Virus record (IMG/VR): IMGVR_UViG_3300028597_000008
Strand: one strand, 5' to 3'
Length of the DNA stretch: 53,894 nt
Source of the DNA: an uncultured virus (IMG/VR IMGVR_UViG_3300028597_000008)
Taxonomy: Duplodnaviria; Heunggongvirae; Uroviricota; Caudoviricetes
In this document: piece after piece, positions 1 to 53,894 of the stretch
Position numbering within the stretch: the stretch's first letter is position 1
Layout: each line of letters opens with the position of its first letter
Translations under genes and position numbers: made by a program
The notes under the pieces: generated by a model
What the model was told of the DNA's origin: nothing
The model's input: only the letters and a program-made list of their open reading frames with translations
Database searches by the model: none

Positions 1-1
1 T

Positions 2-325
2 GAAGAGTGGGAACGCGAATACGTAAATGGCGCTGCGAAATGCCGCTACGTTGTAGCATCGGCCTGCCGTTACGGTGATTTGATTACCGCTGTTGGTGCC
101 CGTCATTTCAGTCCGGCGATGTGCGCACAGCTTAACGCGATTCGCGAAGAGAAATTGATCGACCTCGACAACAAAGGAAAAGCAGAGCAAGGCTTTATCG
201 ACCAGTTCGACGTTTTCATGACTCGTGAAGAGGCGTGGGAAGTTGCAATTACTTCCGGCCAATTGAACGCAAAACGCTACAAAGGTAATTCGTTCGGTTC
301 GCTGCATTCCGAAGACGTTTGGTAA
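2..325 (+). CDS. Conserved phage hypothetical protein, 5' partial
   Basis: Frame open from window start (EEWEREY...). Motifs GARH, QGFIDQF..F.TREEA, L.SEDVW resemble a widespread phage family. Confidence 0.75.
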   Translation, partial: EEWEREYVNGAAKCRYVVASACRYGDLITAVGARHFSPAMCAQLNAIREEKLIDLDNKGKAEQGFIDQFDVFMTREEAWEVAITSGQLNAKRYKGNSFGSLHSEDVW

Positions 326-338
326 AAGGAATCAAAAT

Positions 339-629
339 ATGAAACTCGTTGAAGGCGCTTTGGCAAATGTTGATGTTGATCCAGACCTACGCGATTTGGC
401 AAAAGACCTTCGCTACGTCGCATCGCTAATTGAAAAAGGCGAAGTTACCGGCGTGGCATTAACGTGGACAGGCAAACAGATTCAAGACGGCAAAGAATAC
501 AAAGACGGCGTAGGTCTGTCGTGGACGCTTGTGGGTGGCAGCATGTTTGCGCTGAGTGGTGGCGTTTCGCAATTACAATTCGAAATTCAGAATGAAATTG
601 CAGGCGCCATGAACGAAGAAGATGAGTAA
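339..629 (+). CDS. Hypothetical protein
   Basis: 96-aa ORF with AAGGAA RBS. Confidence 0.8.
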   Translation: MKLVEGALANVDVDPDLRDLAKDLRYVASLIEKGEVTGVALTWTGKQIQDGKEYKDGVGLSWTLVGGSMFALSGGVSQLQFEIQNEIAGAMNEEDE

Positions 630-681
630 TTTAAATAGGAAACAAGATTAACGGGAGAAATCCCATGTAAAGGAATCCTTT

Positions 682-1644
682 ATGGAAATCGTAGAATATG
701 GTGGCGTGCTTGCACAGATTGTGGAAGCCGTCGCGAATGCCGGCAGTCCGCCGACCATTCAGCGCATTGTTTTAACACCCGAAGAAATGAACGAAGTTTG
801 GTCGTCTAATGCTTTCAAGACTTCCATTTCGAACTACTACGGCGACACCAGTGCTATGACGCTTGAAGGTATTACTGCCGACCATGACGGTAATATCATT
901 TCCATGTATTTGGGCGGCATTCTGATTTGTGTTGGCCCATGGGTTCCGACCGGCCCATACGCTGCGTTGACGTGGGCACCACTGACCACACAAACGGATT
1001 CGCAAACCACTTTCAAAAACGATAATGATCGTTTGTTTGTGGGCACAGGCAATCCGAGCACCGGTATGGTTGTTGGTTCGAATGCTGATATCGAACTGGC
1101 GCTCGCAATTCGTAAAGCTGGCGATCCTGCCAGTTACGCAACGGGTTCGGATTACAACATCGAACTGGCGGAAGACGAAGCGTGGACTTTCGTTGTTAGT
1201 GTTGGTGCGAAAAACACCGATATTTACAACCCGCTGGATATGTACAACGTTCGCTTGATCGTTGATACCGATCCAGAAAGTTCGCAAAATACGCAAATCG
1301 TATTCACGCTGGGTCAAGGCGAAATCGTTGAGCGCAGCGGTGCGAAGCGTACCGGCTTTATCTGGTATCGCGGCACTGAGCGCGTCATTACCGATTCGGC
1401 CACAAGCCCAACGTACAAAGTTGTCGATGATGAAACCGTACAGGTTGGCGTCGCCACGCAAATGATTCAACAAATGCGTTTCGATTTCATCAGTCGATAC
1501 ACCCCAGCGACAATTGCGAAAAGTGAAAACGGCTCGTTCCTCGGCACGTACACTTTCACCCTTGAAGCTACGCCGAAGTTTGGCGACAAAATGGCTGACG
1601 CGGTTAGCGTTCAGGCTACTGCGAATGTCGTAAAAAAGTCGTAA
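682..1644 (+). CDS. Putative virion/structural protein (320 aa), with a probable -1 frameshift extension to 2456
   Basis: AAGGA RBS; T/S/G/V-rich, beta-strand-like sequence; ends in in-frame A_AAA_AAG just before TAA. Confidence 0.8.
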   Translation: MEIVEYGGVLAQIVEAVANAGSPPTIQRIVLTPEEMNEVWSSNAFKTSISNYYGDTSAMTLEGITADHDGNIISMYLGGILICVGPWVPTGPYAALTWAPLTTQTDSQTTFKNDNDRLFVGTGNPSTGMVVGSNADIELALAIRKAGDPASYATGSDYNIELAEDEAWTFVVSVGAKNTDIYNPLDMYNVRLIVDTDPESSQNTQIVFTLGQGEIVERSGAKRTGFIWYRGTERVITDSATSPTYKVVDDETVQVGVATQMIQQMRFDFISRYTPATIAKSENGSFLGTYTFTLEATPKFGDKMADAVSVQATANVVKKS

Positions 1645-1685
1645 AGCCTGTTCCTCTCCAAGCGTTTGTTTTAGGAGGATCAGGT
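1632..1685 (+). other. Putative -1 programmed ribosomal frameshift signal
   Basis: A AAA AAG at 1632-1638 in correct phase; stem-loop CCTGTTCCTCT/GGAGGATCAGG at 1647-1684; -1 frame open 1608-2456. Confidence 0.75.
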
Positions 1686-2456
1686 ACGGACGTTGGCCTG
1701 TATGTTCAAAATGCCAATAGCTTTGTACCTGCATCAATTCCAGACCGGGTTAACGACGTAGCCTACGGTAACGAAAGCTATATCGCAGTCGGAGAAAGCG
1801 TTTATTTTTCCGATGACAAACTCAACTGGAATCCGAATGATGTAGATTTTGGTGAAGCAAGCTGTGTGACGTATGCCGATGCGTTTTATGTCGGCGTAAA
1901 CGGCGTGGGGATTTTCTCGTACGTCGATGGTGTGTGGAATCAAGTTTATGCAGGTGCGTACGAATTTACGGACGCAATCAGCTACAACCAGATTCCGGTA
2001 TTTGCCACGTCTACCGGTGTGCTTCTCACTGGGCCGCAATGGACTGAAAATGTCGTAGCCAGTGGCCGTATAAAACTAGCCTACAGCGACCGTCTGTGGG
2101 TAGTCGTAAATGGTATTGGGACGTTAGAGGTATTTGCTGGTGCCAACGTCAACTCGCTTGTGTCGCTTGGCACAAATGAGATTGAAGAAATCGAAGTCAC
2201 TGCATCAAGTTACGATAACGTGAATAAATGCGTTGTGGTTTCCGGGTTCGCTACTGACGATCAGTCGCCGTTCTTCTACATCTTCAAAGGTGGGGAATGG
2301 ACAATGATTTTCTCGAACCTTGATACGCACGCTAGCGCATTGACACGTAACGCATTGACTGCTGGACAGACGCTGTACACAACGAACGATTATCAGGCGT
2401 TCACGCCGTTGCACACGTTTGATTCATTCGTGCCGCGTGCGATCATTTACGCTTGA
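1632..2456 (+). CDS. Frameshift-accessed C-terminal extension with beta-propeller-like blades
   Basis: Open -1 frame with no ATG/GTG/TTG before 1866; blade-like text VNDVAYGNESYIAVGESVYFSDDKLNW lies upstream of the track's GTG start. Confidence 0.7.
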   Translation, partial: KKVVKPVPLQAFVLGGSGTDVGLYVQNANSFVPASIPDRVNDVAYGNESYIAVGESVYFSDDKLNWNPNDVDFGEASCVTYADAFYVGVNGVGIFSYVDGVWNQVYAGAYEFTDAISYNQIPVFATSTGVLLTGPQWTENVVASGRIKLAYSDRLWVVVNGIGTLEVFAGANVNSLVSLGTNEIEEIEVTASSYDNVNKCVVVSGFATDDQSPFFYIFKGGEWTMIFSNLDTHASALTRNALTAGQTLYTTNDYQAFTPLHTFDSFVPRAIIYA

Positions 2457-2484
2457 TCGAAAAAGTTCCATAGCTGGATAAAAT

Positions 2485-2518
2485 GCCCTCGTTTCCCTTG
2501 CGGATTCGGGGGCTTTTT
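2485..2518 (+). terminator. Rho-independent terminator
   Basis: GCCCTCG...CGGGGGC followed by TTTTT after gene end. Confidence 0.65.
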
Positions 2519-2553
2519 ACATTCTGCCGACCATACTAAAAATTGAGGACAAC

Positions 2554-3000
2554 ATGAGCAGTTTTACTACGCCCCTTATCACCAAGTTTCTCGACGGAAG
2601 AGACTTCGAACTTCACGAACAGTTTGCTTATCGCGTTGGCGATGAGAAAAGCCAACTCGTTGTTAACGTGCCTGTTGGTTACGTTACCGATTTCGCCAGC
2701 ACACCGCGAATCATTTGGTGGTTGTTGCCGCCGACTGGTAAATACGGCAAGGCTGCTGTGGTTCATGACTTCCTTTGCCAGTATCACAAAATAATGAATG
2801 GTTCCGAATCCATTTACGTTAGCCGCAAACAGGGTGACGATATTTTCTACGAAGCGATGGAAGTTTTGAAAGTGCCGAAGTGGCAGCGCGATACCATGTA
2901 TTTCGCCGTTCGCGCTTACGCAATCGTGAAAGGTTACGACCGTGTAAACTACGGCCAGAACGCGCAAACCGACGCAGTGTTGGCACCACTCTATGCCTGA
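2554..3000 (+). CDS. DUF1353 family protein
   Basis: VPVGYVTDFASTPR, AAVVHDFL and D.IFYEAM.VL.V motifs; GAGG RBS. Confidence 0.8.
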   Translation: MSSFTTPLITKFLDGRDFELHEQFAYRVGDEKSQLVVNVPVGYVTDFASTPRIIWWLLPPTGKYGKAAVVHDFLCQYHKIMNGSESIYVSRKQGDDIFYEAMEVLKVPKWQRDTMYFAVRAYAIVKGYDRVNYGQNAQTDAVLAPLYA

Positions 3001-3007
3001 TTGAAAT

Positions 3008-3015
3008 ACTGTAAA
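3008..3015 (+). promoter_or_regulatory. ACTGTAAA motif, candidate phage-specific promoter
   Basis: Intergenic copy of a recurrent 8-mer, 33 nt upstream of ATG 3049. Confidence 0.45.
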
Positions 3016-3048
3016 GACGTAGCATCTACAAGGCACAGAGAACATGCC

Positions 3049-3822
3049 ATGACTGACTACGTTGAATCAGACGACGACCTTCACGCAATCAACGACGACG
3101 TTCATTTCGAACACGACGACGAAGACGATGACGGTATTTTCTTCGATCCCGATTACGTCGAAGAGATTGAAACAGGGCCGAAGCGTCCGCGCTACCCGAA
3201 AGCTGCACCTAAGTTGCCGTTGCATACGCGATTATCTGCACTTAAATATTCCCGCCACATTAACACGTTCCGAAAGAAGTTCGCTGCCCTGTGCGTTACT
3301 ACGTTCAAGCCGGATCGTGCCCATGATCGGTTGGTGTGTGCTCGTATGGGTACGGAATATTTCGTTTTCAAAATTCACTGTGCGAAATACGTGGCCCCGC
3401 CTATCCCTGTTGAGTTTTTCGGAAGGTTGGAGCATTTCGCATCGCCTCCCAAACTGGTCGCAAGCGCTGAACTGGTTTATCGCGACGATCATAAGCTGTA
3501 CGAAAAGTACGAAGCATTTCGCCGCCTTGCATTCGAACAGCCCACAACACCGATTATGATTTTGGGTGAAAAGTTTTACTGTGGTGCATGCGATATCAAT
3601 ATGTCGATCACTCCGTACGGATGCCGGATAGACATTGAACTGATTTATCCGTTCGACCAACAACACAAAGTGCACGACAACTTGCGCGAAGCGGAAAACG
3701 CACGCAAGAAAGCATTTGCAAAATACACAACTGCCGAACAAGTGGTAGTGGATCGGTGTTCGCTTATCGAAGCCACTCGGCAGTTATTTATTACCGTCAT
3801 GGAAAAGGGCAAACTGGAATGA
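3049..3822 (+). CDS. Hypothetical protein with acidic N-terminus
   Basis: ORF; ATG 3049 preferred over TTG 3001. Confidence 0.75.
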   Translation: MTDYVESDDDLHAINDDVHFEHDDEDDDGIFFDPDYVEEIETGPKRPRYPKAAPKLPLHTRLSALKYSRHINTFRKKFAALCVTTFKPDRAHDRLVCARMGTEYFVFKIHCAKYVAPPIPVEFFGRLEHFASPPKLVASAELVYRDDHKLYEKYEAFRRLAFEQPTTPIMILGEKFYCGACDINMSITPYGCRIDIELIYPFDQQHKVHDNLREAENARKKAFAKYTTAEQVVVDRCSLIEATRQLFITVMEKGKLE

Positions 3823-4334
3823 ACAGCTATCACGACGTAGAAATCGGCTGCAATAATTACGTGTACCGTATGCACGACGTTCCGTTCAATGTGCAACTGC
3901 ACTGCACCCGCACAGCCGGTTGGGAATTGTGGGACGTGACCGACAACAACGGCAACGGCAAACGCCTCGGCGGCGAGTATGAAAACCTCCCGTTCGAAAT
4001 TCGTTTGCACGATCAAATCCTCTGCAACAATCGTTTTATCACCCCAGTGGAAAATGCGGATTACAAGCTGTCCGAGAATCAAGAATTTCTGCTTGGCCGT
4101 ATTCAGTGCCAGACGATGTGGAGTTCGTGGGACAGTATTCTCACGGTTGTTTTGCCGGATGCGAACGCACAGTCATGTAATTCGATTCTGGAATCCCTCG
4201 TGAAATACATCAGACGTTTCGGTGGCGTGGCGTGGGCCGGTTATTTCTGGCATGTATTCAGCGTAATTCCTACCGCATCGCCCGAGCGTATTGGTTTCGT
4301 GTTGAAACTGAGTAACCCACAAACGGATAGCTAA
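3819..4334 (+). CDS. Hypothetical protein
   Basis: ATGA overlap with upstream gene. Confidence 0.75.
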   Translation: MNSYHDVEIGCNNYVYRMHDVPFNVQLHCTRTAGWELWDVTDNNGNGKRLGGEYENLPFEIRLHDQILCNNRFITPVENADYKLSENQEFLLGRIQCQTMWSSWDSILTVVLPDANAQSCNSILESLVKYIRRFGGVAWAGYFWHVFSVIPTASPERIGFVLKLSNPQTDS

Positions 4335-4337
4335 AAC

Positions 4338-4949
4338 ATGGCCGCATTTTTCTGTGCAGATTTGCACTTGGGGCACCGCAACATTCACAGCTACCGACCG
4401 AAGCCGGACGGCACTGCGTTTCTGACACCCGAAGAACACGACAAGTTTTTAGTAGAACGCTGGATGGAAATGCGTTTGAAAAATCGTCGTGACACGGTGT
4501 ACGTTCTCGGTGACATTGCATTCACTGATGACGCGTGGGATTTGTTCGATTCGCTACCCGGTAAAAAGATCATCATTTTGGGCAACCACTGCACCGAGAG
4601 TGCCGGTAGCATTCAAAAGATCGCAAGCCTGAAAAGTGTAAACAGTGTGCATGCTGCGCTGAGTTACAAAGGTTATTGGTTGACGCATATTCCGATGCAT
4701 CCTGCGGAACTGCGCGGCAAGCGGAACATTCACGGCCACATGCACGCGGGTTACATTCGCGACCGTCGTTTTAAATGTGTGTCGTTGGAGCATACCGAAA
4801 TGCGTCCGATCAATCTGGAAGAAATCACCGCTGAATTTGAACGTCGGCAATCCATCAAATACGTGCAGGAGACTTTGGGATGGCAGGCAGCGGCAAAAGC
4901 GTTAATGCTGGGCGCTACTGGAAATACTCGAAAACCTTCCATCACCTAG
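4338..4949 (+). CDS. Calcineurin-like metallophosphoesterase
   Basis: ADLHLGH, LGDIA, LGNH, THIPMHP and NIHGHMH motifs. Confidence 0.9.
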   Translation: MAAFFCADLHLGHRNIHSYRPKPDGTAFLTPEEHDKFLVERWMEMRLKNRRDTVYVLGDIAFTDDAWDLFDSLPGKKIIILGNHCTESAGSIQKIASLKSVNSVHAALSYKGYWLTHIPMHPAELRGKRNIHGHMHAGYIRDRRFKCVSLEHTEMRPINLEEITAEFERRQSIKYVQETLGWQAAAKALMLGATGNTRKPSIT

Positions 4950-5251
4950 TCGATATTCTTGATGAAATTCACAAAGACAAAAGCAACGTCACACTGTCTT
5001 ATGAAAACGGTATGTACCGGTGCCCCGTGTTGGATTTCGAAGCGCTCGACAAACTCACAGCAATGGAACTGAGTTTGAAAATGAAGGTTCGCATCGTGAC
5101 GCACGACCGCACGCTGGCGGACAAGTTCCAAGATGCAAAAGTCGCGCTGTTGATTGCACCGTACACAATGCTTGCTGACGTTGGCGAAATCACACGCAAG
5201 AAAAAGAAAGACAAATCCTATCATTACGATATTGAGTTGAGTTGGTCATGA
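4880..5251 (+). CDS. Hypothetical protein (start uncertain)
   Basis: ORF fills gap; stop overlaps next ATG. Confidence 0.65.
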   Translation: MAGSGKSVNAGRYWKYSKTFHHLVDILDEIHKDKSNVTLSYENGMYRCPVLDFEALDKLTAMELSLKMKVRIVTHDRTLADKFQDAKVALLIAPYTMLADVGEITRKKKKDKSYHYDIELSWS

Positions 5252-5778
5252 CAGAAGAATTCAAAGGTCGCGGTTTGACTCCGCACAATATGCCGTGGGG
5301 CGGTGGCTACCCGGAGGATTTCGTGGAGCCTGCGGTAATTCCCGTTGATCCAGAAATGAAAGAAAAACTGGATGCTTCTTTGGCGACTGTTCGCGAAGAA
5401 GCACAAAACGTAGTCGGTCGCGGCCTGACAAAACATTTCGTCGCGATGGACGTTTGTGCGTACCACGCAGAAGCTACCGACGAAAACGGTTATCCGATTG
5501 GAAACAGTCGTGAAGATCATGCGAAACGTGAAACGGAATTTCCCGATCCAATCACCATCGCAGCAACTGTAAACATCAACAGTCTCGACCTTGAAAACGA
5601 CATGATCGCCAAGGGCGCGAAACAGATTATGGCGAATGAGTTGAATCTCATGTTTGCCGAACAGGGTATCAAAACCCATTACACCCCGGAAATGCTTTCC
5701 GCTTTGGCGGCTGAACGGCTTCGCGCTGAACAGAAGCGTAAAAAGAAAGCTCGTATCAACAAACGTAAACGCAAGTAA
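5248..5778 (+). CDS. Hypothetical protein with basic C-terminus
   Basis: ATGA overlap; ends KRKKKARINKRKRK. Confidence 0.75.
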   Translation: MTEEFKGRGLTPHNMPWGGGYPEDFVEPAVIPVDPEMKEKLDASLATVREEAQNVVGRGLTKHFVAMDVCAYHAEATDENGYPIGNSREDHAKRETEFPDPITIAATVNINSLDLENDMIAKGAKQIMANELNLMFAEQGIKTHYTPEMLSALAAERLRAEQKRKKKARINKRKRK

Positions 5779-5788
5779 GGAAAAGTAG

Positions 5789-6127
5789 ATGAGCAATTTG
5801 ATTGGTTTGTTGACTGCTGTGCGCGGCACCGCCGTGCCGATGACCGTTACCGGTGTTTTCAGCGAAGGTGAAGGCACCCGCGTTGAATGCGTTTACAACG
5901 CAAAAGGCGAACTGAAACATTTCAGTGCGTTGGAAGAAGCGTTTATCGGTTTTGGTGACACGCTGACTTTCATGGACGGCTCTTTTATCGAAGCCTATTT
6001 CACTGCCGTTACCGATGACGACGATGATGAGGACGACGAACTGGAAGACGAAGACGAAGATGAGGACGACGACGATGAAGACGAAGACGTTCGCAAACCA
6101 GCCGATCATGACGCCCTGAAAAACTGA
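5789..6127 (+). CDS. Highly acidic hypothetical protein
   Basis: AAGGA RBS; long D/E tract near C-terminus. Confidence 0.8.
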   Translation: MSNLIGLLTAVRGTAVPMTVTGVFSEGEGTRVECVYNAKGELKHFSALEEAFIGFGDTLTFMDGSFIEAYFTAVTDDDDDEDDELEDEDEDEDDDDEDEDVRKPADHDALKN

Positions 6128-6167
6128 TTTACTTTGCGGCCAAGGACGGCCCACTAGGAGAGCATTT

Positions 6168-6578
6168 ATGAATAACGGACATATTCGCCGTTTGCATTGG
6201 TGGTTGGAAAGTACGGTTAACGGTTTCATCGTACCTGAATGTGACACTGCAAAAATCCTGTGTCGTAAACGTTATCTGCCAATGGTTGAAGAAATCGTAG
6301 CGCAGAACGTTGGGCAACCCGACGACGATCACATTCAAACGCCGGTAACGTTTAACGGTATTACCTACGGCGAAAACGATATCGACATTTTGCAACTTGC
6401 ACTCAACAAGGTTGAGCAGGAATGCTACGGAACGTCGATCAGTCGCCTGCTGCTGGGCGGTTTTTATCCGGGCAACTACATGAGCACTTGCGCAATCTGC
6501 ACCAATAAATTCATTGGTCAGAAACGCGGCGTTGTGTGCATTCCTTGTGCAGCCATGCGGGTTCCTGCACTGAGCTAA
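6168..6578 (+). CDS. Hypothetical protein with C-terminal CxxC...CxxC zinc ribbon
   Basis: AGGAG RBS; CAIC...CIPC. Confidence 0.75.
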   Translation: MNNGHIRRLHWWLESTVNGFIVPECDTAKILCRKRYLPMVEEIVAQNVGQPDDDHIQTPVTFNGITYGENDIDILQLALNKVEQECYGTSISRLLLGGFYPGNYMSTCAICTNKFIGQKRGVVCIPCAAMRVPALS

Positions 6579-6589
6579 ATGGTGACGCT

Positions 6590-7480
6590 ATGCAATACAT
6601 CCAATTAGGTGGTGATGGTCAACCGGAAGTGCACGACCTCGATGTTGATTCGTACATTTCAGAAATCGGTGCACATTATCTCTGCGAACTCTACGACCCA
6701 AATGTTTGCGCGTACACTTTTGACGCGTGCGTTGCTGCGGGTTTTGTTGCACATAAAATCATTGTGAATACGCCGGAACTGTACGATCTGTCTGACGATT
6801 ACAAGACAGCGATGCAGCAGGCGGCAATGCTTCTCACGATGGCCGAACGTAACGGGGAAGTGGATGAACTCCCGTCGGTTATCCTTTCACGCTACATTGC
6901 AAAACTGCGCGAGTCGATGTTGACTGGTTGCCTCGAATTAACTTTGTTTTCTCCACGCAAAATTCGCATTGTTCACGATTCCAAAATATCGTTGGACATG
7001 GTTGTGCTCGACGCGGTACGTCTGGCCCTGATGATTCTGCCTGCACCGAAATTGCACGTGCATACAGAACACGCGTGGACAATTGCGAAGTACAACGTTC
7101 ACATGGCTGCACCGAGTCTGCGGACTGACGTTGCAATTAACCTGCACGAAACTCTGCTGCCTATTTGGCAAACCGGATTGTCAACCGGTGGCTTGGAATA
7201 CGTGAATCCGATCACGGCCAAAATCATCGAACAGCAAAAACTGATTGATGCGGCACGTGCCAAGATCAACGAAATTTCTGACGAATGTGCGCACCCGGAA
7301 AACGAACGTATCGAAGTTCGGAAAGGCGATACCGGAAACTGGTCGCAGTCTGACGATTCGTACAGCATCGAAATCACTTGCAAACTTTGTGGTCGCCATT
7401 GGTACTACAACAAAAACCACGGCGATAAGGATTATGCACTACTCAGCACGCGACAAGTGCTGTTGCCGATCACGAAATGA
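6590..7480 (+). CDS. Hypothetical protein with C-terminal CxH...CxxC motif
   Basis: GGTG RBS; CAHPE...CKLCGRHW. Confidence 0.75.
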   Translation: MQYIQLGGDGQPEVHDLDVDSYISEIGAHYLCELYDPNVCAYTFDACVAAGFVAHKIIVNTPELYDLSDDYKTAMQQAAMLLTMAERNGEVDELPSVILSRYIAKLRESMLTGCLELTLFSPRKIRIVHDSKISLDMVVLDAVRLALMILPAPKLHVHTEHAWTIAKYNVHMAAPSLRTDVAINLHETLLPIWQTGLSTGGLEYVNPITAKIIEQQKLIDAARAKINEISDECAHPENERIEVRKGDTGNWSQSDDSYSIEITCKLCGRHWYYNKNHGDKDYALLSTRQVLLPITK

Positions 7481-7761
7481 AAGAATATTTCGTTCTGTTC
7501 GTTAGCGTGGACGTGGCAGAACAGGCCGGGTTGTCGTCCAGCTATTTAACCCACGTCGGTGAGCTTTATATTGCACGGCTGCGCATTCCTCTGTTGCCTT
7601 GGAACATCATTCGCGAATCAGTTTTCTACATGTGCTTTGACGTGCAGGATAGTGACCGCGATAGGCTGCGAAAAGCCAAGTCCAAAGATGATGCGTTCAT
7701 GCAGCAACACATTCAAAAAGCCATCGACCTGAATATCCCACCGATCCGAATCAGTGAGTAG
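7477..7761 (+). CDS. Hypothetical protein
   Basis: ATGA overlap. Confidence 0.7.
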   Translation: MKEYFVLFVSVDVAEQAGLSSSYLTHVGELYIARLRIPLLPWNIIRESVFYMCFDVQDSDRDRLRKAKSKDDAFMQQHIQKAIDLNIPPIRISE

Positions 7762-7764
7762 ACC

Positions 7765-8091
7765 ATGTTGAGCCAAGCCGATGTGTCTGCGCATATGCCG
7801 CAGTTGCAGTTTGAAAAATTCTACCAGAAACTGATTACTGAAATTCAGGAACTGGAAGGTCGTGTCGAAGCCAAGATGCGCCCGCGTGAATATTATCGTG
7901 GCAGCGGCAATGGGCCGGTTTGTGGCCCGAGTTTGAACGATCTTTCCCTGAATGGTTGGATGTATTTGATTAACAAGCAAATGGATAAACGCGCTGCACT
8001 CCACAAGCAATTGGAATATCTTGAACAAAATCCCGATATGAACTGGGCCGTTCTGTGGGATCGTTTGAAAAAGGAATTGCCGGATGAATGA
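7765..8091 (+). CDS. Hypothetical protein
   Basis: ORF tiling. Confidence 0.7.
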   Translation: MLSQADVSAHMPQLQFEKFYQKLITEIQELEGRVEAKMRPREYYRGSGNGPVCGPSLNDLSLNGWMYLINKQMDKRAALHKQLEYLEQNPDMNWAVLWDRLKKELPDE

Positions 8092-8557
8092 GACAGTTCA
8101 CCCTAACGAAAAACTGTTGAAGTTTGAACCGAGCCAAATCATGGCGGGCCTGTCTATCCTGATCGGTGAGCAGTTGGGATACTCTGGACTTTCACGCACT
8201 ACGTTTGCCATGCGCTACAACGATAACGCTGTAATCAAAATTGAAAATACCAACGAAGGTGTTTTTCAGAACGTTATCGAATGGCGTGCGTGGTGTTTCA
8301 TTTCGCAAGATGAAAAACTGTCGCAGTATTTTGCACCATGCTATGAAATCTCGCGTTGTGGCACTGTGTTGATTCAGGCCCGAACGCAACCGATTCCCGA
8401 CGATCTTGAACTGGTTGAAATGCCTGATTTCGTTGGCGACTTCAAGAAAATGAATTGGGGAATGATCGAAGACCGTCCGGTGTTGCACGACTACGGTATT
8501 CTCAATCCAACCCGTGGCCGTAAGGTCAAAATCATCAAGCAGAACTTGCTCTACTGA
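8084..8557 (+). CDS. Minimal protein-kinase-like fold protein
   Basis: G.SG.SR loop, AVIK, conserved E, DFKKMN catalytic-loop-like and DYG (DFG-like) motifs in correct order. Confidence 0.65.
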   Translation: MNETVHPNEKLLKFEPSQIMAGLSILIGEQLGYSGLSRTTFAMRYNDNAVIKIENTNEGVFQNVIEWRAWCFISQDEKLSQYFAPCYEISRCGTVLIQARTQPIPDDLELVEMPDFVGDFKKMNWGMIEDRPVLHDYGILNPTRGRKVKIIKQNLLY

Positions 8558-9159
8558 TGGCGCGGAAACGTAAACAGAAATACACAGGCGTTGGTAGTCG
8601 AACGACACCGCGCATCATTTGTGAAATCGCCACGCAATTCGCACGGACGAAAAAGGAAATCCTGCGTTCGGGTGCTGCCAAGCGGATGGATGAATCATTC
8701 GAAGACGGCGCAACCAACACAGAAATTTATCTGCCGTGGAAAGGCTTTATGAAACACCGAACCGGTATCTACGAATACACCGAAGAGCAGATTCAATTTG
8801 CTGAATACCTCGTGTGGAAAGTTTATCCAGTGCTGGTGCAAGATAAAACGCATTTGGAACTTTTCCGCCGAAATGTGTTCCAATGTATAGGACTCTCAAC
8901 GTGCGTAGAAGATGCCGATCCGTCTAAATTTCTTTTGTGTTGGACGCCGGACGGCTGCGTTGATATGGCGTCTTACAAGTGGGGCGAAACAGGCGGAACT
9001 GGTGTAGCGATTATGGTTGCTCGTGAGTTCGACATTCCGGTTTTCAACATGCGTAGAAAAGAGCATATGAAAATGGTGCTTGCGCATCTGGATGACCACG
9101 GCCTGAGAACTGTAAATGCTTACAAGAAACAGTTGATGGATATGGGACTCTACCGATGA
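8557..9159 (+). CDS. DprA/Smf-like (SLOG superfamily) protein
   Basis: YTGVGSR, LRSGAA, IYLPW, RN..Q, CWTPDG and GGTG...IPVFN motifs. Confidence 0.8.
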   Translation: MARKRKQKYTGVGSRTTPRIICEIATQFARTKKEILRSGAAKRMDESFEDGATNTEIYLPWKGFMKHRTGIYEYTEEQIQFAEYLVWKVYPVLVQDKTHLELFRRNVFQCIGLSTCVEDADPSKFLLCWTPDGCVDMASYKWGETGGTGVAIMVAREFDIPVFNMRRKEHMKMVLAHLDDHGLRTVNAYKKQLMDMGLYR

Positions 9160-9359
9160 GACTGGTAAAACAAACACGTTGGCAAAAATTCAAACACTGG
9201 CTGGCCTCGTTGGTTAAAGGCCCGCAAGGAATTCAAAGCAGTGCGAAAGGCCCAACGCTTTCCGTTCACAAAGGCGGCAAAGTGGATTTGAATTTCGATG
9301 CGAAAAGCACAGTTTATAACCCGCGCGAATTCCGTGCGGACAAAGGGCCACGTAAGTGA
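9156..9359 (+). CDS. Small basic hypothetical protein
   Basis: ATGA overlap. Confidence 0.6.
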   Translation: MRLVKQTRWQKFKHWLASLVKGPQGIQSSAKGPTLSVHKGGKVDLNFDAKSTVYNPREFRADKGPRK

Positions 9360-9384
9360 ATGTGAGCAAGGTGGGAATTTTACG

Positions 9385-10188
9385 ATGAATTTTTTGAAGG
9401 CACTGTGGCGCAGCATTATGCCGGGCGAGAATGGACATTGCGACACGCCTTCTCAATATGTTGTGTGTCCGTACTGCAACATTGCACACAAAGATCAAAC
9501 CCCATTCGAACAGGAACACGCGGGTTTTGAAGAGGGTGAAAACGTTACGCAAATGGTTTACACGTGTGGACACTGCACCGTGAAATCGTTGTGGTTTACG
9601 GATAGTGGCGAATTGCTTTATATCAGTTCCTACGGCGTCACGCTTGGGCAGTTGCGTTATGATGTGCAAGATCATTTCCGTAGCTGGTCAGTTGACGGCA
9701 ACAAACCAACCGGCCTTTTGAAAAGTGCAATTGCTGCGCTGCAATCCAACCTCTACACGCTGCAACGTGAAGAGCAATGGACGCACCGGGAACACTCCGA
9801 AATTTTCAAACAGGGTTGTGCAGTTGATTTGGTTTTGTACGGACTGTTGCTGTCGGGTTCTTCCGAAGTCGGTAGCGAACTTGTAAAACGTTTCACCGTG
9901 AAAACTCCGTGCACTGAAATCGAAACGTATCTGAAAAACCTGCCACGGAATCTGTCGAACAGCCACTACCAAACGCTGCTGCGTAAAATCGCTAAGCACA
10001 TTTCTTATCTGGAATCGTCTTACACCAGCGCATTCAACGTGCCGTACATTTTCGTACAGCCTGCGGTGGAAGCGAGCGCCGCTGATCTTCTGGCAATCGG
10101 TTTGCAAATGCTACAAATGCAAAACAAACAACAATTTCACCAACTCGTTTACGAACGACTGAGACATTTCGTCTTCATGTCAGTATAA
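9385..10188 (+). CDS. Hypothetical protein with N-terminal zinc ribbon
   Basis: CPYC...CGHC; GGTGGGA RBS. Confidence 0.75.
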   Translation: MNFLKALWRSIMPGENGHCDTPSQYVVCPYCNIAHKDQTPFEQEHAGFEEGENVTQMVYTCGHCTVKSLWFTDSGELLYISSYGVTLGQLRYDVQDHFRSWSVDGNKPTGLLKSAIAALQSNLYTLQREEQWTHREHSEIFKQGCAVDLVLYGLLLSGSSEVGSELVKRFTVKTPCTEIETYLKNLPRNLSNSHYQTLLRKIAKHISYLESSYTSAFNVPYIFVQPAVEASAADLLAIGLQMLQMQNKQQFHQLVYERLRHFVFMSV

Positions 10189-10201
10189 AAAGGAAGTAGC
10201 A

Positions 10202-10501
10202 ATGGAAAACCGTCTGCGCGAAAATCTGTTTCAAGCAGTAAAGAACGTAAACGATAAGCTTGTCCTCGACGGCATGGACGCAGCCTTAGAGCGTTTTGTT
10301 CCTCTGTTGGAAATCACGTCAATGGCAAGCGAGTTTATCGTTTACTTTTTTGGACAGGCGGTTTTCAACTCCGAAGAAAACATCATGCTCGAAGGCATGT
10401 ACGACGTGCATACGATTGAGAAAGTTCTCATTCAAAATATCTCGGACGTACGTTCGGTCATGAACCATGTCACGGTGGCGATTCACCAAACCGGGTGCTA
10501 A
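10202..10501 (+). CDS. Hypothetical protein
   Basis: AAGGAAG RBS. Confidence 0.75.
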   Translation: MENRLRENLFQAVKNVNDKLVLDGMDAALERFVPLLEITSMASEFIVYFFGQAVFNSEENIMLEGMYDVHTIEKVLIQNISDVRSVMNHVTVAIHQTGC

Positions 10502-10975
10502 ATGTACGATAGCTACGATGCGTTCACCGATCACCTGAATCTGCTGTCGCCTCGGGATCAAATTTTGTTCGTTGCAGAACTGACGACACGTACCGAAAAA
10601 GATGCGTATCGTTTGTTCTCGCGTGCGCATGTGTGGATTGTTGAGGGTTACAAAAGCACAGAAGATGTTGATTCCCTCGACGCGATTATCCTATCTGCAT
10701 TTGCGTACGCTGATCCTCGATTCAAAACAGGAATTTTGCGGTCTACATACAGCGCACGTCGGTATCTGAAACACTGGCATAGTCTACGCGATAACGCGCA
10801 TGCGCATTTGCAGGAAACCGAAACCCCGGAACGTGCCAAACGTTTGATGGTTGGGTTCTACGAAGAGTATCGGAATTCTACAATTCTTTTTACGCGGTTC
10901 ACTCCGCACCGATCTTTGTGGTCGATGTTTCCACAAGAACATTTGTGGCCGCGCCCGAACTGGAGAAATCTGTGA
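10502..10975 (+). CDS. Hypothetical protein
   Basis: Abuts upstream stop. Confidence 0.7.
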   Translation: MYDSYDAFTDHLNLLSPRDQILFVAELTTRTEKDAYRLFSRAHVWIVEGYKSTEDVDSLDAIILSAFAYADPRFKTGILRSTYSARRYLKHWHSLRDNAHAHLQETETPERAKRLMVGFYEEYRNSTILFTRFTPHRSLWSMFPQEHLWPRPNWRNL

Positions 10976-11412
10976 AAAAACGAATGAGAACGGTGCGTGG
11001 CGAAACTGCTACACGTCGCGTCAAATGGTTTCAGCCAACGTACGGCATGCACAACGGTGAAAAGTACGTTGATATCTTTGTGTATTTCGAAATCACTTTC
11101 GGGCCGGAACCGTACAAGCTGCTTTACGTTGGTGCGCAACTGGGCCTAGACATGAAAGGTCGTGCAGTGCTGCCGGGTAGCCAAGTGTTCGAAGCCGCAC
11201 CGGAGTACATTGCAGCATTCAACTTCGCGGTGCCTGCCGACCGGATTCTCGAAACGGTTGAAAATTTCGGTAGTGAATTGAATCGCCGTATCGAAGAAGA
11301 AAAGAAACACTGGTGGACGCCCGCTGGCGTAACCCGTGGAAACATCATGCGCGGTAAATTGCAAAATGAAGCCGCATACAATCTTGGAATCAACCCGGTA
11401 CACGTTGCATGA
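10972..11412 (+). CDS. Hypothetical protein
   Basis: GTGA overlap; GGAG RBS. Confidence 0.7.
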   Translation: MKKRMRTVRGETATRRVKWFQPTYGMHNGEKYVDIFVYFEITFGPEPYKLLYVGAQLGLDMKGRAVLPGSQVFEAAPEYIAAFNFAVPADRILETVENFGSELNRRIEEEKKHWWTPAGVTRGNIMRGKLQNEAAYNLGINPVHVA

Positions 11413-11738
11413 ATCCTGAACTTAGCGCCATGATCGTAAAAGCCAACACATACGAAAGCAACGGCATGTTCGTAAATCTCTCGCCGCTGTTGAAATACAT
11501 TGAATCGTGTGTGGTTGAGCCGAATCCTGAAAAACTCGACGCCGCAATTAAGCAGTGCATTGTGGAATTGAATACGTTCCCTGCAATCCGTGTTTTGCGT
11601 GCGGCCTACCGTGCCCGGAACAACTGCGCACCGTGGCGCCCGTTCGCCGTGAAGACTTACCACGACTACGTGAAAAAAGTAGGTGAAGAAAAAGCACGCA
11701 CGGATATGTCGGGGTTGACCGAAGGTTTCGTGTCGTGA
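11409..11738 (+). CDS. Hypothetical protein
   Basis: ATGA overlap. Confidence 0.7.
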   Translation: MNPELSAMIVKANTYESNGMFVNLSPLLKYIESCVVEPNPEKLDAAIKQCIVELNTFPAIRVLRAAYRARNNCAPWRPFAVKTYHDYVKKVGEEKARTDMSGLTEGFVS

Positions 11739-11989
11739 TCGGTGGTCTGTTCGGAAAGCAGATTGTTGAAAGCGCTTTGTTGCTTCGGGATCGCAAACAT
11801 CTGCGCGAACGCAAGTGGGCACACCGTAAAATGTGGAGACGTGAAAAACGTTTCAACGTTACGACCGATCAAGTGCCTTACATGGTGGAAACGAACGGTG
11901 TGATTTATGCACATCCGATAATCGTCCGTCGCATCAAAGAGGAAGTGCCGAGCGCAGATTTGGCAAAACTGGGGATTAAATTCATATGA
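11735..11989 (+). CDS. Hypothetical protein
   Basis: GTGA overlap. Confidence 0.7.
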   Translation: MIGGLFGKQIVESALLLRDRKHLRERKWAHRKMWRREKRFNVTTDQVPYMVETNGVIYAHPIIVRRIKEEVPSADLAKLGIKFI

Positions 11990-12576
11990 GTATTTTTTCA
12001 CGTAGCTATGTTCGTGTTGTAAAACGCCACGCCGATTGCTGCGAAGGCGACGAAGACGGTTACATTTATCAGGTGCAAGTCTGCGACGTAGTTTTTTACA
12101 AGCCTTTTACCCGTGTGTGGCGTGACCGCTATCAGGGCGACGCTTTCCGTGGTGCACGACGTGAACTGCAACACGCGGAATCCATTGCACGCACGTTCGC
12201 AACTGCACACAAAGCCGAGTACCTTGGCGTTCATGATTCCACGGTTCGTGCGCCGTTGAATCCAGTACAAAAACTGTTGAAGAAAATTCGCAAATTCTTT
12301 ACAGGCCCACAAGGTGAACAAGGAATCCCCGGCGCCCCCGGCTATCAAGGCCCGATGGGAATGCGTGGCCCGGCTTACGACGATTTGCAATGTCCTCACT
12401 GTAAATACTATCGTTCGCAAACCGGCGTAGGCTTGTTCATGGAAGCGGAAGTCGGTGGTGTGTTTTCGTACCAGTGCCGAAACAAAAAGTGCAATGAAAA
12501 ATCGTTCTGGAAACCAATCAATGGACTGTGGGTCTGGCAAGGCCCGAAGGTGGAACCTGATGACTCACTACGTTGA
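11986..12576 (+). CDS. Protein with short collagen-like G-X-Y repeat and C-terminal zinc ribbon
   Basis: GPQGEQGIPGAPGYQGPMGMRGP; CPHC...CRNKKC. Confidence 0.75.
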   Translation: MSIFSRSYVRVVKRHADCCEGDEDGYIYQVQVCDVVFYKPFTRVWRDRYQGDAFRGARRELQHAESIARTFATAHKAEYLGVHDSTVRAPLNPVQKLLKKIRKFFTGPQGEQGIPGAPGYQGPMGMRGPAYDDLQCPHCKYYRSQTGVGLFMEAEVGGVFSYQCRNKKCNEKSFWKPINGLWVWQGPKVEPDDSLR

Positions 12577-13312
12577 TTTCGGTCTGATTACGCACAACAA
12601 ACAATTCGTGACGCTCGCCCTCACAAATGAGTTGCCACCGGAAAGATATGAAGCGGTGCGCTTTGCTGTGCAATCCTACGTGCGCCGCATTGTTAGCAGT
12701 TTGATTTTCGGCGATGTGACACTGAGTGAAGCACGCGAAAGTTTCACTAACTGCATGCAGGTACTGGCTAAACACGGTGTGGAAATCGCACGTCGGCCAA
12801 TGGTGGAACGCGAAGAGCGTAACGCTATTTGCAAAAACGTTCCCCATTACGATTTCATGATTGTTGAAGGTGACGAATTCAGCCGACGCACGTTGATACA
12901 TGCTGCGTACGAAAGTTTTGCATTGGCAACGATTGCAGAATTTGTGCACGATCATCGCGGTGAGGCCATTGATAGCTACATGCATGATCGACTGCATCAT
13001 CAGATTGATGATTCCATTCGCCTTTTGATGCCGAACCGACGCTACGGAAATCGCCCCGGCACTCTGGAATTTCAGCGTGAGGCAATTTACAAGGCGCCGG
13101 AAGACGTGCCGAGTTTCTTTGAAGATCGTCAACGTCCAGCGTTCCGCCGACCGATGCCAGTGCATATTGGGTACAAGTATCACTTCTACGCACCGACACA
13201 CAATTTCCAAATCTACATCTGCAAAGATTTCCGCAATTTGGAAATGGAGACGTGTCGGGCAGAAGGCATTGACGATTGGTTGCCTCAGTCGTTGCGCCCG
13301 CGCATGAGTTGA
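12560..13312 (+). CDS. Hypothetical protein
   Basis: AAGGTGG RBS; overlaps upstream stop. Confidence 0.7.
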   Translation: MTHYVDFGLITHNKQFVTLALTNELPPERYEAVRFAVQSYVRRIVSSLIFGDVTLSEARESFTNCMQVLAKHGVEIARRPMVEREERNAICKNVPHYDFMIVEGDEFSRRTLIHAAYESFALATIAEFVHDHRGEAIDSYMHDRLHHQIDDSIRLLMPNRRYGNRPGTLEFQREAIYKAPEDVPSFFEDRQRPAFRRPMPVHIGYKYHFYAPTHNFQIYICKDFRNLEMETCRAEGIDDWLPQSLRPRMS

Positions 13313-13347
13313 GTAATTTAGCCATAACACCTAAAAAGGAGAGTGTT

Positions 13348-13965
13348 ATGGCTATTCAAGAAATCACTGGGAAAATTTCCAGTAAATACGAAAGCGGCGG
13401 TCGTGGTGTTGCAACTGTTTCGACCGGCAAGGGTGACGCGGGCGGCGTAAGCTACGGCGCACACCAACTGGCTTCGAAAACCGGCACCATGGCTGCGTTT
13501 CTCAATTCATCTTTTGGTTCCAGCTACAAAGCTCGTTTCGGTAACACCCAACCGGGCACCAAAGAATTCAGCGCGATCTATTCGGCAATTGCTAAAGAAC
13601 GTCCGCTGGAATTTGAAATGAATCAATTCCTCTACATCGCGTCTACGCACTACGAACCGCAGGCCAAGAAACTCAAAGCCAACGGTATCGACGTGTACTC
13701 GCGCAACGTTGCTGTTCGTGAATGCGTGTTCAGTGTTTCCGTGCAATACGGCCCCAACACCGGGTTCATTGTCGAAGCACTGGGTGCCAATTACAAAGGC
13801 ACGGATGCGGACTTTATCGAACGTGTGCAGAACCATCGTCGCGATACTGTAAAGACACGATTCAAATCCAGTAGCAAAAATGTGCAGGACAACATTGCGA
13901 AACGTGCAATGGACGAAAAAGCCGACCTGCTCAAGCTGCTGAAAACTTCACAGCAAACGGTATAA
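13348..13965 (+). CDS. Putative peptidoglycan hydrolase (lysozyme-like, VgrG3 C-terminal-like)
   Basis: SSKYESGG...STGKGDAGGVSYGAHQLASKTGT and FSVSVQYGP motifs; AAGGAG RBS. Confidence 0.7.
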   Translation: MAIQEITGKISSKYESGGRGVATVSTGKGDAGGVSYGAHQLASKTGTMAAFLNSSFGSSYKARFGNTQPGTKEFSAIYSAIAKERPLEFEMNQFLYIASTHYEPQAKKLKANGIDVYSRNVAVRECVFSVSVQYGPNTGFIVEALGANYKGTDADFIERVQNHRRDTVKTRFKSSSKNVQDNIAKRAMDEKADLLKLLKTSQQTV

Positions 13966-13971
13966 ACGCAA

Positions 13972-14442
13972 ATGACTGCACGCGCATTCCTCATTTCAAC
14001 TCCACCACTTCGCCCTGACGTGGAAAAACGCCAGCCACCGAAACATATTCCCGTAGACAGCATTGTGCTGATTCAAGCGGATACGAAATACGTTGACGTG
14101 TATGACGCTGATGGCACCAGTTACATTCTGGATTCCGAAAAAGAAAATACGATCAAAGCATTGGCATTAGAATTCAGCGATGTGTTCGTTGAAGTTTGCC
14201 GTGGTTGTCTGGTTCGACGTTCTGAAATCCGGGCCGTGACTGCTGGCGACAAAAGCGCAACCGAAGTCGTGTTGAAGTGTGGCATGCGTGTGCCTATTTC
14301 GCGCAGAAACAAAGCGGCAATCAGAAGGTTGGTTGCCGACTTCCGTGACACGTTGCCAAAGCCTCGTTGTGAGATTGTAGAAGACAACACCGATTTCGAA
14401 AACAACGTTCTCGACGTTACGTTTGAAATTCGCCATGCGTAA
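13972..14442 (+). CDS. Stand-alone LytTR DNA-binding domain protein (AlgR C-terminus-like)
   Basis: IP...I..I.AD.KYV, KAL..EF...F....R..LV and VPISRR motifs; no receiver domain. Confidence 0.8.
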   Translation: MTARAFLISTPPLRPDVEKRQPPKHIPVDSIVLIQADTKYVDVYDADGTSYILDSEKENTIKALALEFSDVFVEVCRGCLVRRSEIRAVTAGDKSATEVVLKCGMRVPISRRNKAAIRRLVADFRDTLPKPRCEIVEDNTDFENNVLDVTFEIRHA

Positions 14443-14641
14443 TCATTACATCGACGGTTTTACGGTTTGGGGCGTACAACACGAAATCAATCCAAATACT
14501 TTCGATCTAGAAGCGCAACGCTGGCCGGTATCCTTTCACCATGGTGAAAATGAGGCTAATCAGGAAATGGCCGAACTGAATCAAAAGGGCCATGAGTATG
14601 ATTACTTGTTTGTCGAAGCTGACCGCCAGTATGACCCGTGA
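14435..14641 (+). CDS. Hypothetical protein
   Basis: Overlaps upstream stop. Confidence 0.65.
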   Translation: MRNHYIDGFTVWGVQHEINPNTFDLEAQRWPVSFHHGENEANQEMAELNQKGHEYDYLFVEADRQYDP

Positions 14642-14666
14642 GGGCCTTCTGTGCTGGCCTTCTGCC

Positions 14667-14753
14667 TTGACATAGGGGCGCCAGCGCTGTACCATGGGCG
14701 ATACGGGCGAGGTGTGCCCGGTGATGATCTACTCACACGATAACGGAAGTTGA
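14667..14753 (+). promoter_or_regulatory. Sigma70-type promoter plus conserved leader, copy 1
   Basis: TTGACA-17-TACCAT; CGGGCG-AGGTG-TGCCCG; CTCACACGATAACGGAAGTTGA. Confidence 0.8.
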
Positions 14754-14766
14754 AGAGGGCTACACC

Positions 14767-15141
14767 ATGAGCAAAGACGAAGGCTTTCCCGACATTCTTT
14801 TCATGTACAACAGCATTCCCGAGGAAACATCGTTTTTCCTGATTCCCGGCGAAGCTGAAATGAGCGTGAATCTGCGTAAAGCAATTCTTGGCATCGACGG
14901 TTTGATCGTAAATGCCACCGATGTTGAAAACGACGGAAAGGTTTGGAAGCACTGGGCGTATGTTCTCGCCGCCCTTACCGTAAAAGCCGAACATCTGGAC
15001 GCCGACAACGAGTTCGACCAGAACCGTTTCCACGGCCATCTGTTGCCGTTCAAACTGCCTGACGAAAAGTTGGGTGACGGCGGTACGAAAATCGAAACCA
15101 CTGGTGATTTGGTTTTGGTTCGTTCCGGCATCATCATGTAA
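14767..15141 (+). CDS. Hypothetical protein
   Basis: GAGGG RBS. Confidence 0.75.
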   Translation: MSKDEGFPDILFMYNSIPEETSFFLIPGEAEMSVNLRKAILGIDGLIVNATDVENDGKVWKHWAYVLAALTVKAEHLDADNEFDQNRFHGHLLPFKLPDEKLGDGGTKIETTGDLVLVRSGIIM

Positions 15142-15158
15142 CAACGCAACACGCAACA

Positions 15159-15191
15159 ATGCGGAATCGGTCGTGGCAATTGATTCTGCAT
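15159..15191 (+). other. Intergenic hairpin, possible variant of the TG-NNS-ATY family
   Basis: ATGCGGAATCGGT/ATTGATTCTGCAT; A-U replaces the family U.G pair; 29 nt before ATG. Confidence 0.5.
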
Positions 15192-15220
15192 CCTAATCCA
15201 GCCACAAGTGAGAAAAAGAA

Positions 15221-15550
15221 ATGACTGTAAAAATTGACCAAGTACGCATCGAAGAACGTGTCGAAGCAATCCTGCACGAATTCAATTCGGATAGCACACG
15301 CACTATGATGGTCGTTGACCACAATGCGCTTTATGAAGCGTGCCGGTTGCAACGTACCCCGAAGAAAGGTTTCGGTGAAATTGTGTCCGACACGTTGACT
15401 GGTCACAGTCTGTGCAAACGTTACGGTCATTTCGTCTACACTCAAATTGACGGTGCGTCATGGGTGTTCGTGAAAATCTGCAAAACCAGCGAATGGAAAG
15501 ATTTGTCTGCCAGTCGCATTGCTGACTTCGAAGACCTCTACAAAGAGTAA
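15221..15550 (+). CDS. Hypothetical protein
   Basis: ORF followed by terminator. Confidence 0.75.
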   Translation: MTVKIDQVRIEERVEAILHEFNSDSTRTMMVVDHNALYEACRLQRTPKKGFGEIVSDTLTGHSLCKRYGHFVYTQIDGASWVFVKICKTSEWKDLSASRIADFEDLYKE

Positions 15551-15557
15551 CCTACAG

Positions 15558-15591
15558 AAAGCCTCGCTTATATAGCGGGGCTTTTTCGTTT
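15558..15591 (+). terminator. Rho-independent terminator
   Basis: AAAGCCTCGCT-TATAT-AGCGGGGCTTT-TTCGTTT. Confidence 0.85.
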
Positions 15592-15631
15592 CTGCGCCCT
15601 TTTTCCACGCCTTCCACATTCAGGTTCTGCC

Positions 15632-16135
15632 ATGAATATTTTCGCTACACACCGTGATCCACAAATCAGCGCTCGCCAACATTGCGATGTGCATGTAATC
15701 AAAATGGTGACGGAGGCCGCACAACTTCTTTCCACCGCGCACGTCGTAATCGACAACAACGAAATCGCATATCGCAAGACGCATGAAAATCACCCGTGTG
15801 CAATTTGGGTTCGTGAGTCGTCTGCGAATTATCGTTGGGCCTACGAATTTTATTGCTGCCTGCTGGACGAATACGAATACCGATTCGACAAACAACATGC
15901 AGCCGCTCGCCATATGTACGCATTGGCACAGGTTCCAAATATTCCCGATTTGGGACTGACGCCATTTGCGCAAGCAATGCCCGAGGAACTGCAACAGGTA
16001 AACCCTCACTTCGCCTACCGCATCTATATGCGTGTAAAGCTGCGCGAATGGAACGAACGCAAACGCAAGGTACGCACCACGTTTACCCGGCGCATCGTTC
16101 CCCTGTTCCTGCATAACGTCGCAACCACGAGTTGA
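15632..16135 (+). CDS. Pyrimidine dimer DNA glycosylase / endonuclease V-like family protein
   Basis: MNIF..., HCD.HV.KM..E.AQLLSTAH and YRKTHENHPC.IW.RES..NY.W motifs. Confidence 0.8.
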   Translation: MNIFATHRDPQISARQHCDVHVIKMVTEAAQLLSTAHVVIDNNEIAYRKTHENHPCAIWVRESSANYRWAYEFYCCLLDEYEYRFDKQHAAARHMYALAQVPNIPDLGLTPFAQAMPEELQQVNPHFAYRIYMRVKLREWNERKRKVRTTFTRRIVPLFLHNVATTS

Positions 16136-16219
16136 CGGCACCGATTCGAAACGGTATCTTTTGGCTCGTGGGCAAAGTGTGCCCGAAAGAAAAGTTCTCA
16201 CGTACATAAGGAAAGTTGA
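16132..16219 (+). promoter_or_regulatory. Sigma70-type promoter plus conserved leader, copy 2
   Basis: TTGACG-17-TATCTT; GGGCA-AAGTG-TGCCC-GAAAGAAAAGTTCTCAC..ATAAGGAAAGTTGA. Confidence 0.8.
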
Positions 16220-16220
16220 T

Positions 16221-16385
16221 ATGTACCGCTCTGCCGGAATAACCCTAATGTGGTTGATGTGCGTTTTCAGTGGTTGCGGCGTCTACATTTCGTACACAAC
16301 CAAATACGCCGCACAGGGCGCGATTATTTCTGTGTTCGCGTTGATCGTCATTGCAACCACCGCGTTTCTAATCAGGAGAAAATAA
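16221..16385 (+). CDS. Small membrane protein (two hydrophobic segments)
   Basis: ATG directly after conserved leader RBS. Confidence 0.7.
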   Translation: MYRSAGITLMWLMCVFSGCGVYISYTTKYAAQGAIISVFALIVIATTAFLIRRK

Positions 16386-16386
16386 A

Positions 16387-16542
16387 ATGGAACAGGAAGC
16401 TTTGTACGTCGTCACTTACGAAAGCGGCGACACGCAAGAAGAGTACGGCGCTGATGAAGCAGACGTACGCGATTTCATTTCGCGTTGCTTCAAATTCAAA
16501 GGGCCGATCAAATCCGTCGAACTGTTCAAAGGTGAGGCATGA
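16387..16542 (+). CDS. Small hypothetical protein (51 aa, not in ORF track)
   Basis: AGGAG RBS; MEQEALYVVTYESGDTQEEY...KGEA; stop overlaps next ATG. Confidence 0.7.
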   Translation: MEQEALYVVTYESGDTQEEYGADEADVRDFISRCFKFKGPIKSVELFKGEA

Positions 16543-16853
16543 ACATGAAACGTTTCTCTGTCCCTGAAATGGATTTCGATAACGGGCGCCTGCTAAAAGT
16601 CGGTCAGCGTGTGAGTGTGAAAACTCGCCACGGCACCGAAGGTAAAGGCCGCATCACGACAATTCATTTTGGTGAAGGCCCACCACCAATGATGATGCTG
16701 GAAATGGACGCCGATACCGTTTACTCCGAAGTGTGTGAACGCGGTTGGGTTAAAGATGAAATCCGGCTGAAAGAGTTCGGCGCGTTCGGCGGTGAGATTC
16801 AAGAAATTCTTTCGGAACCGGTCGAGGCTGAAAACAAGCCACGTCTCCACTGA
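16539..16853 (+). CDS. Hypothetical protein (SH3/KOW-like start)
   Basis: D.NGRLLKVGQRVSV...G.I..I pattern. Confidence 0.7.
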   Translation: MNMKRFSVPEMDFDNGRLLKVGQRVSVKTRHGTEGKGRITTIHFGEGPPPMMMLEMDADTVYSEVCERGWVKDEIRLKEFGAFGGEIQEILSEPVEAENKPRLH

Positions 16854-16864
16854 GATAAATCATT

Positions 16865-16888
16865 CTGCACATTCTACGGAGTGTGCAG
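16865..16888 (+). repeat. Conserved intergenic hairpin H1
   Basis: CTGCACATTC-TACG-GAGTGTGCAG (cUACGg tetraloop). Confidence 0.85.
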
Positions 16889-16928
16889 GCGGATTAAACT
16901 CAAACCACAACGCAAGGAATCATACGAA

Positions 16929-17507
16929 ATGGCAATCTCCAAGAAATGGACTGTGAACGACGAACAGGGCATGAAAGACGTGCGCGCAGAAATGGCACGC
17001 CTGCAAGGTGAAATGCAAGTGTACGAGGCTGCAAAAGCCGCTGGTGAATCCGCGTACCATTTCCGTTTGACGCGGCGCAAACCGTTGCACAAAATTTTGG
17101 CCGAGTTCGAAAAGACTGAGCGCTGCCTCGTGAATCTGAATGGCTTTGATGAAGTTGTGCCTCTTTACGCATACGACGAAAACGGTCTGACCCGTATGGA
17201 AGCGCAGCCGTTGAACTTCGATCCGCGTTATGTGTTCGGCTGGTCTGAGTACGAATACAAAATCGAAAACGGCGTTTCTCTGCGTGTAGGTTTCGGTATT
17301 GAACCGAATCAGGAAGACGACGTACCGCGTTTCAGCGTTGAATTGCTGTGCAGCGGAAACGAGACGTTCCTAAAAGATCGTAAGCTGCTGTCGGACATTC
17401 CGCGCAGTGCACCGCAGAAGTACACGCACCACCAATTGACTATGGCAGTGCTGAAACGCCTGACGCAATTAGAGCAGGCTGAAACCAAACCGCGCCGCCG
17501 TCGCTAA
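16929..17507 (+). CDS. Hypothetical protein
   Basis: AAGGA RBS. Confidence 0.75.
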   Translation: MAISKKWTVNDEQGMKDVRAEMARLQGEMQVYEAAKAAGESAYHFRLTRRKPLHKILAEFEKTERCLVNLNGFDEVVPLYAYDENGLTRMEAQPLNFDPRYVFGWSEYEYKIENGVSLRVGFGIEPNQEDDVPRFSVELLCSGNETFLKDRKLLSDIPRSAPQKYTHHQLTMAVLKRLTQLEQAETKPRRRR

Positions 17508-17522
17508 AAGCAATTATGAGAG

Positions 17523-17550
17523 AACCCGCCAAGTGCGGGTTTTTTCGTTT
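17523..17550 (+). terminator. Rho-independent terminator
   Basis: AACCCGC-CAAGT-GCGGGTT-TTTTCGTTT. Confidence 0.85.
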
Positions 17551-17579
17551 GTGTAGGAACCCAAAACGGAGATTTACCC

Positions 17580-17756
17580 GTGTGGCTGAATTTGCTTCCC
17601 GCTGCATTTATGATTGCGGTGCTGCTAATCGTTGGTGGCATCATGTGGAACGAGTGGCGCAAAACAATGCGCCTGAAAGAGCATTATCGGAAACGGCGTG
17701 AAACCTTCGACGCTGAAATTGCACGCATCATGGAGAAACAAGAAAATGACCAGTAA
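17580..17756 (+). CDS. Small membrane protein (58 aa, not in ORF track)
   Basis: GGAG RBS, GTG start; MWLNLLPAAFMIAVLLIVGGIMW then charged tail. Confidence 0.65.
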   Translation: MWLNLLPAAFMIAVLLIVGGIMWNEWRKTMRLKEHYRKRRETFDAEIARIMEKQENDQ

Positions 17757-18024
17757 ACAAAATCCCGACGCACTCGACCTTCTGCGCGTTCGCCGAAATC
17801 ATTTGGCGCGCACTGATGCAGATTGCTACGTCAACCAAAAAGAGGTGAACACGGTTTGGCTGATGGAAGAGGAAATCAAACGCGGTCGTGAAGCAGAACG
17901 TCGGGCCGCAGATTACTTCGACTTCCTGAAAACTTTGAAGGAGGGTGAATATTGGGACTGGGTTACTTTCGTTGACTTCCACCACAAACGGGAAAACGAA
18001 CGGGCGGGTGAACCGGAAGACTAA
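17746..18024 (+). CDS. Hypothetical protein
   Basis: GGAG RBS. Confidence 0.7.
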   Translation: MTSKQNPDALDLLRVRRNHLARTDADCYVNQKEVNTVWLMEEEIKRGREAERRAADYFDFLKTLKEGEYWDWVTFVDFHHKRENERAGEPED

Positions 18025-18099
18025 GCCGCTTCTATACATACGCGGGCGCGTACGCACATATAGAAGGCGTACGCCCTGCAAGAAAGTTTGTGCGGCCTG

Positions 18100-18188
18100 T
18101 TGACAGGAAACGGTGAAAGCCTCATATTGCATTCACCGGGACAAAGTGTGCCCGAAAGAAAAGTTCTCACACAGATAAGGAAAGTTGA
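18100..18188 (+). promoter_or_regulatory. Sigma70-type promoter plus conserved leader, copy 3
   Basis: TTGACA-17-CATATT; CGGGACAAAGTGTGCCCG-AAAGAAAAGTTCTCACACAGATAAGGAAAGTTGA. Confidence 0.85.
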
Positions 18189-18190
18189 AC

Positions 18191-18586
18191 ATGACCGCGC
18201 AAATCTGGAAACCAACCAAAGCAGAAGCAGAACACATTCGCGCCGTTGCAAAAGCGAAAGTGTCCGGTCTGCGCAAAATCGAAGCGGGCATTCGTTGCAA
18301 TACGGTTTATGGTGGCGTTGGTCATTCGTTCAACATTGCACGTGTGACAAAAAGCCCGGATGATTACACGCTGGATACTGACCTGTTCGATTTTGCAACA
18401 TGGGCAGAATTCCGCAAAGGTGTAGAGCTTGGCGAGAACGGAAACGCCATCGTCGATTTCTACCTGCACAATCAATACGAACTCGACACCAACATCGTCG
18501 TTTATTACGAAGCTGGGCGAATTCAAAAAATCCTGTCTGTGAACGGTCACAACATCATGACCCTTGCTGGCATCCTGTCGGAGTAA
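18191..18586 (+). CDS. Hypothetical protein
   Basis: ATG after conserved leader. Confidence 0.75.
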   Translation: MTAQIWKPTKAEAEHIRAVAKAKVSGLRKIEAGIRCNTVYGGVGHSFNIARVTKSPDDYTLDTDLFDFATWAEFRKGVELGENGNAIVDFYLHNQYELDTNIVVYYEAGRIQKILSVNGHNIMTLAGILSE

Positions 18587-18593
18587 TGCAAAC

Positions 18594-18848
18594 GTGGACA
18601 AATTCGAAACTTACGTTGGTGAGGTGGCAGCGATCCTGAATCGCGAAATCAAGATGACCGATCCAATCGTCAACAACCTGTTGGCTGAATTCTTCGAAGT
18701 CGAATTGCGTTCCCCGCAAGACGCCGCCGAACAAATTCGCAATCTGGAAGAACTTGAGCGCCGCGAACGCGAAGGCTTTTCGCTCGATATCATTAACCGT
18801 CACGGCGTGCGTTCCACTATGCACTTTCCACCGTCGCGCAAACGTTGA
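18594..18848 (+). CDS. Hypothetical protein
   Basis: GGAG RBS, GTG start. Confidence 0.65.
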   Translation: MDKFETYVGEVAAILNREIKMTDPIVNNLLAEFFEVELRSPQDAAEQIRNLEELERREREGFSLDIINRHGVRSTMHFPPSRKR

Positions 18849-18855
18849 GGCAATC

Positions 18856-19113
18856 ATGCTCCTGAAAATTCTGCTGGGCCTTGTTTTGGTGTACCTGTCG
18901 TTCGGCGTTTACTTTACTGGCTTCGCTCTTTATTACATGGCGATCAATCGTTCTACGAATGAAGAGTATGCACACCAGTTCGATTCGTTCGCCGCGTACA
19001 GCTTCAAACTCAAAGTGGCGTCTGTTCTTCTGGCGATCTGGTACGGCGTTATTTGCTGGTTGCCAATCGCTGCCGGTTGGATGACACGCCCGACCAAATT
19101 CAAATTCCGTTGA
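18856..19113 (+). CDS. Membrane protein
   Basis: GAGG RBS; two hydrophobic segments. Confidence 0.7.
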   Translation: MLLKILLGLVLVYLSFGVYFTGFALYYMAINRSTNEEYAHQFDSFAAYSFKLKVASVLLAIWYGVICWLPIAAGWMTRPTKFKFR

Positions 19114-19124
19114 GATAAATTCTT

Positions 19125-19149
19125 CTGGCGATTCTAATAAAGTCGCCAG
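19125..19149 (+). repeat. Conserved intergenic hairpin H2
   Basis: CTGGCGATT-CTAATAA-AGTCGCCAG; flanks TGAGATAAAT and AACCACAACGCAA shared with H1. Confidence 0.85.
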
Positions 19150-19183
19150 TGTAATTAACCACAACGCAATGAGGACGTATCAA

Positions 19184-19927
19184 ATGGAACTGCATCACGA
19201 AAGCAACGGCAAGCAGTATGGCTTCGAAACCAAAGAAGTCGGCACCGGTTGGAACGGTGATACCGGTTTTCGTCACCGCGTGGTTTGCGAAGACGGGCGC
19301 CATTCGGGTTGGGCCGAATATACCCGCGTTTCGTTTCTGGATGACGTGGCGTGCATTTCCCCGTACTACCATGACACCAGCGACATGCGTTTGGTGACGG
19401 TTGCACAAGCGATGGCATTTATTGCCGTTGGTGAAGAAAAGCCGGAATCGGAAAGTGCAGAAGTAGACCTGCAAGAATTGTCGGAGATTCCAACGCACAT
19501 TTGGTTCCCCGGTAAATCGGTTGCGAAACGTGCACGTTCGCCTTTTGAAACGTGCTGGAAAGTTGCACCGCGTGAAAACGACGATGCGGGCACAATGACG
19601 TTCTGCGATTACGAAGGGAACGAATACTGCACCGTTTCCGGGTACGGCATTCCGAACGAACACGGTTCGATTGTTTTGCCGCTGTCTGAATACATTCTGG
19701 TTCTCGACACCGTGAATCAGGTTTGGGGAACTGGCCCTACCTTGGAAAAGGCAATCGGCGCCATGCCCAACAACATGGAAGACTTGCCGTTTACCTGTGC
19801 GGTCTACGTTTCCGACAAGCCTATGCGTGTAACCGAAAACGGCTGCATTCGTGGCACTGGCGATTCGGTTCCTGTGCAGGTACTCGCGAAAGAAGGCCGC
19901 AAGGTTAAGCCTGTGATGCCTAAGTAA
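19184..19927 (+). CDS. Hypothetical protein
   Basis: GAGGA RBS. Confidence 0.75.
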   Translation: MELHHESNGKQYGFETKEVGTGWNGDTGFRHRVVCEDGRHSGWAEYTRVSFLDDVACISPYYHDTSDMRLVTVAQAMAFIAVGEEKPESESAEVDLQELSEIPTHIWFPGKSVAKRARSPFETCWKVAPRENDDAGTMTFCDYEGNEYCTVSGYGIPNEHGSIVLPLSEYILVLDTVNQVWGTGPTLEKAIGAMPNNMEDLPFTCAVYVSDKPMRVTENGCIRGTGDSVPVQVLAKEGRKVKPVMPK

Positions 19928-19950
19928 CTGAAACAGCTAGATAAGCTTCC

Positions 19951-19980
19951 CTGTGCATTCGAATCCGTTTGAGTGCACAG
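19951..19980 (+). repeat. Conserved intergenic hairpin H3
   Basis: CTGTGCATTCGAA-TCCG-TTTGAGTGCACAG. Confidence 0.8.
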
Positions 19981-20070
19981 CGGGGCCAAACTGGCGGCAT
20001 GCCCGGTTTCCGCATGCCAAACCCGTTTCCCGGTTTCTGTAGACCATGCAAAAAAGTTTGTGCTGGCCTA

Positions 20071-20158
20071 TTGACTCTGATGCGCCTACAAGGCACTATG
20101 AATCCAGTTCGGGCAATTGTGCCTGACACAAAACTACTCACACCATAAAGGAAGTTGA
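20071..20158 (+). promoter_or_regulatory. Sigma70-type promoter plus conserved leader, copy 4
   Basis: TTGACT-17-CACTAT; CGGGCA-ATTG-TGCCTG; CTCACACCATAAAGGAAGTTGA. Confidence 0.8.
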
Positions 20159-20162
20159 CACC

Positions 20163-21332
20163 ATGACCACTACTACTCACACCGTTGCTGCTATGTTGGC
20201 TGTTGCTGTTGCCGCGCTGGAAACTCAAAACGCCGCGCACAAAAAAGAAACCGGCTCGCCGCTTTATGCACTGGGCACCGATTTGGGCAACGGCGTTAAG
20301 TTCCGCGAACTGAAAGCGTGGCTGAAAGATTTGAAAGCCAAGCAAAAAGAAGTCGCACCGGCTCCAAAAGCTGCCGAAGAAAAAGCACCGCGTACCCCGC
20401 GTGCAAAAGCTGCCGCTGCTGATACCAACGTCGGCAACGTTCGTGATCTGGAACTGAGCAAATCCAGCAACATCGAATCGGCTGTTTACAACCGCGACAC
20501 CAAAACCCTGCGCGTTACCTTCAAAAACGGTTCGGTGTACGATTACGCCAACGTCGGTATCCGCGAAGCCAACAACTTCGAAAAAGCCGAAAGCGCGGGC
20601 GTCTGGTTCAAAGAAAACATCAAGGGCCAGAAAGACACCACCAAAATCAAGGCCGCTGGCAAAACCGCTGACGCTGCACCGGCTCCAAAAGTAAAACCTG
20701 CTGCAAAAGCTGTCGAAGCAAAACCTGCTGCAAAACCTGCTGCAAAACCTGCTGCAAAAGCTGCACCGGCTGTTGAATACACCGCTTCGGAACTGCGTGG
20801 TTCGGAACTGCTGAACGGTCGCAAAGTCGAGTTGATCGCCAAAGTCGTGACCAACAAAACTACCGGCAACCGTGAAGTAATCACCGCGTCGGGCGCTCGT
20901 TACGAAATCGCCGCACTGCGCAAAAACAACCGTGGTCGTTTCGTGTTTGAAGAAACCGCCCCGGCCAAACCAGCGGCAAAGGCTGAAACTGTAAAGGACG
21001 CAAAAGCGACCGCTAAAGCCTCGGCAAAGGCTCCACGCGCCAACCGCAAAGCTGACCTGAACGATGACGCCAAAGAAGCGGCGAACAACGCTCGCAAATC
21101 GAAACCGCTGCCAGCAATGCCGAAATCGTCCGAAGTTCGCGGCCAGCAAGTGCGCGTAATCAAAGGCGCCAAGGACAAAATGGTTTTGATCGAACGCGTT
21201 GTTAACCGTGACGGCGTGCGCATGGCAATCACTGAAAACCGTTTCCCGCTTCCGTACGGCCAAATCATCGTCAACGACGGCGTGCTGACCTACACCGGCA
21301 AACTGACTGCCGAAGAGTTCCGCGCAGCCTAA
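20163..21332 (+). CDS. KTSC-domain protein with Ala/Lys/Pro-rich histone-like linkers
   Basis: SSNIESAVYNRDTKTLRVTFKNGSVYDYANV...AESAGVWFKENIKG (KTSC); KPAA repeats; strong codon bias. Confidence 0.85.
   Translation: MTTTTHTVAAMLAVAVAALETQNAAHKKETGSPLYALGTDLGNGVKFRELKAWLKDLKAKQKEVAPAPKAAEEKAPRTPRAKAAAADTNVGNVRDLELSKSSNIESAVYNRDTKTLRVTFKNGSVYDYANVGIREANNFEKAESAGVWFKENIKGQKDTTKIKAAGKTADAAPAPKVKPAAKAVEAKPAAKPAAKPAAKAAPAVEYTASELRGSELLNGRKVELIAKVVTNKTTGNREVITASGARYEIAALRKNNRGRFVFEETAPAKPAAKAETVKDAKATAKASAKAPRANRKADLNDDAKEAANNARKSKPLPAMPKSSEVRGQQVRVIKGAKDKMVLIERVVNRDGVRMAITENRFPLPYGQIIVNDGVLTYTGKLTAEEFRAA
20718..20759 (+). repeat. 12-bp coding tandem repeat (GCAAAACCTGCT)x3.5 encoding AKPA
   Basis: Direct reading. 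Confidence 0.9.
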
Positions 21333-21352
21333 CCAAACCGCTACACCTTCCA

Positions 21353-21388
21353 AACCCCCGGCGAAGAAATTCAAAGGGGGTTATTTTT
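21353..21388 (+). terminator. Probable Rho-independent terminator
   Basis: AACCCCC...GGGGGTT-ATTTTT. Confidence 0.65.
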
Positions 21389-21407
21389 GTATCTGGAGTA
21401 AAATTTT

Positions 21408-21758
21408 ATGTGCGTCGAAATGACAAAAAGTCCGATGGCTGTACACGTTCTGAGCGACGGCGCTGTTGTGACCGTCAACGGCGTGCGCATGGTGTTCACC
21501 GCAAATACAAAGTTCGGCGGACACGTTTATTTCACAACCGAAGATTCCGACATGGACGGTTTCGACAAACGCGATAGCGAAGAAATGTCGAAGCTGGACA
21601 AAAACGATCCGCACTATGATTTCATAGTGAAACATATGGGTGAGTGCTATTACGGCGAATACGTAAAGCATGTCCGTCCGTGTGAGAACGGCGCGTCATT
21701 ATTCACCCGCGAAGAATTCGCACAAATGTTTATCACCGGCGAATTTGTCATTGCCTAA
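21408..21758 (+). CDS. Hypothetical protein
   Basis: GGAG RBS. Confidence 0.75.
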   Translation: MCVEMTKSPMAVHVLSDGAVVTVNGVRMVFTANTKFGGHVYFTTEDSDMDGFDKRDSEEMSKLDKNDPHYDFIVKHMGECYYGEYVKHVRPCENGASLFTREEFAQMFITGEFVIA

Positions 21759-21776
21759 TTATTGAGGGATCAATTC

Positions 21777-22406
21777 ATGAAACCGCATTACATTCTATTC
21801 TCTAGCATCCTGCTATTTCTTCTAAGCACGGTGCTTGTCGGCTACTCTGTCTATTTACTGAAACAGGCGCGGGTCATTCTGCGCAAAGCTGACGCCAGTA
21901 CAGCGCGTGCAACGAAAGTTTTTCAAGAAGCGCAAAAACTGCGCAATGAAACTCGGATGGCTCAAGAAAACATCCGGCTCATGTTGCCCGCTGAAAATCT
22001 TGAACCTGTTCCCACGCTCGCAGAAATGCCTGTGCTGGAATTGGAAATGGTCGGCGCTGACGATTTCGAACTGGGCGAATTGCGCGTTGATCCAGAACCG
22101 GAACCGGACTACGAAAATTTCCAAGGTCTGCCGGTAAAAGAAAATACGCCAGCGGCTGTAATCGAATCGCTGCGCGCTCACGGTTTCATCGTGCGTTTCA
22201 ATATCCCAACCTTTGATGTGCAGATTGCATATCAGAAACCGGAAACCACGAACGAACCTGTGCGTGCCACGTACAAGCCACCAGCGGAAATTTTCCCGCT
22301 GAACAATTTGCACGAAGCGGGTAAAGCCGCGACTGCACTGTGGGCCGCAAAACAATTCGTGGCGCAATACAAATTCCCTGAGTTCCAAAACTACCCGTAT
22401 CTGTGA
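21777..22406 (+). CDS. Membrane-anchored hypothetical protein
   Basis: GAGGG RBS; N-terminal hydrophobic segment then coiled-coil-like stretch. Confidence 0.75.
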   Translation: MKPHYILFSSILLFLLSTVLVGYSVYLLKQARVILRKADASTARATKVFQEAQKLRNETRMAQENIRLMLPAENLEPVPTLAEMPVLELEMVGADDFELGELRVDPEPEPDYENFQGLPVKENTPAAVIESLRAHGFIVRFNIPTFDVQIAYQKPETTNEPVRATYKPPAEIFPLNNLHEAGKAATALWAAKQFVAQYKFPEFQNYPYL

Positions 22407-22414
22407 GGTGGGTT

Positions 22415-22627
22415 ATGCCCGGTAAAAAGTTTCTTGCGTACATCGTCGAATCCGAAGCGGGTTGGGGATCGAAGGTTGACGAAACCAAAGAATTCGACAC
22501 GAAAGCAGAGCGTGACGAATTTGTTCGCACCTACAACGAAAAGCACAATCCGAACTTGGGCAAGGAAGGTTTCCAAACCCCTAACTGGTACATGGTAGCG
22601 AAGGCCCCTTATGAAGAAGAAAACTAA
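22415..22627 (+). CDS. Hypothetical protein
   Basis: GAGGTG RBS; IVESEAGWG motif. Confidence 0.7.
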   Translation: MPGKKFLAYIVESEAGWGSKVDETKEFDTKAERDEFVRTYNEKHNPNLGKEGFQTPNWYMVAKAPYEEEN

Positions 22628-23156
22628 AAACGTTTGGACTGCCGAACACGAAGCCACAATGCTGGATATGCAGGCGTTGATTATTTCCGCCCGTAAAGCC
22701 GTCGAGTGGTTGTTGGTTGCGCAGCGTCACGAATGCGCGCCGGAATATCTGCAAACGCTGATGGCTCGCGAATATAAACGCAAGCTGCAACAAATGGCGA
22801 ATGTCAGCAAATGGTTGCAGAAACTTGGCGGTACGTTCCTGCAAGGTAAAGCGCACGAAGACGGCGAAGTTTATTCGTGGCACGGCACAATCGAAATGGA
22901 GGGCAATTATTATCTCTCCCTGACGTTCGGGCGTTACCACGGCGTTGACGGTTTCGACATTCCGCTCGGTTTGGAAATCACGCTGAATCACCGCCGCAAC
23001 AAAAAGACTGCTGCGCGTATGGCGGTGATGTGTGATCTGGATACTGTCGAAGACATGCGCGACATTAAGTACGCGTTCAAAAACGCTGTTACGCAAGTCA
23101 AAGAACAGTACAAAATCAACCCGCTGTATAAACTCACTGCAAAGGAATCTGCGTAA
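22611..23156 (+). CDS. Hypothetical protein
   Basis: Overlap tiling. Confidence 0.7.
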   Translation: MKKKTKNVWTAEHEATMLDMQALIISARKAVEWLLVAQRHECAPEYLQTLMAREYKRKLQQMANVSKWLQKLGGTFLQGKAHEDGEVYSWHGTIEMEGNYYLSLTFGRYHGVDGFDIPLGLEITLNHRRNKKTAARMAVMCDLDTVEDMRDIKYAFKNAVTQVKEQYKINPLYKLTAKESA

Positions 23157-23548
23157 TGCTGAGTCTCGTATTCTCCCTGTGCATCGGTGACGCACCGTGC
23201 AAAGAAAGTCGCGTAGCCGAGTTTTACGAAAGCGGCTATTCAACGCTGATGTGTGATGAAAACAAAATCAGCATGTCACGGGATTTGATCGGCCTGCCCG
23301 AAAATGCGCGCCGCTCTTCTTTCGAGTGCAAAGAAATGCCGACGTTCGTATCTGTGAAGTCGGAACCGGTTTCGGAACTGGTGTTTGAAGTTGTGACACC
23401 AAACGCCGAAACCAAAACACTGGCGAAGTTTTACGGCAGCGTTGGTGCACCGTTGTGCGCTCGCAATCGTGAACACTACGAACCGACATTGCAGAAAAGC
23501 GCCGAGTCATTAAAAGCGACGGCGAAAGTTTTCTGCAAGGAGGATTGA
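23156..23548 (+). CDS. Cys-containing hypothetical protein
   Basis: TAATG overlap; AAGGA RBS; internal repeat (AEFY...MC..N / AKFY...LC..N). Confidence 0.7.
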   Translation: MLSLVFSLCIGDAPCKESRVAEFYESGYSTLMCDENKISMSRDLIGLPENARRSSFECKEMPTFVSVKSEPVSELVFEVVTPNAETKTLAKFYGSVGAPLCARNREHYEPTLQKSAESLKATAKVFCKED

Positions 23549-23745
23549 TGGAAGAATGTATATCGACCACGCCATTTTATGTGGTGCTGTGTTTGATGAC
23601 GGTCGGTGCTGTCGCGATGGCTACATTAATTGTGATGCTGTCGCGCATGGTTGCCAAATCTGAAAAGCTGCGTATCGAAGCGGAATACGATTCGAAGCGT
23701 TACCAATCTGAACTGGAAGCGCTGCAAAGAAAATTCATGGGATAA
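23548..23745 (+). CDS. Small membrane protein
   Basis: GGAGGA RBS; one hydrophobic segment. Confidence 0.7.
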   Translation: MEECISTTPFYVVLCLMTVGAVAMATLIVMLSRMVAKSEKLRIEAEYDSKRYQSELEALQRKFMG

Positions 23746-23756
23746 GGAAGGTTCCA

Positions 23757-23921
23757 ATGCGGTTAGCTATCATAGGTGGTCTGGTTGTTTTCGTTGTTCT
23801 GCTGGTTTGCGGTTTCGCGTTGATCGTGTGGAACCACTACAGATTGAATCCCAAGCCAAAGCCAAAGCCTATGGCGCTGATCGAACTGAAACCGCACCCG
23901 CGTATAGACCTGCGCGTATAG
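23757..23921 (+). CDS. Small membrane protein (54 aa, not in ORF track)
   Basis: AAGGAAGG RBS; MRLAIIGGLVVFVVLLVCGFALIVW...PKPKPKP. Confidence 0.7.
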   Translation: MRLAIIGGLVVFVVLLVCGFALIVWNHYRLNPKPKPKPMALIELKPHPRIDLRV

Positions 23922-23930
23922 AAGCAAACC

Positions 23931-23976
23931 AAAGCCTGCCCGGTTCCCGTTCGTTTACGGGGCTGCGCGGGCTTTT
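23931..23976 (+). terminator. Probable terminator (long hairpin)
   Basis: AAAGCCTGC...CCCGT/ACGGG...GCGGGCTTTT. Confidence 0.6.
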
Positions 23977-23989
23977 GGTGTTTCTGCCG

Positions 23990-24078
23990 TTGACAACCTT
24001 TAGGCCGTATGGGAACATTCAATCACCGGGCCAAGTCGTGCCCGAAAGAAAAGTTCTCACACCGATAAGGAAAGTTCA
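23990..24078 (+). promoter_or_regulatory. Sigma70-type promoter plus conserved leader, copy 5
   Basis: TTGACA with weak -10 (AACATT, 18-bp spacer); CGGGC..GCCCG-AAAGAAAAGTTCTCACACCGATAAGGAAAGTTCA. Confidence 0.8.
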
Positions 24079-24080
24079 CC

Positions 24081-24230
24081 ATGGCATACGCAACCACTGC
24101 AAAACGCAAATCGGCCTTCGCTGCACCAAAGACCAATTCGTGGGATTGGGATAGCGCGATTCGCAAAGAAATCACCGAACGCGAAAAGGCAGTAACCGAA
24201 GCCGCTCGCCGTTTCCGCAAAACAATCTAA
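24081..24230 (+). CDS. Small basic protein (49 aa, not in ORF track)
   Basis: ATG after conserved leader; MAYATTAKRKSAFAAPKTNSWDWD...RRFRKTI. Confidence 0.75.
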   Translation: MAYATTAKRKSAFAAPKTNSWDWDSAIRKEITEREKAVTEAARRFRKTI

Positions 24231-24260
24231 CCTCAACCAAATTCGTAAGGATGTACCGCA

Positions 24261-24386
24261 ATGTTTAATCCAATTGTTGACCTGTGTGTTGTTCTCGCTT
24301 TCGGCGCTCTGTTGTCGATTCCGGTAATTATCGAATACCGCCGCAACAAAAACGCACCGAAGCCAACTGGCGCAACTAAAAACTGA
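24261..24386 (+). CDS. Small membrane protein (41 aa, not in ORF track)
   Basis: TAAGGA RBS; MFNPIVDLCVVLAFGALLSIPVIIEYRR. Confidence 0.65.
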   Translation: MFNPIVDLCVVLAFGALLSIPVIIEYRRNKNAPKPTGATKN

Positions 24387-24396
24387 GAGGTTCAAA

Positions 24397-24744
24397 ATGC
24401 ACACATATACAGTAACGCCGAAACGTACACACGCTGAACAAATGAACCACATGTTGGAAGACGCTCTGTCTTCTTACTACCTGCTCGTTTGTGCAGTGAA
24501 CGTTTTCCACCGTTTCGAAAGTCGCGACTACGACGAAGAAATCAATCAGGCCATCGCAAGCTACTTCCTGCGCAATGGTTCTGAAACTGTCGGGTTCGTG
24601 CACTTCGCGCAAAAAGATTGCGACCCGGTGCCGAATTTCGAAGTCGTCAAAGATAACCGCGTGATCGGCCAAGGTGCCGGTGTTGTAGCGTGGTGCAAAT
24701 TCTTGCAGGAACACAACCTTCTGGCCCCTTGGGTAGAGGTGTAA
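24397..24744 (+). CDS. Hypothetical protein
   Basis: GAGG RBS. Confidence 0.75.
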   Translation: MHTYTVTPKRTHAEQMNHMLEDALSSYYLLVCAVNVFHRFESRDYDEEINQAIASYFLRNGSETVGFVHFAQKDCDPVPNFEVVKDNRVIGQGAGVVAWCKFLQEHNLLAPWVEV

Positions 24745-24746
24745 AC

Positions 24747-24905
24747 ATGAACGTCAATGAAGCACGAATTCGCACAGAAAAAGAAGCGCGGGAATTTGCA
24801 GCGGTTCGCGTAAAGAACGGGTACGACATTGTGATTGTTGCGTACGATGATCGTCCCAAATATCTGCTAACGTGGCGGCGCCCGTGGTTGGTTATCTACG
24901 GGTAA
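24747..24905 (+). CDS. Small hypothetical protein
   Basis: GAGGTG RBS. Confidence 0.65.
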   Translation: MNVNEARIRTEKEAREFAAVRVKNGYDIVIVAYDDRPKYLLTWRRPWLVIYG

Positions 24906-24918
24906 CAGCTAGTTCATT

Positions 24919-24943
24919 ATGCGCATCTATAACCGGTGCGCAT
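24919..24943 (+). repeat. Conserved intergenic hairpin H4
   Basis: ATGCGCATC-TATAACC-GGTGCGCAT; outer GTTC/GAAC. Confidence 0.85.
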
Positions 24944-24974
24944 GCGGAACGAAACTGAATCAGGAGGCAACAAA

Positions 24975-25271
24975 ATGTTTGAAGACATGAACGTCATGGT
25001 TGGCCTCGACTACAAAGAGCCTGCACCAGACACGGATGTAATATTGCAGGTGGGCGACGATGAATCCTACGTTAAGTACAGCGTAATCTTTTCGCCTCAA
25101 AATGGTAACGTGTCGGCAGTCGTGGTTAGCGCTATTCGCAAACCTAATGTGGAGTCGTGGGAATTTCCATGGCACCAAAACAGCCAGACACACATAAACA
25201 AATGGGATAGCGAACCGCGCCGTCCCGTATCGAACGAACTAATCATCATTATCGCGGAGTCACGGAAATGA
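24975..25271 (+). CDS. Hypothetical protein
   Basis: AGGAGG RBS. Confidence 0.75.
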   Translation: MFEDMNVMVGLDYKEPAPDTDVILQVGDDESYVKYSVIFSPQNGNVSAVVVSAIRKPNVESWEFPWHQNSQTHINKWDSEPRRPVSNELIIIIAESRK

Positions 25272-25705
25272 AAGACGCACTTTTATCTGCAATTGGTTTT
25301 CTGCCTAACTGGTACATCGCCGCGTGCCTGCTCACCGGTTTGGTGATTCTCCCAATCATGGCAGTTATCTCGTGCCGCCCGCTGTTGCGCGGTTTGAGTT
25401 ACGGCCTGTGGGAAACGGTGATTTTCTACAAGGCGGGCGTTTCGTACTGGCGCGTTTTCAAACGCCTGATGACCGCCGCGTTTATCAACTTCCCATTTTG
25501 GGGCCTGTTCAATAGCACTACCAGTTCCATCACCAATAACGCTGGTGGCTGGTACGGCATCTTTAGCTGGCGCCTAGAGAAAAGTTTCACACGCGCTCGT
25601 TCGATTCGCGAAAGCAAAGAAGCCAAAGAAAAAGCCAACAACCCTGAGCCGGTAGAAGACGCCGACGAAGAACCTTTCGAATTTGATATGGACGACGACA
25701 AATGA
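25268..25705 (+). CDS. Membrane protein with acidic tail
   Basis: ATGA overlap; hydrophobic segments. Confidence 0.7.
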   Translation: MKDALLSAIGFLPNWYIAACLLTGLVILPIMAVISCRPLLRGLSYGLWETVIFYKAGVSYWRVFKRLMTAAFINFPFWGLFNSTTSSITNNAGGWYGIFSWRLEKSFTRARSIRESKEAKEKANNPEPVEDADEEPFEFDMDDDK

Positions 25706-26145
25706 TTTTTCTGGCCGCGTTGACCGAAGGTGAATTGACCCGCGATGATTTCTTGCGCTACGTCGGTTCGAATCCAGTGCATGCTTCAATTCGTTTTGAC
25801 GGCAAAATTGAACTGGCCGGTCAAAGCGTGCCAACTGGCAACATGAAACGTTTCATTTGGCGTATGCGTGACGATGCTGTCACCAGCAACGATATTGCGG
25901 TCGTGGTGATTTTTAACCAGACACGCGAAAAGCACAGTTTCAACGAATACCAGTTTGCCTATAATCGCCGACTGCCTGAAATCAATTCGTACATGGACAC
26001 GCTCAGAAGTGCGACAAGCACAAACGAGGTTGACCGGTACGAAACCGACGAAGGCAATCTGGTTTACATCCTGCGCAATTGCGACACAAGCGTGTTGAGT
26101 GAAGCATTCAGCAAGCACAGTCGCAAGACCATTCAGAAAGTGTAA
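25702..26145 (+). CDS. Hypothetical protein
   Basis: ATGA overlap. Confidence 0.7.
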   Translation: MIFLAALTEGELTRDDFLRYVGSNPVHASIRFDGKIELAGQSVPTGNMKRFIWRMRDDAVTSNDIAVVVIFNQTREKHSFNEYQFAYNRRLPEINSYMDTLRSATSTNEVDRYETDEGNLVYILRNCDTSVLSEAFSKHSRKTIQKV

Positions 26146-26154
26146 AGGTGACGT

Positions 26155-26379
26155 ATGTTCGACAAAGAAGAGTTAACCGAGGAACAAATCTGCTGGGCAT
26201 GGTTGGCGGATCATGAAAACGTCGCCAGCGCGTCTAGCGATTTTCACGTGTTCCGGGTGACGTGGTACGTTGACGGTTTCGGTCGCTGCGAAACAAAAGC
26301 ACCGACGTTGCTGGCCGCTGTTAAAAGCGCGATGACAACCACGTATAAGGGAACTGAATATTTTCCGGGGAAGGTGTAA
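26155..26379 (+). CDS. Hypothetical protein
   Basis: AAGGTG RBS. Confidence 0.7.
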   Translation: MFDKEELTEEQICWAWLADHENVASASSDFHVFRVTWYVDGFGRCETKAPTLLAAVKSAMTTTYKGTEYFPGKV

Positions 26380-26939
26380 TGAGCGCAAAACTTTACGGTT
26401 GGCTAACCAATCCCGAAAACGAAGTGGTGCCAAGCTACGATAGCAGCAAAGAGAAATATGTCGTGGAATGGCACACTGACCACGGACGCATTAGCGCCTG
26501 TGCCGAAACCCTCGATGGTGCAATTCGCAAAGCGTACGAAATCGCGAAAAACCCAAACCCGGAAGAACGTCGGCGCCTTGCGTATATGCCAACCGCAAAC
26601 ACGAGCAACACGGCGTGGTCTACTGGCAACCGAAACGGTAAATGGGGCTGGTACGGCTACGTTAAAATTCAAACGGAACTGGATGCGGAGGAAATTGATT
26701 TCACGCCGCCGAAATTACCGAAGGGTTGGAAATTCAACGAATTCGGCTCAAGCATTCGCCGCGCCAAGTGCAACAAGCGTATGGCCTATCTAGACCAGTG
26801 CGGCCATTCACAGTGGCGTTTTGGTTTCGAAGTTGTAGCCGACACAAAAGAAATCTGGATGGATGGCGACCGCGCAATCTTCAATGCGCTGTGCGAGTCC
26901 GTAGGTGAAGTAGAACGAGCGCATTTCATTATTGAGTGA
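26379..26939 (+). CDS. Hypothetical protein
   Basis: TAATG overlap. Confidence 0.75.
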   Translation: MSAKLYGWLTNPENEVVPSYDSSKEKYVVEWHTDHGRISACAETLDGAIRKAYEIAKNPNPEERRRLAYMPTANTSNTAWSTGNRNGKWGWYGYVKIQTELDAEEIDFTPPKLPKGWKFNEFGSSIRRAKCNKRMAYLDQCGHSQWRFGFEVVADTKEIWMDGDRAIFNALCESVGEVERAHFIIE

Positions 26940-26950
26940 GCATTACGTCT

Positions 26951-26970
26951 GCACATTCTTGCGAGTGTGC
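26951..26970 (+). repeat. Conserved intergenic hairpin H5
   Basis: GCACATTC-TTGC-GAGTGTGC; outer GCATT.CG/CGAATGC. Confidence 0.85.
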
Positions 26971-27016
26971 TTTCGAATGCAAAACCAAATCAACCATAGG
27001 TACAAGGAAAGATATC

Positions 27017-27412
27017 ATGCCATGCAATTGTGACCACATGGAACCAACCCAAAAAGAAACCCTGCTGCGCGCCGCCGCGAACAATCAGGTTTACGTTCGC
27101 ACCAAATTGAAAATGACGGTGCCTGCGTGGCTCAAGCGTGATGCCAAAGACATTTACGCAAAGGATGAACGCAGCGAAACCGAACTGTGCAAAATCCTGA
27201 CCGACCTCGGCAAAGCCAAGCGTGACGAACTGCTTTACGCCGATGCGAAAGACGCCAAAATGCGCGACGTCGCAACGTGGTGGGAAAAGCACGAAAAGGC
27301 CGACAAGGCGCGCAAGCTGACGGAAAAGAAACTGCGTACACAAAAAGCGCAGAAAGCCGAAGCGCTGGCAAAACTTTCGCCTGCTGATAAAAAAGCGCTG
27401 GGGTTGAAATGA
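27017..27412 (+). CDS. Lys-rich hypothetical protein
   Basis: AAGGA RBS; MPC..D start, WW..H..AD motif, A.AKLS..DK.ALGL end. Confidence 0.75.
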   Translation: MPCNCDHMEPTQKETLLRAAANNQVYVRTKLKMTVPAWLKRDAKDIYAKDERSETELCKILTDLGKAKRDELLYADAKDAKMRDVATWWEKHEKADKARKLTEKKLRTQKAQKAEALAKLSPADKKALGLK

Positions 27413-27594
27413 AAGATCAGTTAGGAACAGAAATTGAGAGCGGCGATACCGTCGCGCTCACCAACAGTAGCCACAACCTTTACACGGGCGTGGTTACGAA
27501 AGTCACAACCAAAGTAATTCACATCGGGCCAGATTGCTATCGTCGCCCTTGCGGTGTGATCGTCATTAAGAAGGCAAACCATGAACCTGTATGA
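27409..27594 (+). CDS. Small KOW/SH3-like protein
   Basis: MKDQLGTEIESGDTVAL...GVV.K.T.K pattern. Confidence 0.65.
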   Translation: MKDQLGTEIESGDTVALTNSSHNLYTGVVTKVTTKVIHIGPDCYRRPCGVIVIKKANHEPV

Positions 27595-27901
27595 AAAAGA
27601 ATGCAACGGTTCTCAACGCCGCACGGCTACGACGAAATTTGTTGTGAGCCGTTGGTACATTCCCGGTGGCTATCAATATGACTCGGCGTGCAACATCGAC
27701 ATTTTCTTCGACACCGAAGAGGATGCAGCGAAGTACGCCAAGGAATACGAAATGCCGCCAGAAATGGCGAGCATGTTCCCCATCGACAAACACGACGATA
27801 TCGTTGCACGTGTCAGCAAGAATTACCGCGAATACAAAAAGCGGTTCTGGCGCGATTTCCGCAACGAAGATCGCCCACTCGAATTCCGCCGTGAGGATTA
27901 A
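27581..27901 (+). CDS. Hypothetical protein
   Basis: AAGG RBS; overlap. Confidence 0.7.
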   Translation: MNLYEKECNGSQRRTATTKFVVSRWYIPGGYQYDSACNIDIFFDTEEDAAKYAKEYEMPPEMASMFPIDKHDDIVARVSKNYREYKKRFWRDFRNEDRPLEFRRED

Positions 27902-27903
27902 TC

Positions 27904-28617
27904 ATGAACATTACTGCACCGATGGTAATTCCTGAAAACCGTCAACTGACCCTCCAACAACGCCGCGCCAATTTCACCAAAGACCGCAACGACTTCGAAC
28001 GTGCAATGGCGCTAGTCAACACCAAAGCCCCGGAATACTTTTCGCAGTTCCGCACCGACACCGGTTACAACCAGCCGCATCTACACGATACGTTTTGTGG
28101 ATGGCGTCTGAAATGCGAAGAACAGCGCGAACGTATTCATTCGACGCTGGTTAAACCGGAACCGGTGATTTTGGAACCGACGCAATTTCTCGGCAATATC
28201 CAACGCACACCGACCGTGTGGTGGGCAGATACCGAATTCAAAGCACCGAGTCGGCAAGATCATGGCGTCACTACCGGTTACGTTCTGGTGCAAGGTCGCG
28301 ACTGGCCGCAAGCTGTTGCATTGCAGCATGGTCAAATCGTTTACGAACGTTCGGCCACTGGTTCGCAAGCAGATTACGTTGATATCGTTTGCATCGGTTC
28401 ATTCGACGTTGACGACAACGGTTTCCAAACTGCGATGTTGGCAGCAGAAGAATACACGCTCAACATTATGAGCAACCGCTACGTTCACGTTAAAACGCAT
28501 TTGAGCCTGCCAGCCGTTCGCGAAGGTGGCGGTGGCCCGATTCGCTGTGAACTGGTTCGCCTCATGGTGACGCATGAGGAATTTCTGGCCGATCAAGCAC
28601 GGGGATTTCACGAATGA
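27904..28617 (+). CDS. Hypothetical protein
   Basis: GAGGA RBS. Confidence 0.75.
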   Translation: MNITAPMVIPENRQLTLQQRRANFTKDRNDFERAMALVNTKAPEYFSQFRTDTGYNQPHLHDTFCGWRLKCEEQRERIHSTLVKPEPVILEPTQFLGNIQRTPTVWWADTEFKAPSRQDHGVTTGYVLVQGRDWPQAVALQHGQIVYERSATGSQADYVDIVCIGSFDVDDNGFQTAMLAAEEYTLNIMSNRYVHVKTHLSLPAVREGGGGPIRCELVRLMVTHEEFLADQARGFHE

Positions 28618-29087
28618 TGCGTTATAGCCTTTCCGTTGGAAACGTGCGTCATGTAATCGTCGGCAATTTCGACGAATTGTCTTTGCCGGTTTTGCAGCGC
28701 CTATTTAAATTCGGCGGGCATCACGATTACAAACACGAAGCACTGCAAATCTCGCAAGGTGGTCAAGTTGCTTTGCGCGGTTGGCAGTGCCGGGAATTCC
28801 TCGAAGACGACGAAGCCCCGCGTGATGAAAATGTGAGCCGTGGCGATAACAACATTATCGCTGCACTCGCAAATAGTCTCGACACCGAGTTTCGTTTGCA
28901 CGTGTTCGAAGACTACGAAGAAAAGATTGTTCTGCAAGACGCGCTGGATGAACTGGAATTGGACAGCGACAATTTGCGGGACGCTCTGAACAACGCAACC
29001 GATGCCGTACGTAAAGCCTACAACGAATTCTTTACGCACAACGGCCTCAAACAATTACTCAAAGAGAAAATCAACAAAGCGCCTTAA
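28614..29087 (+). CDS. Hypothetical protein
   Basis: ATGA overlap. Confidence 0.75.
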   Translation: MMRYSLSVGNVRHVIVGNFDELSLPVLQRLFKFGGHHDYKHEALQISQGGQVALRGWQCREFLEDDEAPRDENVSRGDNNIIAALANSLDTEFRLHVFEDYEEKIVLQDALDELELDSDNLRDALNNATDAVRKAYNEFFTHNGLKQLLKEKINKAP

Positions 29088-29105
29088 CGCGCAAGGGAGC
29101 CACAC

Positions 29106-29816
29106 ATGGTAAACGTAGACGGCAGCACACTGCTTTGGGTTTCGGCATTTGCATTGATTGGTATCGTGGTTATGGTGAAACCGATTTACAAGGCCACCAC
29201 GATTTTCTGGCAATCGGTCTGGTTCCTTATGGCCGTGCGTAAATATCGTGGCAACATGCGTGATTCGTTGCGTCGTCTGCCTAAGCTCATGGTACGTAAA
29301 TACAAAACCGGAAAGGCTGCGGACAATCTGCGCCCGCATCTGGTTTACCATTTCGAAAGCGGTGGGCGTGTTGAAAACAAAGTGACGCAAGATCAGCCGT
29401 GGCTAACCGCATATGCAAACTGGTTGATAGCTTCGAAAAAAGACCCGGAGCAAAGTGGCATGCATTTCACCATGCGTAGCAGTGTGGTTGAAAAGCATCG
29501 CTACACAATGCACCGCACGTGGTTAACTTTGCTGGATGATCGCCATCCGGTAATTCGGTTGACCTACGATCCAGACAGCACGATTACCGAAATGCTCGCA
29601 AATGAAATGTGGGCGTTCCTGATGACGACTGCTTTCTACGCGTCCGATATTAAATATATCGTGATCGAGAATTGCCCGGATATCGTCGGATACATCAGCA
29701 CCGCCCCGTGCGAAAAGATTATTGCAAACGGCGTGGAATGCACAATCTTCGCACCATCACAGCACCTACTTAAAACAATTGGCGTTGAGGCTCCAAATGA
29801 AATACTACCTGCATAA
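29106..29816 (+). CDS. Membrane-anchored hypothetical protein
   Basis: GGGAG RBS; N-terminal hydrophobic segment. Confidence 0.75.
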   Translation: MVNVDGSTLLWVSAFALIGIVVMVKPIYKATTIFWQSVWFLMAVRKYRGNMRDSLRRLPKLMVRKYKTGKAADNLRPHLVYHFESGGRVENKVTQDQPWLTAYANWLIASKKDPEQSGMHFTMRSSVVEKHRYTMHRTWLTLLDDRHPVIRLTYDPDSTITEMLANEMWAFLMTTAFYASDIKYIVIENCPDIVGYISTAPCEKIIANGVECTIFAPSQHLLKTIGVEAPNEILPA

Positions 29817-30159
29817 CAGCAGCAAGCTCGTTAACGCAATCGGCACGCAAACTTTTGGCCGGTTGATTCGCGAACTGGAAAAGGACGGATACGAAGCTGC
29901 GCAGATTTTGAAAAAGATGCGTGCCGGGGCTTTGAATGAAAAGCCGTACCAATGCACCGAAGCGGAAACCAACGCTATTCGAATCGCACGCGGGGCCACG
30001 CCTTGGATACGCAACGTGCTGACCTCTGAATGGTTGGGCGATGGCGTCTCTAATCGCCTCACGCTAAGCCGCTGGCCCTTCCGCCCACCACGCCGCCACA
30101 AGGCAGTCATTAAAGGCTGCGTTACCTGCCCACACTGCGCGCACGAGTTCGCACCCTGA
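29797..30159 (+). CDS. Hypothetical protein with C-terminal CPHC
   Basis: GAGG RBS. Confidence 0.7.
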   Translation: MKYYLHNSSKLVNAIGTQTFGRLIRELEKDGYEAAQILKKMRAGALNEKPYQCTEAETNAIRIARGATPWIRNVLTSEWLGDGVSNRLTLSRWPFRPPRRHKAVIKGCVTCPHCAHEFAP

Positions 30160-30167
30160 TAGGGCCG

Positions 30168-30256
30168 TTGACTTCCTTAGTCGTTTGGGTACAATGAAAG
30201 CCACTGGGGCAAGTTGTGCCCGAACGTTTATAACTCACACCGATAAAGGAAGTTGA
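30168..30256 (+). promoter_or_regulatory. Sigma70-type promoter plus conserved leader, copy 6
   Basis: TTGACT-16-TACAAT; GGGCA-AGTTG-TGCCC; CTCACACCGATAAAGGAAGTTGA. Confidence 0.8.
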
Positions 30257-30258
30257 CC

Positions 30259-30693
30259 ATGACCCCTACCATTTTCCCAAACACTGACGCTTTCGTTGCT
30301 TTGAATGCACAGCGCATTGCAGGCAAACTTACTGCGACCGAGTTGTATAACGCGCAGTGGGCGTTGGCTGTTGAACAGGGAATCAAAACCCACGACGAAA
30401 TGATGGACGATTACGCACGTCTGCCATATACGTCGGCGTGTGGTAAATACGATTACCACGGCACCGAATTGCAGGAAGACTGCAAATACTCCGAAGCGTT
30501 CGTTTGCCTTGAGGATGCAATCAAGGCCCACGAACAGAATAAGAGTTACCCGTGGAGCCGCATTGAATTGCGCGACGGTGATTTCATTTACGAAATCGAA
30601 CCAACGCGCACGCATCGTTTGCGTGAACACGGTGACGGCGTGAAACGTTACGACCCGTGCGATAGCGACGGGGCTTTCTTCAACCGGGATTAA
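30259..30693 (+). CDS. Hypothetical protein
   Basis: ATG after conserved leader. Confidence 0.75.
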   Translation: MTPTIFPNTDAFVALNAQRIAGKLTATELYNAQWALAVEQGIKTHDEMMDDYARLPYTSACGKYDYHGTELQEDCKYSEAFVCLEDAIKAHEQNKSYPWSRIELRDGDFIYEIEPTRTHRLREHGDGVKRYDPCDSDGAFFNRD

Positions 30694-30698
30694 TTCTG

Positions 30699-30722
30699 AT
30701 GGGCATCTAGAATGGTGCCCAT
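30699..30722 (+). repeat. Conserved intergenic hairpin H6
   Basis: ATGGGCATC-TAGAAT-GGTGCCCAT. Confidence 0.85.
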
Positions 30723-30758
30723 TGTAATAAACTCCCCACCGCATAAAGGTCAATCAAC

Positions 30759-31082
30759 ATGGCACGCGCCAAAGCAAAACTCCCCGAACCAAACACAACC
30801 GTGTACACCGTGACCGAACTTAAAAAGCCGCTGGAAGTTCGCCACGGTGGTTTTGGTGATGGTGGCGTACCCGACGCCGATTTTCCATCACAATACGCCA
30901 TGAACGAACATATGGCCGATTTGTGGAAACGTCACGAGCGTAAATTCCGTAAGCGCTTCGCGGCGGGCCAATGCGTATATACGCAATTCAGCATTATGGC
31001 AAATCACCCGGAACGCACCGCTGTGAAAGGTTTGTTCTTTGTGCTGACCACCAACTTTTACGAAACCCCTAAAGAGGTTTAA
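30759..31082 (+). CDS. Hypothetical protein
   Basis: AAGGT RBS. Confidence 0.7.
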   Translation: MARAKAKLPEPNTTVYTVTELKKPLEVRHGGFGDGGVPDADFPSQYAMNEHMADLWKRHERKFRKRFAAGQCVYTQFSIMANHPERTAVKGLFFVLTTNFYETPKEV

Positions 31083-31085
31083 ACA

Positions 31086-31490
31086 ATGGAATGTACGAAC
31101 GACAACCCGTGCGGTTTGTGCAACGTGTGTACGCTTGAGGACGAAATTGAAGCGGTCATGTCGAATGCATTGTGGAAGAATTGCGAAACCACAAAATGCA
31201 CAGGCTGTGACCACTGCAACAACTGCCAGCACGGCGAAGAAATTAACGGCTGTGAAATTTGCAGCCCACCGCCGAAATGCTCGCATGGTTTTGTGTACAG
31301 CGAAGGCTGTGCAGATTGCGAAGAAGAACACGAACGGCGCATTGATGCAGAATGCGACCAGACGGAATACTGCAAACATGACATTGAGTATGCTGACTGT
31401 CATGAATGCAGCGCCGAAGCAATGGCACAGTGGGAACGCTCGCAAGAACAAGCCGAGTGGCGTCACTTTCACCCCAACACTGACGACTAA
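31086..31490 (+). CDS. Cys-rich acidic protein (18 Cys), putative multi-zinc-binding
   Basis: GAGG RBS; three CxH-x6/7-CxxC units. Confidence 0.7.
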   Translation: MECTNDNPCGLCNVCTLEDEIEAVMSNALWKNCETTKCTGCDHCNNCQHGEEINGCEICSPPPKCSHGFVYSEGCADCEEEHERRIDAECDQTEYCKHDIEYADCHECSAEAMAQWERSQEQAEWRHFHPNTDD

Positions 31491-31494
31491 CTTT

Positions 31495-31520
31495 AATGTG
31501 CATCTAGAATGGTGCACATT
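31495..31520 (+). repeat. Conserved intergenic hairpin H7
   Basis: AATGTGCATC-TAGAAT-GGTGCACATT; same loop as H6 with a compensatory G-C to T-A change. Confidence 0.85.
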
Positions 31521-31560
31521 GCAGATAAATCATCAGCCATACCCAACAGGGAATTTAATC

Positions 31561-32826
31561 ATGTCTAAATCCGCATATGAAAAACGCACGCCGGAAAGTA
31601 TTGACCTGCAAGTTCGCCGCGAAATTGCTTCAATGCTCGGTCGTAAAACCAGCGCAATCAAACCGGGCACGAAACTCGGTGCGTTAGATGGCGACGGTGT
31701 TTTCGATCTGGCACATTCGCTGGGTGACGTTTTCAATATCGACGTTGCCGAAGAAAAAGTGGAAAGCTGGAATTGCGTTGCACACGTAATTCGTGACGTG
31801 GCCGACGCGCCTTTGCGTGTGCGTACCGTGGGCATGACTCGTTCACCAAAAGCCACCGGTAAAATGAAATTCCCCGGCGTGGAAAAAGCGACAACGCTGG
31901 ACGTTGATACGCTGGCCGAAGAAATTGCCGACCGCGCAGCCGAACGAATGAAAAGCACCCGCGCTTTCACGTTCTCGCACATCGAAAACGAACTGCAAAT
32001 GCGTGACCCGCAGACCGACGATATTTTCGCCGTCGTCACAATAGTGGTGAGCGCGCAGCAAGTCGGTTTCACCGTAACGCATTTCCCGCAACCCGAGGAA
32101 CACACGTGGAACATTAGCGTGCCGTTCGCCTCGTGGTCGCTGGGTTCGCCTTACACGCTTTGCCGTCGCTTCGACATGGCCGCACAGTTGTACGTAAAAG
32201 ATCGCCCAAGCGATTTGCGCGAATGGCTGATTGAGACGATTGCTAACCGTGTGCAATTCCTGCCAATCGTCGCGCCGATGTTCAAGAAGCTGATCGGCGA
32301 GCCGAAAAAGAACAGTCCGTTTGTTGTGTCGGAAATCGGCGAAGCAATGGATATCGAAATCGACGATTCGGTTTTCGACATTTACACCAATCCAAACAAA
32401 ATGGAACAGGGTGATGCCGAAGCACTTTCCGAATCGCTGGATGGTTTCTTTAACCAGTCGTGGTACGCCAGCGACGAAGCCCCGGCGCCTGCTGCAAAAG
32501 CGAAACGTTGCGAACCTGAAAGTAATGCACCAATTGCTTTCCCTTCCGGTGCCGAGAATGCAATCGCCGATGAGCGTGAAGATTACGCACTGTTCGACGC
32601 GCTGCAAAAAGTGGGCACCGATTTGATTGCCCTGTTGTTTATTCGTCAACACGGTCGCGGTGAATACGACGATCTGATCGCCGAAGATAAACCGCTGTCG
32701 AAGACTCGCAACAAAATGATTGATTTGCTGGTGCGCGATAATGACGCCGTTACATTGGCAGAAATCGCAGAGTGGGGCACCAACGCCGAAATGCACGCTG
32801 TTGCAAAAGTTCTGCGTGCGCTGTGA
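31561..32826 (+). CDS. Protein with N-terminal degenerate ACP-like domain (421 aa)
   Basis: VRREIASMLG...IKP...LGALDGDGVFDL..SL.DVFNIDVAEEKVE....V.HVI follows ACP helix spacing but lacks the DSL serine. Confidence 0.65.
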   Translation: MSKSAYEKRTPESIDLQVRREIASMLGRKTSAIKPGTKLGALDGDGVFDLAHSLGDVFNIDVAEEKVESWNCVAHVIRDVADAPLRVRTVGMTRSPKATGKMKFPGVEKATTLDVDTLAEEIADRAAERMKSTRAFTFSHIENELQMRDPQTDDIFAVVTIVVSAQQVGFTVTHFPQPEEHTWNISVPFASWSLGSPYTLCRRFDMAAQLYVKDRPSDLREWLIETIANRVQFLPIVAPMFKKLIGEPKKNSPFVVSEIGEAMDIEIDDSVFDIYTNPNKMEQGDAEALSESLDGFFNQSWYASDEAPAPAAKAKRCEPESNAPIAFPSGAENAIADEREDYALFDALQKVGTDLIALLFIRQHGRGEYDDLIAEDKPLSKTRNKMIDLLVRDNDAVTLAEIAEWGTNAEMHAVAKVLRAL

Positions 32827-33179
32827 GTCGTCGTATCGTTGCGCGCTTTGATGATCGAACGCGCATCGTGCGAATATCCAACGAAAAAGAATCCCGCTAC
32901 GAATTGCTTTCGCGTGGCGGGAAATTTATCGGTGGCGTGTGTACGTACGACAATGGCGCAATTCACATTGACCAGCTTTTCGTTGAGCCTGATTACTGGC
33001 GGCGCGGTTACGCAACGCGCCTAATGAATCAAGTCCTCGAAATCAAAACCAGTCGGTTCACGTTGGACGTTGTGTGGGATAACGAACCGGCTTTAGCGCT
33101 TTATCACAAACTTGGATTTAAATGCACAACTGAGCATGAAGACTCGGACGGTTTATTTTTGATGGAGAAAAAGGTATGA
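32823..33179 (+). CDS. GNAT-family acyl/acetyltransferase
   Basis: LFVEPDYWRRGYATRLM (motif A) and N.PALALYHKLGF (motif B); GTGA overlap. Confidence 0.9.
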   Translation: MSRRIVARFDDRTRIVRISNEKESRYELLSRGGKFIGGVCTYDNGAIHIDQLFVEPDYWRRGYATRLMNQVLEIKTSRFTLDVVWDNEPALALYHKLGFKCTTEHEDSDGLFLMEKKV

Positions 33180-33622
33180 GCAAAATTCTCGCCGGTTATG
33201 TTCTGGCTGTCGCAGCGGCACACGAAGCGGCCTACAATAAAGCCGGGGCCGATGCTGCAACCGATGAATATCTGAAAGGCGGTGATCGTACGGAAGTCGG
33301 CGCGCAGATGTTTGTTGACTATGCGCAATTCCAAACCAAAACGATTTACCAGTGCGCCGAAGAGGTTGTGCCGCATCTGTACCGCCAGCCGGTTTATCTG
33401 CTTCTGCAAACCGCGTGGAATGACGCGCTGATGTGGGCAAACGATACGATGGCGCTACGTGATGCAGACGGCGACGACACGCACAATTTCCGACTCGGCA
33501 TTGAAACGCCAAACGGCACGGTCGATTACCAGTTGAGCGCACAGAACGAATTGTGCGCTGCGTTCAAACTCGGTCAAATCTTCCATCAAGACCTGAGCAT
33601 CGAAACCGTCAAATTGCTGTGA
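33176..33622 (+). CDS. Hypothetical protein
   Basis: ATGA overlap; GGAG RBS. Confidence 0.75.
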   Translation: MSKILAGYVLAVAAAHEAAYNKAGADAATDEYLKGGDRTEVGAQMFVDYAQFQTKTIYQCAEEVVPHLYRQPVYLLLQTAWNDALMWANDTMALRDADGDDTHNFRLGIETPNGTVDYQLSAQNELCAAFKLGQIFHQDLSIETVKLL

Positions 33623-33629
33623 CCTGTTC

Positions 33630-33657
33630 AACTGCACATTTTCTCAAGTGTGCAGTT
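33630..33657 (+). repeat. Conserved intergenic hairpin H8
   Basis: AACTGCACATTT-TCTC-AAGTGTGCAGTT; outer TGTGA/TCACA. Confidence 0.85.
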
Positions 33658-33693
33658 TAGCGAAATCACATGAATAACCAAACGAGGCAAACC

Positions 33694-34578
33694 ATGAAAA
33701 TGAAACAAGCAACCATACGCGGCATGTTCCCAAAACACGCAATCGCGTTCCGCGCTGATGAAACGCTTTTCTACGCGAAGGCCGACAAGAAAAAAGAAAT
33801 CGTCGTCGCCCGCATCGCCTTAAAGACGGATGACAGCCTGACCATTTCTGTACCGATGGGCAGCAAACAAAAGCTGACCACGTTCGCGAATGTCAATCTG
33901 CTGAAAGGCGGTCGCGCAGCAATTCGCAAATCGCTGGAAAGCGCACACGAACGCAACGGTAATTACGTTCCGGCGCCGACCGATAAAATGATCGACACGG
34001 CAAAGGCACGTGTCGTAATCCTGCAATTCGAAGTCGCAGTAACGTTGCTGGCTTCACATTTCAACAAAGGCGTGGATATCCGCGATTGGGATTTCCTGAC
34101 GGCAGCGGCCAAACGCGAATTCCACTACGTCGGCAAGAAAAAGCCTGATCCAACTGCAAAGCTGGCAAAAGAAATCACCGGTGATTTGGTGAAAGAAGCC
34201 GATGGCAAAAAACCACGCAAACCGCGCCAGCAAAAAATCACCGAAGGCCAAGCGCTTTTGCAAGCAGTGGGCGCAACCTTCGACGGCAACGGGCGCATGT
34301 CCACCAACACCAAACCCGCCCCGAAGAAAGCCGCTGCAAAGCCTGAGCGTAAAGCGCACTCTGTAAGCCCCGCAAAGGCCCCTGTGAGCGCGAAAGCAAA
34401 CGGTGCTGTACCTAGCGCCGGAAAATGGACTGGCGCCGACGACGCGATCTATACGGGGCTTCTGGAAGACATGCGCAAACTGACCGGGCGTCTCGCACAA
34501 CTGGATAGCGCACGTAAGCGCGGTATCAGCATCATCGAATACGACGCCAAAGCAAAATCCCGTCGCGCCGCAAAATAA
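33694..34578 (+). CDS. Basic Lys/Ala-rich hypothetical protein
   Basis: GAGG RBS; KPAPKKAAAKP low-complexity segment. Confidence 0.8.
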   Translation: MKMKQATIRGMFPKHAIAFRADETLFYAKADKKKEIVVARIALKTDDSLTISVPMGSKQKLTTFANVNLLKGGRAAIRKSLESAHERNGNYVPAPTDKMIDTAKARVVILQFEVAVTLLASHFNKGVDIRDWDFLTAAAKREFHYVGKKKPDPTAKLAKEITGDLVKEADGKKPRKPRQQKITEGQALLQAVGATFDGNGRMSTNTKPAPKKAAAKPERKAHSVSPAKAPVSAKANGAVPSAGKWTGADDAIYTGLLEDMRKLTGRLAQLDSARKRGISIIEYDAKAKSRRAAK

Positions 34579-34596
34579 GCCGGTAGGCTTTCATCT

Positions 34597-34616
34597 GGCG
34601 ATTCGAAAGAGTCGCC
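34597..34616 (+). repeat. Conserved intergenic hairpin H9
   Basis: GGCGATTC-GAAA-GAGTCGCC (GNRA loop); outer TTTCA/TGAAA. Confidence 0.85.
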
Positions 34617-34643
34617 TTTTGAAAACCATTGGAGAACTAAAAA

Positions 34644-35012
34644 ATGCCTCAAGTTAATAAAGGTAACAAACACACCACAATGCAGATTGAAACGCTGCAC
34701 GTTCTGGATATCGAATTGGCAAAGCGTGTGGGAATTGTTGGCCCGTACGATTTCGTCAATCACGGTTTGCGTGGTTACACTTCGCCGGATCGTTGGCCGA
34801 CAACTTTTCGCCCGTCGCTATCTGCGTGTGATGCCTTGATGGTTGCTGCGTCATTGAACATGCACGTGCAATTTCAGGATCGTTGTGTAAATGCAGAAAA
34901 CGATTCGGGCAGTTCTTCGCATAGTCACACTGGCGAGATTGCGGAGAAATTGCAGGCCATGTGCAAAGCGATTATGAGCCTTGCTTCGATTACGTTGGAC
35001 ATACCGCTATGA
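34644..35012 (+). CDS. Hypothetical protein, possibly NinX/ABA-sandwich-like
   Basis: GGAG RBS; LD..LA..VG, F.PS....DA..V and AMCKAI pattern (weak). Confidence 0.65.
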   Translation: MPQVNKGNKHTTMQIETLHVLDIELAKRVGIVGPYDFVNHGLRGYTSPDRWPTTFRPSLSACDALMVAASLNMHVQFQDRCVNAENDSGSSSHSHTGEIAEKLQAMCKAIMSLASITLDIPL

Positions 35013-35188
35013 ACCTCGGCAGTCCACAAGTAGTGCATTGGCTGGGCATTGCGTGGGTTGTCGTTATGGTTTTGTTTGCCGCCAGCATGCTCTACATAAT
35101 TGTTGATTCGGAACTCGCGGCGCGGCGCAGAGAACGCAACGACCGCGAATGGGAAGAGAAATACGGAAAAGGAAAAGGAAAGCAATGA
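35009..35188 (+). CDS. Small membrane protein
   Basis: ATGA overlap; one hydrophobic segment. Confidence 0.65.
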   Translation: MNLGSPQVVHWLGIAWVVVMVLFAASMLYIIVDSELAARRRERNDREWEEKYGKGKGKQ

Positions 35189-35370
35189 ACGCTTCGCAGA
35201 TTATTGAAAACGCGCTGGGCATTTCAGACCTCGATCTGTTGGCAAACAGCGTAATCGACGCCGTTGGCAATCCTGCCGAATTTACCAAAGCGGATAAACT
35301 GGCACTGCTCGACGAAATGCAGAAACGCCTGTACAACGTCCGCACTCGCATCCTCATGGAGAACGAATAA
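35185..35370 (+). CDS. Small hypothetical protein
   Basis: ATGA overlap; AAGGA RBS. Confidence 0.7.
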   Translation: MNASQIIENALGISDLDLLANSVIDAVGNPAEFTKADKLALLDEMQKRLYNVRTRILMENE

Positions 35371-36263
35371 TGCGTTATCAAGTTGGCGAAAAGATTTGGG
35401 CCGTTTTCTTCCACAACAAATCGGCCATGTTTTACCCGCGCTTTTCTACGTGGTTGCCGAACCTGAATTACACCACGAAAGAATTCCCGGAAATCGAATT
35501 CATCGCCCTGACGGTGACTGAACACCACAAGGTTCCCGGCGAGTGGGATAGCAAAGAAACCGAACCGAGTTACGACGGTTATGTGTTGACTGACGCAAAC
35601 GGTCAAGTCTGGCACAACCAATATCCGTACGCCAGTTACGGCCAAGTCAGCGATTCCAACGACGGGCGTTTTAAACTGCATCTGGAAAAACAAAGAAAGA
35701 TCGCAGACGAAACACTCGAATTCGTACGTGGCAAGCGTGAACGTGGCAACGCTGCGCCGTGGTTGAAGGCACCGCACGTAATCGAAGCCTACGACCTGAT
35801 GCGTGAACTGGCAAACATCACGTACGCCGATTTCGGTTTGCGTGAATACGCGGCCAGTGCGTTGACCGATGAAGAGGCAATGCCACACGTGCACCTTCTC
35901 GGCAAATGGTATGCTCATTTGATCGAAGAGTTTGAAAAACACAGCGGTTTGAAAATCGAATCGTCGCCGTGTTTTTTCACCAACAAAGAAGGCGTAGACG
36001 TAAAGGTCGGTGGGCACTACGATTTCAAAGCCTTAGACCCCGAGAAATTCCACGTGGTGAAATCGTCGCGTGCTTATTCCGGTCGCGGCTACAGTGGGCC
36101 AGCGTTGAAAGGCGCAAACATCACGTTGTTGGAAGCTGAGTTCGACGACCAAAGCAACGCCGAAAGTTGCGCACGCAAATTAACCGCTGTGAACCCGGTC
36201 GGCTTCGACGTGTACAGCAGCAAAACCAAAGAGTGCGTTTACCGCGCACGGGACACAGTTTGA
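35370..36263 (+). CDS. Hypothetical protein
   Basis: TAATG overlap; GGAG RBS; NQYP.ASYGQ.SD motif. Confidence 0.8.
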   Translation: MRYQVGEKIWAVFFHNKSAMFYPRFSTWLPNLNYTTKEFPEIEFIALTVTEHHKVPGEWDSKETEPSYDGYVLTDANGQVWHNQYPYASYGQVSDSNDGRFKLHLEKQRKIADETLEFVRGKRERGNAAPWLKAPHVIEAYDLMRELANITYADFGLREYAASALTDEEAMPHVHLLGKWYAHLIEEFEKHSGLKIESSPCFFTNKEGVDVKVGGHYDFKALDPEKFHVVKSSRAYSGRGYSGPALKGANITLLEAEFDDQSNAESCARKLTAVNPVGFDVYSSKTKECVYRARDTV

Positions 36264-36270
36264 GGTTGAA

Positions 36271-36594
36271 ATGATAAAGCCAATTGCCCGCTTAGTTTCG
36301 CGCAGTAGTTCTGCAACATCCGCAACAGATGGTTTGTTGATCGGCACCCGCTTGACCGGCGAAACGTTTTTTAAACCGAATATGGTTTACGAAATTCTCG
36401 AAATTGACGGCCAGCACGTCATTCGTGAAGTGGGCACTTCGGTAATCGCTGATCCTAATGCGGGTGAAAACGTCAGCGATAGTCCTGTGCGTGAAACGTG
36501 GGGCGCACCGCTGAACCACGTGTTGTGCCAAGGCAAAAACCTTTTCCTTAGTCGGGAAGAGTTCGCGCAATTAAATCAACCATGCGAGGAATGA
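36271..36594 (+). CDS. Hypothetical protein
   Basis: GAGG RBS. Confidence 0.7.
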   Translation: MIKPIARLVSRSSSATSATDGLLIGTRLTGETFFKPNMVYEILEIDGQHVIREVGTSVIADPNAGENVSDSPVRETWGAPLNHVLCQGKNLFLSREEFAQLNQPCEE

Positions 36595-36791
36595 AAATCA
36601 TGGCTCGCAATAAAGTGAGAAAACACATGGAACAGAATCTGAAATCCTTTCAAGGCTTCGCGTTCGCTTTCTGCCGCATGTATCGCCGCGCTTCGCACCG
36701 TCAACACGCAAGGCTGATGGCTCGCCCGCTGGATAACGCGTTGGATTTGTTCAACGCCGATGCGCGACAATTCCGACAACAGGTACAGTGA
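36591..36791 (+). CDS. Small basic protein (start 36591 or 36600)
   Basis: GAGGA RBS; overlap. Confidence 0.6.
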   Translation: MKIMARNKVRKHMEQNLKSFQGFAFAFCRMYRRASHRQHARLMARPLDNALDLFNADARQFRQQVQ

Positions 36792-36798
36792 CACTTTC

Positions 36799-36822
36799 AT
36801 GCGCATTCTAACCAGTGCGCAT
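36799..36822 (+). repeat. Conserved intergenic hairpin H10
   Basis: ATGCGCATT-CTAACC-AGTGCGCAT; outer CACTT/GAGTG. Confidence 0.85.
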
Positions 36823-36859
36823 TTGAGTGAATCCAACCAAAACCAAAGAGAGAAAAATC

Positions 36860-37516
36860 GTGCCTAAAATTAATCTGACTCACGAAAAAGCACTGAAACT
36901 GATCGTGGCTATCGTCGCCAATCAATTGGGTGTGCGCCCGCAAGAAGTGAACGGCAGCACTGATCCGATTAAAGACCTCGGCGCCGATTCGCTCGATACT
37001 GTCGAGTTGGTTATGGCAATTGAAGAGGAATTCGAAATCGAAGTTCCTGATGCCGATGCCGAACGCCTGCGCACCGTCAACGACGCGGTTGAATTCGTAA
37101 TGACGGGGAAACACAAAAAGGCTGAGCCTAGCCACGTGTCGAAAGTCAAAGCGCGTGAAGAAGAACCAGAAGTCACGACCGAGAAATTGATTCCACTTTC
37201 CAAAATCGTGAAAACCGAATACATGGAAGCAGGTGTTCCGGTGTTCATTCGCAAATTCAACGAAACCATGGCGAGCGCTGAAAAGCTGCACGCTGCAACT
37301 GTGCGCGATCTGGAAGGCAGCGATGCTTTCGAAATTGCAATGGGTGGCCGTCTGGACGTTGTGGACATTAACGATATCTGCGGCCTGCTGGAAGACACCG
37401 GCTTTATGTTCCAACACGTGGTTGAACACCTCGAATGCTTCGAAGGCGAGAACGGCGATTCCTACGAAATCGTTTCCTACGTCAGCTACACGCTGCCTAA
37501 ATACGCATTGAAGTAA
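36860..37516 (+). CDS. Acyl carrier protein domain fused to an unknown C-terminal domain
   Basis: [28 protein letters not shown]...TV.DA, near-canonical AcpP with Ppant serine; ~130 extra residues. Confidence 0.9.
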
Positions 37517-37525
37517 GGGCGTAAA

Positions 37526-37852
37526 ATGTTCGTACCGAATCCCGATAAAAGTTACGCCCGCCAAAACGACGTTGCGAATATCGACATTCGAGAAAGTGAA
37601 TTCGTTTTCATCACCGAATGCGTGATGAAAGCAGTTCGCGAAGCTGCAACGATCCGTGCGGCGTACCTCGTTTTGTTTTGTGGGAAAACGCAACGGCAAG
37701 CGTGCATAGAGGCTTCGTGCCGTGAGGGCGGTTTAAGCACGTGCCTGACGCGCATTCGCACGCACCACCAAAAGATTCTGTCGGCGTATGGCCCGCGCAT
37801 GCGTATACAGGTTGAGAACGCGCCAGAAGTGGCACCGGTCGCAACACTGTAA
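37526..37852 (+). CDS. Putative HTH regulator (PapB/TrfB-like)
   Basis: I.AAYLVL..GKTQRQAC......GGLS..L.RI pattern. Confidence 0.55.
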   Translation: MFVPNPDKSYARQNDVANIDIRESEFVFITECVMKAVREAATIRAAYLVLFCGKTQRQACIEASCREGGLSTCLTRIRTHHQKILSAYGPRMRIQVENAPEVAPVATL

Positions 37853-37853
37853 A
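37846..37853 (+). promoter_or_regulatory. ACTGTAAA motif, candidate phage-specific promoter
   Basis: At gene boundary, 33 nt upstream of ATG 37887. Confidence 0.45.
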
Positions 37854-37886
37854 GAGCCTGCACAACCTCAAGCGGTGGAACACAAC

Positions 37887-38666
37887 ATGACACGAGTAAC
37901 ATGGAACGCGCAGCACGTCGCTTTGCGTAATACGATACTGGCGGAACTAAGTGCGCTGAGTTCCAGCAAACTTTATTTGCCGGTTGACGTGTTTACGAAA
38001 ATGGCACAGAAACAGGTTCGTGATTTCGAATACAACAACACCACGAAAATCAAACTCCGCGAATTGTTGAGCGAAGTGGACGTGCGTGCAACGTTGGGCA
38101 AATACGTCACCACATTCGAAATTCTCAAACCTGTTGATGTTCCAAAAGATCAATGGCTGTCGATTATCGAAAATGGTGTGAACAGCATCATTGCACATAT
38201 GCAGGAACGTAGCGCTACCGAACACGGTTTGACTCGTGATGGTTTGCGTGCGTATTTGCCTGTGTGGCCGGACTGCGCAGCATTCAACGAGCAATTGCAA
38301 AACGCGATACGTTCGAAAGGCTACACGTTGAACATCACGCGCACGCGGGCACTCGTTCGTAAAATTGCGGTGCCTACTGGTGAAGTTCCAACGATGCGCG
38401 TACACAACGGAATTTCGCTTTTCGATATTCTGGTGCGTCCAACACTCACGCACAAACGGCGCTGGTTGAAAGGCTTTACGCATGCGCTGTCGAGTGATGA
38501 AGCTGTGGTTATGTTGGATACGCGGATTGCCGACGAAAACGGCGAACTGCTACCAGCGTGCGTAATCACTCACGGCGACGTTGTGCTGGTGAATCGTTCT
38601 GCGCATGAAATCATCATGCGTTGCGCGCAAAAGCAGAACACGCAAATCACGGTACGTACGCTATGA
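37887..38666 (+). CDS. Hypothetical protein
   Basis: GGTGGA RBS. Confidence 0.75.
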   Translation: MTRVTWNAQHVALRNTILAELSALSSSKLYLPVDVFTKMAQKQVRDFEYNNTTKIKLRELLSEVDVRATLGKYVTTFEILKPVDVPKDQWLSIIENGVNSIIAHMQERSATEHGLTRDGLRAYLPVWPDCAAFNEQLQNAIRSKGYTLNITRTRALVRKIAVPTGEVPTMRVHNGISLFDILVRPTLTHKRRWLKGFTHALSSDEAVVMLDTRIADENGELLPACVITHGDVVLVNRSAHEIIMRCAQKQNTQITVRTL

Positions 38667-39118
38667 ACGGATGGGAAATTGCAGGTGTAGTTTTGTGCGT
38701 CTTGCTCATTCCATCCATCGGCGGTTTGCTGTTCGGTAACTGTGAATGTGACGGCACTATCGGTAAGCTGTACGGTCGTGTCAAAATTTCCAACACAGCT
38801 TTTTACGTGTGGAGTCGTGACAAACTCAAACGTACGAATTGGTTGGAATTGGGCCACATAGAAAACATGTCGGGAACACGACGGGGCTACACGATCACCA
38901 TTTTCCTGTTCACTGCGCAAATCGGTTGGCTGGGTGAACGGAAAACATCCACAAAAACAAAAACAGAAAGCAGCTTTGAGTATAACGGCAAGACCTACAC
39001 CGGGTCAGATACATTGCCAGAAGACGTAAAGCAAGCATATGCGGAAATGCGCAAAGCGCGGGACGAATTGTTCATGACCGCAGACGAACTTTTGAAACGC
39101 TTTAAGGGGGACAAATGA
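38663..39118 (+). CDS. Membrane-anchored hypothetical protein
   Basis: ATGA overlap; N-terminal hydrophobic segment. Confidence 0.7.
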   Translation: MNGWEIAGVVLCVLLIPSIGGLLFGNCECDGTIGKLYGRVKISNTAFYVWSRDKLKRTNWLELGHIENMSGTRRGYTITIFLFTAQIGWLGERKTSTKTKTESSFEYNGKTYTGSDTLPEDVKQAYAEMRKARDELFMTADELLKRFKGDK

Positions 39119-39903
39119 TTAAGTTCAACGGGCAAAAAGTTATCAACGTCGGAGGGCAAGACGCGCTTTATCTGTCGTACGAAATCCAACGGGTTGCGGG
39201 TTGGGGCCGCGATATCCTCGACGCTGCGCACGCGGTCGTTGTGGATATGGAAAAGCAAAACGTAAACATCGGTCGTCAAGCGCAACGCGAAGGGCAGGAA
39301 GGTATTTTTCTTGCCGCGCATTTCCGATTCAATGATGACGATGTTGTGGTGCATCGCCACGATACCGCCGCTGGTGTAAAGCAAGCGTATTTGGATATGC
39401 TGCAAAAACGCCACGACGATTACGACGCCAGCCCCGAAGGCATCGCAGCGCGTGAGAAATACGAACAGGAAATTTCCGATAAAACGGAAATGGCGCGTAA
39501 CCTGCTCGATGGCATCATGCGTCAATCGCATCTGTACAAAAACCGTGGCGCGCTGCACCAGCCAATGGGCGTAGCTGCCGACGAACTGATGAAAGATTTG
39601 TACACGTTCATCAAATTGGCTGACGATATCCCCAACGAAAATTGGGATCAAGATATTTTCATCGAAAGTATGAAACGTTTCAACTACGTAAGCAGTGAAC
39701 ACGTAGGTAAAACTCCTGACGGGTTCTTTGTTGCCGCAGTTAAACGTGCCTTTATCGTTGGGCAAGCAATGAACTTCGTGGATAAACAAGGGTGCTTCCA
39801 CCAGACGCTTTTGGTGCTGATGGAGCGCTACTTTAAAAACCCGGATGAGAAACCCGAAAATGAAAATCAAAAACGAAATGGCGGTGAACAGACGGACGCT
39901 TGA
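39115..39903 (+). CDS. Hypothetical protein, paralog of 40262-41203
   Basis: AAGGGGG RBS; shared Y..SPEG.A, WD and RA.I.GQ motifs. Confidence 0.8.
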   Translation: MIKFNGQKVINVGGQDALYLSYEIQRVAGWGRDILDAAHAVVVDMEKQNVNIGRQAQREGQEGIFLAAHFRFNDDDVVVHRHDTAAGVKQAYLDMLQKRHDDYDASPEGIAAREKYEQEISDKTEMARNLLDGIMRQSHLYKNRGALHQPMGVAADELMKDLYTFIKLADDIPNENWDQDIFIESMKRFNYVSSEHVGKTPDGFFVAAVKRAFIVGQAMNFVDKQGCFHQTLLVLMERYFKNPDEKPENENQKRNGGEQTDA

Positions 39904-40249
39904 AGAAGTCCAAGACCTGATACGTTACGCTCGGAAAACTACCGGGCGTTCACAGGAACAGGCGTTGGAAAAAGCGGACACGAAATGTCGAATCTTGCTT
40001 GGGCAACCGGCAAACTTCGAACCGGATTACGAATTGGGCGAACGCCTTGTTCGTGTCGTTATGCCGCAGCGTGTTTACGAAGGTTTGCAATGCGCAGCCA
40101 CGCCGCCGTTCCCGAAAAACGAAAACATCAGTGCACACCGGTTGAAAGCACTGGTTGATTTCAACGCTTTTCAGCGTGACGTTGAACTGAGCTTCGAATT
40201 GCTGCCCATGCAACCGGAGCCACAAATTTCCCCAGCACCACAACCGTAA
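39878..40249 (+). CDS. Hypothetical protein (start uncertain)
   Basis: ORF tiling. Confidence 0.65.
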   Translation: MAVNRRTLEEVQDLIRYARKTTGRSQEQALEKADTKCRILLGQPANFEPDYELGERLVRVVMPQRVYEGLQCAATPPFPKNENISAHRLKALVDFNAFQRDVELSFELLPMQPEPQISPAPQP

Positions 40250-40261
40250 GGAAACGCAAAA

Positions 40262-41203
40262 ATGCCGTACGCAAAAGAAATCGTAAAAGACGTAATTGTC
40301 ATGGACACCAGCGCTTCTGACAATTACATTCCCGACATGGCGAAAGAAGCGGTTGAACTGCTGGCCCTGATTCATTCCGGCGCAGAAAAGAATGCGGAAG
40401 GCGTTTACGTCGGCCCGCCGCAATTCATGCAGCAACTGCGCCTGTACAAAGCCGCATGCAGCGCCGACGTTTGCCCACTCACCGCAACGTTCACCGTAAA
40501 CGGTTGTGTTGTTCCTTTCACCGCAGAAGATAGTGCCGAAACGCTTTACGAAAAATACAAAGCGGAATCTGATCGCAAATCCGCTGAGTACAAAGAATCA
40601 CCAGAAGGTAAAGCGCAAGCGGCAGAAAGTGCACAACGTGTTATCGACAATCAACGCATGACCGACGAAGGTTTTGCGGCCTTGCGTGCCATCGTTGAAA
40701 AAGACTGGCAAGAACAATTGTTTGCACGCGGCGTAACACAGCCGGTCGGCGAATTGGCTGCACGCATTTTCATGTGGCTGGCATCGCTGGTTGATTCGGT
40801 TGATTTCCACGGCATTAAGTGGGACGCCGACGAACTGCGTACGCTGCTGCTGGAACTCGGCTACGTCGAAAAGCAATACAGCAAGCAACCGGAAATGATT
40901 AAAGACGCTGCATCGTGGCGTGCGTACATTGCCGGTCAATGCATCCATTGCCTGCGCCCTGCGCCAGAAGGTTTCGGTCGCATTCCGCCGTTTGCCTCTT
41001 TCAAAATTCGTGAACGTGGTTTGGATACCGAAACGTTCATCAGCGAAGATGGCAAGAAAATGCGCACGCTGACGCAATACGAGCGCAAGCAATTGCTTGA
41101 TGCAAAACTGAACGAAGGCGCACGCTTGTGGAATAGCGATAGCGAAACGTTCGAAGAATACATGACCGCGTTGGAAATTCCTACGCAAGTCGAGGATCAC
41201 TAA
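40262..41203 (+). CDS. Hypothetical protein, paralog of 39115-39903
   Basis: AAGGA RBS; shared motifs. Confidence 0.8.
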   Translation: MPYAKEIVKDVIVMDTSASDNYIPDMAKEAVELLALIHSGAEKNAEGVYVGPPQFMQQLRLYKAACSADVCPLTATFTVNGCVVPFTAEDSAETLYEKYKAESDRKSAEYKESPEGKAQAAESAQRVIDNQRMTDEGFAALRAIVEKDWQEQLFARGVTQPVGELAARIFMWLASLVDSVDFHGIKWDADELRTLLLELGYVEKQYSKQPEMIKDAASWRAYIAGQCIHCLRPAPEGFGRIPPFASFKIRERGLDTETFISEDGKKMRTLTQYERKQLLDAKLNEGARLWNSDSETFEEYMTALEIPTQVEDH

Positions 41204-41204
41204 G

Positions 41205-41672
41205 ATGAAAGTTGTTTTCCTAAGTGACAGGCTCCCGGTCGATCCGACGTTTCTCCCGTTGTCTACGCTGTTGGATATGGTTGATCGTGACGAACCGGGC
41301 GCCCTTGAGCGTGTGCGTGCATCGTCGGCCCGTGCGCAACTGATGGCACGTAACGCTGCGCAAACTGGTGTACGCCCAACGTTCTTTTTGGTCATGCCGG
41401 AAAACGTTTTGCAGCACTGGCGTAAATTGCAAGACGCCTACACGGGCGAACGTATTTGCAGCAAAGAACAAATTCGCAACCTGATAAACATCGACCATCC
41501 AGAATGGAAGGCGATCAACATCGGAATCTCCGCAGCCGTTCCGTTTTTCTTAACGCAAGTTTGGGTGCAGGCTACCGACTTCCAATATGTCATTCTCGAC
41601 AAAGAACGCATCATGGAAGGTAAGCCGGTTTACCGACCACCAATCTACAAGGATGAACTACATGGCGATTGA
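41205..41672 (+). CDS. Hypothetical protein
   Basis: GAGGA RBS. Confidence 0.75.
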   Translation: MKVVFLSDRLPVDPTFLPLSTLLDMVDRDEPGALERVRASSARAQLMARNAAQTGVRPTFFLVMPENVLQHWRKLQDAYTGERICSKEQIRNLINIDHPEWKAINIGISAAVPFFLTQVWVQATDFQYVILDKERIMEGKPVYRPPIYKDELHGD

Positions 41673-41997
41673 ACAGCCGTACACGAACGTCTTCGACAAA
41701 TTCGAAGATTTCCTAGCGCACTATCGCAGTACCTATTGCGATTTTGTGTATGACCAGAAGAGCGGATTGTTTTACACCGATTTCCAGTGTGAACACGTCA
41801 TGTTTATTTCTGATCTGTATTTGCAAAACGGCGGCAAGGAAACTGGCAACCATTACGAAAATCAAGACGCGTTTGTTTTGAGCGGAATGGGCATGTTCAA
41901 ATCCCGTGCCGGTAACGCAATCATGTGTTCGCAGGATTTTGAACTGCCCGCTGACTGGTGGTTCCTCCGCCGCGACCTTGCCCGCATGGGAGATTGA
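41662..41997 (+). CDS. Hypothetical protein
   Basis: AAGGA RBS. Confidence 0.7.
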   Translation: MAIEQPYTNVFDKFEDFLAHYRSTYCDFVYDQKSGLFYTDFQCEHVMFISDLYLQNGGKETGNHYENQDAFVLSGMGMFKSRAGNAIMCSQDFELPADWWFLRRDLARMGD

Positions 41998-42000
41998 AAA

Positions 42001-42345
42001 ATGCCACACTCATTTCTGTCATTGACGCAAGATCGTTTCGAAACACGTTGCACGTTGGGTGCGCCATTGTTAAACATCGGCGGTGAAACCTATGACGTGG
42101 ACGTGGTGAAAGAAAAAGGCGCCACGATCACCAGCGGCGTTTACAAGGCGTACAAGAAAGGCACCAAAGAATTGCTGTGCGAATTTTGCAGTTGGCATAT
42201 GCACGGCGGGCCGGATATGTACCAAATCGAAGGCGCGTCATTGAAAGGCATGGGTGATGCGTCGTTGATTGTTATGCCTTCGCTGGCGTCTTGGGAAAAA
42301 CAATTCGCAGACCCGGACGAAGACGAAGAGGACGAAAGCGAATGA
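42001..42345 (+). CDS. Hypothetical protein with acidic tail
   Basis: GGGAG RBS. Confidence 0.75.
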   Translation: MPHSFLSLTQDRFETRCTLGAPLLNIGGETYDVDVVKEKGATITSGVYKAYKKGTKELLCEFCSWHMHGGPDMYQIEGASLKGMGDASLIVMPSLASWEKQFADPDEDEEDESE

Positions 42346-42770
42346 GTATTTACTTCGCAGTGGTTGCGCCCCGTCCGTTTGAATCGGCAGACGTTCTTCC
42401 TGTCATGTTGCATTTTCCAAAGCTGCGCGTTGATATGGAAGGTTCCATGCGCTTTGTGCGTGGCCTGTACAACGACGGCGGTTCGCTGTACGCCCCGGAC
42501 ATTCATTTGACGTGGGTGAGGCTGCAACCTACGCAACCACTCGAATACGACGAAATGATCGTATACGTGAATTACTCGATGGAAGAAATCGAAACCAACG
42601 AAACGATTTCTGAAATTCGCACTACGCTTTCTTACTTGTCCGAAGCCAAACGCATTTACCTGCACCCGATGCGGGATGGCGTGGCCTTCATCATGGAAGG
42701 TGTAAACGTAGAACGGTTGACCGAAGTGTTCACTGAACAAGCGCGCAGTAGTATTCAACTGGTGAAGTGA
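42342..42770 (+). CDS. Hypothetical protein
   Basis: ATGA overlap; GAGGA RBS. Confidence 0.7.
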   Translation: MSIYFAVVAPRPFESADVLPVMLHFPKLRVDMEGSMRFVRGLYNDGGSLYAPDIHLTWVRLQPTQPLEYDEMIVYVNYSMEEIETNETISEIRTTLSYLSEAKRIYLHPMRDGVAFIMEGVNVERLTEVFTEQARSSIQLVK

Positions 42771-42997
42771 TGACGTATTTCAAAAGTGTAAAGAAGAACT
42801 GGAAATCACTGATGTATTTCACCGTGCTGACTGTAATCGTGACAGCAACGATGAAATCCGTGGGCACCAACAAGCAGTGGGTTCTGGATATTTTCGGCAC
42901 TGATCTTAACGCGACGATTGGCGTAGCCTGTTTCTCTGGCCTGCTCGTGTTCGCACTGTTTTCGTTCCTGCACTGGGCCACGTACCCGGCGCGCTGA
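42767..42997 (+). CDS. Small membrane protein (two hydrophobic segments)
   Basis: Overlap; hydrophobicity. Confidence 0.7.
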   Translation: MMTYFKSVKKNWKSLMYFTVLTVIVTATMKSVGTNKQWVLDIFGTDLNATIGVACFSGLLVFALFSFLHWATYPAR

Positions 42998-43010
42998 CTT
43001 CGCAACGCAT

Positions 43011-43018
43011 ACTGTAAA
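43011..43018 (+). promoter_or_regulatory. ACTGTAAA motif, candidate phage-specific promoter
   Basis: Intergenic, 33 nt upstream of ATG 43052. Confidence 0.5.
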
Positions 43019-43051
43019 GACTACCAACCCAACGAAAGAAGAGAAATAGCA

Positions 43052-45109
43052 ATGAGTGAGTTTAAAGAGTTTGGCTCGGCTGTGCACAACGCCTACAACA
43101 CCATTCTGCAAAAGGATGGTGGCGCAAAACAAAACGTTTTTATCGTTGACGTAAACAACGGCGTTGAAGTTGAAGAGGGCGCAGAAACCGTAGAAGGCGG
43201 CGTGCTGTGGCAGCATTACCTCGCATCGTTCCCGGCTGGCACCAACCCAATGTTCCGCGAACGTACCGAATACGATTGCTCGACCTGCCGTAATTTCGTG
43301 AAGAACCTCGGCGCGGTCGTGTACCTTTCCAAAGGCGAACTGTTGACCGTGTGGGATGTTGCCGATCAACTGGAAAGCGAAACCTACAAAGCCGTTGCAA
43401 AATCCATGGCTGCGTTCGTGAAAAAACTGCCGATCAAAATGCCGTTCGTTGTCGGCGAACCGTCGTACGGTGCATCGCAAACCAAAAGCGATACCGGCGA
43501 AGTCTGGAATCACTTTCACGGTAAAGTGCCAGCCATTTTCCAATGGAAGAACAACAACCCGGATTACGTCGGCGAAAAGAAAAACGACGTTCAAGGTCTG
43601 CGCCGTTCGATCACCGAAATCAGCGACGAAGCTGTAGAAATCGTTCTGGAATTGATCGACCAAGATTCGTTGTACAAAGGCAACGAGAAACGTGCAAAAG
43701 TTGCAATGCTGCAAAAACTGAAACGCCAATACGCCGAACTGAAAACCGACGCTGGCCGTGAACGTTTCCTGTGGTTGAACAGCGCACCGCATACCCGCGT
43801 TTACAACGACGTTGTGGGCACGCTGCTGTTGTCGATCACTCAAGGCACTGACCTTGAAGATGCGGTTAAAGAATTCGAATTCAAAACCGCTGGCCCGAAC
43901 TACAAACGTTCGACTGCGCTGGTCACGCAAAAGATGATCGACGCGGCCAAGAAAACCGTTTCGAAACTGGGCATCGAAGATTCGCTGTTCCGTCGCTACG
44001 CCACCAAAGAAGATATCAGCGTAAACGACGTTCTTTTCGTTGACGGTTCGGTTAAACCGGTTCTGCTGGGCGGCGCGTTCGACGGCATCAAACCGACTGC
44101 AAAAGCAACACCGAAATTCGATAAAGTCGAAGAGATTCGCATCGACGATTTCCTGTCGAAAGTTCTGCCGAAAGCGGACAGTCTGGAAGTGTTCGTGAAA
44201 AACGAACATATGTCGCGACTGGTCAGCCTGATTGCACCGGTTCATGCCGACGCAAAACCATTGCTGAAATGGGATAACGGTTTCTCGTGGTCGTACATCG
44301 GTGAAGTTGCCGATGCTATCAAATCGCGAGTGAAAGCCGCAGGCGGTAAAGTCGATGGTGAAGTGCGCGTTTCGCTGGCATGGCATAACGCCGATGACCT
44401 CGATTTGCACATGACCAATGGCCGTCGTGAAATCTACTACGGCGACCGCGAACATTTCGGTGCGATGCTCGATATCGACATGAACGGCATGGATAAACAG
44501 GATCACGAAAATCCTGTTGAAAACATTTTCTGGAACCGCGCAGACGACGTGGCGAAAGGCCGTTATGAAATCGTCGTGCACAATTACCGCAAAGCCAGCA
44601 CCAACAATGTCGGCTTCGAAGTGCAAATCGAAATTCTCGGTGATATGTACAGCTTCGAGCACCCGAAAGATTTGCGTGGCCAAGCACGTGTGAAAATCGG
44701 CACCATTGTTTCCGATGGCAACGGTAACATCACTGTCGAAGGTGAAGGTATCGTGAAAGGCGGCGGTCGCATTGTTGAAGAGTGGGGTATCAAATCGCAG
44801 GAATGGGTGCCGGTTGAACTCGTTACACGTTCGCCGAATTTCTGGAACGATCAAAAAATCGGTACAGACCACTTGTTCTTCATGCTGAAAGGCTGCGTGA
44901 ACGAATCCAGCACTCGTGGTTTCCTGCCGGAATATCTGCGCGACGAATTGCACAAAGATCGCAAAGCGTTCGAACTGATTTCCGCGCAACTGAAAGCACC
45001 ATTCAGCGAAAACCAGTTGAGCGGTATCGGCTTCTCGGTGAACAACCGCGCTGAACTGCAAGTGCGTGTGAAGGGCAGCGTGACCCGTGTTCTGAACGTG
45101 AAGTTCTAA
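43052..45109 (+). CDS. Large conserved phage protein (685 aa) with CxxC and a YfaP/DUF2135-like C-terminal region
   Basis: LW..YL.SFP.GTNP.FRER..YDCSTCR.F; SLAW.N.DDLDLH...LDIDMN...PVENIFW; strong codon bias. Confidence 0.85.
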   Translation: MSEFKEFGSAVHNAYNTILQKDGGAKQNVFIVDVNNGVEVEEGAETVEGGVLWQHYLASFPAGTNPMFRERTEYDCSTCRNFVKNLGAVVYLSKGELLTVWDVADQLESETYKAVAKSMAAFVKKLPIKMPFVVGEPSYGASQTKSDTGEVWNHFHGKVPAIFQWKNNNPDYVGEKKNDVQGLRRSITEISDEAVEIVLELIDQDSLYKGNEKRAKVAMLQKLKRQYAELKTDAGRERFLWLNSAPHTRVYNDVVGTLLLSITQGTDLEDAVKEFEFKTAGPNYKRSTALVTQKMIDAAKKTVSKLGIEDSLFRRYATKEDISVNDVLFVDGSVKPVLLGGAFDGIKPTAKATPKFDKVEEIRIDDFLSKVLPKADSLEVFVKNEHMSRLVSLIAPVHADAKPLLKWDNGFSWSYIGEVADAIKSRVKAAGGKVDGEVRVSLAWHNADDLDLHMTNGRREIYYGDREHFGAMLDIDMNGMDKQDHENPVENIFWNRADDVAKGRYEIVVHNYRKASTNNVGFEVQIEILGDMYSFEHPKDLRGQARVKIGTIVSDGNGNITVEGEGIVKGGGRIVEEWGIKSQEWVPVELVTRSPNFWNDQKIGTDHLFFMLKGCVNESSTRGFLPEYLRDELHKDRKAFELISAQLKAPFSENQLSGIGFSVNNRAELQVRVKGSVTRVLNVKF

Positions 45110-45132
45110 GCACCAGCACCGACGAAATTTAA

Positions 45133-45140
45133 ACTGTAAA
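45133..45140 (+). promoter_or_regulatory. ACTGTAAA motif, candidate phage-specific promoter
   Basis: Intergenic, 30 nt upstream of ATG 45171. Confidence 0.5.
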
Positions 45141-45170
45141 TCCATAGCACAAACCAAAGAGAGAAAGAGC

Positions 45171-45590
45171 ATGACTACTGCAACTGCAAAAGACGTAAAC
45201 GTTTTCGAATACGCTACTCGCTACAAGCTGCGTTTCGAAACCAGCGCGGGCAACCTGACCGTTGAACAACTGTGGGAACTGCCGCTGACTTCGGGCCGTC
45301 CGGGTAAAGCGAACCTCGACGAAATCGCTATCGAACTCAACGAGGCTCTGGAAAAGAGCAAGGGTAAAAGCTTCGTTAAAAACGTCAAGAAAGACGAAAC
45401 TCTGCAAAAGAAATTCGATGTAGTGAAACACATCATCGACACCAAAGTTGCAGAAAACGAAGCGAAGCTGGCGGAAAACAACAAGCAAGCCCAACGCGAA
45501 AAACTGGATCGTCTGATCGAGAACGCCGAAGACGCGGAACTGGCGGGTAAGACCCCGGACGAACTGCGTAAAATGCGCGCCGAACTGTAA
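45171..45590 (+). CDS. Conserved phage coiled-coil protein
   Basis: FE.ATR.KLRF.T..G.LTVEQLWELPLTS motif; helical charged C-terminus. Confidence 0.85.
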   Translation: MTTATAKDVNVFEYATRYKLRFETSAGNLTVEQLWELPLTSGRPGKANLDEIAIELNEALEKSKGKSFVKNVKKDETLQKKFDVVKHIIDTKVAENEAKLAENNKQAQREKLDRLIENAEDAELAGKTPDELRKMRAEL

Positions 45591-45608
45591 TCCAATCCCG
45601 GCGTAAAC

Positions 45609-45640
45609 AAGGCTCACGTTTTTAATCGAACGTGGGCCTT
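45609..45640 (+). terminator. Strong hairpin after highly expressed gene pair (terminator or 3' stabiliser)
   Basis: AAGGCTCACGTT-loop-AACGTGGGCCTT; poor U-tract. Confidence 0.45.
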
Positions 45641-45660
45641 CAATTTAGGTACAATGAAAA

Positions 45661-45909
45661 ATGGAATTACCAAACGCGTACGGCCCGATCACGTTTGAAG
45701 ACGGTAAGGGTGAGACGCACACGATGGATCGCCATTCTGGTTCGTTCAGTATCTGGCGGAACAAAGACGGCGATAAAATTTACCACATGGTTGATTTTTC
45801 CGATGGCTGTTACCGTGCAGGTTTGCCTGTGAGTTTGGAAACGCTGAAAGCCTTGCGTGACAAAATCGACGCCTATGTCACCGAAGCAGAAAAGTCGGAG
45901 TCAGTATGA
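45661..45909 (+). CDS. Hypothetical protein
   Basis: ORF tiling. Confidence 0.7.
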   Translation: MELPNAYGPITFEDGKGETHTMDRHSGSFSIWRNKDGDKIYHMVDFSDGCYRAGLPVSLETLKALRDKIDAYVTEAEKSESV

Positions 45910-46274
45910 AACTCAATTGGGAATCGGGCCGACAAGGAACCGGTTACGAAAAACTGAAACTCTTCAATCGCTGGAAGTTTTTCAGTCGCATCAAATGGGA
46001 TTTGTACGTACTACGTTATCCTGTCGGTTCCACAATCCCACGGCACCGCGACCCGGTTCCAAATCACAAGCATTACCGGCTGAACATTTATTTGTGGAAT
46101 GCCAAAGCTGGCGGCGCACCAGAACACGATGGTGCATTTATTACGAATCGTTTTTTCACATTCTTCCGTCCCGATCTACACGCACACAGCGTATCGCCTG
46201 TAACCCAAGGCACGCGCTATGTTCTTAGTTTCGGATTTGTGCGGATGAATCCCGAGGTGCAAAATGAAAATTGA
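45906..46274 (+). CDS. 2OG-Fe(II) dioxygenase-like protein
   Basis: LRYPVGSTIPRHRDP (HxD), HSVSPV (distal His) and GTRYVLS (Arg). Confidence 0.8.
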   Translation: MKLNWESGRQGTGYEKLKLFNRWKFFSRIKWDLYVLRYPVGSTIPRHRDPVPNHKHYRLNIYLWNAKAGGAPEHDGAFITNRFFTFFRPDLHAHSVSPVTQGTRYVLSFGFVRMNPEVQNEN

Positions 46275-46701
46275 TTGGGATGCGGTACTGGAACGTATGC
46301 CGATTTACGCATACGAATATGAAAAGGAAGTAGCAGGGGCAAAATCTCCGACCATCGACTACTGGTATCCACACCTGAATCCGAAAGGTGCGCTACCACC
46401 GAAAGGTCACACCGGCATTGACTACGACCTGAGTTATGAGGGCGTGGTGAAAGCGATTAACGAATGGGTGGCCGAAGTTCTGACGCCAAATGAAAAGGCC
46501 GTGTGGTTCGATATGAACACCGGGTTTTTCAGCAATACTTTTACCATCGGTGAATTGCAGAGGTTTGCACCCGAAGAAATCAAGGTAAAGGTTTCCAACT
46601 GGAAGCTGATCGTCTATCGCTGCGAAACTGATCCAGCGTTCGAATTCAGCGACATGATGAAAATCGTAACGAAAACCAAAGAAGACAGGAAACGTCAATG
46701 A
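46264..46701 (+). CDS. Hypothetical protein
   Basis: GAGGTG RBS. Confidence 0.75.
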   Translation: MKIDWDAVLERMPIYAYEYEKEVAGAKSPTIDYWYPHLNPKGALPPKGHTGIDYDLSYEGVVKAINEWVAEVLTPNEKAVWFDMNTGFFSNTFTIGELQRFAPEEIKVKVSNWKLIVYRCETDPAFEFSDMMKIVTKTKEDRKRQ

Positions 46702-47108
46702 TTATTGTAAGTGCAGTTTTCAACACCATAGGCGGGCACAAATCCGTTGAACTGGTACGTGGCCGCGTTGGCGAAAACGTTGCAGCAAAAGCCAAAGCTG
46801 CGCTGGATGATTTGTACGCTCGCAAAAAGCGTGACCCTTACGATTTCGTCAAAACCGAAACCGAAGAAATCAAAATCAATGTGAAAGACTGCTTCGATCA
46901 TCGCGGCCAACTGATTCCCGAATCGGATGCGGATTTCCTGTTCGATGCGTTCGGCCTTATCAACGACGAAATCAGTTCTGAACTTCGTTCGTACATGATG
47001 CAACCGGGCCGTATGCCTCTCGCCTGTACCGATCTGGCGCGCCTGTTCTTTGCTGTCGAAGCACAGCGTATCGCTAACCTGCCAGCAGAAACGTTCTTCA
47101 AAAAGTAA
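46698..47108 (+). CDS. Hypothetical protein
   Basis: ATGA overlap. Confidence 0.75.
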   Translation: MIIVSAVFNTIGGHKSVELVRGRVGENVAAKAKAALDDLYARKKRDPYDFVKTETEEIKINVKDCFDHRGQLIPESDADFLFDAFGLINDEISSELRSYMMQPGRMPLACTDLARLFFAVEAQRIANLPAETFFKK

Positions 47109-47116
47109 GGTGAAAC

Positions 47117-47308
47117 ATGGAACGCACCTACATACAGGAATGCAATTACAAACCCGAAGAAGTTTACGTGCAAGTACAAAACAACGGCAATTGCATGATT
47201 GATTTGTCGGTCGTGGTTGACGGTGTTGAAATACTTGGCATGGAAACCAATCAGTCTTCGATTCGTGATTTGCGCGATAGTCTCAATCGCATATTGGGTG
47301 ATGAATGA
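47117..47308 (+). CDS. Small hypothetical protein
   Basis: AAGGTG RBS. Confidence 0.7.
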   Translation: MERTYIQECNYKPEEVYVQVQNNGNCMIDLSVVVDGVEILGMETNQSSIRDLRDSLNRILGDE

Positions 47309-47691
47309 AAGCGAAAGTCACCGCAGTGCAGCGTTTGAAGTGGCGCCAGCTTGCATACCCGATGCACTATGTTGGTCGGCACAAATGCACGTTTCGTTTA
47401 GCTACTATGCTGGAACGGAAAATCGTTGTTTCATCTATCGGCGAGTATCGGCCAGACCTTGAAAGAGGTGACGTCACAATGGCGGGCCTTGGCGGCGCAC
47501 TGTCCGAGGCAGAAGAACGCTATTACGAAACGTATGTTTTTCGCATTGAAAGTTTCGCAAACGATGGTGTGCCTATCATCGGTAAACAGTTGGACAGCAC
47601 ACGGTGCCGCACGGCTGGTGAAGCCTACAAAGCCCACGAAGAAATGTGCGTGAAATTTCAACTGGAACTGAACATGGGTATGCACCGATGA
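47305..47691 (+). CDS. Hypothetical protein
   Basis: ATGA overlap; YYETYVF...A..AHEEMC motif. Confidence 0.7.
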   Translation: MKAKVTAVQRLKWRQLAYPMHYVGRHKCTFRLATMLERKIVVSSIGEYRPDLERGDVTMAGLGGALSEAEERYYETYVFRIESFANDGVPIIGKQLDSTRCRTAGEAYKAHEEMCVKFQLELNMGMHR

Positions 47692-48152
47692 ACGTACGCC
47701 TTAAAAGCATTCGTAGGTTGCGGGATGCCTTGCGCGACTACGTTGAAGAAAACACATCTGTCGTAGAAAAGTATTCCGGCAAAGATACGTACGAGCGGTT
47801 GAATAGTAATTGTGTTGTGCCTGAAAAGACAGCGGGCATGTGGCGCGAAAAACCCCGTGTTACGTCGAAAGAGCAGTTGCCCTTTCCGGTCGCACTCAAA
47901 CTAAAAACGTTTGATGTTGATGCCTTCCTGAAAAAACTTTCCAGTGTAGAAAATAAAGCGCAATGTCGCCACTTCAAAGGCTGGAGTACGCATCGGTGGG
48001 ACGGTTCGAAAAACGGTTCTGCTGATTACAAATATAAAGGATGGGTGTGGCCTTCGGGTTATCGTACCTATATCGAACAGGGCGTTTTGCCGTCCGCTGC
48101 GTTCTTCGAATTCATCATGGGCCACTCACTCAAAGGATTACCGAAGTTATGA
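47688..48152 (+). CDS. Hypothetical protein
   Basis: ATGA overlap; Y.GW.WP.GY..YI...V.PS..F motif. Confidence 0.7.
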   Translation: MNVRLKSIRRLRDALRDYVEENTSVVEKYSGKDTYERLNSNCVVPEKTAGMWREKPRVTSKEQLPFPVALKLKTFDVDAFLKKLSSVENKAQCRHFKGWSTHRWDGSKNGSADYKYKGWVWPSGYRTYIEQGVLPSAAFFEFIMGHSLKGLPKL

Positions 48153-48565
48153 GTTTCGTAGTCGAATCCTTTTCTGCAAACTACACGTTGACCACCATGC
48201 CAATTCGCAAAGGCTGGGGCAACGGTGCAGTTCAGCTAGAACATTTCCTAAACATCTTCCGCGCAGCACGTGGCATGGAAGACGTGAAGTTTGTTGATCC
48301 CGGTTTGGGTTGGGATAGCAACCAATACGACGGCAAAGTTTGCGTTGGTATTTTCGAAATCTTCACGCTGGTTGGACAAGTGCCTGAAATTTCCCGCTTC
48401 GGTATGGTCGCCAGTAACACGCACTGGATTGAGCATCGTGCGGTAGAATTCATGATTAAACATCGTCAAACAAATCCTGACGGTTCTGGTATTCGCCCAA
48501 CGGTTGCAGCCGCACCGCACTGGTTGGTTTATCCGATTGAATTGCCGAAAGACGGAATGCTGTAA
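48149..48565 (+). CDS. Hypothetical protein
   Basis: ATGA overlap. Confidence 0.7.
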   Translation: MSFVVESFSANYTLTTMPIRKGWGNGAVQLEHFLNIFRAARGMEDVKFVDPGLGWDSNQYDGKVCVGIFEIFTLVGQVPEISRFGMVASNTHWIEHRAVEFMIKHRQTNPDGSGIRPTVAAAPHWLVYPIELPKDGML

Positions 48566-48909
48566 TGGGCGGTTCATTCGGCGGCATGATGATGCGCGTT
48601 GCAAACAGCATGGGCATGGGTTTGTACAGAAGCGATGGACATTCACACGAACCTGTATCCGAAAGCTGGTCGCAACAAATTGATAACGAAACCGATGGCG
48701 CACTAAAAGACATTCAACTCAAGCACGAACGCGCACGTCGTTTGGCGATTCTCAAATTCGCTCAAGGGCTTCACGAAAACCGAAAGGAATTTGTTGAGGC
48801 GGGTTTGATACTCCCCACGGATAACACGTACATGCAGATTATTTGTCGTGCACACGGAATCCCTTTTCGCAAACGTAAAACAAGGAAAGAACGCTATGGT
48901 ACATCCTGA
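48565..48909 (+). CDS. Hypothetical protein
   Basis: TAATG overlap. Confidence 0.7.
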   Translation: MGGSFGGMMMRVANSMGMGLYRSDGHSHEPVSESWSQQIDNETDGALKDIQLKHERARRLAILKFAQGLHENRKEFVEAGLILPTDNTYMQIICRAHGIPFRKRKTRKERYGTS

Positions 48910-49162
48910 GAAAGGCGATCACCGCAATCATCCCGGCTTCACCAACGGCCTGTGCCCGCTACGCATTACTGTAAATGCATCACGTGGCGGCACCAGTCAC
49001 AACGGTTACGCTTGTTCGCACACGGGCGGTCACTGTGTTGCAGATGAACACTGCAAAAAGCGTGTGAAAGATCACGAAGAGGATCAAGAACGTCACGCGC
49101 ACATTTACGCACTGATGGAACAACACCATGCAGCCAAAGAGGAAATGCGTCGATGGGACTGA
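48896..49162 (+). CDS. Small Cys/His-rich protein
   Basis: AAGGA RBS. Confidence 0.65.
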   Translation: MVHPEKGDHRNHPGFTNGLCPLRITVNASRGGTSHNGYACSHTGGHCVADEHCKKRVKDHEEDQERHAHIYALMEQHHAAKEEMRRWD

Positions 49163-49530
49163 AAGCGTTTGATGTGACTTTTAATCTGTATCGCAAGGAT
49201 CACGTATTGGCGATGCACTCAAGCTGTACGGTATTAGCGAAGTCGCAACGCATCACCGATTTGTTCCCTGCGATTTACGAACTCATTCAAAAAACGAACC
49301 CGCAGACAACGAGCGACAAATATCCAAATCTGAATTTGCTATACGTTTACGAACACAAATATTCTGATATGTCTGCGTACGAGCAAGGCCAGTACAGCGC
49401 ACGACACGGCACGGACAGCATTATGGGAAATCCATATGTGCAAAACGGTGTGCAGCAACCGGAAGCCGATGAGTGGCACAACGGTTTCACCGAAGAACAT
49501 CGACGAATTCACGGTGCTAAAAATGACTGA
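49153..49530 (+). CDS. Hypothetical protein with C-terminal AY..G...NPY...W..GF motif
   Basis: GAGGA RBS. Confidence 0.7.
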   Translation: MGLKAFDVTFNLYRKDHVLAMHSSCTVLAKSQRITDLFPAIYELIQKTNPQTTSDKYPNLNLLYVYEHKYSDMSAYEQGQYSARHGTDSIMGNPYVQNGVQQPEADEWHNGFTEEHRRIHGAKND

Positions 49531-49828
49531 CATGATACGCATTCAAATTCCCGACTTTTTCGAAATCGGTATCCCGCTCGAAAGCACCGGCAGTCAGCAC
49601 AGCGACTGTAAGAAATGGGCAGCGTTGATTAACCTGCGTTGGGTGTTGAGTTGCTGGGCTTCCGCAATCAACGACGCCTGCCACCACGGTTCGCCACGTC
49701 GTGTAGAAACACACAACAAAATCGAACAGATTTTTGCAGAATTGCGCCCGCATCTGGACGAAGAACAGTGGTATCAAGTGCGTAAAGGTTTGGTTGCCGA
49801 AGAAACAGGCAAGACGTTTTATCCGTAA
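49523..49828 (+). CDS. Hypothetical protein
   Basis: Overlap tiling. Confidence 0.7.
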   Translation: MTDMIRIQIPDFFEIGIPLESTGSQHSDCKKWAALINLRWVLSCWASAINDACHHGSPRRVETHNKIEQIFAELRPHLDEEQWYQVRKGLVAEETGKTFYP

Positions 49829-49870
49829 GAACTAAACGCGTATTTTGCTGTCTAATATAGGATACCCATC

Positions 49871-50377
49871 GTGGTCACAGAAGCTAATAAAGGTTTGCCC
49901 GCCTTCAAAGGTCAGTGTGAGTTACTGCAATCTCTCGAATTCAAAAAGCACATGGCGGAAACCCGAGGCGAGTACCATTCGCCACTTACGGCTTCTGTGT
50001 TGCATAGCGTTTTCCATATTTTGAAAACCCACATTCCAGAACTGATTGGCCGCTACGCACTGCAATACGAAATCCAAGCAGCGGCTCTGTTATTGTGGAA
50101 ACGGTATCGGGACGTGGGCCACCATTCTCTATACCCGGAAATCTCCGTCTGCGAATCCATTCTGTCTCATCAGGAAAATCCGCCCATGCGCCCGTGGCAA
50201 CATATTGGAAGTGAAAAGTGGGAAGCTGCACTCGATAAGACCTTTGAGAAATTCGAAGGCATGAGTCCCGAAGAAATTTTCACACTCGCACGCGAACAGC
50301 AGGAAAAAGGTGAACCCTTTATTCCGCCCGCGTTTGTAGAAGCCTTCGTTGACGACCGGAGCAGTGAAAATGTCTAA
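49871..50377 (+). CDS. Hypothetical protein
   Basis: AGGA RBS, GTG start. Confidence 0.7.
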   Translation: MVTEANKGLPAFKGQCELLQSLEFKKHMAETRGEYHSPLTASVLHSVFHILKTHIPELIGRYALQYEIQAAALLLWKRYRDVGHHSLYPEISVCESILSHQENPPMRPWQHIGSEKWEAALDKTFEKFEGMSPEEIFTLAREQQEKGEPFIPPAFVEAFVDDRSSENV

Positions 50378-50876
50378 GCTCGACCCGTCGAAAGTAAATC
50401 AAGAATCTGTTCGCAAAATCGTGGATATGCTTGAGAATCTGCCCGAGAGTGCTGCCAAGCATAATGCTGCACGAGAAGCCGAGCACCGGATGGATTTCGA
50501 AAAGCATAATCCCTCGTACATTTTTGAACGTGGTGAAAACGGCACCTACAAAAACAAATACGTAGAGGCAGAATGGATCGGCTGGCGCAACTGCCTGCGT
50601 AGCCGCAAAGGCTTGCGTTTTATGGGCATGGAAATTCAACTGCCTATCGAACAACCGAAACGTATGATTGCAATTGACGAACTGTCGGTTGTGTTTGGTT
50701 GCTACATCACGCAACTGCTGGAAACGTGGCCGAAAGATCACGCACGCATGAACTCGGTTTTCCTCAACATTGAGAAAATGTGCATACGTGCTTACTCTGT
50801 CATGGAAGAGGACGAATTCCACTATTTTTCCAGCCGGTTGATCGACAAAGATTTCATCGCCAAGAAAAGGTTCTGA
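50370..50876 (+). CDS. Hypothetical protein
   Basis: GGAG RBS. Confidence 0.75.
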   Translation: MSKLDPSKVNQESVRKIVDMLENLPESAAKHNAAREAEHRMDFEKHNPSYIFERGENGTYKNKYVEAEWIGWRNCLRSRKGLRFMGMEIQLPIEQPKRMIAIDELSVVFGCYITQLLETWPKDHARMNSVFLNIEKMCIRAYSVMEEDEFHYFSSRLIDKDFIAKKRF

Positions 50877-50877
50877 T

Positions 50878-51381
50878 ATGAAAGGTTTCATTTCCATTAG
50901 TCGTCGTGAAAACCCGGAACCCAAGCACGAAGATGCCGAACGGGATTTTCATTTGGAACTCACAATCGGTGACAACGCCAGCGGTCGTAAATTTCTCAGC
51001 ATCAAAATCGACCCGGCTGAACTCGTGAGCGCCATGGCCGGTGGGCACCAGCGCCCGCTTGAATTCGAGTTTGACGAAAAAGCGTTGGCACTCGTGGGCC
51101 GCAAGCGTGAACACAAACAGTTCCGCATTCGCGATAAAGGTATTGACCGTATGGTTGTGCCGCAACGTATCCTCGATGAGGGTTGGCAGTACAGCACTGG
51201 TTACGGCAATTCGCATACGTCGTTCACGGAAAACAACAAACGTTATTACAACTGTTCTTTCATTCGCTACATCGACCCGGTGCAAGAAGATTCGTCCTTC
51301 GACGATGAGCCGGACGATTTGCCGTGGAATGAACCTACACAAAAAGCCCCAAGCGGCAAACAAAGGAAGCCACGTTCATGA
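50878..51381 (+). CDS. Hypothetical protein
   Basis: AAGG RBS. Confidence 0.75.
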   Translation: MKGFISISRRENPEPKHEDAERDFHLELTIGDNASGRKFLSIKIDPAELVSAMAGGHQRPLEFEFDEKALALVGRKREHKQFRIRDKGIDRMVVPQRILDEGWQYSTGYGNSHTSFTENNKRYYNCSFIRYIDPVQEDSSFDDEPDDLPWNEPTQKAPSGKQRKPRS

Positions 51382-51575
51382 TGCAAATGTACGCAATCCG
51401 TGTTGGTCGTGATGGTTATTTCGTATCGTGTGATTCTGACGGCGTGGTTCTCGACCGGGATGCAAACAACGCCGCGCACTACATGAGCCGAAAGGCCGCA
51501 GAATCCGCGTGCAAATCTTTGCTAGATCACTGCGATGCAGTTGTGATTCCACACAATGTAGGTATGGAAGAATGA
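51378..51575 (+). CDS. Small protein with one AAHY module
   Basis: ATGA overlap; YFVS...AAHYMS..AAE. Confidence 0.7.
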   Translation: MMQMYAIRVGRDGYFVSCDSDGVVLDRDANNAAHYMSRKAAESACKSLLDHCDAVVIPHNVGMEE

Positions 51576-51781
51576 AACTCCGAGTGCCTGAAACAAATAA
51601 GGCGCTCTGCATCGACATTGTGGCATACGCCATCATCATGTTTGTATCGCTGACCATCCTACCGATCAAGCCTGAATTTCTCGCACAGTACGGCGGCAAA
51701 ATGAACCTCGTGCTGTTTCAGGCTTTTGGCTATGGCTTCATATTGCAAACAATGCGCGTCATTCGGGGATTTAAAAAGTAA
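51572..51781 (+). CDS. Small membrane protein
   Basis: ATGA overlap; two hydrophobic segments. Confidence 0.7.
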   Translation: MKLRVPETNKALCIDIVAYAIIMFVSLTILPIKPEFLAQYGGKMNLVLFQAFGYGFILQTMRVIRGFKK

Positions 51782-52215
51782 TGGATATTTTGCGCGCCTG
51801 TCATCCGCAAGACCGCAACGTGTATTACGTCTGTGTGAATAGTGTAAAGACAACAAGTAAAGGCAAAGAGGCTGCGCACTATCTTTCCTACAAGGCATCG
51901 CACGCGGCGGCATACCACTTGAGCAACACGGGGCCGACGTATAGTCCGTATGTGCCAATCATTGCAATGGCTGACTTTTATTTATTGAAACCGGGGGATA
52001 AAGATATGGATGAACTGTACGTTCTGCAAAACACTGACGATCAAACGTATTTCGTTTCGGCTTCGTACGACGGTGGCATTGAAACCACTGAAAATATCAA
52101 CGAGGCTGCGCACTACCTTTCCGAAGCTTCTGCCGAAGACGCAAAATCTTCGCTGGAAGGTTTCGAACATACTTACTTCGAAGTAGAGCCGCACGGTTTC
52201 TGGAGCGAAGAGTAA
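51781..52215 (+). CDS. Protein with two tandem AAHY modules
   Basis: TAATG overlap; EAAHYLS occurs twice. Confidence 0.7.
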   Translation: MDILRACHPQDRNVYYVCVNSVKTTSKGKEAAHYLSYKASHAAAYHLSNTGPTYSPYVPIIAMADFYLLKPGDKDMDELYVLQNTDDQTYFVSASYDGGIETTENINEAAHYLSEASAEDAKSSLEGFEHTYFEVEPHGFWSEE

Positions 52216-52691
52216 TGAAAAGTAAACTGATTGAGGTTGACCGCATTGCGGTTGCCTATGCGCTTTACGATTCAGGTTGTGTGCCGTCGTGGTCTACCAA
52301 TATTGCCGATCACTTGATTGCAGGCTACGGCGAACTGGATCACGATTTCGAATATCCTCTGTATCTCATCGACGGTGAAATCCAGAAGTGGGAAGACGTG
52401 AAAGGTTGGCTGAAAACCGAAGAAGAAATGTTGAACGCAATCGACGTAATCAACGACGACGTTGAAAAGGTGAAAGACGGCGGCTACATTCTTTTCGAAG
52501 GTGAAGTTTTCAAAGCGCACACCATCGTGTGGCCGAACCATGGCACGTCAACAACGACTTTCGAATTCATAAGTCCCGACGGCAAGCAACAACTGCAAAC
52601 GAAAGAAGGCTATCTCGCCATGATTCTGAGTGACTGGCATTTGTTCTTTGCAGCCGATGGTGTGGTTGTTTGCGACGTGGATGAAGAATAA
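52215..52691 (+). CDS. Hypothetical protein
   Basis: TAATG overlap. Confidence 0.75.
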   Translation: MKSKLIEVDRIAVAYALYDSGCVPSWSTNIADHLIAGYGELDHDFEYPLYLIDGEIQKWEDVKGWLKTEEEMLNAIDVINDDVEKVKDGGYILFEGEVFKAHTIVWPNHGTSTTTFEFISPDGKQQLQTKEGYLAMILSDWHLFFAADGVVVCDVDEE

Positions 52692-53758
52692 TGGGCGATA
52701 TTTTCATTTACTTGTTGGTCGCCCTGAGTCTGATGATCGCGTACTACTTCATTGATCGCAACGTGCTTTTTGCATTAGCGGTTGGTGCTGTTGGTTCGGT
52801 TGTCGGCGTCGGATATTATTTCGGCGCTATGACACTCGCGGCCACCAGCCTTGAAGTGTGGAATGGTCAAATCACCGATAAAGAGCGTGTATATGATCCA
52901 GAAACGGAAAGCTACGATTGCGGAAAAGACTCGCAAGGTAATACGCGAACCTGCACACGGACAATTCCGCGCTGGCGTTTCGATGTTGAGTCGAACGTCG
53001 ATTCCACGTACTACGAATACAGCTACAACAAACACGACGTACCGGAAATTTATGCGAATGCAAAAGTAGGCGCGCCGTTTGCTGCCACACATATGTTCAT
53101 GAATTACCAGTACGTCAGCGACCAGCAAATTCATGTGAACAAGCTGGACAACTACGATGGTTGGTTGCCCGAGTATCCAGAAATCTACAACGGTTTCCAA
53201 ATCAATCACGCGTTTTCCAACGTAGTGAACATGAACAACCTTGATGCGATGTTGTCATGGGCGCATAAATCGTGGGGGCCGAAATACGGCGTCAACGTTA
53301 TTGTTTGTGTAGTTAGCGATACCGCACGTGGATTCTCTGGCGCACTGCGTAACAAGTGGGTTGGTGGTAAGAAAAACGATGCGGTTGTCACCATCTACGT
53401 TGACGCGCAAGAAAATGTAAAGAATGTCGAAGTGTTCAGCCGTAGCACGCAAACCAAACGTAACGACATGCAGGCCGATTTCAATATCGCTTTGCGTGAA
53501 AGCGTTGCGAGTTTGAAGACCTACGATTTCGAAGGGATCGTCAACGCGATTGATAAAACGTTGCCGCTTTTCGAACGTGAAGACCTGAGCCAGTACGATT
53601 ACCTTTCCACGGATTACGAGGCGCCAGCATGGGTCAAAGCAATCGGTGTGGTTCTCGTGTTTGCAACGTGCTTCGGTTTTGCAACTTGGCTGGGCCGTCG
53701 CGGCGGCAATGCCTACCTGTTCACTCGACACAAACGCCATGGCCGGAGATTTTCCTAA
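52691..53758 (+). CDS. Conserved phage membrane protein (355 aa) with large extracytoplasmic domain
   Basis: Two N-terminal and one C-terminal hydrophobic segments; E.WNG.IT.K and W.GGKKND.V motifs. Confidence 0.8.
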   Translation: MGDIFIYLLVALSLMIAYYFIDRNVLFALAVGAVGSVVGVGYYFGAMTLAATSLEVWNGQITDKERVYDPETESYDCGKDSQGNTRTCTRTIPRWRFDVESNVDSTYYEYSYNKHDVPEIYANAKVGAPFAATHMFMNYQYVSDQQIHVNKLDNYDGWLPEYPEIYNGFQINHAFSNVVNMNNLDAMLSWAHKSWGPKYGVNVIVCVVSDTARGFSGALRNKWVGGKKNDAVVTIYVDAQENVKNVEVFSRSTQTKRNDMQADFNIALRESVASLKTYDFEGIVNAIDKTLPLFEREDLSQYDYLSTDYEAPAWVKAIGVVLVFATCFGFATWLGRRGGNAYLFTRHKRHGRRFS

Positions 53759-53759
53759 C

Positions 53760-53855
53760 GTGCGCAAACAAAAAGGTTTTACGTTAAACGAACTGCTGAT
53801 CGTGCTGGTATTTCTGTCACTGATCGCCTTTGGCATCAAACAATACATCCATTAA
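53760..53855 (+). CDS. 31-aa type IV prepilin-like peptide
   Basis: GGAG RBS, GTG start; MRKQKG|FTLNELLIVLVFLSLIAF matches the class III signal with Glu+5. Confidence 0.65.
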   Translation: MRKQKGFTLNELLIVLVFLSLIAFGIKQYIH

Positions 53856-53863
53856 GGAAAAAC

Positions 53864-53893
53864 ATGAAACATACACAACGTGGTTCCGCTACC
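53864..53893 (+). CDS. Start of next gene (3' truncated by window)
   Basis: TAAGGA RBS; MKHTQRGSAT. Confidence 0.6.
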   Translation, partial: MKHTQRGSAT

Positions 53894-53894
53894 C

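Follow-up and report, generated by a model that had tools for sequence, protein, structure and literature searches.

The window, the whole stretch of 53,894 nt analysed here (IMG/VR record IMGVR_UViG_3300028597_000008), comes from a Lu11-like Pseudomonas jumbo phage and represents its early region. A gene for a LytTR-only DNA-binding protein (13972–14442, plus strand; Pfam E = 1e-9) lies directly upstream of the first of six predicted sigma70 promoters, all on the plus strand, and each promoter is followed by a predicted hairpin and a short conserved sequence, hereafter the box. The first promoter (TTGACA-17-TACCAT, 14667–14695) precedes a hairpin at 14704–14720 (P = 1.00) and the box TCAC-N8-GGAAGTT at 14733–14751, and the start codon at 14767 is served by a separate GAGGG. 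The second (TTGACG-17-TATCTT, 16132–16160) is followed by a hairpin (16169–16185), the box TCAC-N8-GGAAAGTT (16198–16217) and a 54-aa ORF with its ATG at 16221. At the third (TTGACA-17-CATATT, 18100–18128), a bulged hairpin (18137–18154; P = 0.72) and a box (18167–18186) lead to ATG 18191; this gene is orthologous to gp020 of Lu11, where the element also occurs. The fourth promoter (TTGACT-17-CACTAT, 20071–20099), with a hairpin at 20110–20125 and a box at 20138–20156, precedes a KTSC-domain gene (ATG 20163), and the fifth (TTGACA-17/18-GAACAT/AACATT, 23990–24019), with a hairpin at 24027–24044 and a box at 24057–24076, a 49-aa ORF (ATG 24081); both genes are boxed in 6/6 genomes. The sixth (TTGACT-16-TACAAT, 30168–30195) is followed by a hairpin at 30207–30221, the box TCAC-N9-GGAAGTT at 30235–30254 and ATG 30259.

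When the sequence was rechecked, the six TTGAC promoters, hairpins and boxes listed by the first-pass annotation were all found in place, together with the G·U pairs in the stems at 14704 and 20110, the separate GAGGG and a 23-mer that is identical at 16179, 18148 and 24038. Two 5′ arms were corrected, to GGGAC (with a bulged A) in the 18.1-kb copy and to GGGCC in the 24.0-kb copy. The pattern TGCCYG-N11-CTCACR-N7/8-GGAA(A)GTT matched six times in the window, always on the plus strand, and 100 dinucleotide shuffles of the window gave a mean of 0.00 and a maximum of 0 matches. As a consensus promoter scan of the window found 12 promoters vs. 15.1 expected, i.e. not above chance, the reality of the window promoters is drawn from their linkage to the box and from orthologues, not from the promoter scan alone.

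Intrinsic-terminator-like hairpins are present on the plus strand at 15559–15590 (with a T run), 17516–17556 and, after the KTSC gene, 21352–21390 (all ends approximate), the last of them in 6/6 genomes. A promoter-matrix scan found no promoter for the gene blocks behind these terminators (at about 15582, 17548 and 21381), and read-through would therefore be needed. No match was obtained in Rfam and tRNA scans of the window, in a comparison of the region with phage records at the nucleotide level or in a search for the exact 23-mer in viral contigs. An RNA-library run (X1) contained a relative in the form of contigs, mostly 85–95% alike over 29 of 30 bins.

Hairpin and box in related phages

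In each of five complete relatives, a matrix of the element gave 10–13 matches, located almost without exception at host sigma70 promoters. In a promoter-matrix scan, 44 of the 48 top-scoring promoters carried the box by our own count, a proportion that is inflated because the promoter matrix was trained on boxed promoters; position 184318 of genome G004 seems to be a genuine promoter that has no box. The earlier proposal of a control element shared by the early genes is supported. Altogether 58 copies were compared, a number that includes orthologous, non-independent copies. The first genes behind the boxes differ between genomes (53 genes fell into 18 clusters, 7 of which are singletons), and in HRDY3 and G003 the array's first promoter is immediately followed by another gene. 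Within the 140 of 280 kb of the Lu11 GenBank annotation that were covered, three of these sigma70 promoters and also CTGTAAAT late promoters are marked, and neither the hairpin nor the box is.

Comparison of the copies indicates that the leader is two separate things, a 5′ hairpin and a rigid box. The hairpin lies no more than a few bases from the predicted transcription start and has a predicted folding energy of −4 kcal/mol or lower in 51/58 copies. Among 38 distinct stems, for which the 5′ arms were chosen for best pairing, the two outer pairs showed 24 G·U and zero A·C or C·A, and five stems swapped G-C to C-G in a compensatory manner. Judged by these stems, the hairpin is conserved as an RNA structure, and it is probably a stabiliser that would shield the 5′ end of the transcript from decay. 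Its distance to the box varies from 11 to 14 nt, with GCCYG most often 12 nt before TCAC, and some copies retain the box with a 5′ arm that is missing or has been replaced. Fold predictions of the copies gave no common second stem over the box. An alternative GUG/CAC fold had also been suggested. This was not borne out, since GTG is at the loop–stem junction in only 22/58 copies vs. 56/58 for TCAC and the predicted pairing probability was ≤0.006 in all six window copies.

The box reads TCAC-N8-G(G/T/C)AAGTT and lies at about +33 to +51 from the predicted start (over the 58 copies, the predicted place of TCAC ranges from +28 to +49 with a median of +33), 63–69 bp from the −35 element with outliers at 78–83 bp. 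Its inner spacer is rigid, as 12/12 matches had the same length when 5–10 was allowed, and divergence of the linker leaves TCAC and AAGTT unchanged, including in isolated replication-region copies and in inverted copies. The GGA of the box usually doubles as the ribosome-binding site, with an ATG within 11 nt in 44/58 copies, but the box is also kept where that role is absent: GGA is changed to GTA or GCA in 8/58 copies and 14/58 have no near ATG. Conservation thus extends beyond ribosome binding, as had been argued from the first copy. A possible reading of the box as the dyad ACTYAC-N8-GKAAGT fits the Lu11 group and not PaBG, and a possible reading as a 17–18-bp direct repeat fits PaBG and the inverted copies.

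Inverted boxes upstream of promoters

A matrix built from 42 downstream copies only also found inverted copies beside the −35 element in G003, G002, Lu11 and HRDY3. Overall, nine Lu11-type promoters at two loci have an inverted box just upstream of −35, where it is not transcribed by that promoter. At locus A (3/3 genomes that have the locus), the inverted upstream box lies behind a terminator and is paired with a consensus TTGAC; it is the sole box found, and no downstream box was detected in the three genomes. At locus B, both boxes are present in 4/5 complete genomes as well as in L411 and L450, with a distance of 66–69 bp in these six sequences, and locus B of G004 carries TTGACG but lacks an inverted box next to it. 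In the window all copies are downstream ones, with paired flanking boxes at 0/6 promoters.

In PaBG, a diverged version of the box encloses 7/9 promoters as an inverted pair 78–80 bp apart, about one helix turn longer than in the Lu11 group. This version was reached only by way of the PaBG promoters, and its putative homology with the Lu11 box is drawn from its position and a loose TYAY...AxGTT pattern; neither the Lu11-group matrix nor the PaBG matrix finds the other's box. A matrix from the nine downstream PaBG copies placed 7/7 inverted partners among its top nine non-seed matches in 516,222 positions. The distance from the upstream box to −10 is 24–25 bp at locus B (6/6), 27 bp at locus A (3/3) and 35–36 bp in PaBG (7/7), and the step between the Lu11-type loci and PaBG is again about one helix turn. 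No mirrored −10 was present on the other strand (0/7 PaBG pairs). All 13 paired-box promoters lack TTGAC at −35, and those of PaBG carry TG-extended −10 elements, which work without a −35.

Loose scans were mostly noise. A metagenome scan gave 5/119 loci above a score of 20, two of which were the G003 sequence again; the upstream-inverted pattern gave 6/118 above a score of 10, four of them in the family; and the PaBG-type pattern gave three more paired loci among 126 viral loci. About 20 of 48 loci from a pattern scan lacked a promoter context by eye and were treated as chance, and matches to the Lu11-type pattern in PaBG and in Yoloswag were at chance level. In Yoloswag, which is more distantly related, another type of box precedes −10-only promoters at a constant spacing.

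Candidate regulators

Among DNA-binding proteins of known families, none was common to all box-bearing genomes except two sigma-like proteins. The LytTR protein, a candidate binder, was found in the window and in 5/5 complete Lu11-type genomes, its gene occupying the same place in 6/6 Lu11-type genomes, and was absent from PaBG, whose box is diverged; no LytTR relative was confirmed in viral contigs. A sigma4-type HTH protein occurred in 5/5 complete Lu11-type genomes and not in PaBG, Arc in 4/5 and in PaBG, XRE in 4/5, and a PapB-like protein in 3/5 and in the window. Candidate regulators in the two cultured phages are gp024 (LytTR), gp329 (sigma4-type HTH) and gp184 (sigma-like) of Lu11, and gp112 and gp184 (Arc) of PaBG. 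LytTR boxes are 9-bp direct repeats with a 21-bp period. The present box resembles them in its GTT core, in AAAGTT repeats with a 21-bp period in 3/6 window copies and in the LytTR gene beside the array. In contrast to LytTR boxes, the other copies lack the first repeat, and PaBG has the box type without LytTR; 21-bp GTT-core direct repeats were not seen in the matrix of the relatives' 42 copies.

The second sigma-like protein is conserved in 7/7 complete genomes and is encoded in the double-boxed locus B operon. Its predicted model (pLDDT 79) matched sigma domains with a best Z of 8.4 and an rmsd of 3.2 over 79 residues. The best Foldseek hit had E = 0.05, with none under E = 0.001; the single-sequence fold reached a pLDDT of only 36.5, and the protein's profile had no match among PDB sequences.

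Discussion

We strongly infer, and hold to be likely from the sequence comparisons, that the box functions as double-stranded DNA, at which a putative phage-encoded regulator would bind. A DNA site is preferred to a put-like RNA because of the inverted untranscribed copies and the phased inverted pairs of PaBG. The best explanation, with a probability of roughly 0.5, is that the early-promoter box is a DNA operator through which this regulator would damp or shut off the early genes together, and the odds that repression is the main output of the site are about even. Among the three options of the first-pass annotation, the shut-off operator is now the best reading, and the put-type structured RNA is not supported, given the single hairpin and the inverted copies. 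Host polymerase would fire the sigma70 early promoters at infection, and the accumulating regulator would bind the box; at promoters with an additional inverted box ahead of −35, the regulator would probably bridge both boxes and enclose the promoter. Positions +33 to +51 lie beyond the usual repressor zone, and a lone site would therefore have to act as a roadblock.

Bipartite operators that flank a promoter are known from the OE/OI type of E. coli GalR. Two similar sites with phased spacing are also present here, the first upstream of −35 and the second inside the transcribed leader, and they enclose the seven PaBG promoters and the locus B promoters. Unlike in the GalR type, the site is asymmetric, its binder is putative and the phage is a lytic jumbo phage; furthermore, most Lu11-group promoters keep the downstream site only, fused with the ribosome-binding site. 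The element also differs from the T4 MotA-box middle promoter, in which an activator box replaces −35, as the window promoters have TTGAC and the box downstream.

The main alternative, possible but somewhat unlikely, is that a protein at the DNA site acts positively, either as an upstream activator or as a Q-like factor loaded from DNA for read-through. Activation would be consistent with the lack of TTGAC at 13/13 paired promoters, with its presence at the locus B of G004 that lacks the inverted box, and with the upstream box of Yoloswag. However, the TG-extended −10 elements of PaBG and the pairing of the locus A box with consensus TTGAC argue against it, and the spread of box-to-(−35) distances exceeds half a helix turn and is therefore poor for a fixed polymerase contact. 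Moreover, since nearly all early promoters are boxed, first firing must precede the protein, and a phage-made activator cannot be needed everywhere for it unless injected. Antiterminator loading is suggested by the conserved terminator-like hairpin after the KTSC gene, by the genes beyond it for which no promoter was found and by a GGGAAG...CTTCCC-T4 hairpin between box and gene in three relatives. Antitermination, if any, is more likely to be loaded from DNA than done by RNA. Both outputs are combined in phi29 p4, which is described in the relevant sections of PMC3100819 as an early protein with DNA sites around host-polymerase promoters that represses early ones and activates one with a poor −35; its four sites lie in one control region and overlap −35, whereas the present sites lie 30–50 bp downstream of the start at 9–13 dispersed promoters. 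A broader idea, which we hold to be unlikely, is that one DNA-bound factor of an undescribed kind, possibly the second sigma-like protein, controls all Lu11/PaBG host-polymerase promoters as a two-site clamp or by riding the polymerase, deciding both shut-off and read-through.

That the leader acts as RNA, as a put-like antiterminator or as the target of an RNA-binding repressor or of a nuclease, overlapping the ribosome-binding site, appears quite unlikely. In its favour, most copies, including all six of the window, lie close to a promoter in the transcribed orientation and overlap the Shine-Dalgarno sequence, the hairpin is of an RNA type with a prevailing 12-nt spacing to TCAC, and one boxed gene encodes a KTSC domain. 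HK022 put, in the part of PMC8632103 that deals with it, is a double hairpin acting only as nascent RNA that, needing no phage protein, binds the polymerase to suppress termination, and the element shares with it a promoter-proximal place before early genes, a length of ~55–65 nt and the use of host polymerase. The put-type 55-nt structured RNA proposed earlier does not agree with the single hairpin found here, nor with a conserved part that occurs untranscribed and flipped: rather than in the transcribed orientation only, the box is found inverted, in fixed phase, at 9 Lu11-type and 7 PaBG promoters. The rigid spacer of the box, the missing second hairpin, the negligible GUG/CAC pairing, the lack of an Rfam match, the varying hairpin-to-box distance and the copies with a lost or replaced 5′ arm also argue against an RNA element.

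Homology cassettes kept by recombination, with no function beyond promoter and ribosome-binding site, are very unlikely. Such a view is suggested by the variable genes behind the boxes and by the identical 23-mer in three window copies. The PeSL of T4-like phages, as presented in the sections of PMC4122927 that define them, have the stem-loop upstream of the promoter; they share with the element a repeated sigma70 promoter, stem-loop and Shine-Dalgarno sequence in a variable early region, near gene gains and losses, with the Shine-Dalgarno sequence and start codon at the 3′ end. Membership among PeSL, raised earlier, is nevertheless not supported, given the position of the repeated stem-loop downstream of the promoter, at the RNA 5′ end, and the rigid box also occurs inverted (PMC4122927 for PeSL); the upstream folds of the six window promoters gave no common stem. 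Furthermore, TCAC and AAGTT are fixed in isolated and inverted copies too, and PaBG keeps the geometry with another sequence.

It is likewise highly improbable that either of the two phage sigma factors uses the box as a promoter of its own within the early leader, with GTT as an ECF-type −10. The conserved second sigma-like protein and its match to sigma domains would fit, but the box halves are only ~14 bp apart, starts would land inside the ribosome-binding site in several copies, and transcription from inverted copies would run into terminators or oppose the genes upstream. Binding of the box by a host regulator, to which the absence of a universal phage candidate points, is extremely unlikely, as PaBG and the Lu11 group have different motifs though both infect Pseudomonas. 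To our knowledge, the box matches no Pseudomonas consensus for IHF, Fis, Vfr, Anr, LexA, GacA or AlgR, and sigma54, sigma28, AlgU, HrpL, the las box, dif, boxA and the consensus pause were, like IHF, Fis and Vfr, dropped on consensus grounds.

The element is not described in the literature searched, which also gave no account of the timing of early genes in Lu11/PaBG-group jumbo phages. These phages carry sigma factors, and the relevant section of the PaBG paper reports no phage-own RNA polymerase. With the operator as the preferred reading, the early regulon is definable from the box, at 9–13 sites per genome, by sequence alone, and the box may serve as a short DNA bait for pulling the regulator out of two phages that are in culture. 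It would be an unusual design for an operator to coincide with the ribosome-binding site, 30–50 bp downstream of the start, and to have a phased inverted partner, and a repeat that resembles a structured RNA when a single genome is considered can turn out to be a DNA site.

Six promoter units in a Lu11-like early region

Inspection of the sequence confirmed the six sigma70 promoter–hairpin–box units that the first-pass annotation had placed between 14667 and 30256, and the combined hairpin–box pattern gave six matches in the window versus none in 100 shuffles. No further copies were recovered in the window by a matrix scan of both strands or a pattern search. The 685-aa protein at 43052 is nearest to proteins of the Pseudomonas phages Lu11, pf16 and HRDY3 (53–55%), Lu11 supplied the sole match to the KTSC protein, and the window and Lu11 share their gene order starting at the endolysin-like gene and the LytTR regulator. 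These protein matches and the shared order indicate that the window comes from a distantly related member of the Lu11/PaBG group and represents its early region. At the DNA level, only 7–9% of the window aligns to any of the five complete Lu11-type relatives (Lu11, HRDY3, G002, G003 and G004).

The window also encodes an acyl carrier protein fused to an unknown domain (36827–37516) and carries a CTGTAAAT late-type promoter at 45134, before the ORF at 45171. Three related TGCACATT...AGTGTGC hairpins (16866, 26950 and 33633) lie right behind stop codons and lack a T run; they are perhaps processing or stabilising stems. A Tad2-like anti-Thoeris protein of G004 (L163:5188–5400) has homologues in the other four Lu11-type genomes and PaBG.

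Conservation of the element among relatives

The element was found in Lu11, HRDY3 and several viral contigs of 307–314 kb. A box matrix built from 42 promoter-linked copies gave 11, 12, 13, 10 and 13 hits above 13 bits in Lu11, HRDY3, G003, G004 and G002, with reversed controls giving 0, 0, 0, 1 and 0, respectively; PaBG gave no hit above this threshold. Orthologous genes keep the element: in 6/6 genomes a box precedes both the KTSC gene and a 49-aa ORF. Across five genomes, the box accompanied 44 of 48 promoters scoring at least 16, an upper estimate because boxed promoters had served to train the promoter matrix. The 49-aa ORF (24081–24230, starting MAYATTAK) is too short for the ORF list, which was cut off at 50 aa; since it is the first gene behind a box in all six genomes, its product is probably a highly expressed early protein. 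The KTSC domain lies inside a long Lys/Ala/Pro-rich protein (20163–21332), and a further KTSC gene is found near the terminase in the relatives. Tandem boxed promoters (Lu11 117341–117622, HRDY3 148559–148290, G003 7480–7210, G004 238966–238645) are separated by a 170–225-nt non-coding stretch with many inverted repeats, possibly a small RNA; the gene that follows codes for a long acidic and basic protein.

The box as a probable DNA site

The earlier proposal that box conservation exceeds a ribosome-binding site held. When the spacer was freed to 5–10 nt, its length was identical in all 12 matches from G004 and G005 (one lacks a promoter and may be chance); GTT sits one base further in 4/6 window copies. 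Among 58 downstream copies (6 in the window and 52 in relatives), GGA is changed to GTA in five and to GCA in three, and 14 have no ATG within 11 nt; GGAA plus GT precedes only 2/55 other window starts. The hairpin-to-box distance is looser than the box spacer (mostly 12 nt, range 11–14).

The box also occurs inverted, upstream of the −35. At locus A (HRDY3, G002, G003), a TTGAC-17-TACCTT promoter has its sole box inverted; this box lies 4 bp before the −35, downstream of a terminator. At locus B, after a recA-like gene in Lu11, HRDY3, G002, G003 and two more contigs, an inverted box precedes a weak −35 by 2 bp, with a direct box downstream; in G004, the −35 is strong and the adjacent inverted box is absent. 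PaBG carries a diverged box, GGTTAY-R-N8-TNAGGT, behind nine promoters, 42–44 bp from the −10 (41–43 bp in the Lu11 type), with an inverted upstream copy at 7/9. A matrix from the nine downstream copies alone placed all seven inverted copies within the top nine other hits among 516,222 positions, and in none of these seven pairs was there a mirrored −10 that could serve an antisense promoter. Upstream boxes lie 24–25, 27 and 35–36 bp from the −10, and paired boxes 66–69 and 78–80 bp apart. The box thus occurs in both orientations with rigid internal spacing, and its position shifts by roughly one helix turn; from this we infer a double-stranded DNA site for a protein.

Shut-off versus activation

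Promoter, 5′ hairpin, rigid box and inverted phased partners are parts read from the sequence. The binding protein would be phage-encoded, because the motif differs between phage lineages infecting one host genus. The output may, with less support, be shut-off of the early genes, since a box stands at nearly every early promoter and these promoters have to be active before the first phage proteins appear. That same timing argues against a box protein that activates or loads an antiterminator from DNA. This alternative is unlikely but is retained, because TTGAC is absent from all 13 paired promoters and genes behind terminator-like hairpins at ~15582, 17548 and 21381 have no promoter found; the last of these, behind the KTSC gene, is present in 6/6 genomes, and in three relatives a hairpin of this kind lies between box and gene. 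Orthologues of the promoter at 30168 (HRDY3 282094, G002 301428, G003 141845) have a terminator-like hairpin built on the box GGGAAG, with the gene starting ~60 nt beyond it; this is possibly an attenuator or a short RNA. In the more distant relative Yoloswag (record W04, ~204,000–251,000), a different box, RCAAA-N5-GGTCAAAA, occurs at 12 places with scores above 20. Most of these lie a fixed distance ahead of promoters with a TG-extended −10 and no −35, and the box looks like an activator site.

Candidate binding proteins

In 6/6 Lu11-type genomes, the first boxed promoter is directly preceded by a LytTR-only gene. Two AAAGTT motifs with a 21-bp period are a feature of just the three window copies that have the extra A (16191–16217, 18160–18186 and 24050–24076), near the LytTR gene; no LytTR was found in PaBG and Yoloswag. 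Other regulators are a sigma4-type HTH (5/5 relatives), Arc (4/5 and PaBG), XRE (4/5) and a PapB/FocB-like regulator (3/5 and the window, where it lies at 37526–37852; Pfam E 0.001, Atlas 0.94). In a Pfam scan of 96 of 160 conserved G004 proteins of at most 420 aa, with those presumed structural or named before set aside, two sigma-like proteins were the only transcription proteins found to be shared by every complete genome. The second (G004 L162:13231–14358, PaBG gp112, Lu11 gp184; all seven complete genomes) is encoded in the locus B operon and has sigma2-like and C-terminal helical domains; its model resembles sigma domains with middling scores, and the PaBG paper likewise makes a weak call (PMC7412058). 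It is a speculative candidate for the box binder.

The 5′ hairpin

The first paired base lies 0–2 nt from the predicted start in 44/58 copies, and the predicted fold reaches −4 kcal/mol in 51/58. Across 38 distinct stems, with 5′ arms picked for best pairing, one outer pair is C-G in 21 and U-G in 13, the other is G-C in 25 and G-U in 11, and neither is ever A·C or C·A; five stems carry an inner pair swapped to C-G. One G002 copy has its arms exchanged. PaBG leaders are unrelated in sequence, and 4/7 fold to −6 or better. These patterns indicate that the hairpin acts as RNA. 5′-terminal stem-loops can slow RNA decay, and the simplest reading is that the hairpin would do so. A suggested alternative GUG/CAC fold was not borne out: GTG stands at the loop–stem junction in just 22/58 copies (TCAC in 56/58, TTAC in 2/58), and in the six window copies its pairing probability is at most 0.006 versus 0.72–1.00 for the hairpin, the forced alternative being 2.7–9.4 kcal/mol worse. 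The analogies first drawn with HK022 put antiterminator RNA and the PeSL cassettes of T4-like phages also fail, as put requires a double hairpin (PMC8632103) and the stem-loop of a PeSL precedes the promoter (PMC4122927).

A probable operator regulon

No description of the element was found in the literature searched; one may exist in the Lu11 genome announcement or in supplements. Three of these promoters, but no box, are annotated in the 140 kb of the Lu11 record examined, the PaBG record has no regulatory feature in ~251 of 258 kb, and the covered text of the PaBG paper contains the word 'promoter' a single time, with a general meaning (PMC7412058). Transcription factors of jumbo phages are described as neglected (PMC7824862). 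phi29 p4 would be a functional analogue of the proposed box protein (PMC3100819). Judged from sequence comparison, the element is real and conserved and appears to be a phage operator regulon with a 5′ stabiliser.

What the first reader, a model, noticed from the sequence alone, without database searches (positions are those of the whole stretch)
16865..36822. Family of ten covarying intergenic hairpins with an invariant U.G wobble: candidate undescribed phage cis-RNA system
Seen: hairpins at 16865, 19125, 19951, 24919, 26951, 30699, 31495, 33630, 34597 and 36799. All read 5'-TG-NNS-A-T-Y-(loop)-R-G-T-SNN-C. The middle triplet takes five forms (CAC, GCG, TGC, CGC, GGC), each matched by its complement, and the Y-R pair alternates between T-A and C-G. 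The T.G mispair next to the A-T pair is kept in all ten. Loops vary and include cUACGg and GAAA tetraloops; several have an outer stem beyond an internal loop. Each lies just after a stop codon and lacks a terminator U-tract (H9 has only four T, partly in its outer stem). Nine end 27-46 nt before a start codon. All lie downstream of the sigma70-type promoters. Inference: a wobble that pairs only on the plus strand points to RNA (or ssDNA) structure rather than a dsDNA operator. Candidate roles are processing sites that cut the early polycistron (as RNase III sites do in the T7 early region), sites for a phage RNA-binding protein, or cassette-boundary recombination signals.
Basis: partly seen in the sequence, partly recalled or inferred. 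Interest (0 to 1): 0.9.

Follow-up and report, generated by a model that had tools for sequence, protein, structure and literature searches.

The report
T7-style RNase III sites, jumbo phage
The ten hairpins are real RNA signals between the early genes of a large soil phage, and they carry the same recognition features as the sites where the host enzyme RNase III cuts phage T7's early message, so they are a new example of a familiar device and not a new kind of system.

Summary
Observation confirmed. All ten hairpins exist at the stated places. The strict motif occurs 10 times on the + strand, 0 on the - strand, and 0.048 times per shuffle. Each is the top of a ~65-nt three-tier hairpin that starts at the upstream stop codon.

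The same family occurs in Pseudomonas jumbo phages Lu11, HRDY3 and PaBG and in 307-314 kb IMG/VR contigs. It is always intergenic and on the gene strand. In the whole genomes scanned, sites cluster in one ~10-20 kb early region. Covariation is strong, including a compensatory change at an orthologous site.

The conserved letters match the determinants reported for E. coli RNase III on T7 R1.1: distal box UA/UG (the "invariant wobble"), proximal box G-C then U-A, same spacing, internal loop at the target. A model built only from the jumbo-phage sites finds T7 R1.1 as its only hit in T7. A model built only from the five T7 early sites hits the window only at these hairpins.

Most likely host RNase III cuts the sigma70-driven early polycistronic RNA here, leaving protective 3' hairpins. 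No cleavage data exist. There is no Rfam family. The scan has noted similar T7-like hairpin families in other phages. Verdict: new member of a known kind.

The parts
16844..16911 (+). H1 element. Inner stem 16863-16890, tetraloop UACG. Predicted RNase III cut between 16891 and 16892 (GCAGGCG|GAUU).
   Evidence: R2 53.6 bits (seed member). Fold -24.0 kcal/mol. pb1 G-C, pb2 U-A, db2 U.G, db1 U-A. Hit by the T7-only model R3 on both strands: 15.2 bits on +, 19.0 bits on -.
19104..19172 (+). H2 element, 7-nt loop. Predicted cut between 19152 and 19153.
   Evidence: Held out of both family models: R1 41.9 bits, R2 38.1 bits. T7-only model R3 22.4 bits, E 0.0011. pb/db table.
19930..20003 (+). H3 element, extended apex (12 nt between the Y-R pair). 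Predicted cut between 19983 and 19984. Followed by a second hairpin and by promoter P4 instead of a start codon.
   Evidence: Held out: R1 20.7 bits, R2 25.6 bits. Fold -31.2 kcal/mol. Context.
24898..24966 (+). H4 element, class II apex (AUC...GGU), 7-nt loop. Predicted cut between 24946 and 24947 (GCG|GAAC).
   Evidence: Held out: R1 20.0 bits, R2 35.4 bits. pb/db table.
26928..26995 (+). H5 element. Short inner stem (pb2 and pb3 mismatched), 5-bp middle stem GCAUU/AAUGC. Predicted cut between 26975 and 26976.
   Evidence: R2 37.7 bits (seed). Fold, table. In a relative (run X3) homology resumes at 26940, just before it.
30678..30745 (+). H6 element, class II apex with loop UAGAAU. Predicted cut between 30725 and 30726.
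   Evidence: R2 53.5 bits (seed). Best hit of the T7-only model R3 in the whole window: 23.0 bits, E 0.00077.
31475..31542 (+). H7 element, class II apex with loop UAGAAU. Predicted cut between 31522 and 31523.
   Evidence: R2 49.7 bits (seed). The orthologous site in IMG/VR locus L037 carries the compensatory change UGC/GCA to CGC/GCG.
33611..33678 (+). H8 element. Predicted cut between 33658 and 33659.
   Evidence: R2 41.0 bits (seed). Fold -23.4 kcal/mol. Table.
34574..34641 (+). H9 element, GAAA tetraloop. Short inner stem (pb2 and pb3 mismatched), middle stem UUUCA/UGAAA. Predicted cut between 34621 and 34622.
   Evidence: R2 37.2 bits (seed). Fold -25.7 kcal/mol. Table.
36778..36845 (+). 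H10 element. Predicted cut between 36825 and 36826.
   Evidence: R2 50.2 bits (seed). T7-only model R3 12.5 bits, E 1.5. Table.
14667..14720 (+). Context: sigma70-like promoter P1 (TTGACA-17-TACCAT) with conserved leader hairpin GGGCGAGGUGUGCCCG.
16132..16185 (+). Context: promoter P2 (TTGACG-17-TATCTT) with leader hairpin GGGCAAAGUGUGCCCG.
18100..18154 (+). Context: promoter P3 (TTGACA-17-CATATT) with leader hairpin.
20071..20125 (+). Context: promoter P4 (TTGACT-17-CACTAT) with leader hairpin.
23990..24044 (+). Context: promoter P5 (TTGACA-17-GAACAT) with leader hairpin.
30168..30222 (+). Context: promoter P6 (TTGACT-16-TACAAT) with leader hairpin. It is the last such promoter found before H6-H10.

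Best explanation
The ten elements are most likely RNase III processing signals of the phage T7 R1.1 type, in the early region of an uncultured soil jumbo phage related to Pseudomonas phages Lu11, HRDY3 and PaBG.

Inferred from promoter-like sites: host RNA polymerase starts at six sigma70-like promoters and makes polycistronic early RNAs.

Shown by folding and covariation: between certain cistrons the RNA folds into a ~65-nt irregular hairpin of about two helical turns.

Inferred by analogy with T7 R1.1: host RNase III recognises the inner helix through a distal box (Y-R pair plus the invariant U.G) and a proximal box (G-C, U-A, then usually A-U or C-G), separated by 4 bp. The internal loop at the target restricts cutting to one strand. 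The cut falls on the 3' strand, 10 nt after the wobble G, for example GCAGGCG|GAUU in H1.

Inferred consequence: the upstream mRNA keeps the 9-11 bp hairpin at its 3' end as protection against 3' exonucleases. The downstream mRNA starts 20-40 nt before its start codon with an unstructured A/C-rich leader. The long early transcript is thereby cut into mono- and oligocistronic mRNAs whose stabilities can differ.
For: (1) The structure is real and selected. On 28 members from the window, Lu11, HRDY3 and IMG/VR contigs, 89.8% of cells pair, against 70.8% in shuffles (0 of 500 reach it) and 30-50% with slid partners. Seven of 9 inner pairs and 4 of 4 middle-helix pairs change on both sides. An orthologous site shows UGC/GCA changed to CGC/GCG.

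(2) It is strand-specific: strict motif 10 on +, 0 on -, and - strand echoes score 11-22 bits against 26-54 bits.

(3) Position. Sites are always intergenic and on the gene strand, after a stop codon: window, Lu11, PaBG. In each whole genome or record scanned they lie mostly in one 10-20 kb segment.

(4) Match to published determinants. Pertzev & Nicholson 2006 (PMC1540722; abstract, Results and Discussion read) report the following for E. coli RNase III on uR1.1:
- an 11-bp helix between the cut and the tetraloop;
- a proximal box with GC at position 1, AU or UA at position 2, AU at position 3, AU or UA at position 4;
- CG or GC at position 2 strongly inhibits binding;
- no requirement on tetraloop sequence.

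In the window db2 is U.G in 10 of 10, db1 is U-A in 7 and C-G in 3, pb1 is G-C in 10 of 10, pb2 is U-A in 8 of 10 and never G-C or C-G, and db2-to-pb1 spacing is 4 bp in 10 of 10. Loops vary freely. Across the 28 members pb1 is GC 23 and AU 5; pb2 is UA 22, AU 4 and unpaired 2.

(5) Direct likeness to T7. R1.1 reads AAGGUCAUUC-GCAA-GAGUGGCCUU UAU|GAUU. R0.3 and R1 carry the AUC...GGU variant seen in H4, H6 and H7. The family has GAUU, GAUG or AAUU at the same offset.

(6) Reciprocal model searches. R2, built only from jumbo-phage sites, has as its best hit in the T7 early region, and its only hit in the whole T7 genome, 5842-5907, which holds the R1.1 stem (18.2 bits; E 0.007 and 0.036). The stretches holding the R1.3 and R0.3 stems rank 2nd and 5th of 8. 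R3, built only from the five T7 early sites, gives 5 hits at E<=10 in the 53.9-kb window, and all 5 are at family hairpins H6, H2, H1 (both strands) and H10. On Lu11 and HRDY3 loci 8 of its 9 hits are at family sites.

(7) They cannot be efficient terminators. H6-H10 follow the last sigma70-like promoter found (30168) with genes continuing beyond them.

(8) The enzyme would be the host's. No RNase III domain (PF14622) was found in 0 of 5 related complete phage genomes, while the same search found it in 8 of 14 control genomes. None was found among 87 window proteins.
Against: No RNA ends, cleavage assay or rnc-dependence is available, so cutting is inferred, not shown. The only RNA run offered holds contigs of a diverged relative, which cannot show ends.

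The cross-family model scores are modest and the E-values are roughly calibrated. R3 reached only 4 of the 10 window sites at E<=10 and scored H1 higher on the - strand (19.0 against 15.2 bits).

The pb/db rules come from E. coli. The Nicholson review (PMC3867540, passages) says the distal box has no conserved sequence among substrates or across species. T7 R0.5 and R1.3 themselves lack the A-U/U.G pair.

The five 'putative RNase III recognition sites' annotated in the P. putida T7-like phage gh-1 do not resemble the family: R2 gave 0 hits in its first 9 kb.

pb3 is C-G in 4 of 10 window sites. In H5 and H9 pb2 and pb3 are mismatched.

Members were collected with a motif or model that demands the A-U/U.G core, so its invariance is partly by ascertainment. 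The host of this phage is unknown.
Confidence: 0.7

Rival explanations
1. The hairpins are uncut structural elements. They act as barriers to 3' exonucleases after decay starts elsewhere, or as insulators that keep the downstream A/C-rich ribosome-binding region unstructured. RNase III is not involved.
For: Stable stems with UNCG-like or GNRA tetraloops in some members (H1 UACG, H9 GAAA). Fixed position of 27-46 nt before start codons. A/C-rich linkers downstream.
Against: This does not explain why particular base pairs are fixed at fixed spacing while the other pairs covary freely. It does not explain why those letters coincide with RNase III determinants (PMC1540722). It does not explain why a T7 RNase III-site model picks out only these sites.
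Confidence: 0.1
2. They are binding or cutting sites for a phage-encoded RNA-binding protein or nuclease that reads the U.G and flanking pairs, for example a translational repressor or an early-mRNA shut-off factor.
For: Fixed letters in a covarying stem are typical of protein operators. Most of the ~106 ORFs have no known function. The family is confined to one region of one phage clade.
Against: No candidate protein was found: no RNA-binding or nuclease family among 87 proteins scanned. The fixed letters are already explained by a host enzyme's published determinants, and they are shared with T7, which is unrelated to this clade.
Confidence: 0.07
3. Their main role is at the DNA level. They would be conserved ~65-bp boundaries where homologous recombination swaps early-gene cassettes, as proposed for PeSL elements of T4-type phages.
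For: At H7 a relative keeps the upstream gene, the hairpin, the leader and the ATG at about 85% identity but has a different downstream gene. A second relative's contig diverges 19 nt after H7. A 560-nt gene is replaced in another relative, with homology resuming 11 nt before H5. PeSLs are described in PMC2839356 and PMC4122927 (passages and abstract read).
Against: Of the 12 joints and 23 loose ends listed only 4 lie within about 50 nt of a hairpin. The hairpin neighbourhoods make up about 6% of the stretch, so this is no clear enrichment. Many swaps end at plain gene junctions. Recombination needs sequence identity, not base pairing, so it does not explain compensatory changes or the strand-specific wobble. 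It could be a side effect of conserved regulatory sequence.
Confidence: 0.05
4. They are transcription attenuators or terminators, factor-dependent or read through after modification of RNA polymerase at the conserved promoter-proximal leader hairpins.
For: Intergenic hairpins lie downstream of promoters that each carry a conserved leader stem-loop, a nut-like arrangement. PeSL stem-loops terminate in reporter tests (PMC2839356).
Against: No U-tract. Five sites in a row (H6-H10) follow the last promoter found, with genes continuing beyond. The fixed letters match a nuclease's determinants, not a terminator's.
Confidence: 0.05
5. They are single-stranded DNA structures, such as priming or replication signals or N4-type hairpin promoters.
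For: A strand-specific wobble is equally compatible with ssDNA of the + strand.
Against: Position is tied to stop and start codons on the coding strand in every genome. The family is confined to the early region. It matches RNA-enzyme determinants. Loop sizes and sequences vary, unlike the N4 promoters (recalled).
Confidence: 0.02

Closest known systems
RNase III processing signals of the phage T7 early polycistronic mRNA (R0.3, R0.5, R1, R1.1, R1.3), especially R1.1
   Same: They lie between cistrons of a host-polymerase early transcript. The hairpin is irregular, about two helical turns, with a 9-11 bp upper stem, an internal loop at the target and a lower stem. The apex is identical: A-U, U.G, U-A, C-G plus a tetraloop (R1.1), or A-U, U.G, C-G (R0.3, R1). 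G-C then A-U or U-A follows 4 bp below the wobble. GAUU follows the predicted or known cut. Models of each family find the other.
   Different: The host phage is a ~300-kb jumbo myovirus clade of Pseudomonas, not a 40-kb coliphage podovirus. The central stem letters differ and covary (T7: GGUC/GGCC). The lower half is split into two short helices and includes the upstream stop codon. Internal loops are small and symmetric (2x2 or 3x3). Cleavage has not been shown. T7 cut coordinates (890, 1468, 3138, 5887, 6448) are recalled from Dunn & Studier 1983, not read here.
PeSL (promoter-early stem-loop) cassettes of T4-type phages (PMC2839356, PMC4122927)
   Same: Repeated intergenic elements with a stem-loop in a variable region of small early genes of unknown function. 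The region has sigma70-type promoters, and relatives show gene swaps next to some copies.
   Different: PeSLs contain the promoter itself, and their stem-loops are G/C tracts that act as terminators. Here promoter and hairpin are separate units (6 against 10). The hairpin-to-start distance of 27-46 nt leaves no room for a promoter. The stems covary around fixed RNase III-type pairs.
T7-like RNase III hairpin families noted by this scan in other uncultured phages (e1-5969713, e1-8121500, e1-5324298, e1-3279875, e1-305704)
   Same: Stereotyped hairpins between small early genes. Several have an invariant U.G, and all were read as T7-style RNase III punctuation.
   Different: They are on other genomes. 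No sequence look-alike of this family is on record in the scan. Those notes are unchecked AI notes.

Membership tests
T7-type RNase III processing signal | Distal box: U.G pair at db position 2 with U-A at db position 1, next to the apex (PMC1540722) | tested here: met
   U.G in 10 of 10 window sites and 28 of 28 aligned members. db1 is U-A in 7 of 10 and C-G in 3 of 10; the C-G form is the one in T7 R0.3 and R1.
T7-type RNase III processing signal | Proximal box: G-C at pb1; A-U or U-A at pb2 with no G-C or C-G there; A-U preferred at pb3 (PMC1540722) | tested here: met
   pb1 is G-C in 10 of 10. pb2 is U-A in 8 of 10, mismatched in 2, and never G-C or C-G. pb3 is A-U in 4, C-G in 4 (as in T7 R1) and mismatched in 2. 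Family-wide, pb2 is UA 22, AU 4 and other 2 of 28.
T7-type RNase III processing signal | Fixed spacing of the boxes within an ~11-bp helix between the apex and the target | tested here: met
   4 bp between db2 and pb1 in 10 of 10, the same as in T7 R1.1. Inner stems are 8-13 bp.
T7-type RNase III processing signal | Internal loop or mismatches at the target site and a further helix below, about two turns in all | tested here: met
   RNAfold gives an internal loop, then a 4-5 bp helix, a second loop and a 2-5 bp helix in all ten and in 13 relatives. The middle helix is 72.3% paired with double changes in 4 of 4 pairs.
T7-type RNase III processing signal | Lies between cistrons of a polycistronic transcript made by host RNA polymerase | tested here: inconclusive
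   All sites are intergenic on the gene strand, and six sigma70-like promoters lie in the region. Transcription itself was not observed.
T7-type RNase III processing signal | Sequence and structure likeness to the T7 sites detectable by covariance models in both directions | tested here: met
   R2 on T7: the R1.1 stem is the top hit of the early region and the only hit of the genome. R3 on the window: 5 of 5 hits are at family sites, though only 4 of the 10 sites are reached.
T7-type RNase III processing signal | Cut by RNase III at a defined bond | not testable with these tools
   No reads that show RNA ends.
PeSL cassette (T4-type phages) | A sigma70 promoter within the same ~100-bp intergenic element as the stem-loop | tested here: not met
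   No promoter-like site at any of the ten. Only 27-46 nt separate hairpin and start codon.
Intrinsic (rho-independent) terminator | G+C-rich hairpin followed directly by a U-tract | tested here: not met
   None of H1-H7 is among the terminator-like sites. The 3' flanks were read; the most U-rich, H9, has UUUUGAAA.
Any Rfam family | Match to a curated covariance model | tested here: not met
   0 matches at gathering score over the window. At E<=5 over 14-38 kb there were only two chance-level matches, away from the hairpins.

The most novel reading that the evidence does not exclude
Beyond being RNase III sites, the ~65-nt elements (stop codon, hairpin, leader, Shine-Dalgarno) may be portable gene-boundary modules. 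Recombination between copies would shuffle early-gene cassettes within the Lu11/PaBG/HRDY3 clade, as PeSLs do in T4-type phages. The letter-level likeness to T7 R1.1 would then reflect exchange of such modules between unrelated phage lineages, not independent convergence on the enzyme's preferences.
Probability: 0.15. Interest if true: 0.6.

Novelty: new member of a known kind. Interest (0 to 1): 0.4.

Why it matters
It gives a testable annotation for dozens of unannotated intergenic elements in Lu11, PaBG, HRDY3 and uncultured jumbo phages. It predicts the exact bonds at which their early transcripts are cut.

The family is also a natural mutational data set. Which pairs stay fixed and which covary across 28+ sites repeats the distal-box and proximal-box rules that were worked out in vitro on one T7 substrate. 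That suggests Pseudomonas RNase III reads the same features as the E. coli enzyme.

It does not reveal a new mechanism.

Tried and rejected
Close relatives:
- Megablast of 16-37 kb against phages gave no match.
- No whole genome is held for the window.
- The 421-aa protein after H7 has no relative in IMG/VR or in phage records.

Pattern scan: GCATCTAGAAYGGTGC in IMG/VR gave 49 stretches. Family model R1 scored a hit mostly in loci from the 307-314 kb and 113 kb contigs. At least 12 of the other stretches are one conserved coding sequence that I read by eye as a Rad50/SbcC-type P-loop. That number of matches is about what I estimate chance would give.

RNA evidence: the single RNA run offered (X16) holds contigs of a diverged relative. 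None of its six listed pieces spans a hairpin, and one runs 33672-34541, between the predicted H8 and H9 cuts. Contigs cannot show ends, so nothing is claimed from this.

Breakpoints: 4 of the 35 listed joints and loose ends lie within ~50 nt of a hairpin, which is no clear enrichment.

gh-1: its annotated putative RNase III sites are unlike the family; R2 gave 0 hits. pf16 has none.

T7 annotation: the T7 records held do not list RNase III sites among the features shown, so T7 cut coordinates rest on recall.

Alignment: the MAFFT alignment of all ten misaligned H2 and H4. Models were therefore seeded from equal-length members.

Literature:
- The PaBG paper has no mention of hairpins or terminators (find).
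- 'HRDY3' returned 0 papers.
- 'RNase III' + 'jumbo phage' + 'intergenic' + 'processing' returned 1 unrelated paper.
- A search requiring 4 of the 5 terms 'RNase III', 'Pseudomonas phage', 'cleavage site', 'hairpin' and 'polycistronic' found 186 papers; none of the 12 listed contained 'Pseudomonas phage'.

Earlier notes: nothing on this genome or on look-alike sequence.

Full report
WHAT IS THERE. The window is phage DNA. About 106 closely packed ORFs all lie on the + strand, and most have no known family. There is no tRNA and no near-identical phage record. A conserved 685-aa protein (43052-45106) is 55.2%, 54.0% and 53.5% identical to proteins of Pseudomonas phages Lu11 (280 kb), pf16 and HRDY3 (314 kb). 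Public runs that hold the stretch are soil and rhizosphere metagenomes.

- The ten hairpins are at the stated coordinates.
- The strict motif, with complementary triplets, occurs 10 times on the + strand and 0 times on the - strand. In 500 shuffles the mean was 0.048 and the maximum 2.
- A looser motif gave 19 on +, 6 on - and a shuffle mean of 4.05.
- The stop codon of the upstream gene ends 4-23 nt before each hairpin.
- A start codon that I judged Shine-Dalgarno-supported follows 27-46 nt after nine of them. H3 is instead followed by another hairpin and a promoter.
- None has a U-tract.
- A covariance model from seven equal-length members (R1) recovered the three held-out members at 41.9, 20.7 and 20.0 bits. 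Its other hits at E<=10 were - strand echoes of the hairpins plus two chance-level - strand hits elsewhere.

THE ELEMENT IS LARGER THAN DESCRIBED. With 22-nt flanks every site folds at -18.5 to -31.2 kcal/mol into three tiers:
- an inner stem of 8-13 bp carrying the U.G;
- a small symmetric internal loop;
- a 4-5 bp middle helix, often AAUC/GAUU;
- a second loop;
- a lower helix that includes the upstream stop codon.

IT IS A CONSERVED FAMILY IN A CLADE OF JUMBO PHAGES.
- R1 and a second model (R2; 28 members, 13 pairs) find the family in Lu11 (8 matches with R2), HRDY3 (8) and PaBG (3). They find none in pf16.
- They also find it in IMG/VR contigs of 307-314 kb and 113 kb.
- The sites are intergenic and on the gene strand.
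- In each whole genome or record scanned nearly all lie in one segment: Lu11 268-279 kb, HRDY3 271-291 kb, G001 130-149 kb of 314 kb, G002 292-303 kb plus 0.9 kb. In the window they span 16.8-36.8 kb.

COVARIATION. On an ungapped alignment of 28 members, 89.8% of cells pair, against 70.8% in shuffles (0 of 500 reach it) and 30-50% with slid partners. Seven of 9 inner pairs and all 4 middle-helix pairs change on both sides. Two pairs never vary: A-U and U.G. Members were collected with tools that demand that core, so its invariance is partly by ascertainment. The middle helix and the three outermost inner pairs were not demanded. At the site orthologous to H7 in a relative, about 85% identical over hairpin and leader, UGC/GCA has become CGC/GCG.

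WHAT IT IS. I folded the intergenic regions of the T7 early region. Three of the five upper stems carry the family's core:
- R1.1: AAGGUCAUUC-GCAA-GAGUGGCCUU;
- R0.3: ...GGGUAUC-GCAA-GGUGCCC...;
- R1: ...GGUCAUC-UGCG-GGUGGCC....
Each is followed after three bases by GAU or similar. The family has GAUU, GAUG or AAUU at the same offset.

Pertzev & Nicholson 2006 (PMC1540722; abstract, Results and Discussion read) defined what E. coli RNase III reads in a minimal R1.1 substrate:
- an 11-bp helix between the cut and the tetraloop;
- a 4-bp proximal box with GC, then AU or UA, then AU, then AU or UA;
- CG or GC at the second proximal position strongly inhibits binding;
- no requirement on tetraloop sequence.

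Placed on the family, every fixed feature finds its counterpart:

| Feature | Window sites (of 10) |
|---|---|
| db2 = U.G | 10 |
| db1 | U-A 7, C-G 3 (the T7 R0.3/R1 form) |
| db2-to-pb1 spacing = 4 bp | 10 |
| pb1 = G-C | 10 |
| pb2 | U-A 8, mismatch 2, G-C or C-G 0 |
| pb3 | A-U 4, C-G 4 (as in T7 R1), mismatch 2 |
| pb4 | usually in the internal loop, as in natural T7 sites |

RECIPROCAL SEARCHES.
- R2 was built only from jumbo-phage sites. Its best hit in the 7.6-kb T7 early region is 5842-5907, which holds the R1.1 stem (18.2 bits, E 0.007). This is also its only hit in the whole 39.9-kb T7 genome (E 0.036). The stretches with the R1.3 and R0.3 stems rank 2nd and 5th of 8.
- R3 was built only from the five T7 early sites. 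With filters off over the whole window and both strands it gives 5 hits at E<=10, and all are at family hairpins: H6 23.0 bits, H2 22.4, H1 19.0 on - and 15.2 on +, H10 12.5.
- On Lu11 and HRDY3 loci 8 of R3's 9 hits are at family sites.
- These scores are modest and the E-values rough, and six window sites were not reached. Nothing else in the window was hit.

HOW IT MOST LIKELY WORKS.
- Six sigma70-like promoters (14667, 16132, 18100, 20071, 23990, 30168) lie in the region. No such promoter follows 30168 until well after H10, yet genes continue. So H6-H10 must be read through, which rules out efficient termination.
- In T7 the host polymerase makes a ~7,000-nt early precursor that RNase III cuts at five sites. 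R1.1 RNA is cut at a single bond into 47-nt and 13-nt products (PMC4858673, passages).
- Single-strand cuts at internal loops leave 3' hairpins that protect against 3'-5' exonucleases (PMC1540722 Introduction; PMC3867540).
- By analogy the cut here falls 10 nt 3' of the wobble G. This is 13 nt after a tetraloop, which fits the 28-nt uR1.1 product (11+4+11+2). The predicted bonds are 16891/2, 19152/3, 19983/4, 24946/7, 26975/6, 30725/6, 31522/3, 33658/9, 34621/2 and 36825/6.
- The same rule applied to T7 gives 890, 1468, 3138, 5887 and 6448. These agree with the coordinates I recall from Dunn & Studier 1983, which I did not read here.
- The enzyme would be the host's. No RNase III domain was found in 0 of 5 complete related phage genomes, with 8 of 14 control genomes positive. 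None was found among 87 window proteins.
- Shown: structure, covariation, position, and likeness to T7 sites and to the published determinants. Inferred: transcription units, the cut, its position and its effects.

WHAT SPEAKS AGAINST.
- There are no RNA-end data. The one RNA run holds only contigs of a diverged relative.
- The determinants are from E. coli. The Nicholson review says distal boxes are not conserved among substrates or species.
- T7 R0.5 and R1.3 lack the A-U/U.G pair.
- The putative RNase III sites annotated in P. putida phage gh-1 are unlike the family; R2 gave 0 hits.
- H5 and H9 have weak proximal boxes.

RIVALS.
- Uncut stabiliser or insulator hairpins, a phage RNA-binding protein, and attenuators do not explain why precisely these pairs at this spacing are fixed.
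- The cassette-boundary idea has anecdotes: a different downstream gene after H7 in relatives, and a gene replaced with homology resuming 11 nt before H5. Only 4 of 35 listed breakpoints lie near hairpins, and recombination does not need base pairing. It may be a side effect.
- PeSLs of T4-type phages (PMC2839356, PMC4122927) differ in holding the promoter inside the element.

NOVELTY.
- No Rfam family matches.
- Four literature searches found no description of these sites in Lu11-like phages. The library lacks most subscription journals.
- The mechanism itself is textbook. This scan has already noted T7-like hairpin families in other uncultured phages, though not this sequence family.
- Verdict: a new member of a known kind, notable for matching the T7 R1.1 determinants letter for letter in an unrelated jumbo-phage clade.

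Noticed in passing
window 14667-14720, 16132-16185, 18100-18154, 20071-20125, 23990-24044, 30168-30222; also L001 4083-4140, L009 ~370-436, L024 ~3790-3852, L030 ~3566-3628, L021 and L025 (- strand): Each sigma70-like early promoter (TTGAC-N16-18 and a -10-like hexamer) is followed about 8-10 nt after the -10 by a nearly invariant leader stem-loop, GGGCAA(N3-5)GUGCCYG, often followed by AAAGA. The unit is conserved in Lu11, HRDY3 and IMG/VR relatives. Differences keep the pairing (C-G to U.G, G.U to G-C). It may be a 5'-end stabiliser or a nut-like loading site.
   Followed up: partly
window 26379-26940, 27409-27580, 22467-22610, 33242-33329: Close relatives in other metagenome runs replace or lack whole small genes here. 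The 560-nt gene at 26379-26939 is replaced by 232 other letters. The gene at 27409-27580 is cleanly absent. So this early region is a gene-swapping hot zone.
   Followed up: partly
window 19993-20018: A second, unrelated G+C-rich hairpin (GGCATGC...GCATGCC) lies directly after H3 and before promoter P4. Together with H3 it may mark the end of a transcription unit.
   Followed up: no
window 13276-13962 and 13972-14439: Just upstream of the first early promoter lie a protein with a VgrG3-like C-terminal domain (PF21277, E 4.5e-57) and a LytTR DNA-binding protein (PF04397, E 1e-9).
   Followed up: no
window 36860-37513, 32772-33176, 20163-21329: Among the early genes are an acyl-carrier-protein-like domain (PF00550), a GNAT acetyltransferase (PF00583) and a KTSC-domain protein (PF13619).
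   Followed up: no
IMG/VR loci L020, L023, L028, L034, L036, L040, L047, L048, L049, L055, L061, L066: The 16-letter apex motif also occurs by coincidence inside a conserved coding sequence. On its opposite strand I read by eye a P-loop of Rad50/SbcC type (GAGKSTILDAL...). This is a false-positive class for motif searches of this family.
   Followed up: partly
L068 2438-2502 (IMG/VR contig of 21.8 kb, 45% complete): A single family-like site (R2 28.6 bits) with its own middle helix (UUGCC/GGCAA) lies in a contig that was not shown to belong to the Lu11-like clade. The family may reach further.
   Followed up: no
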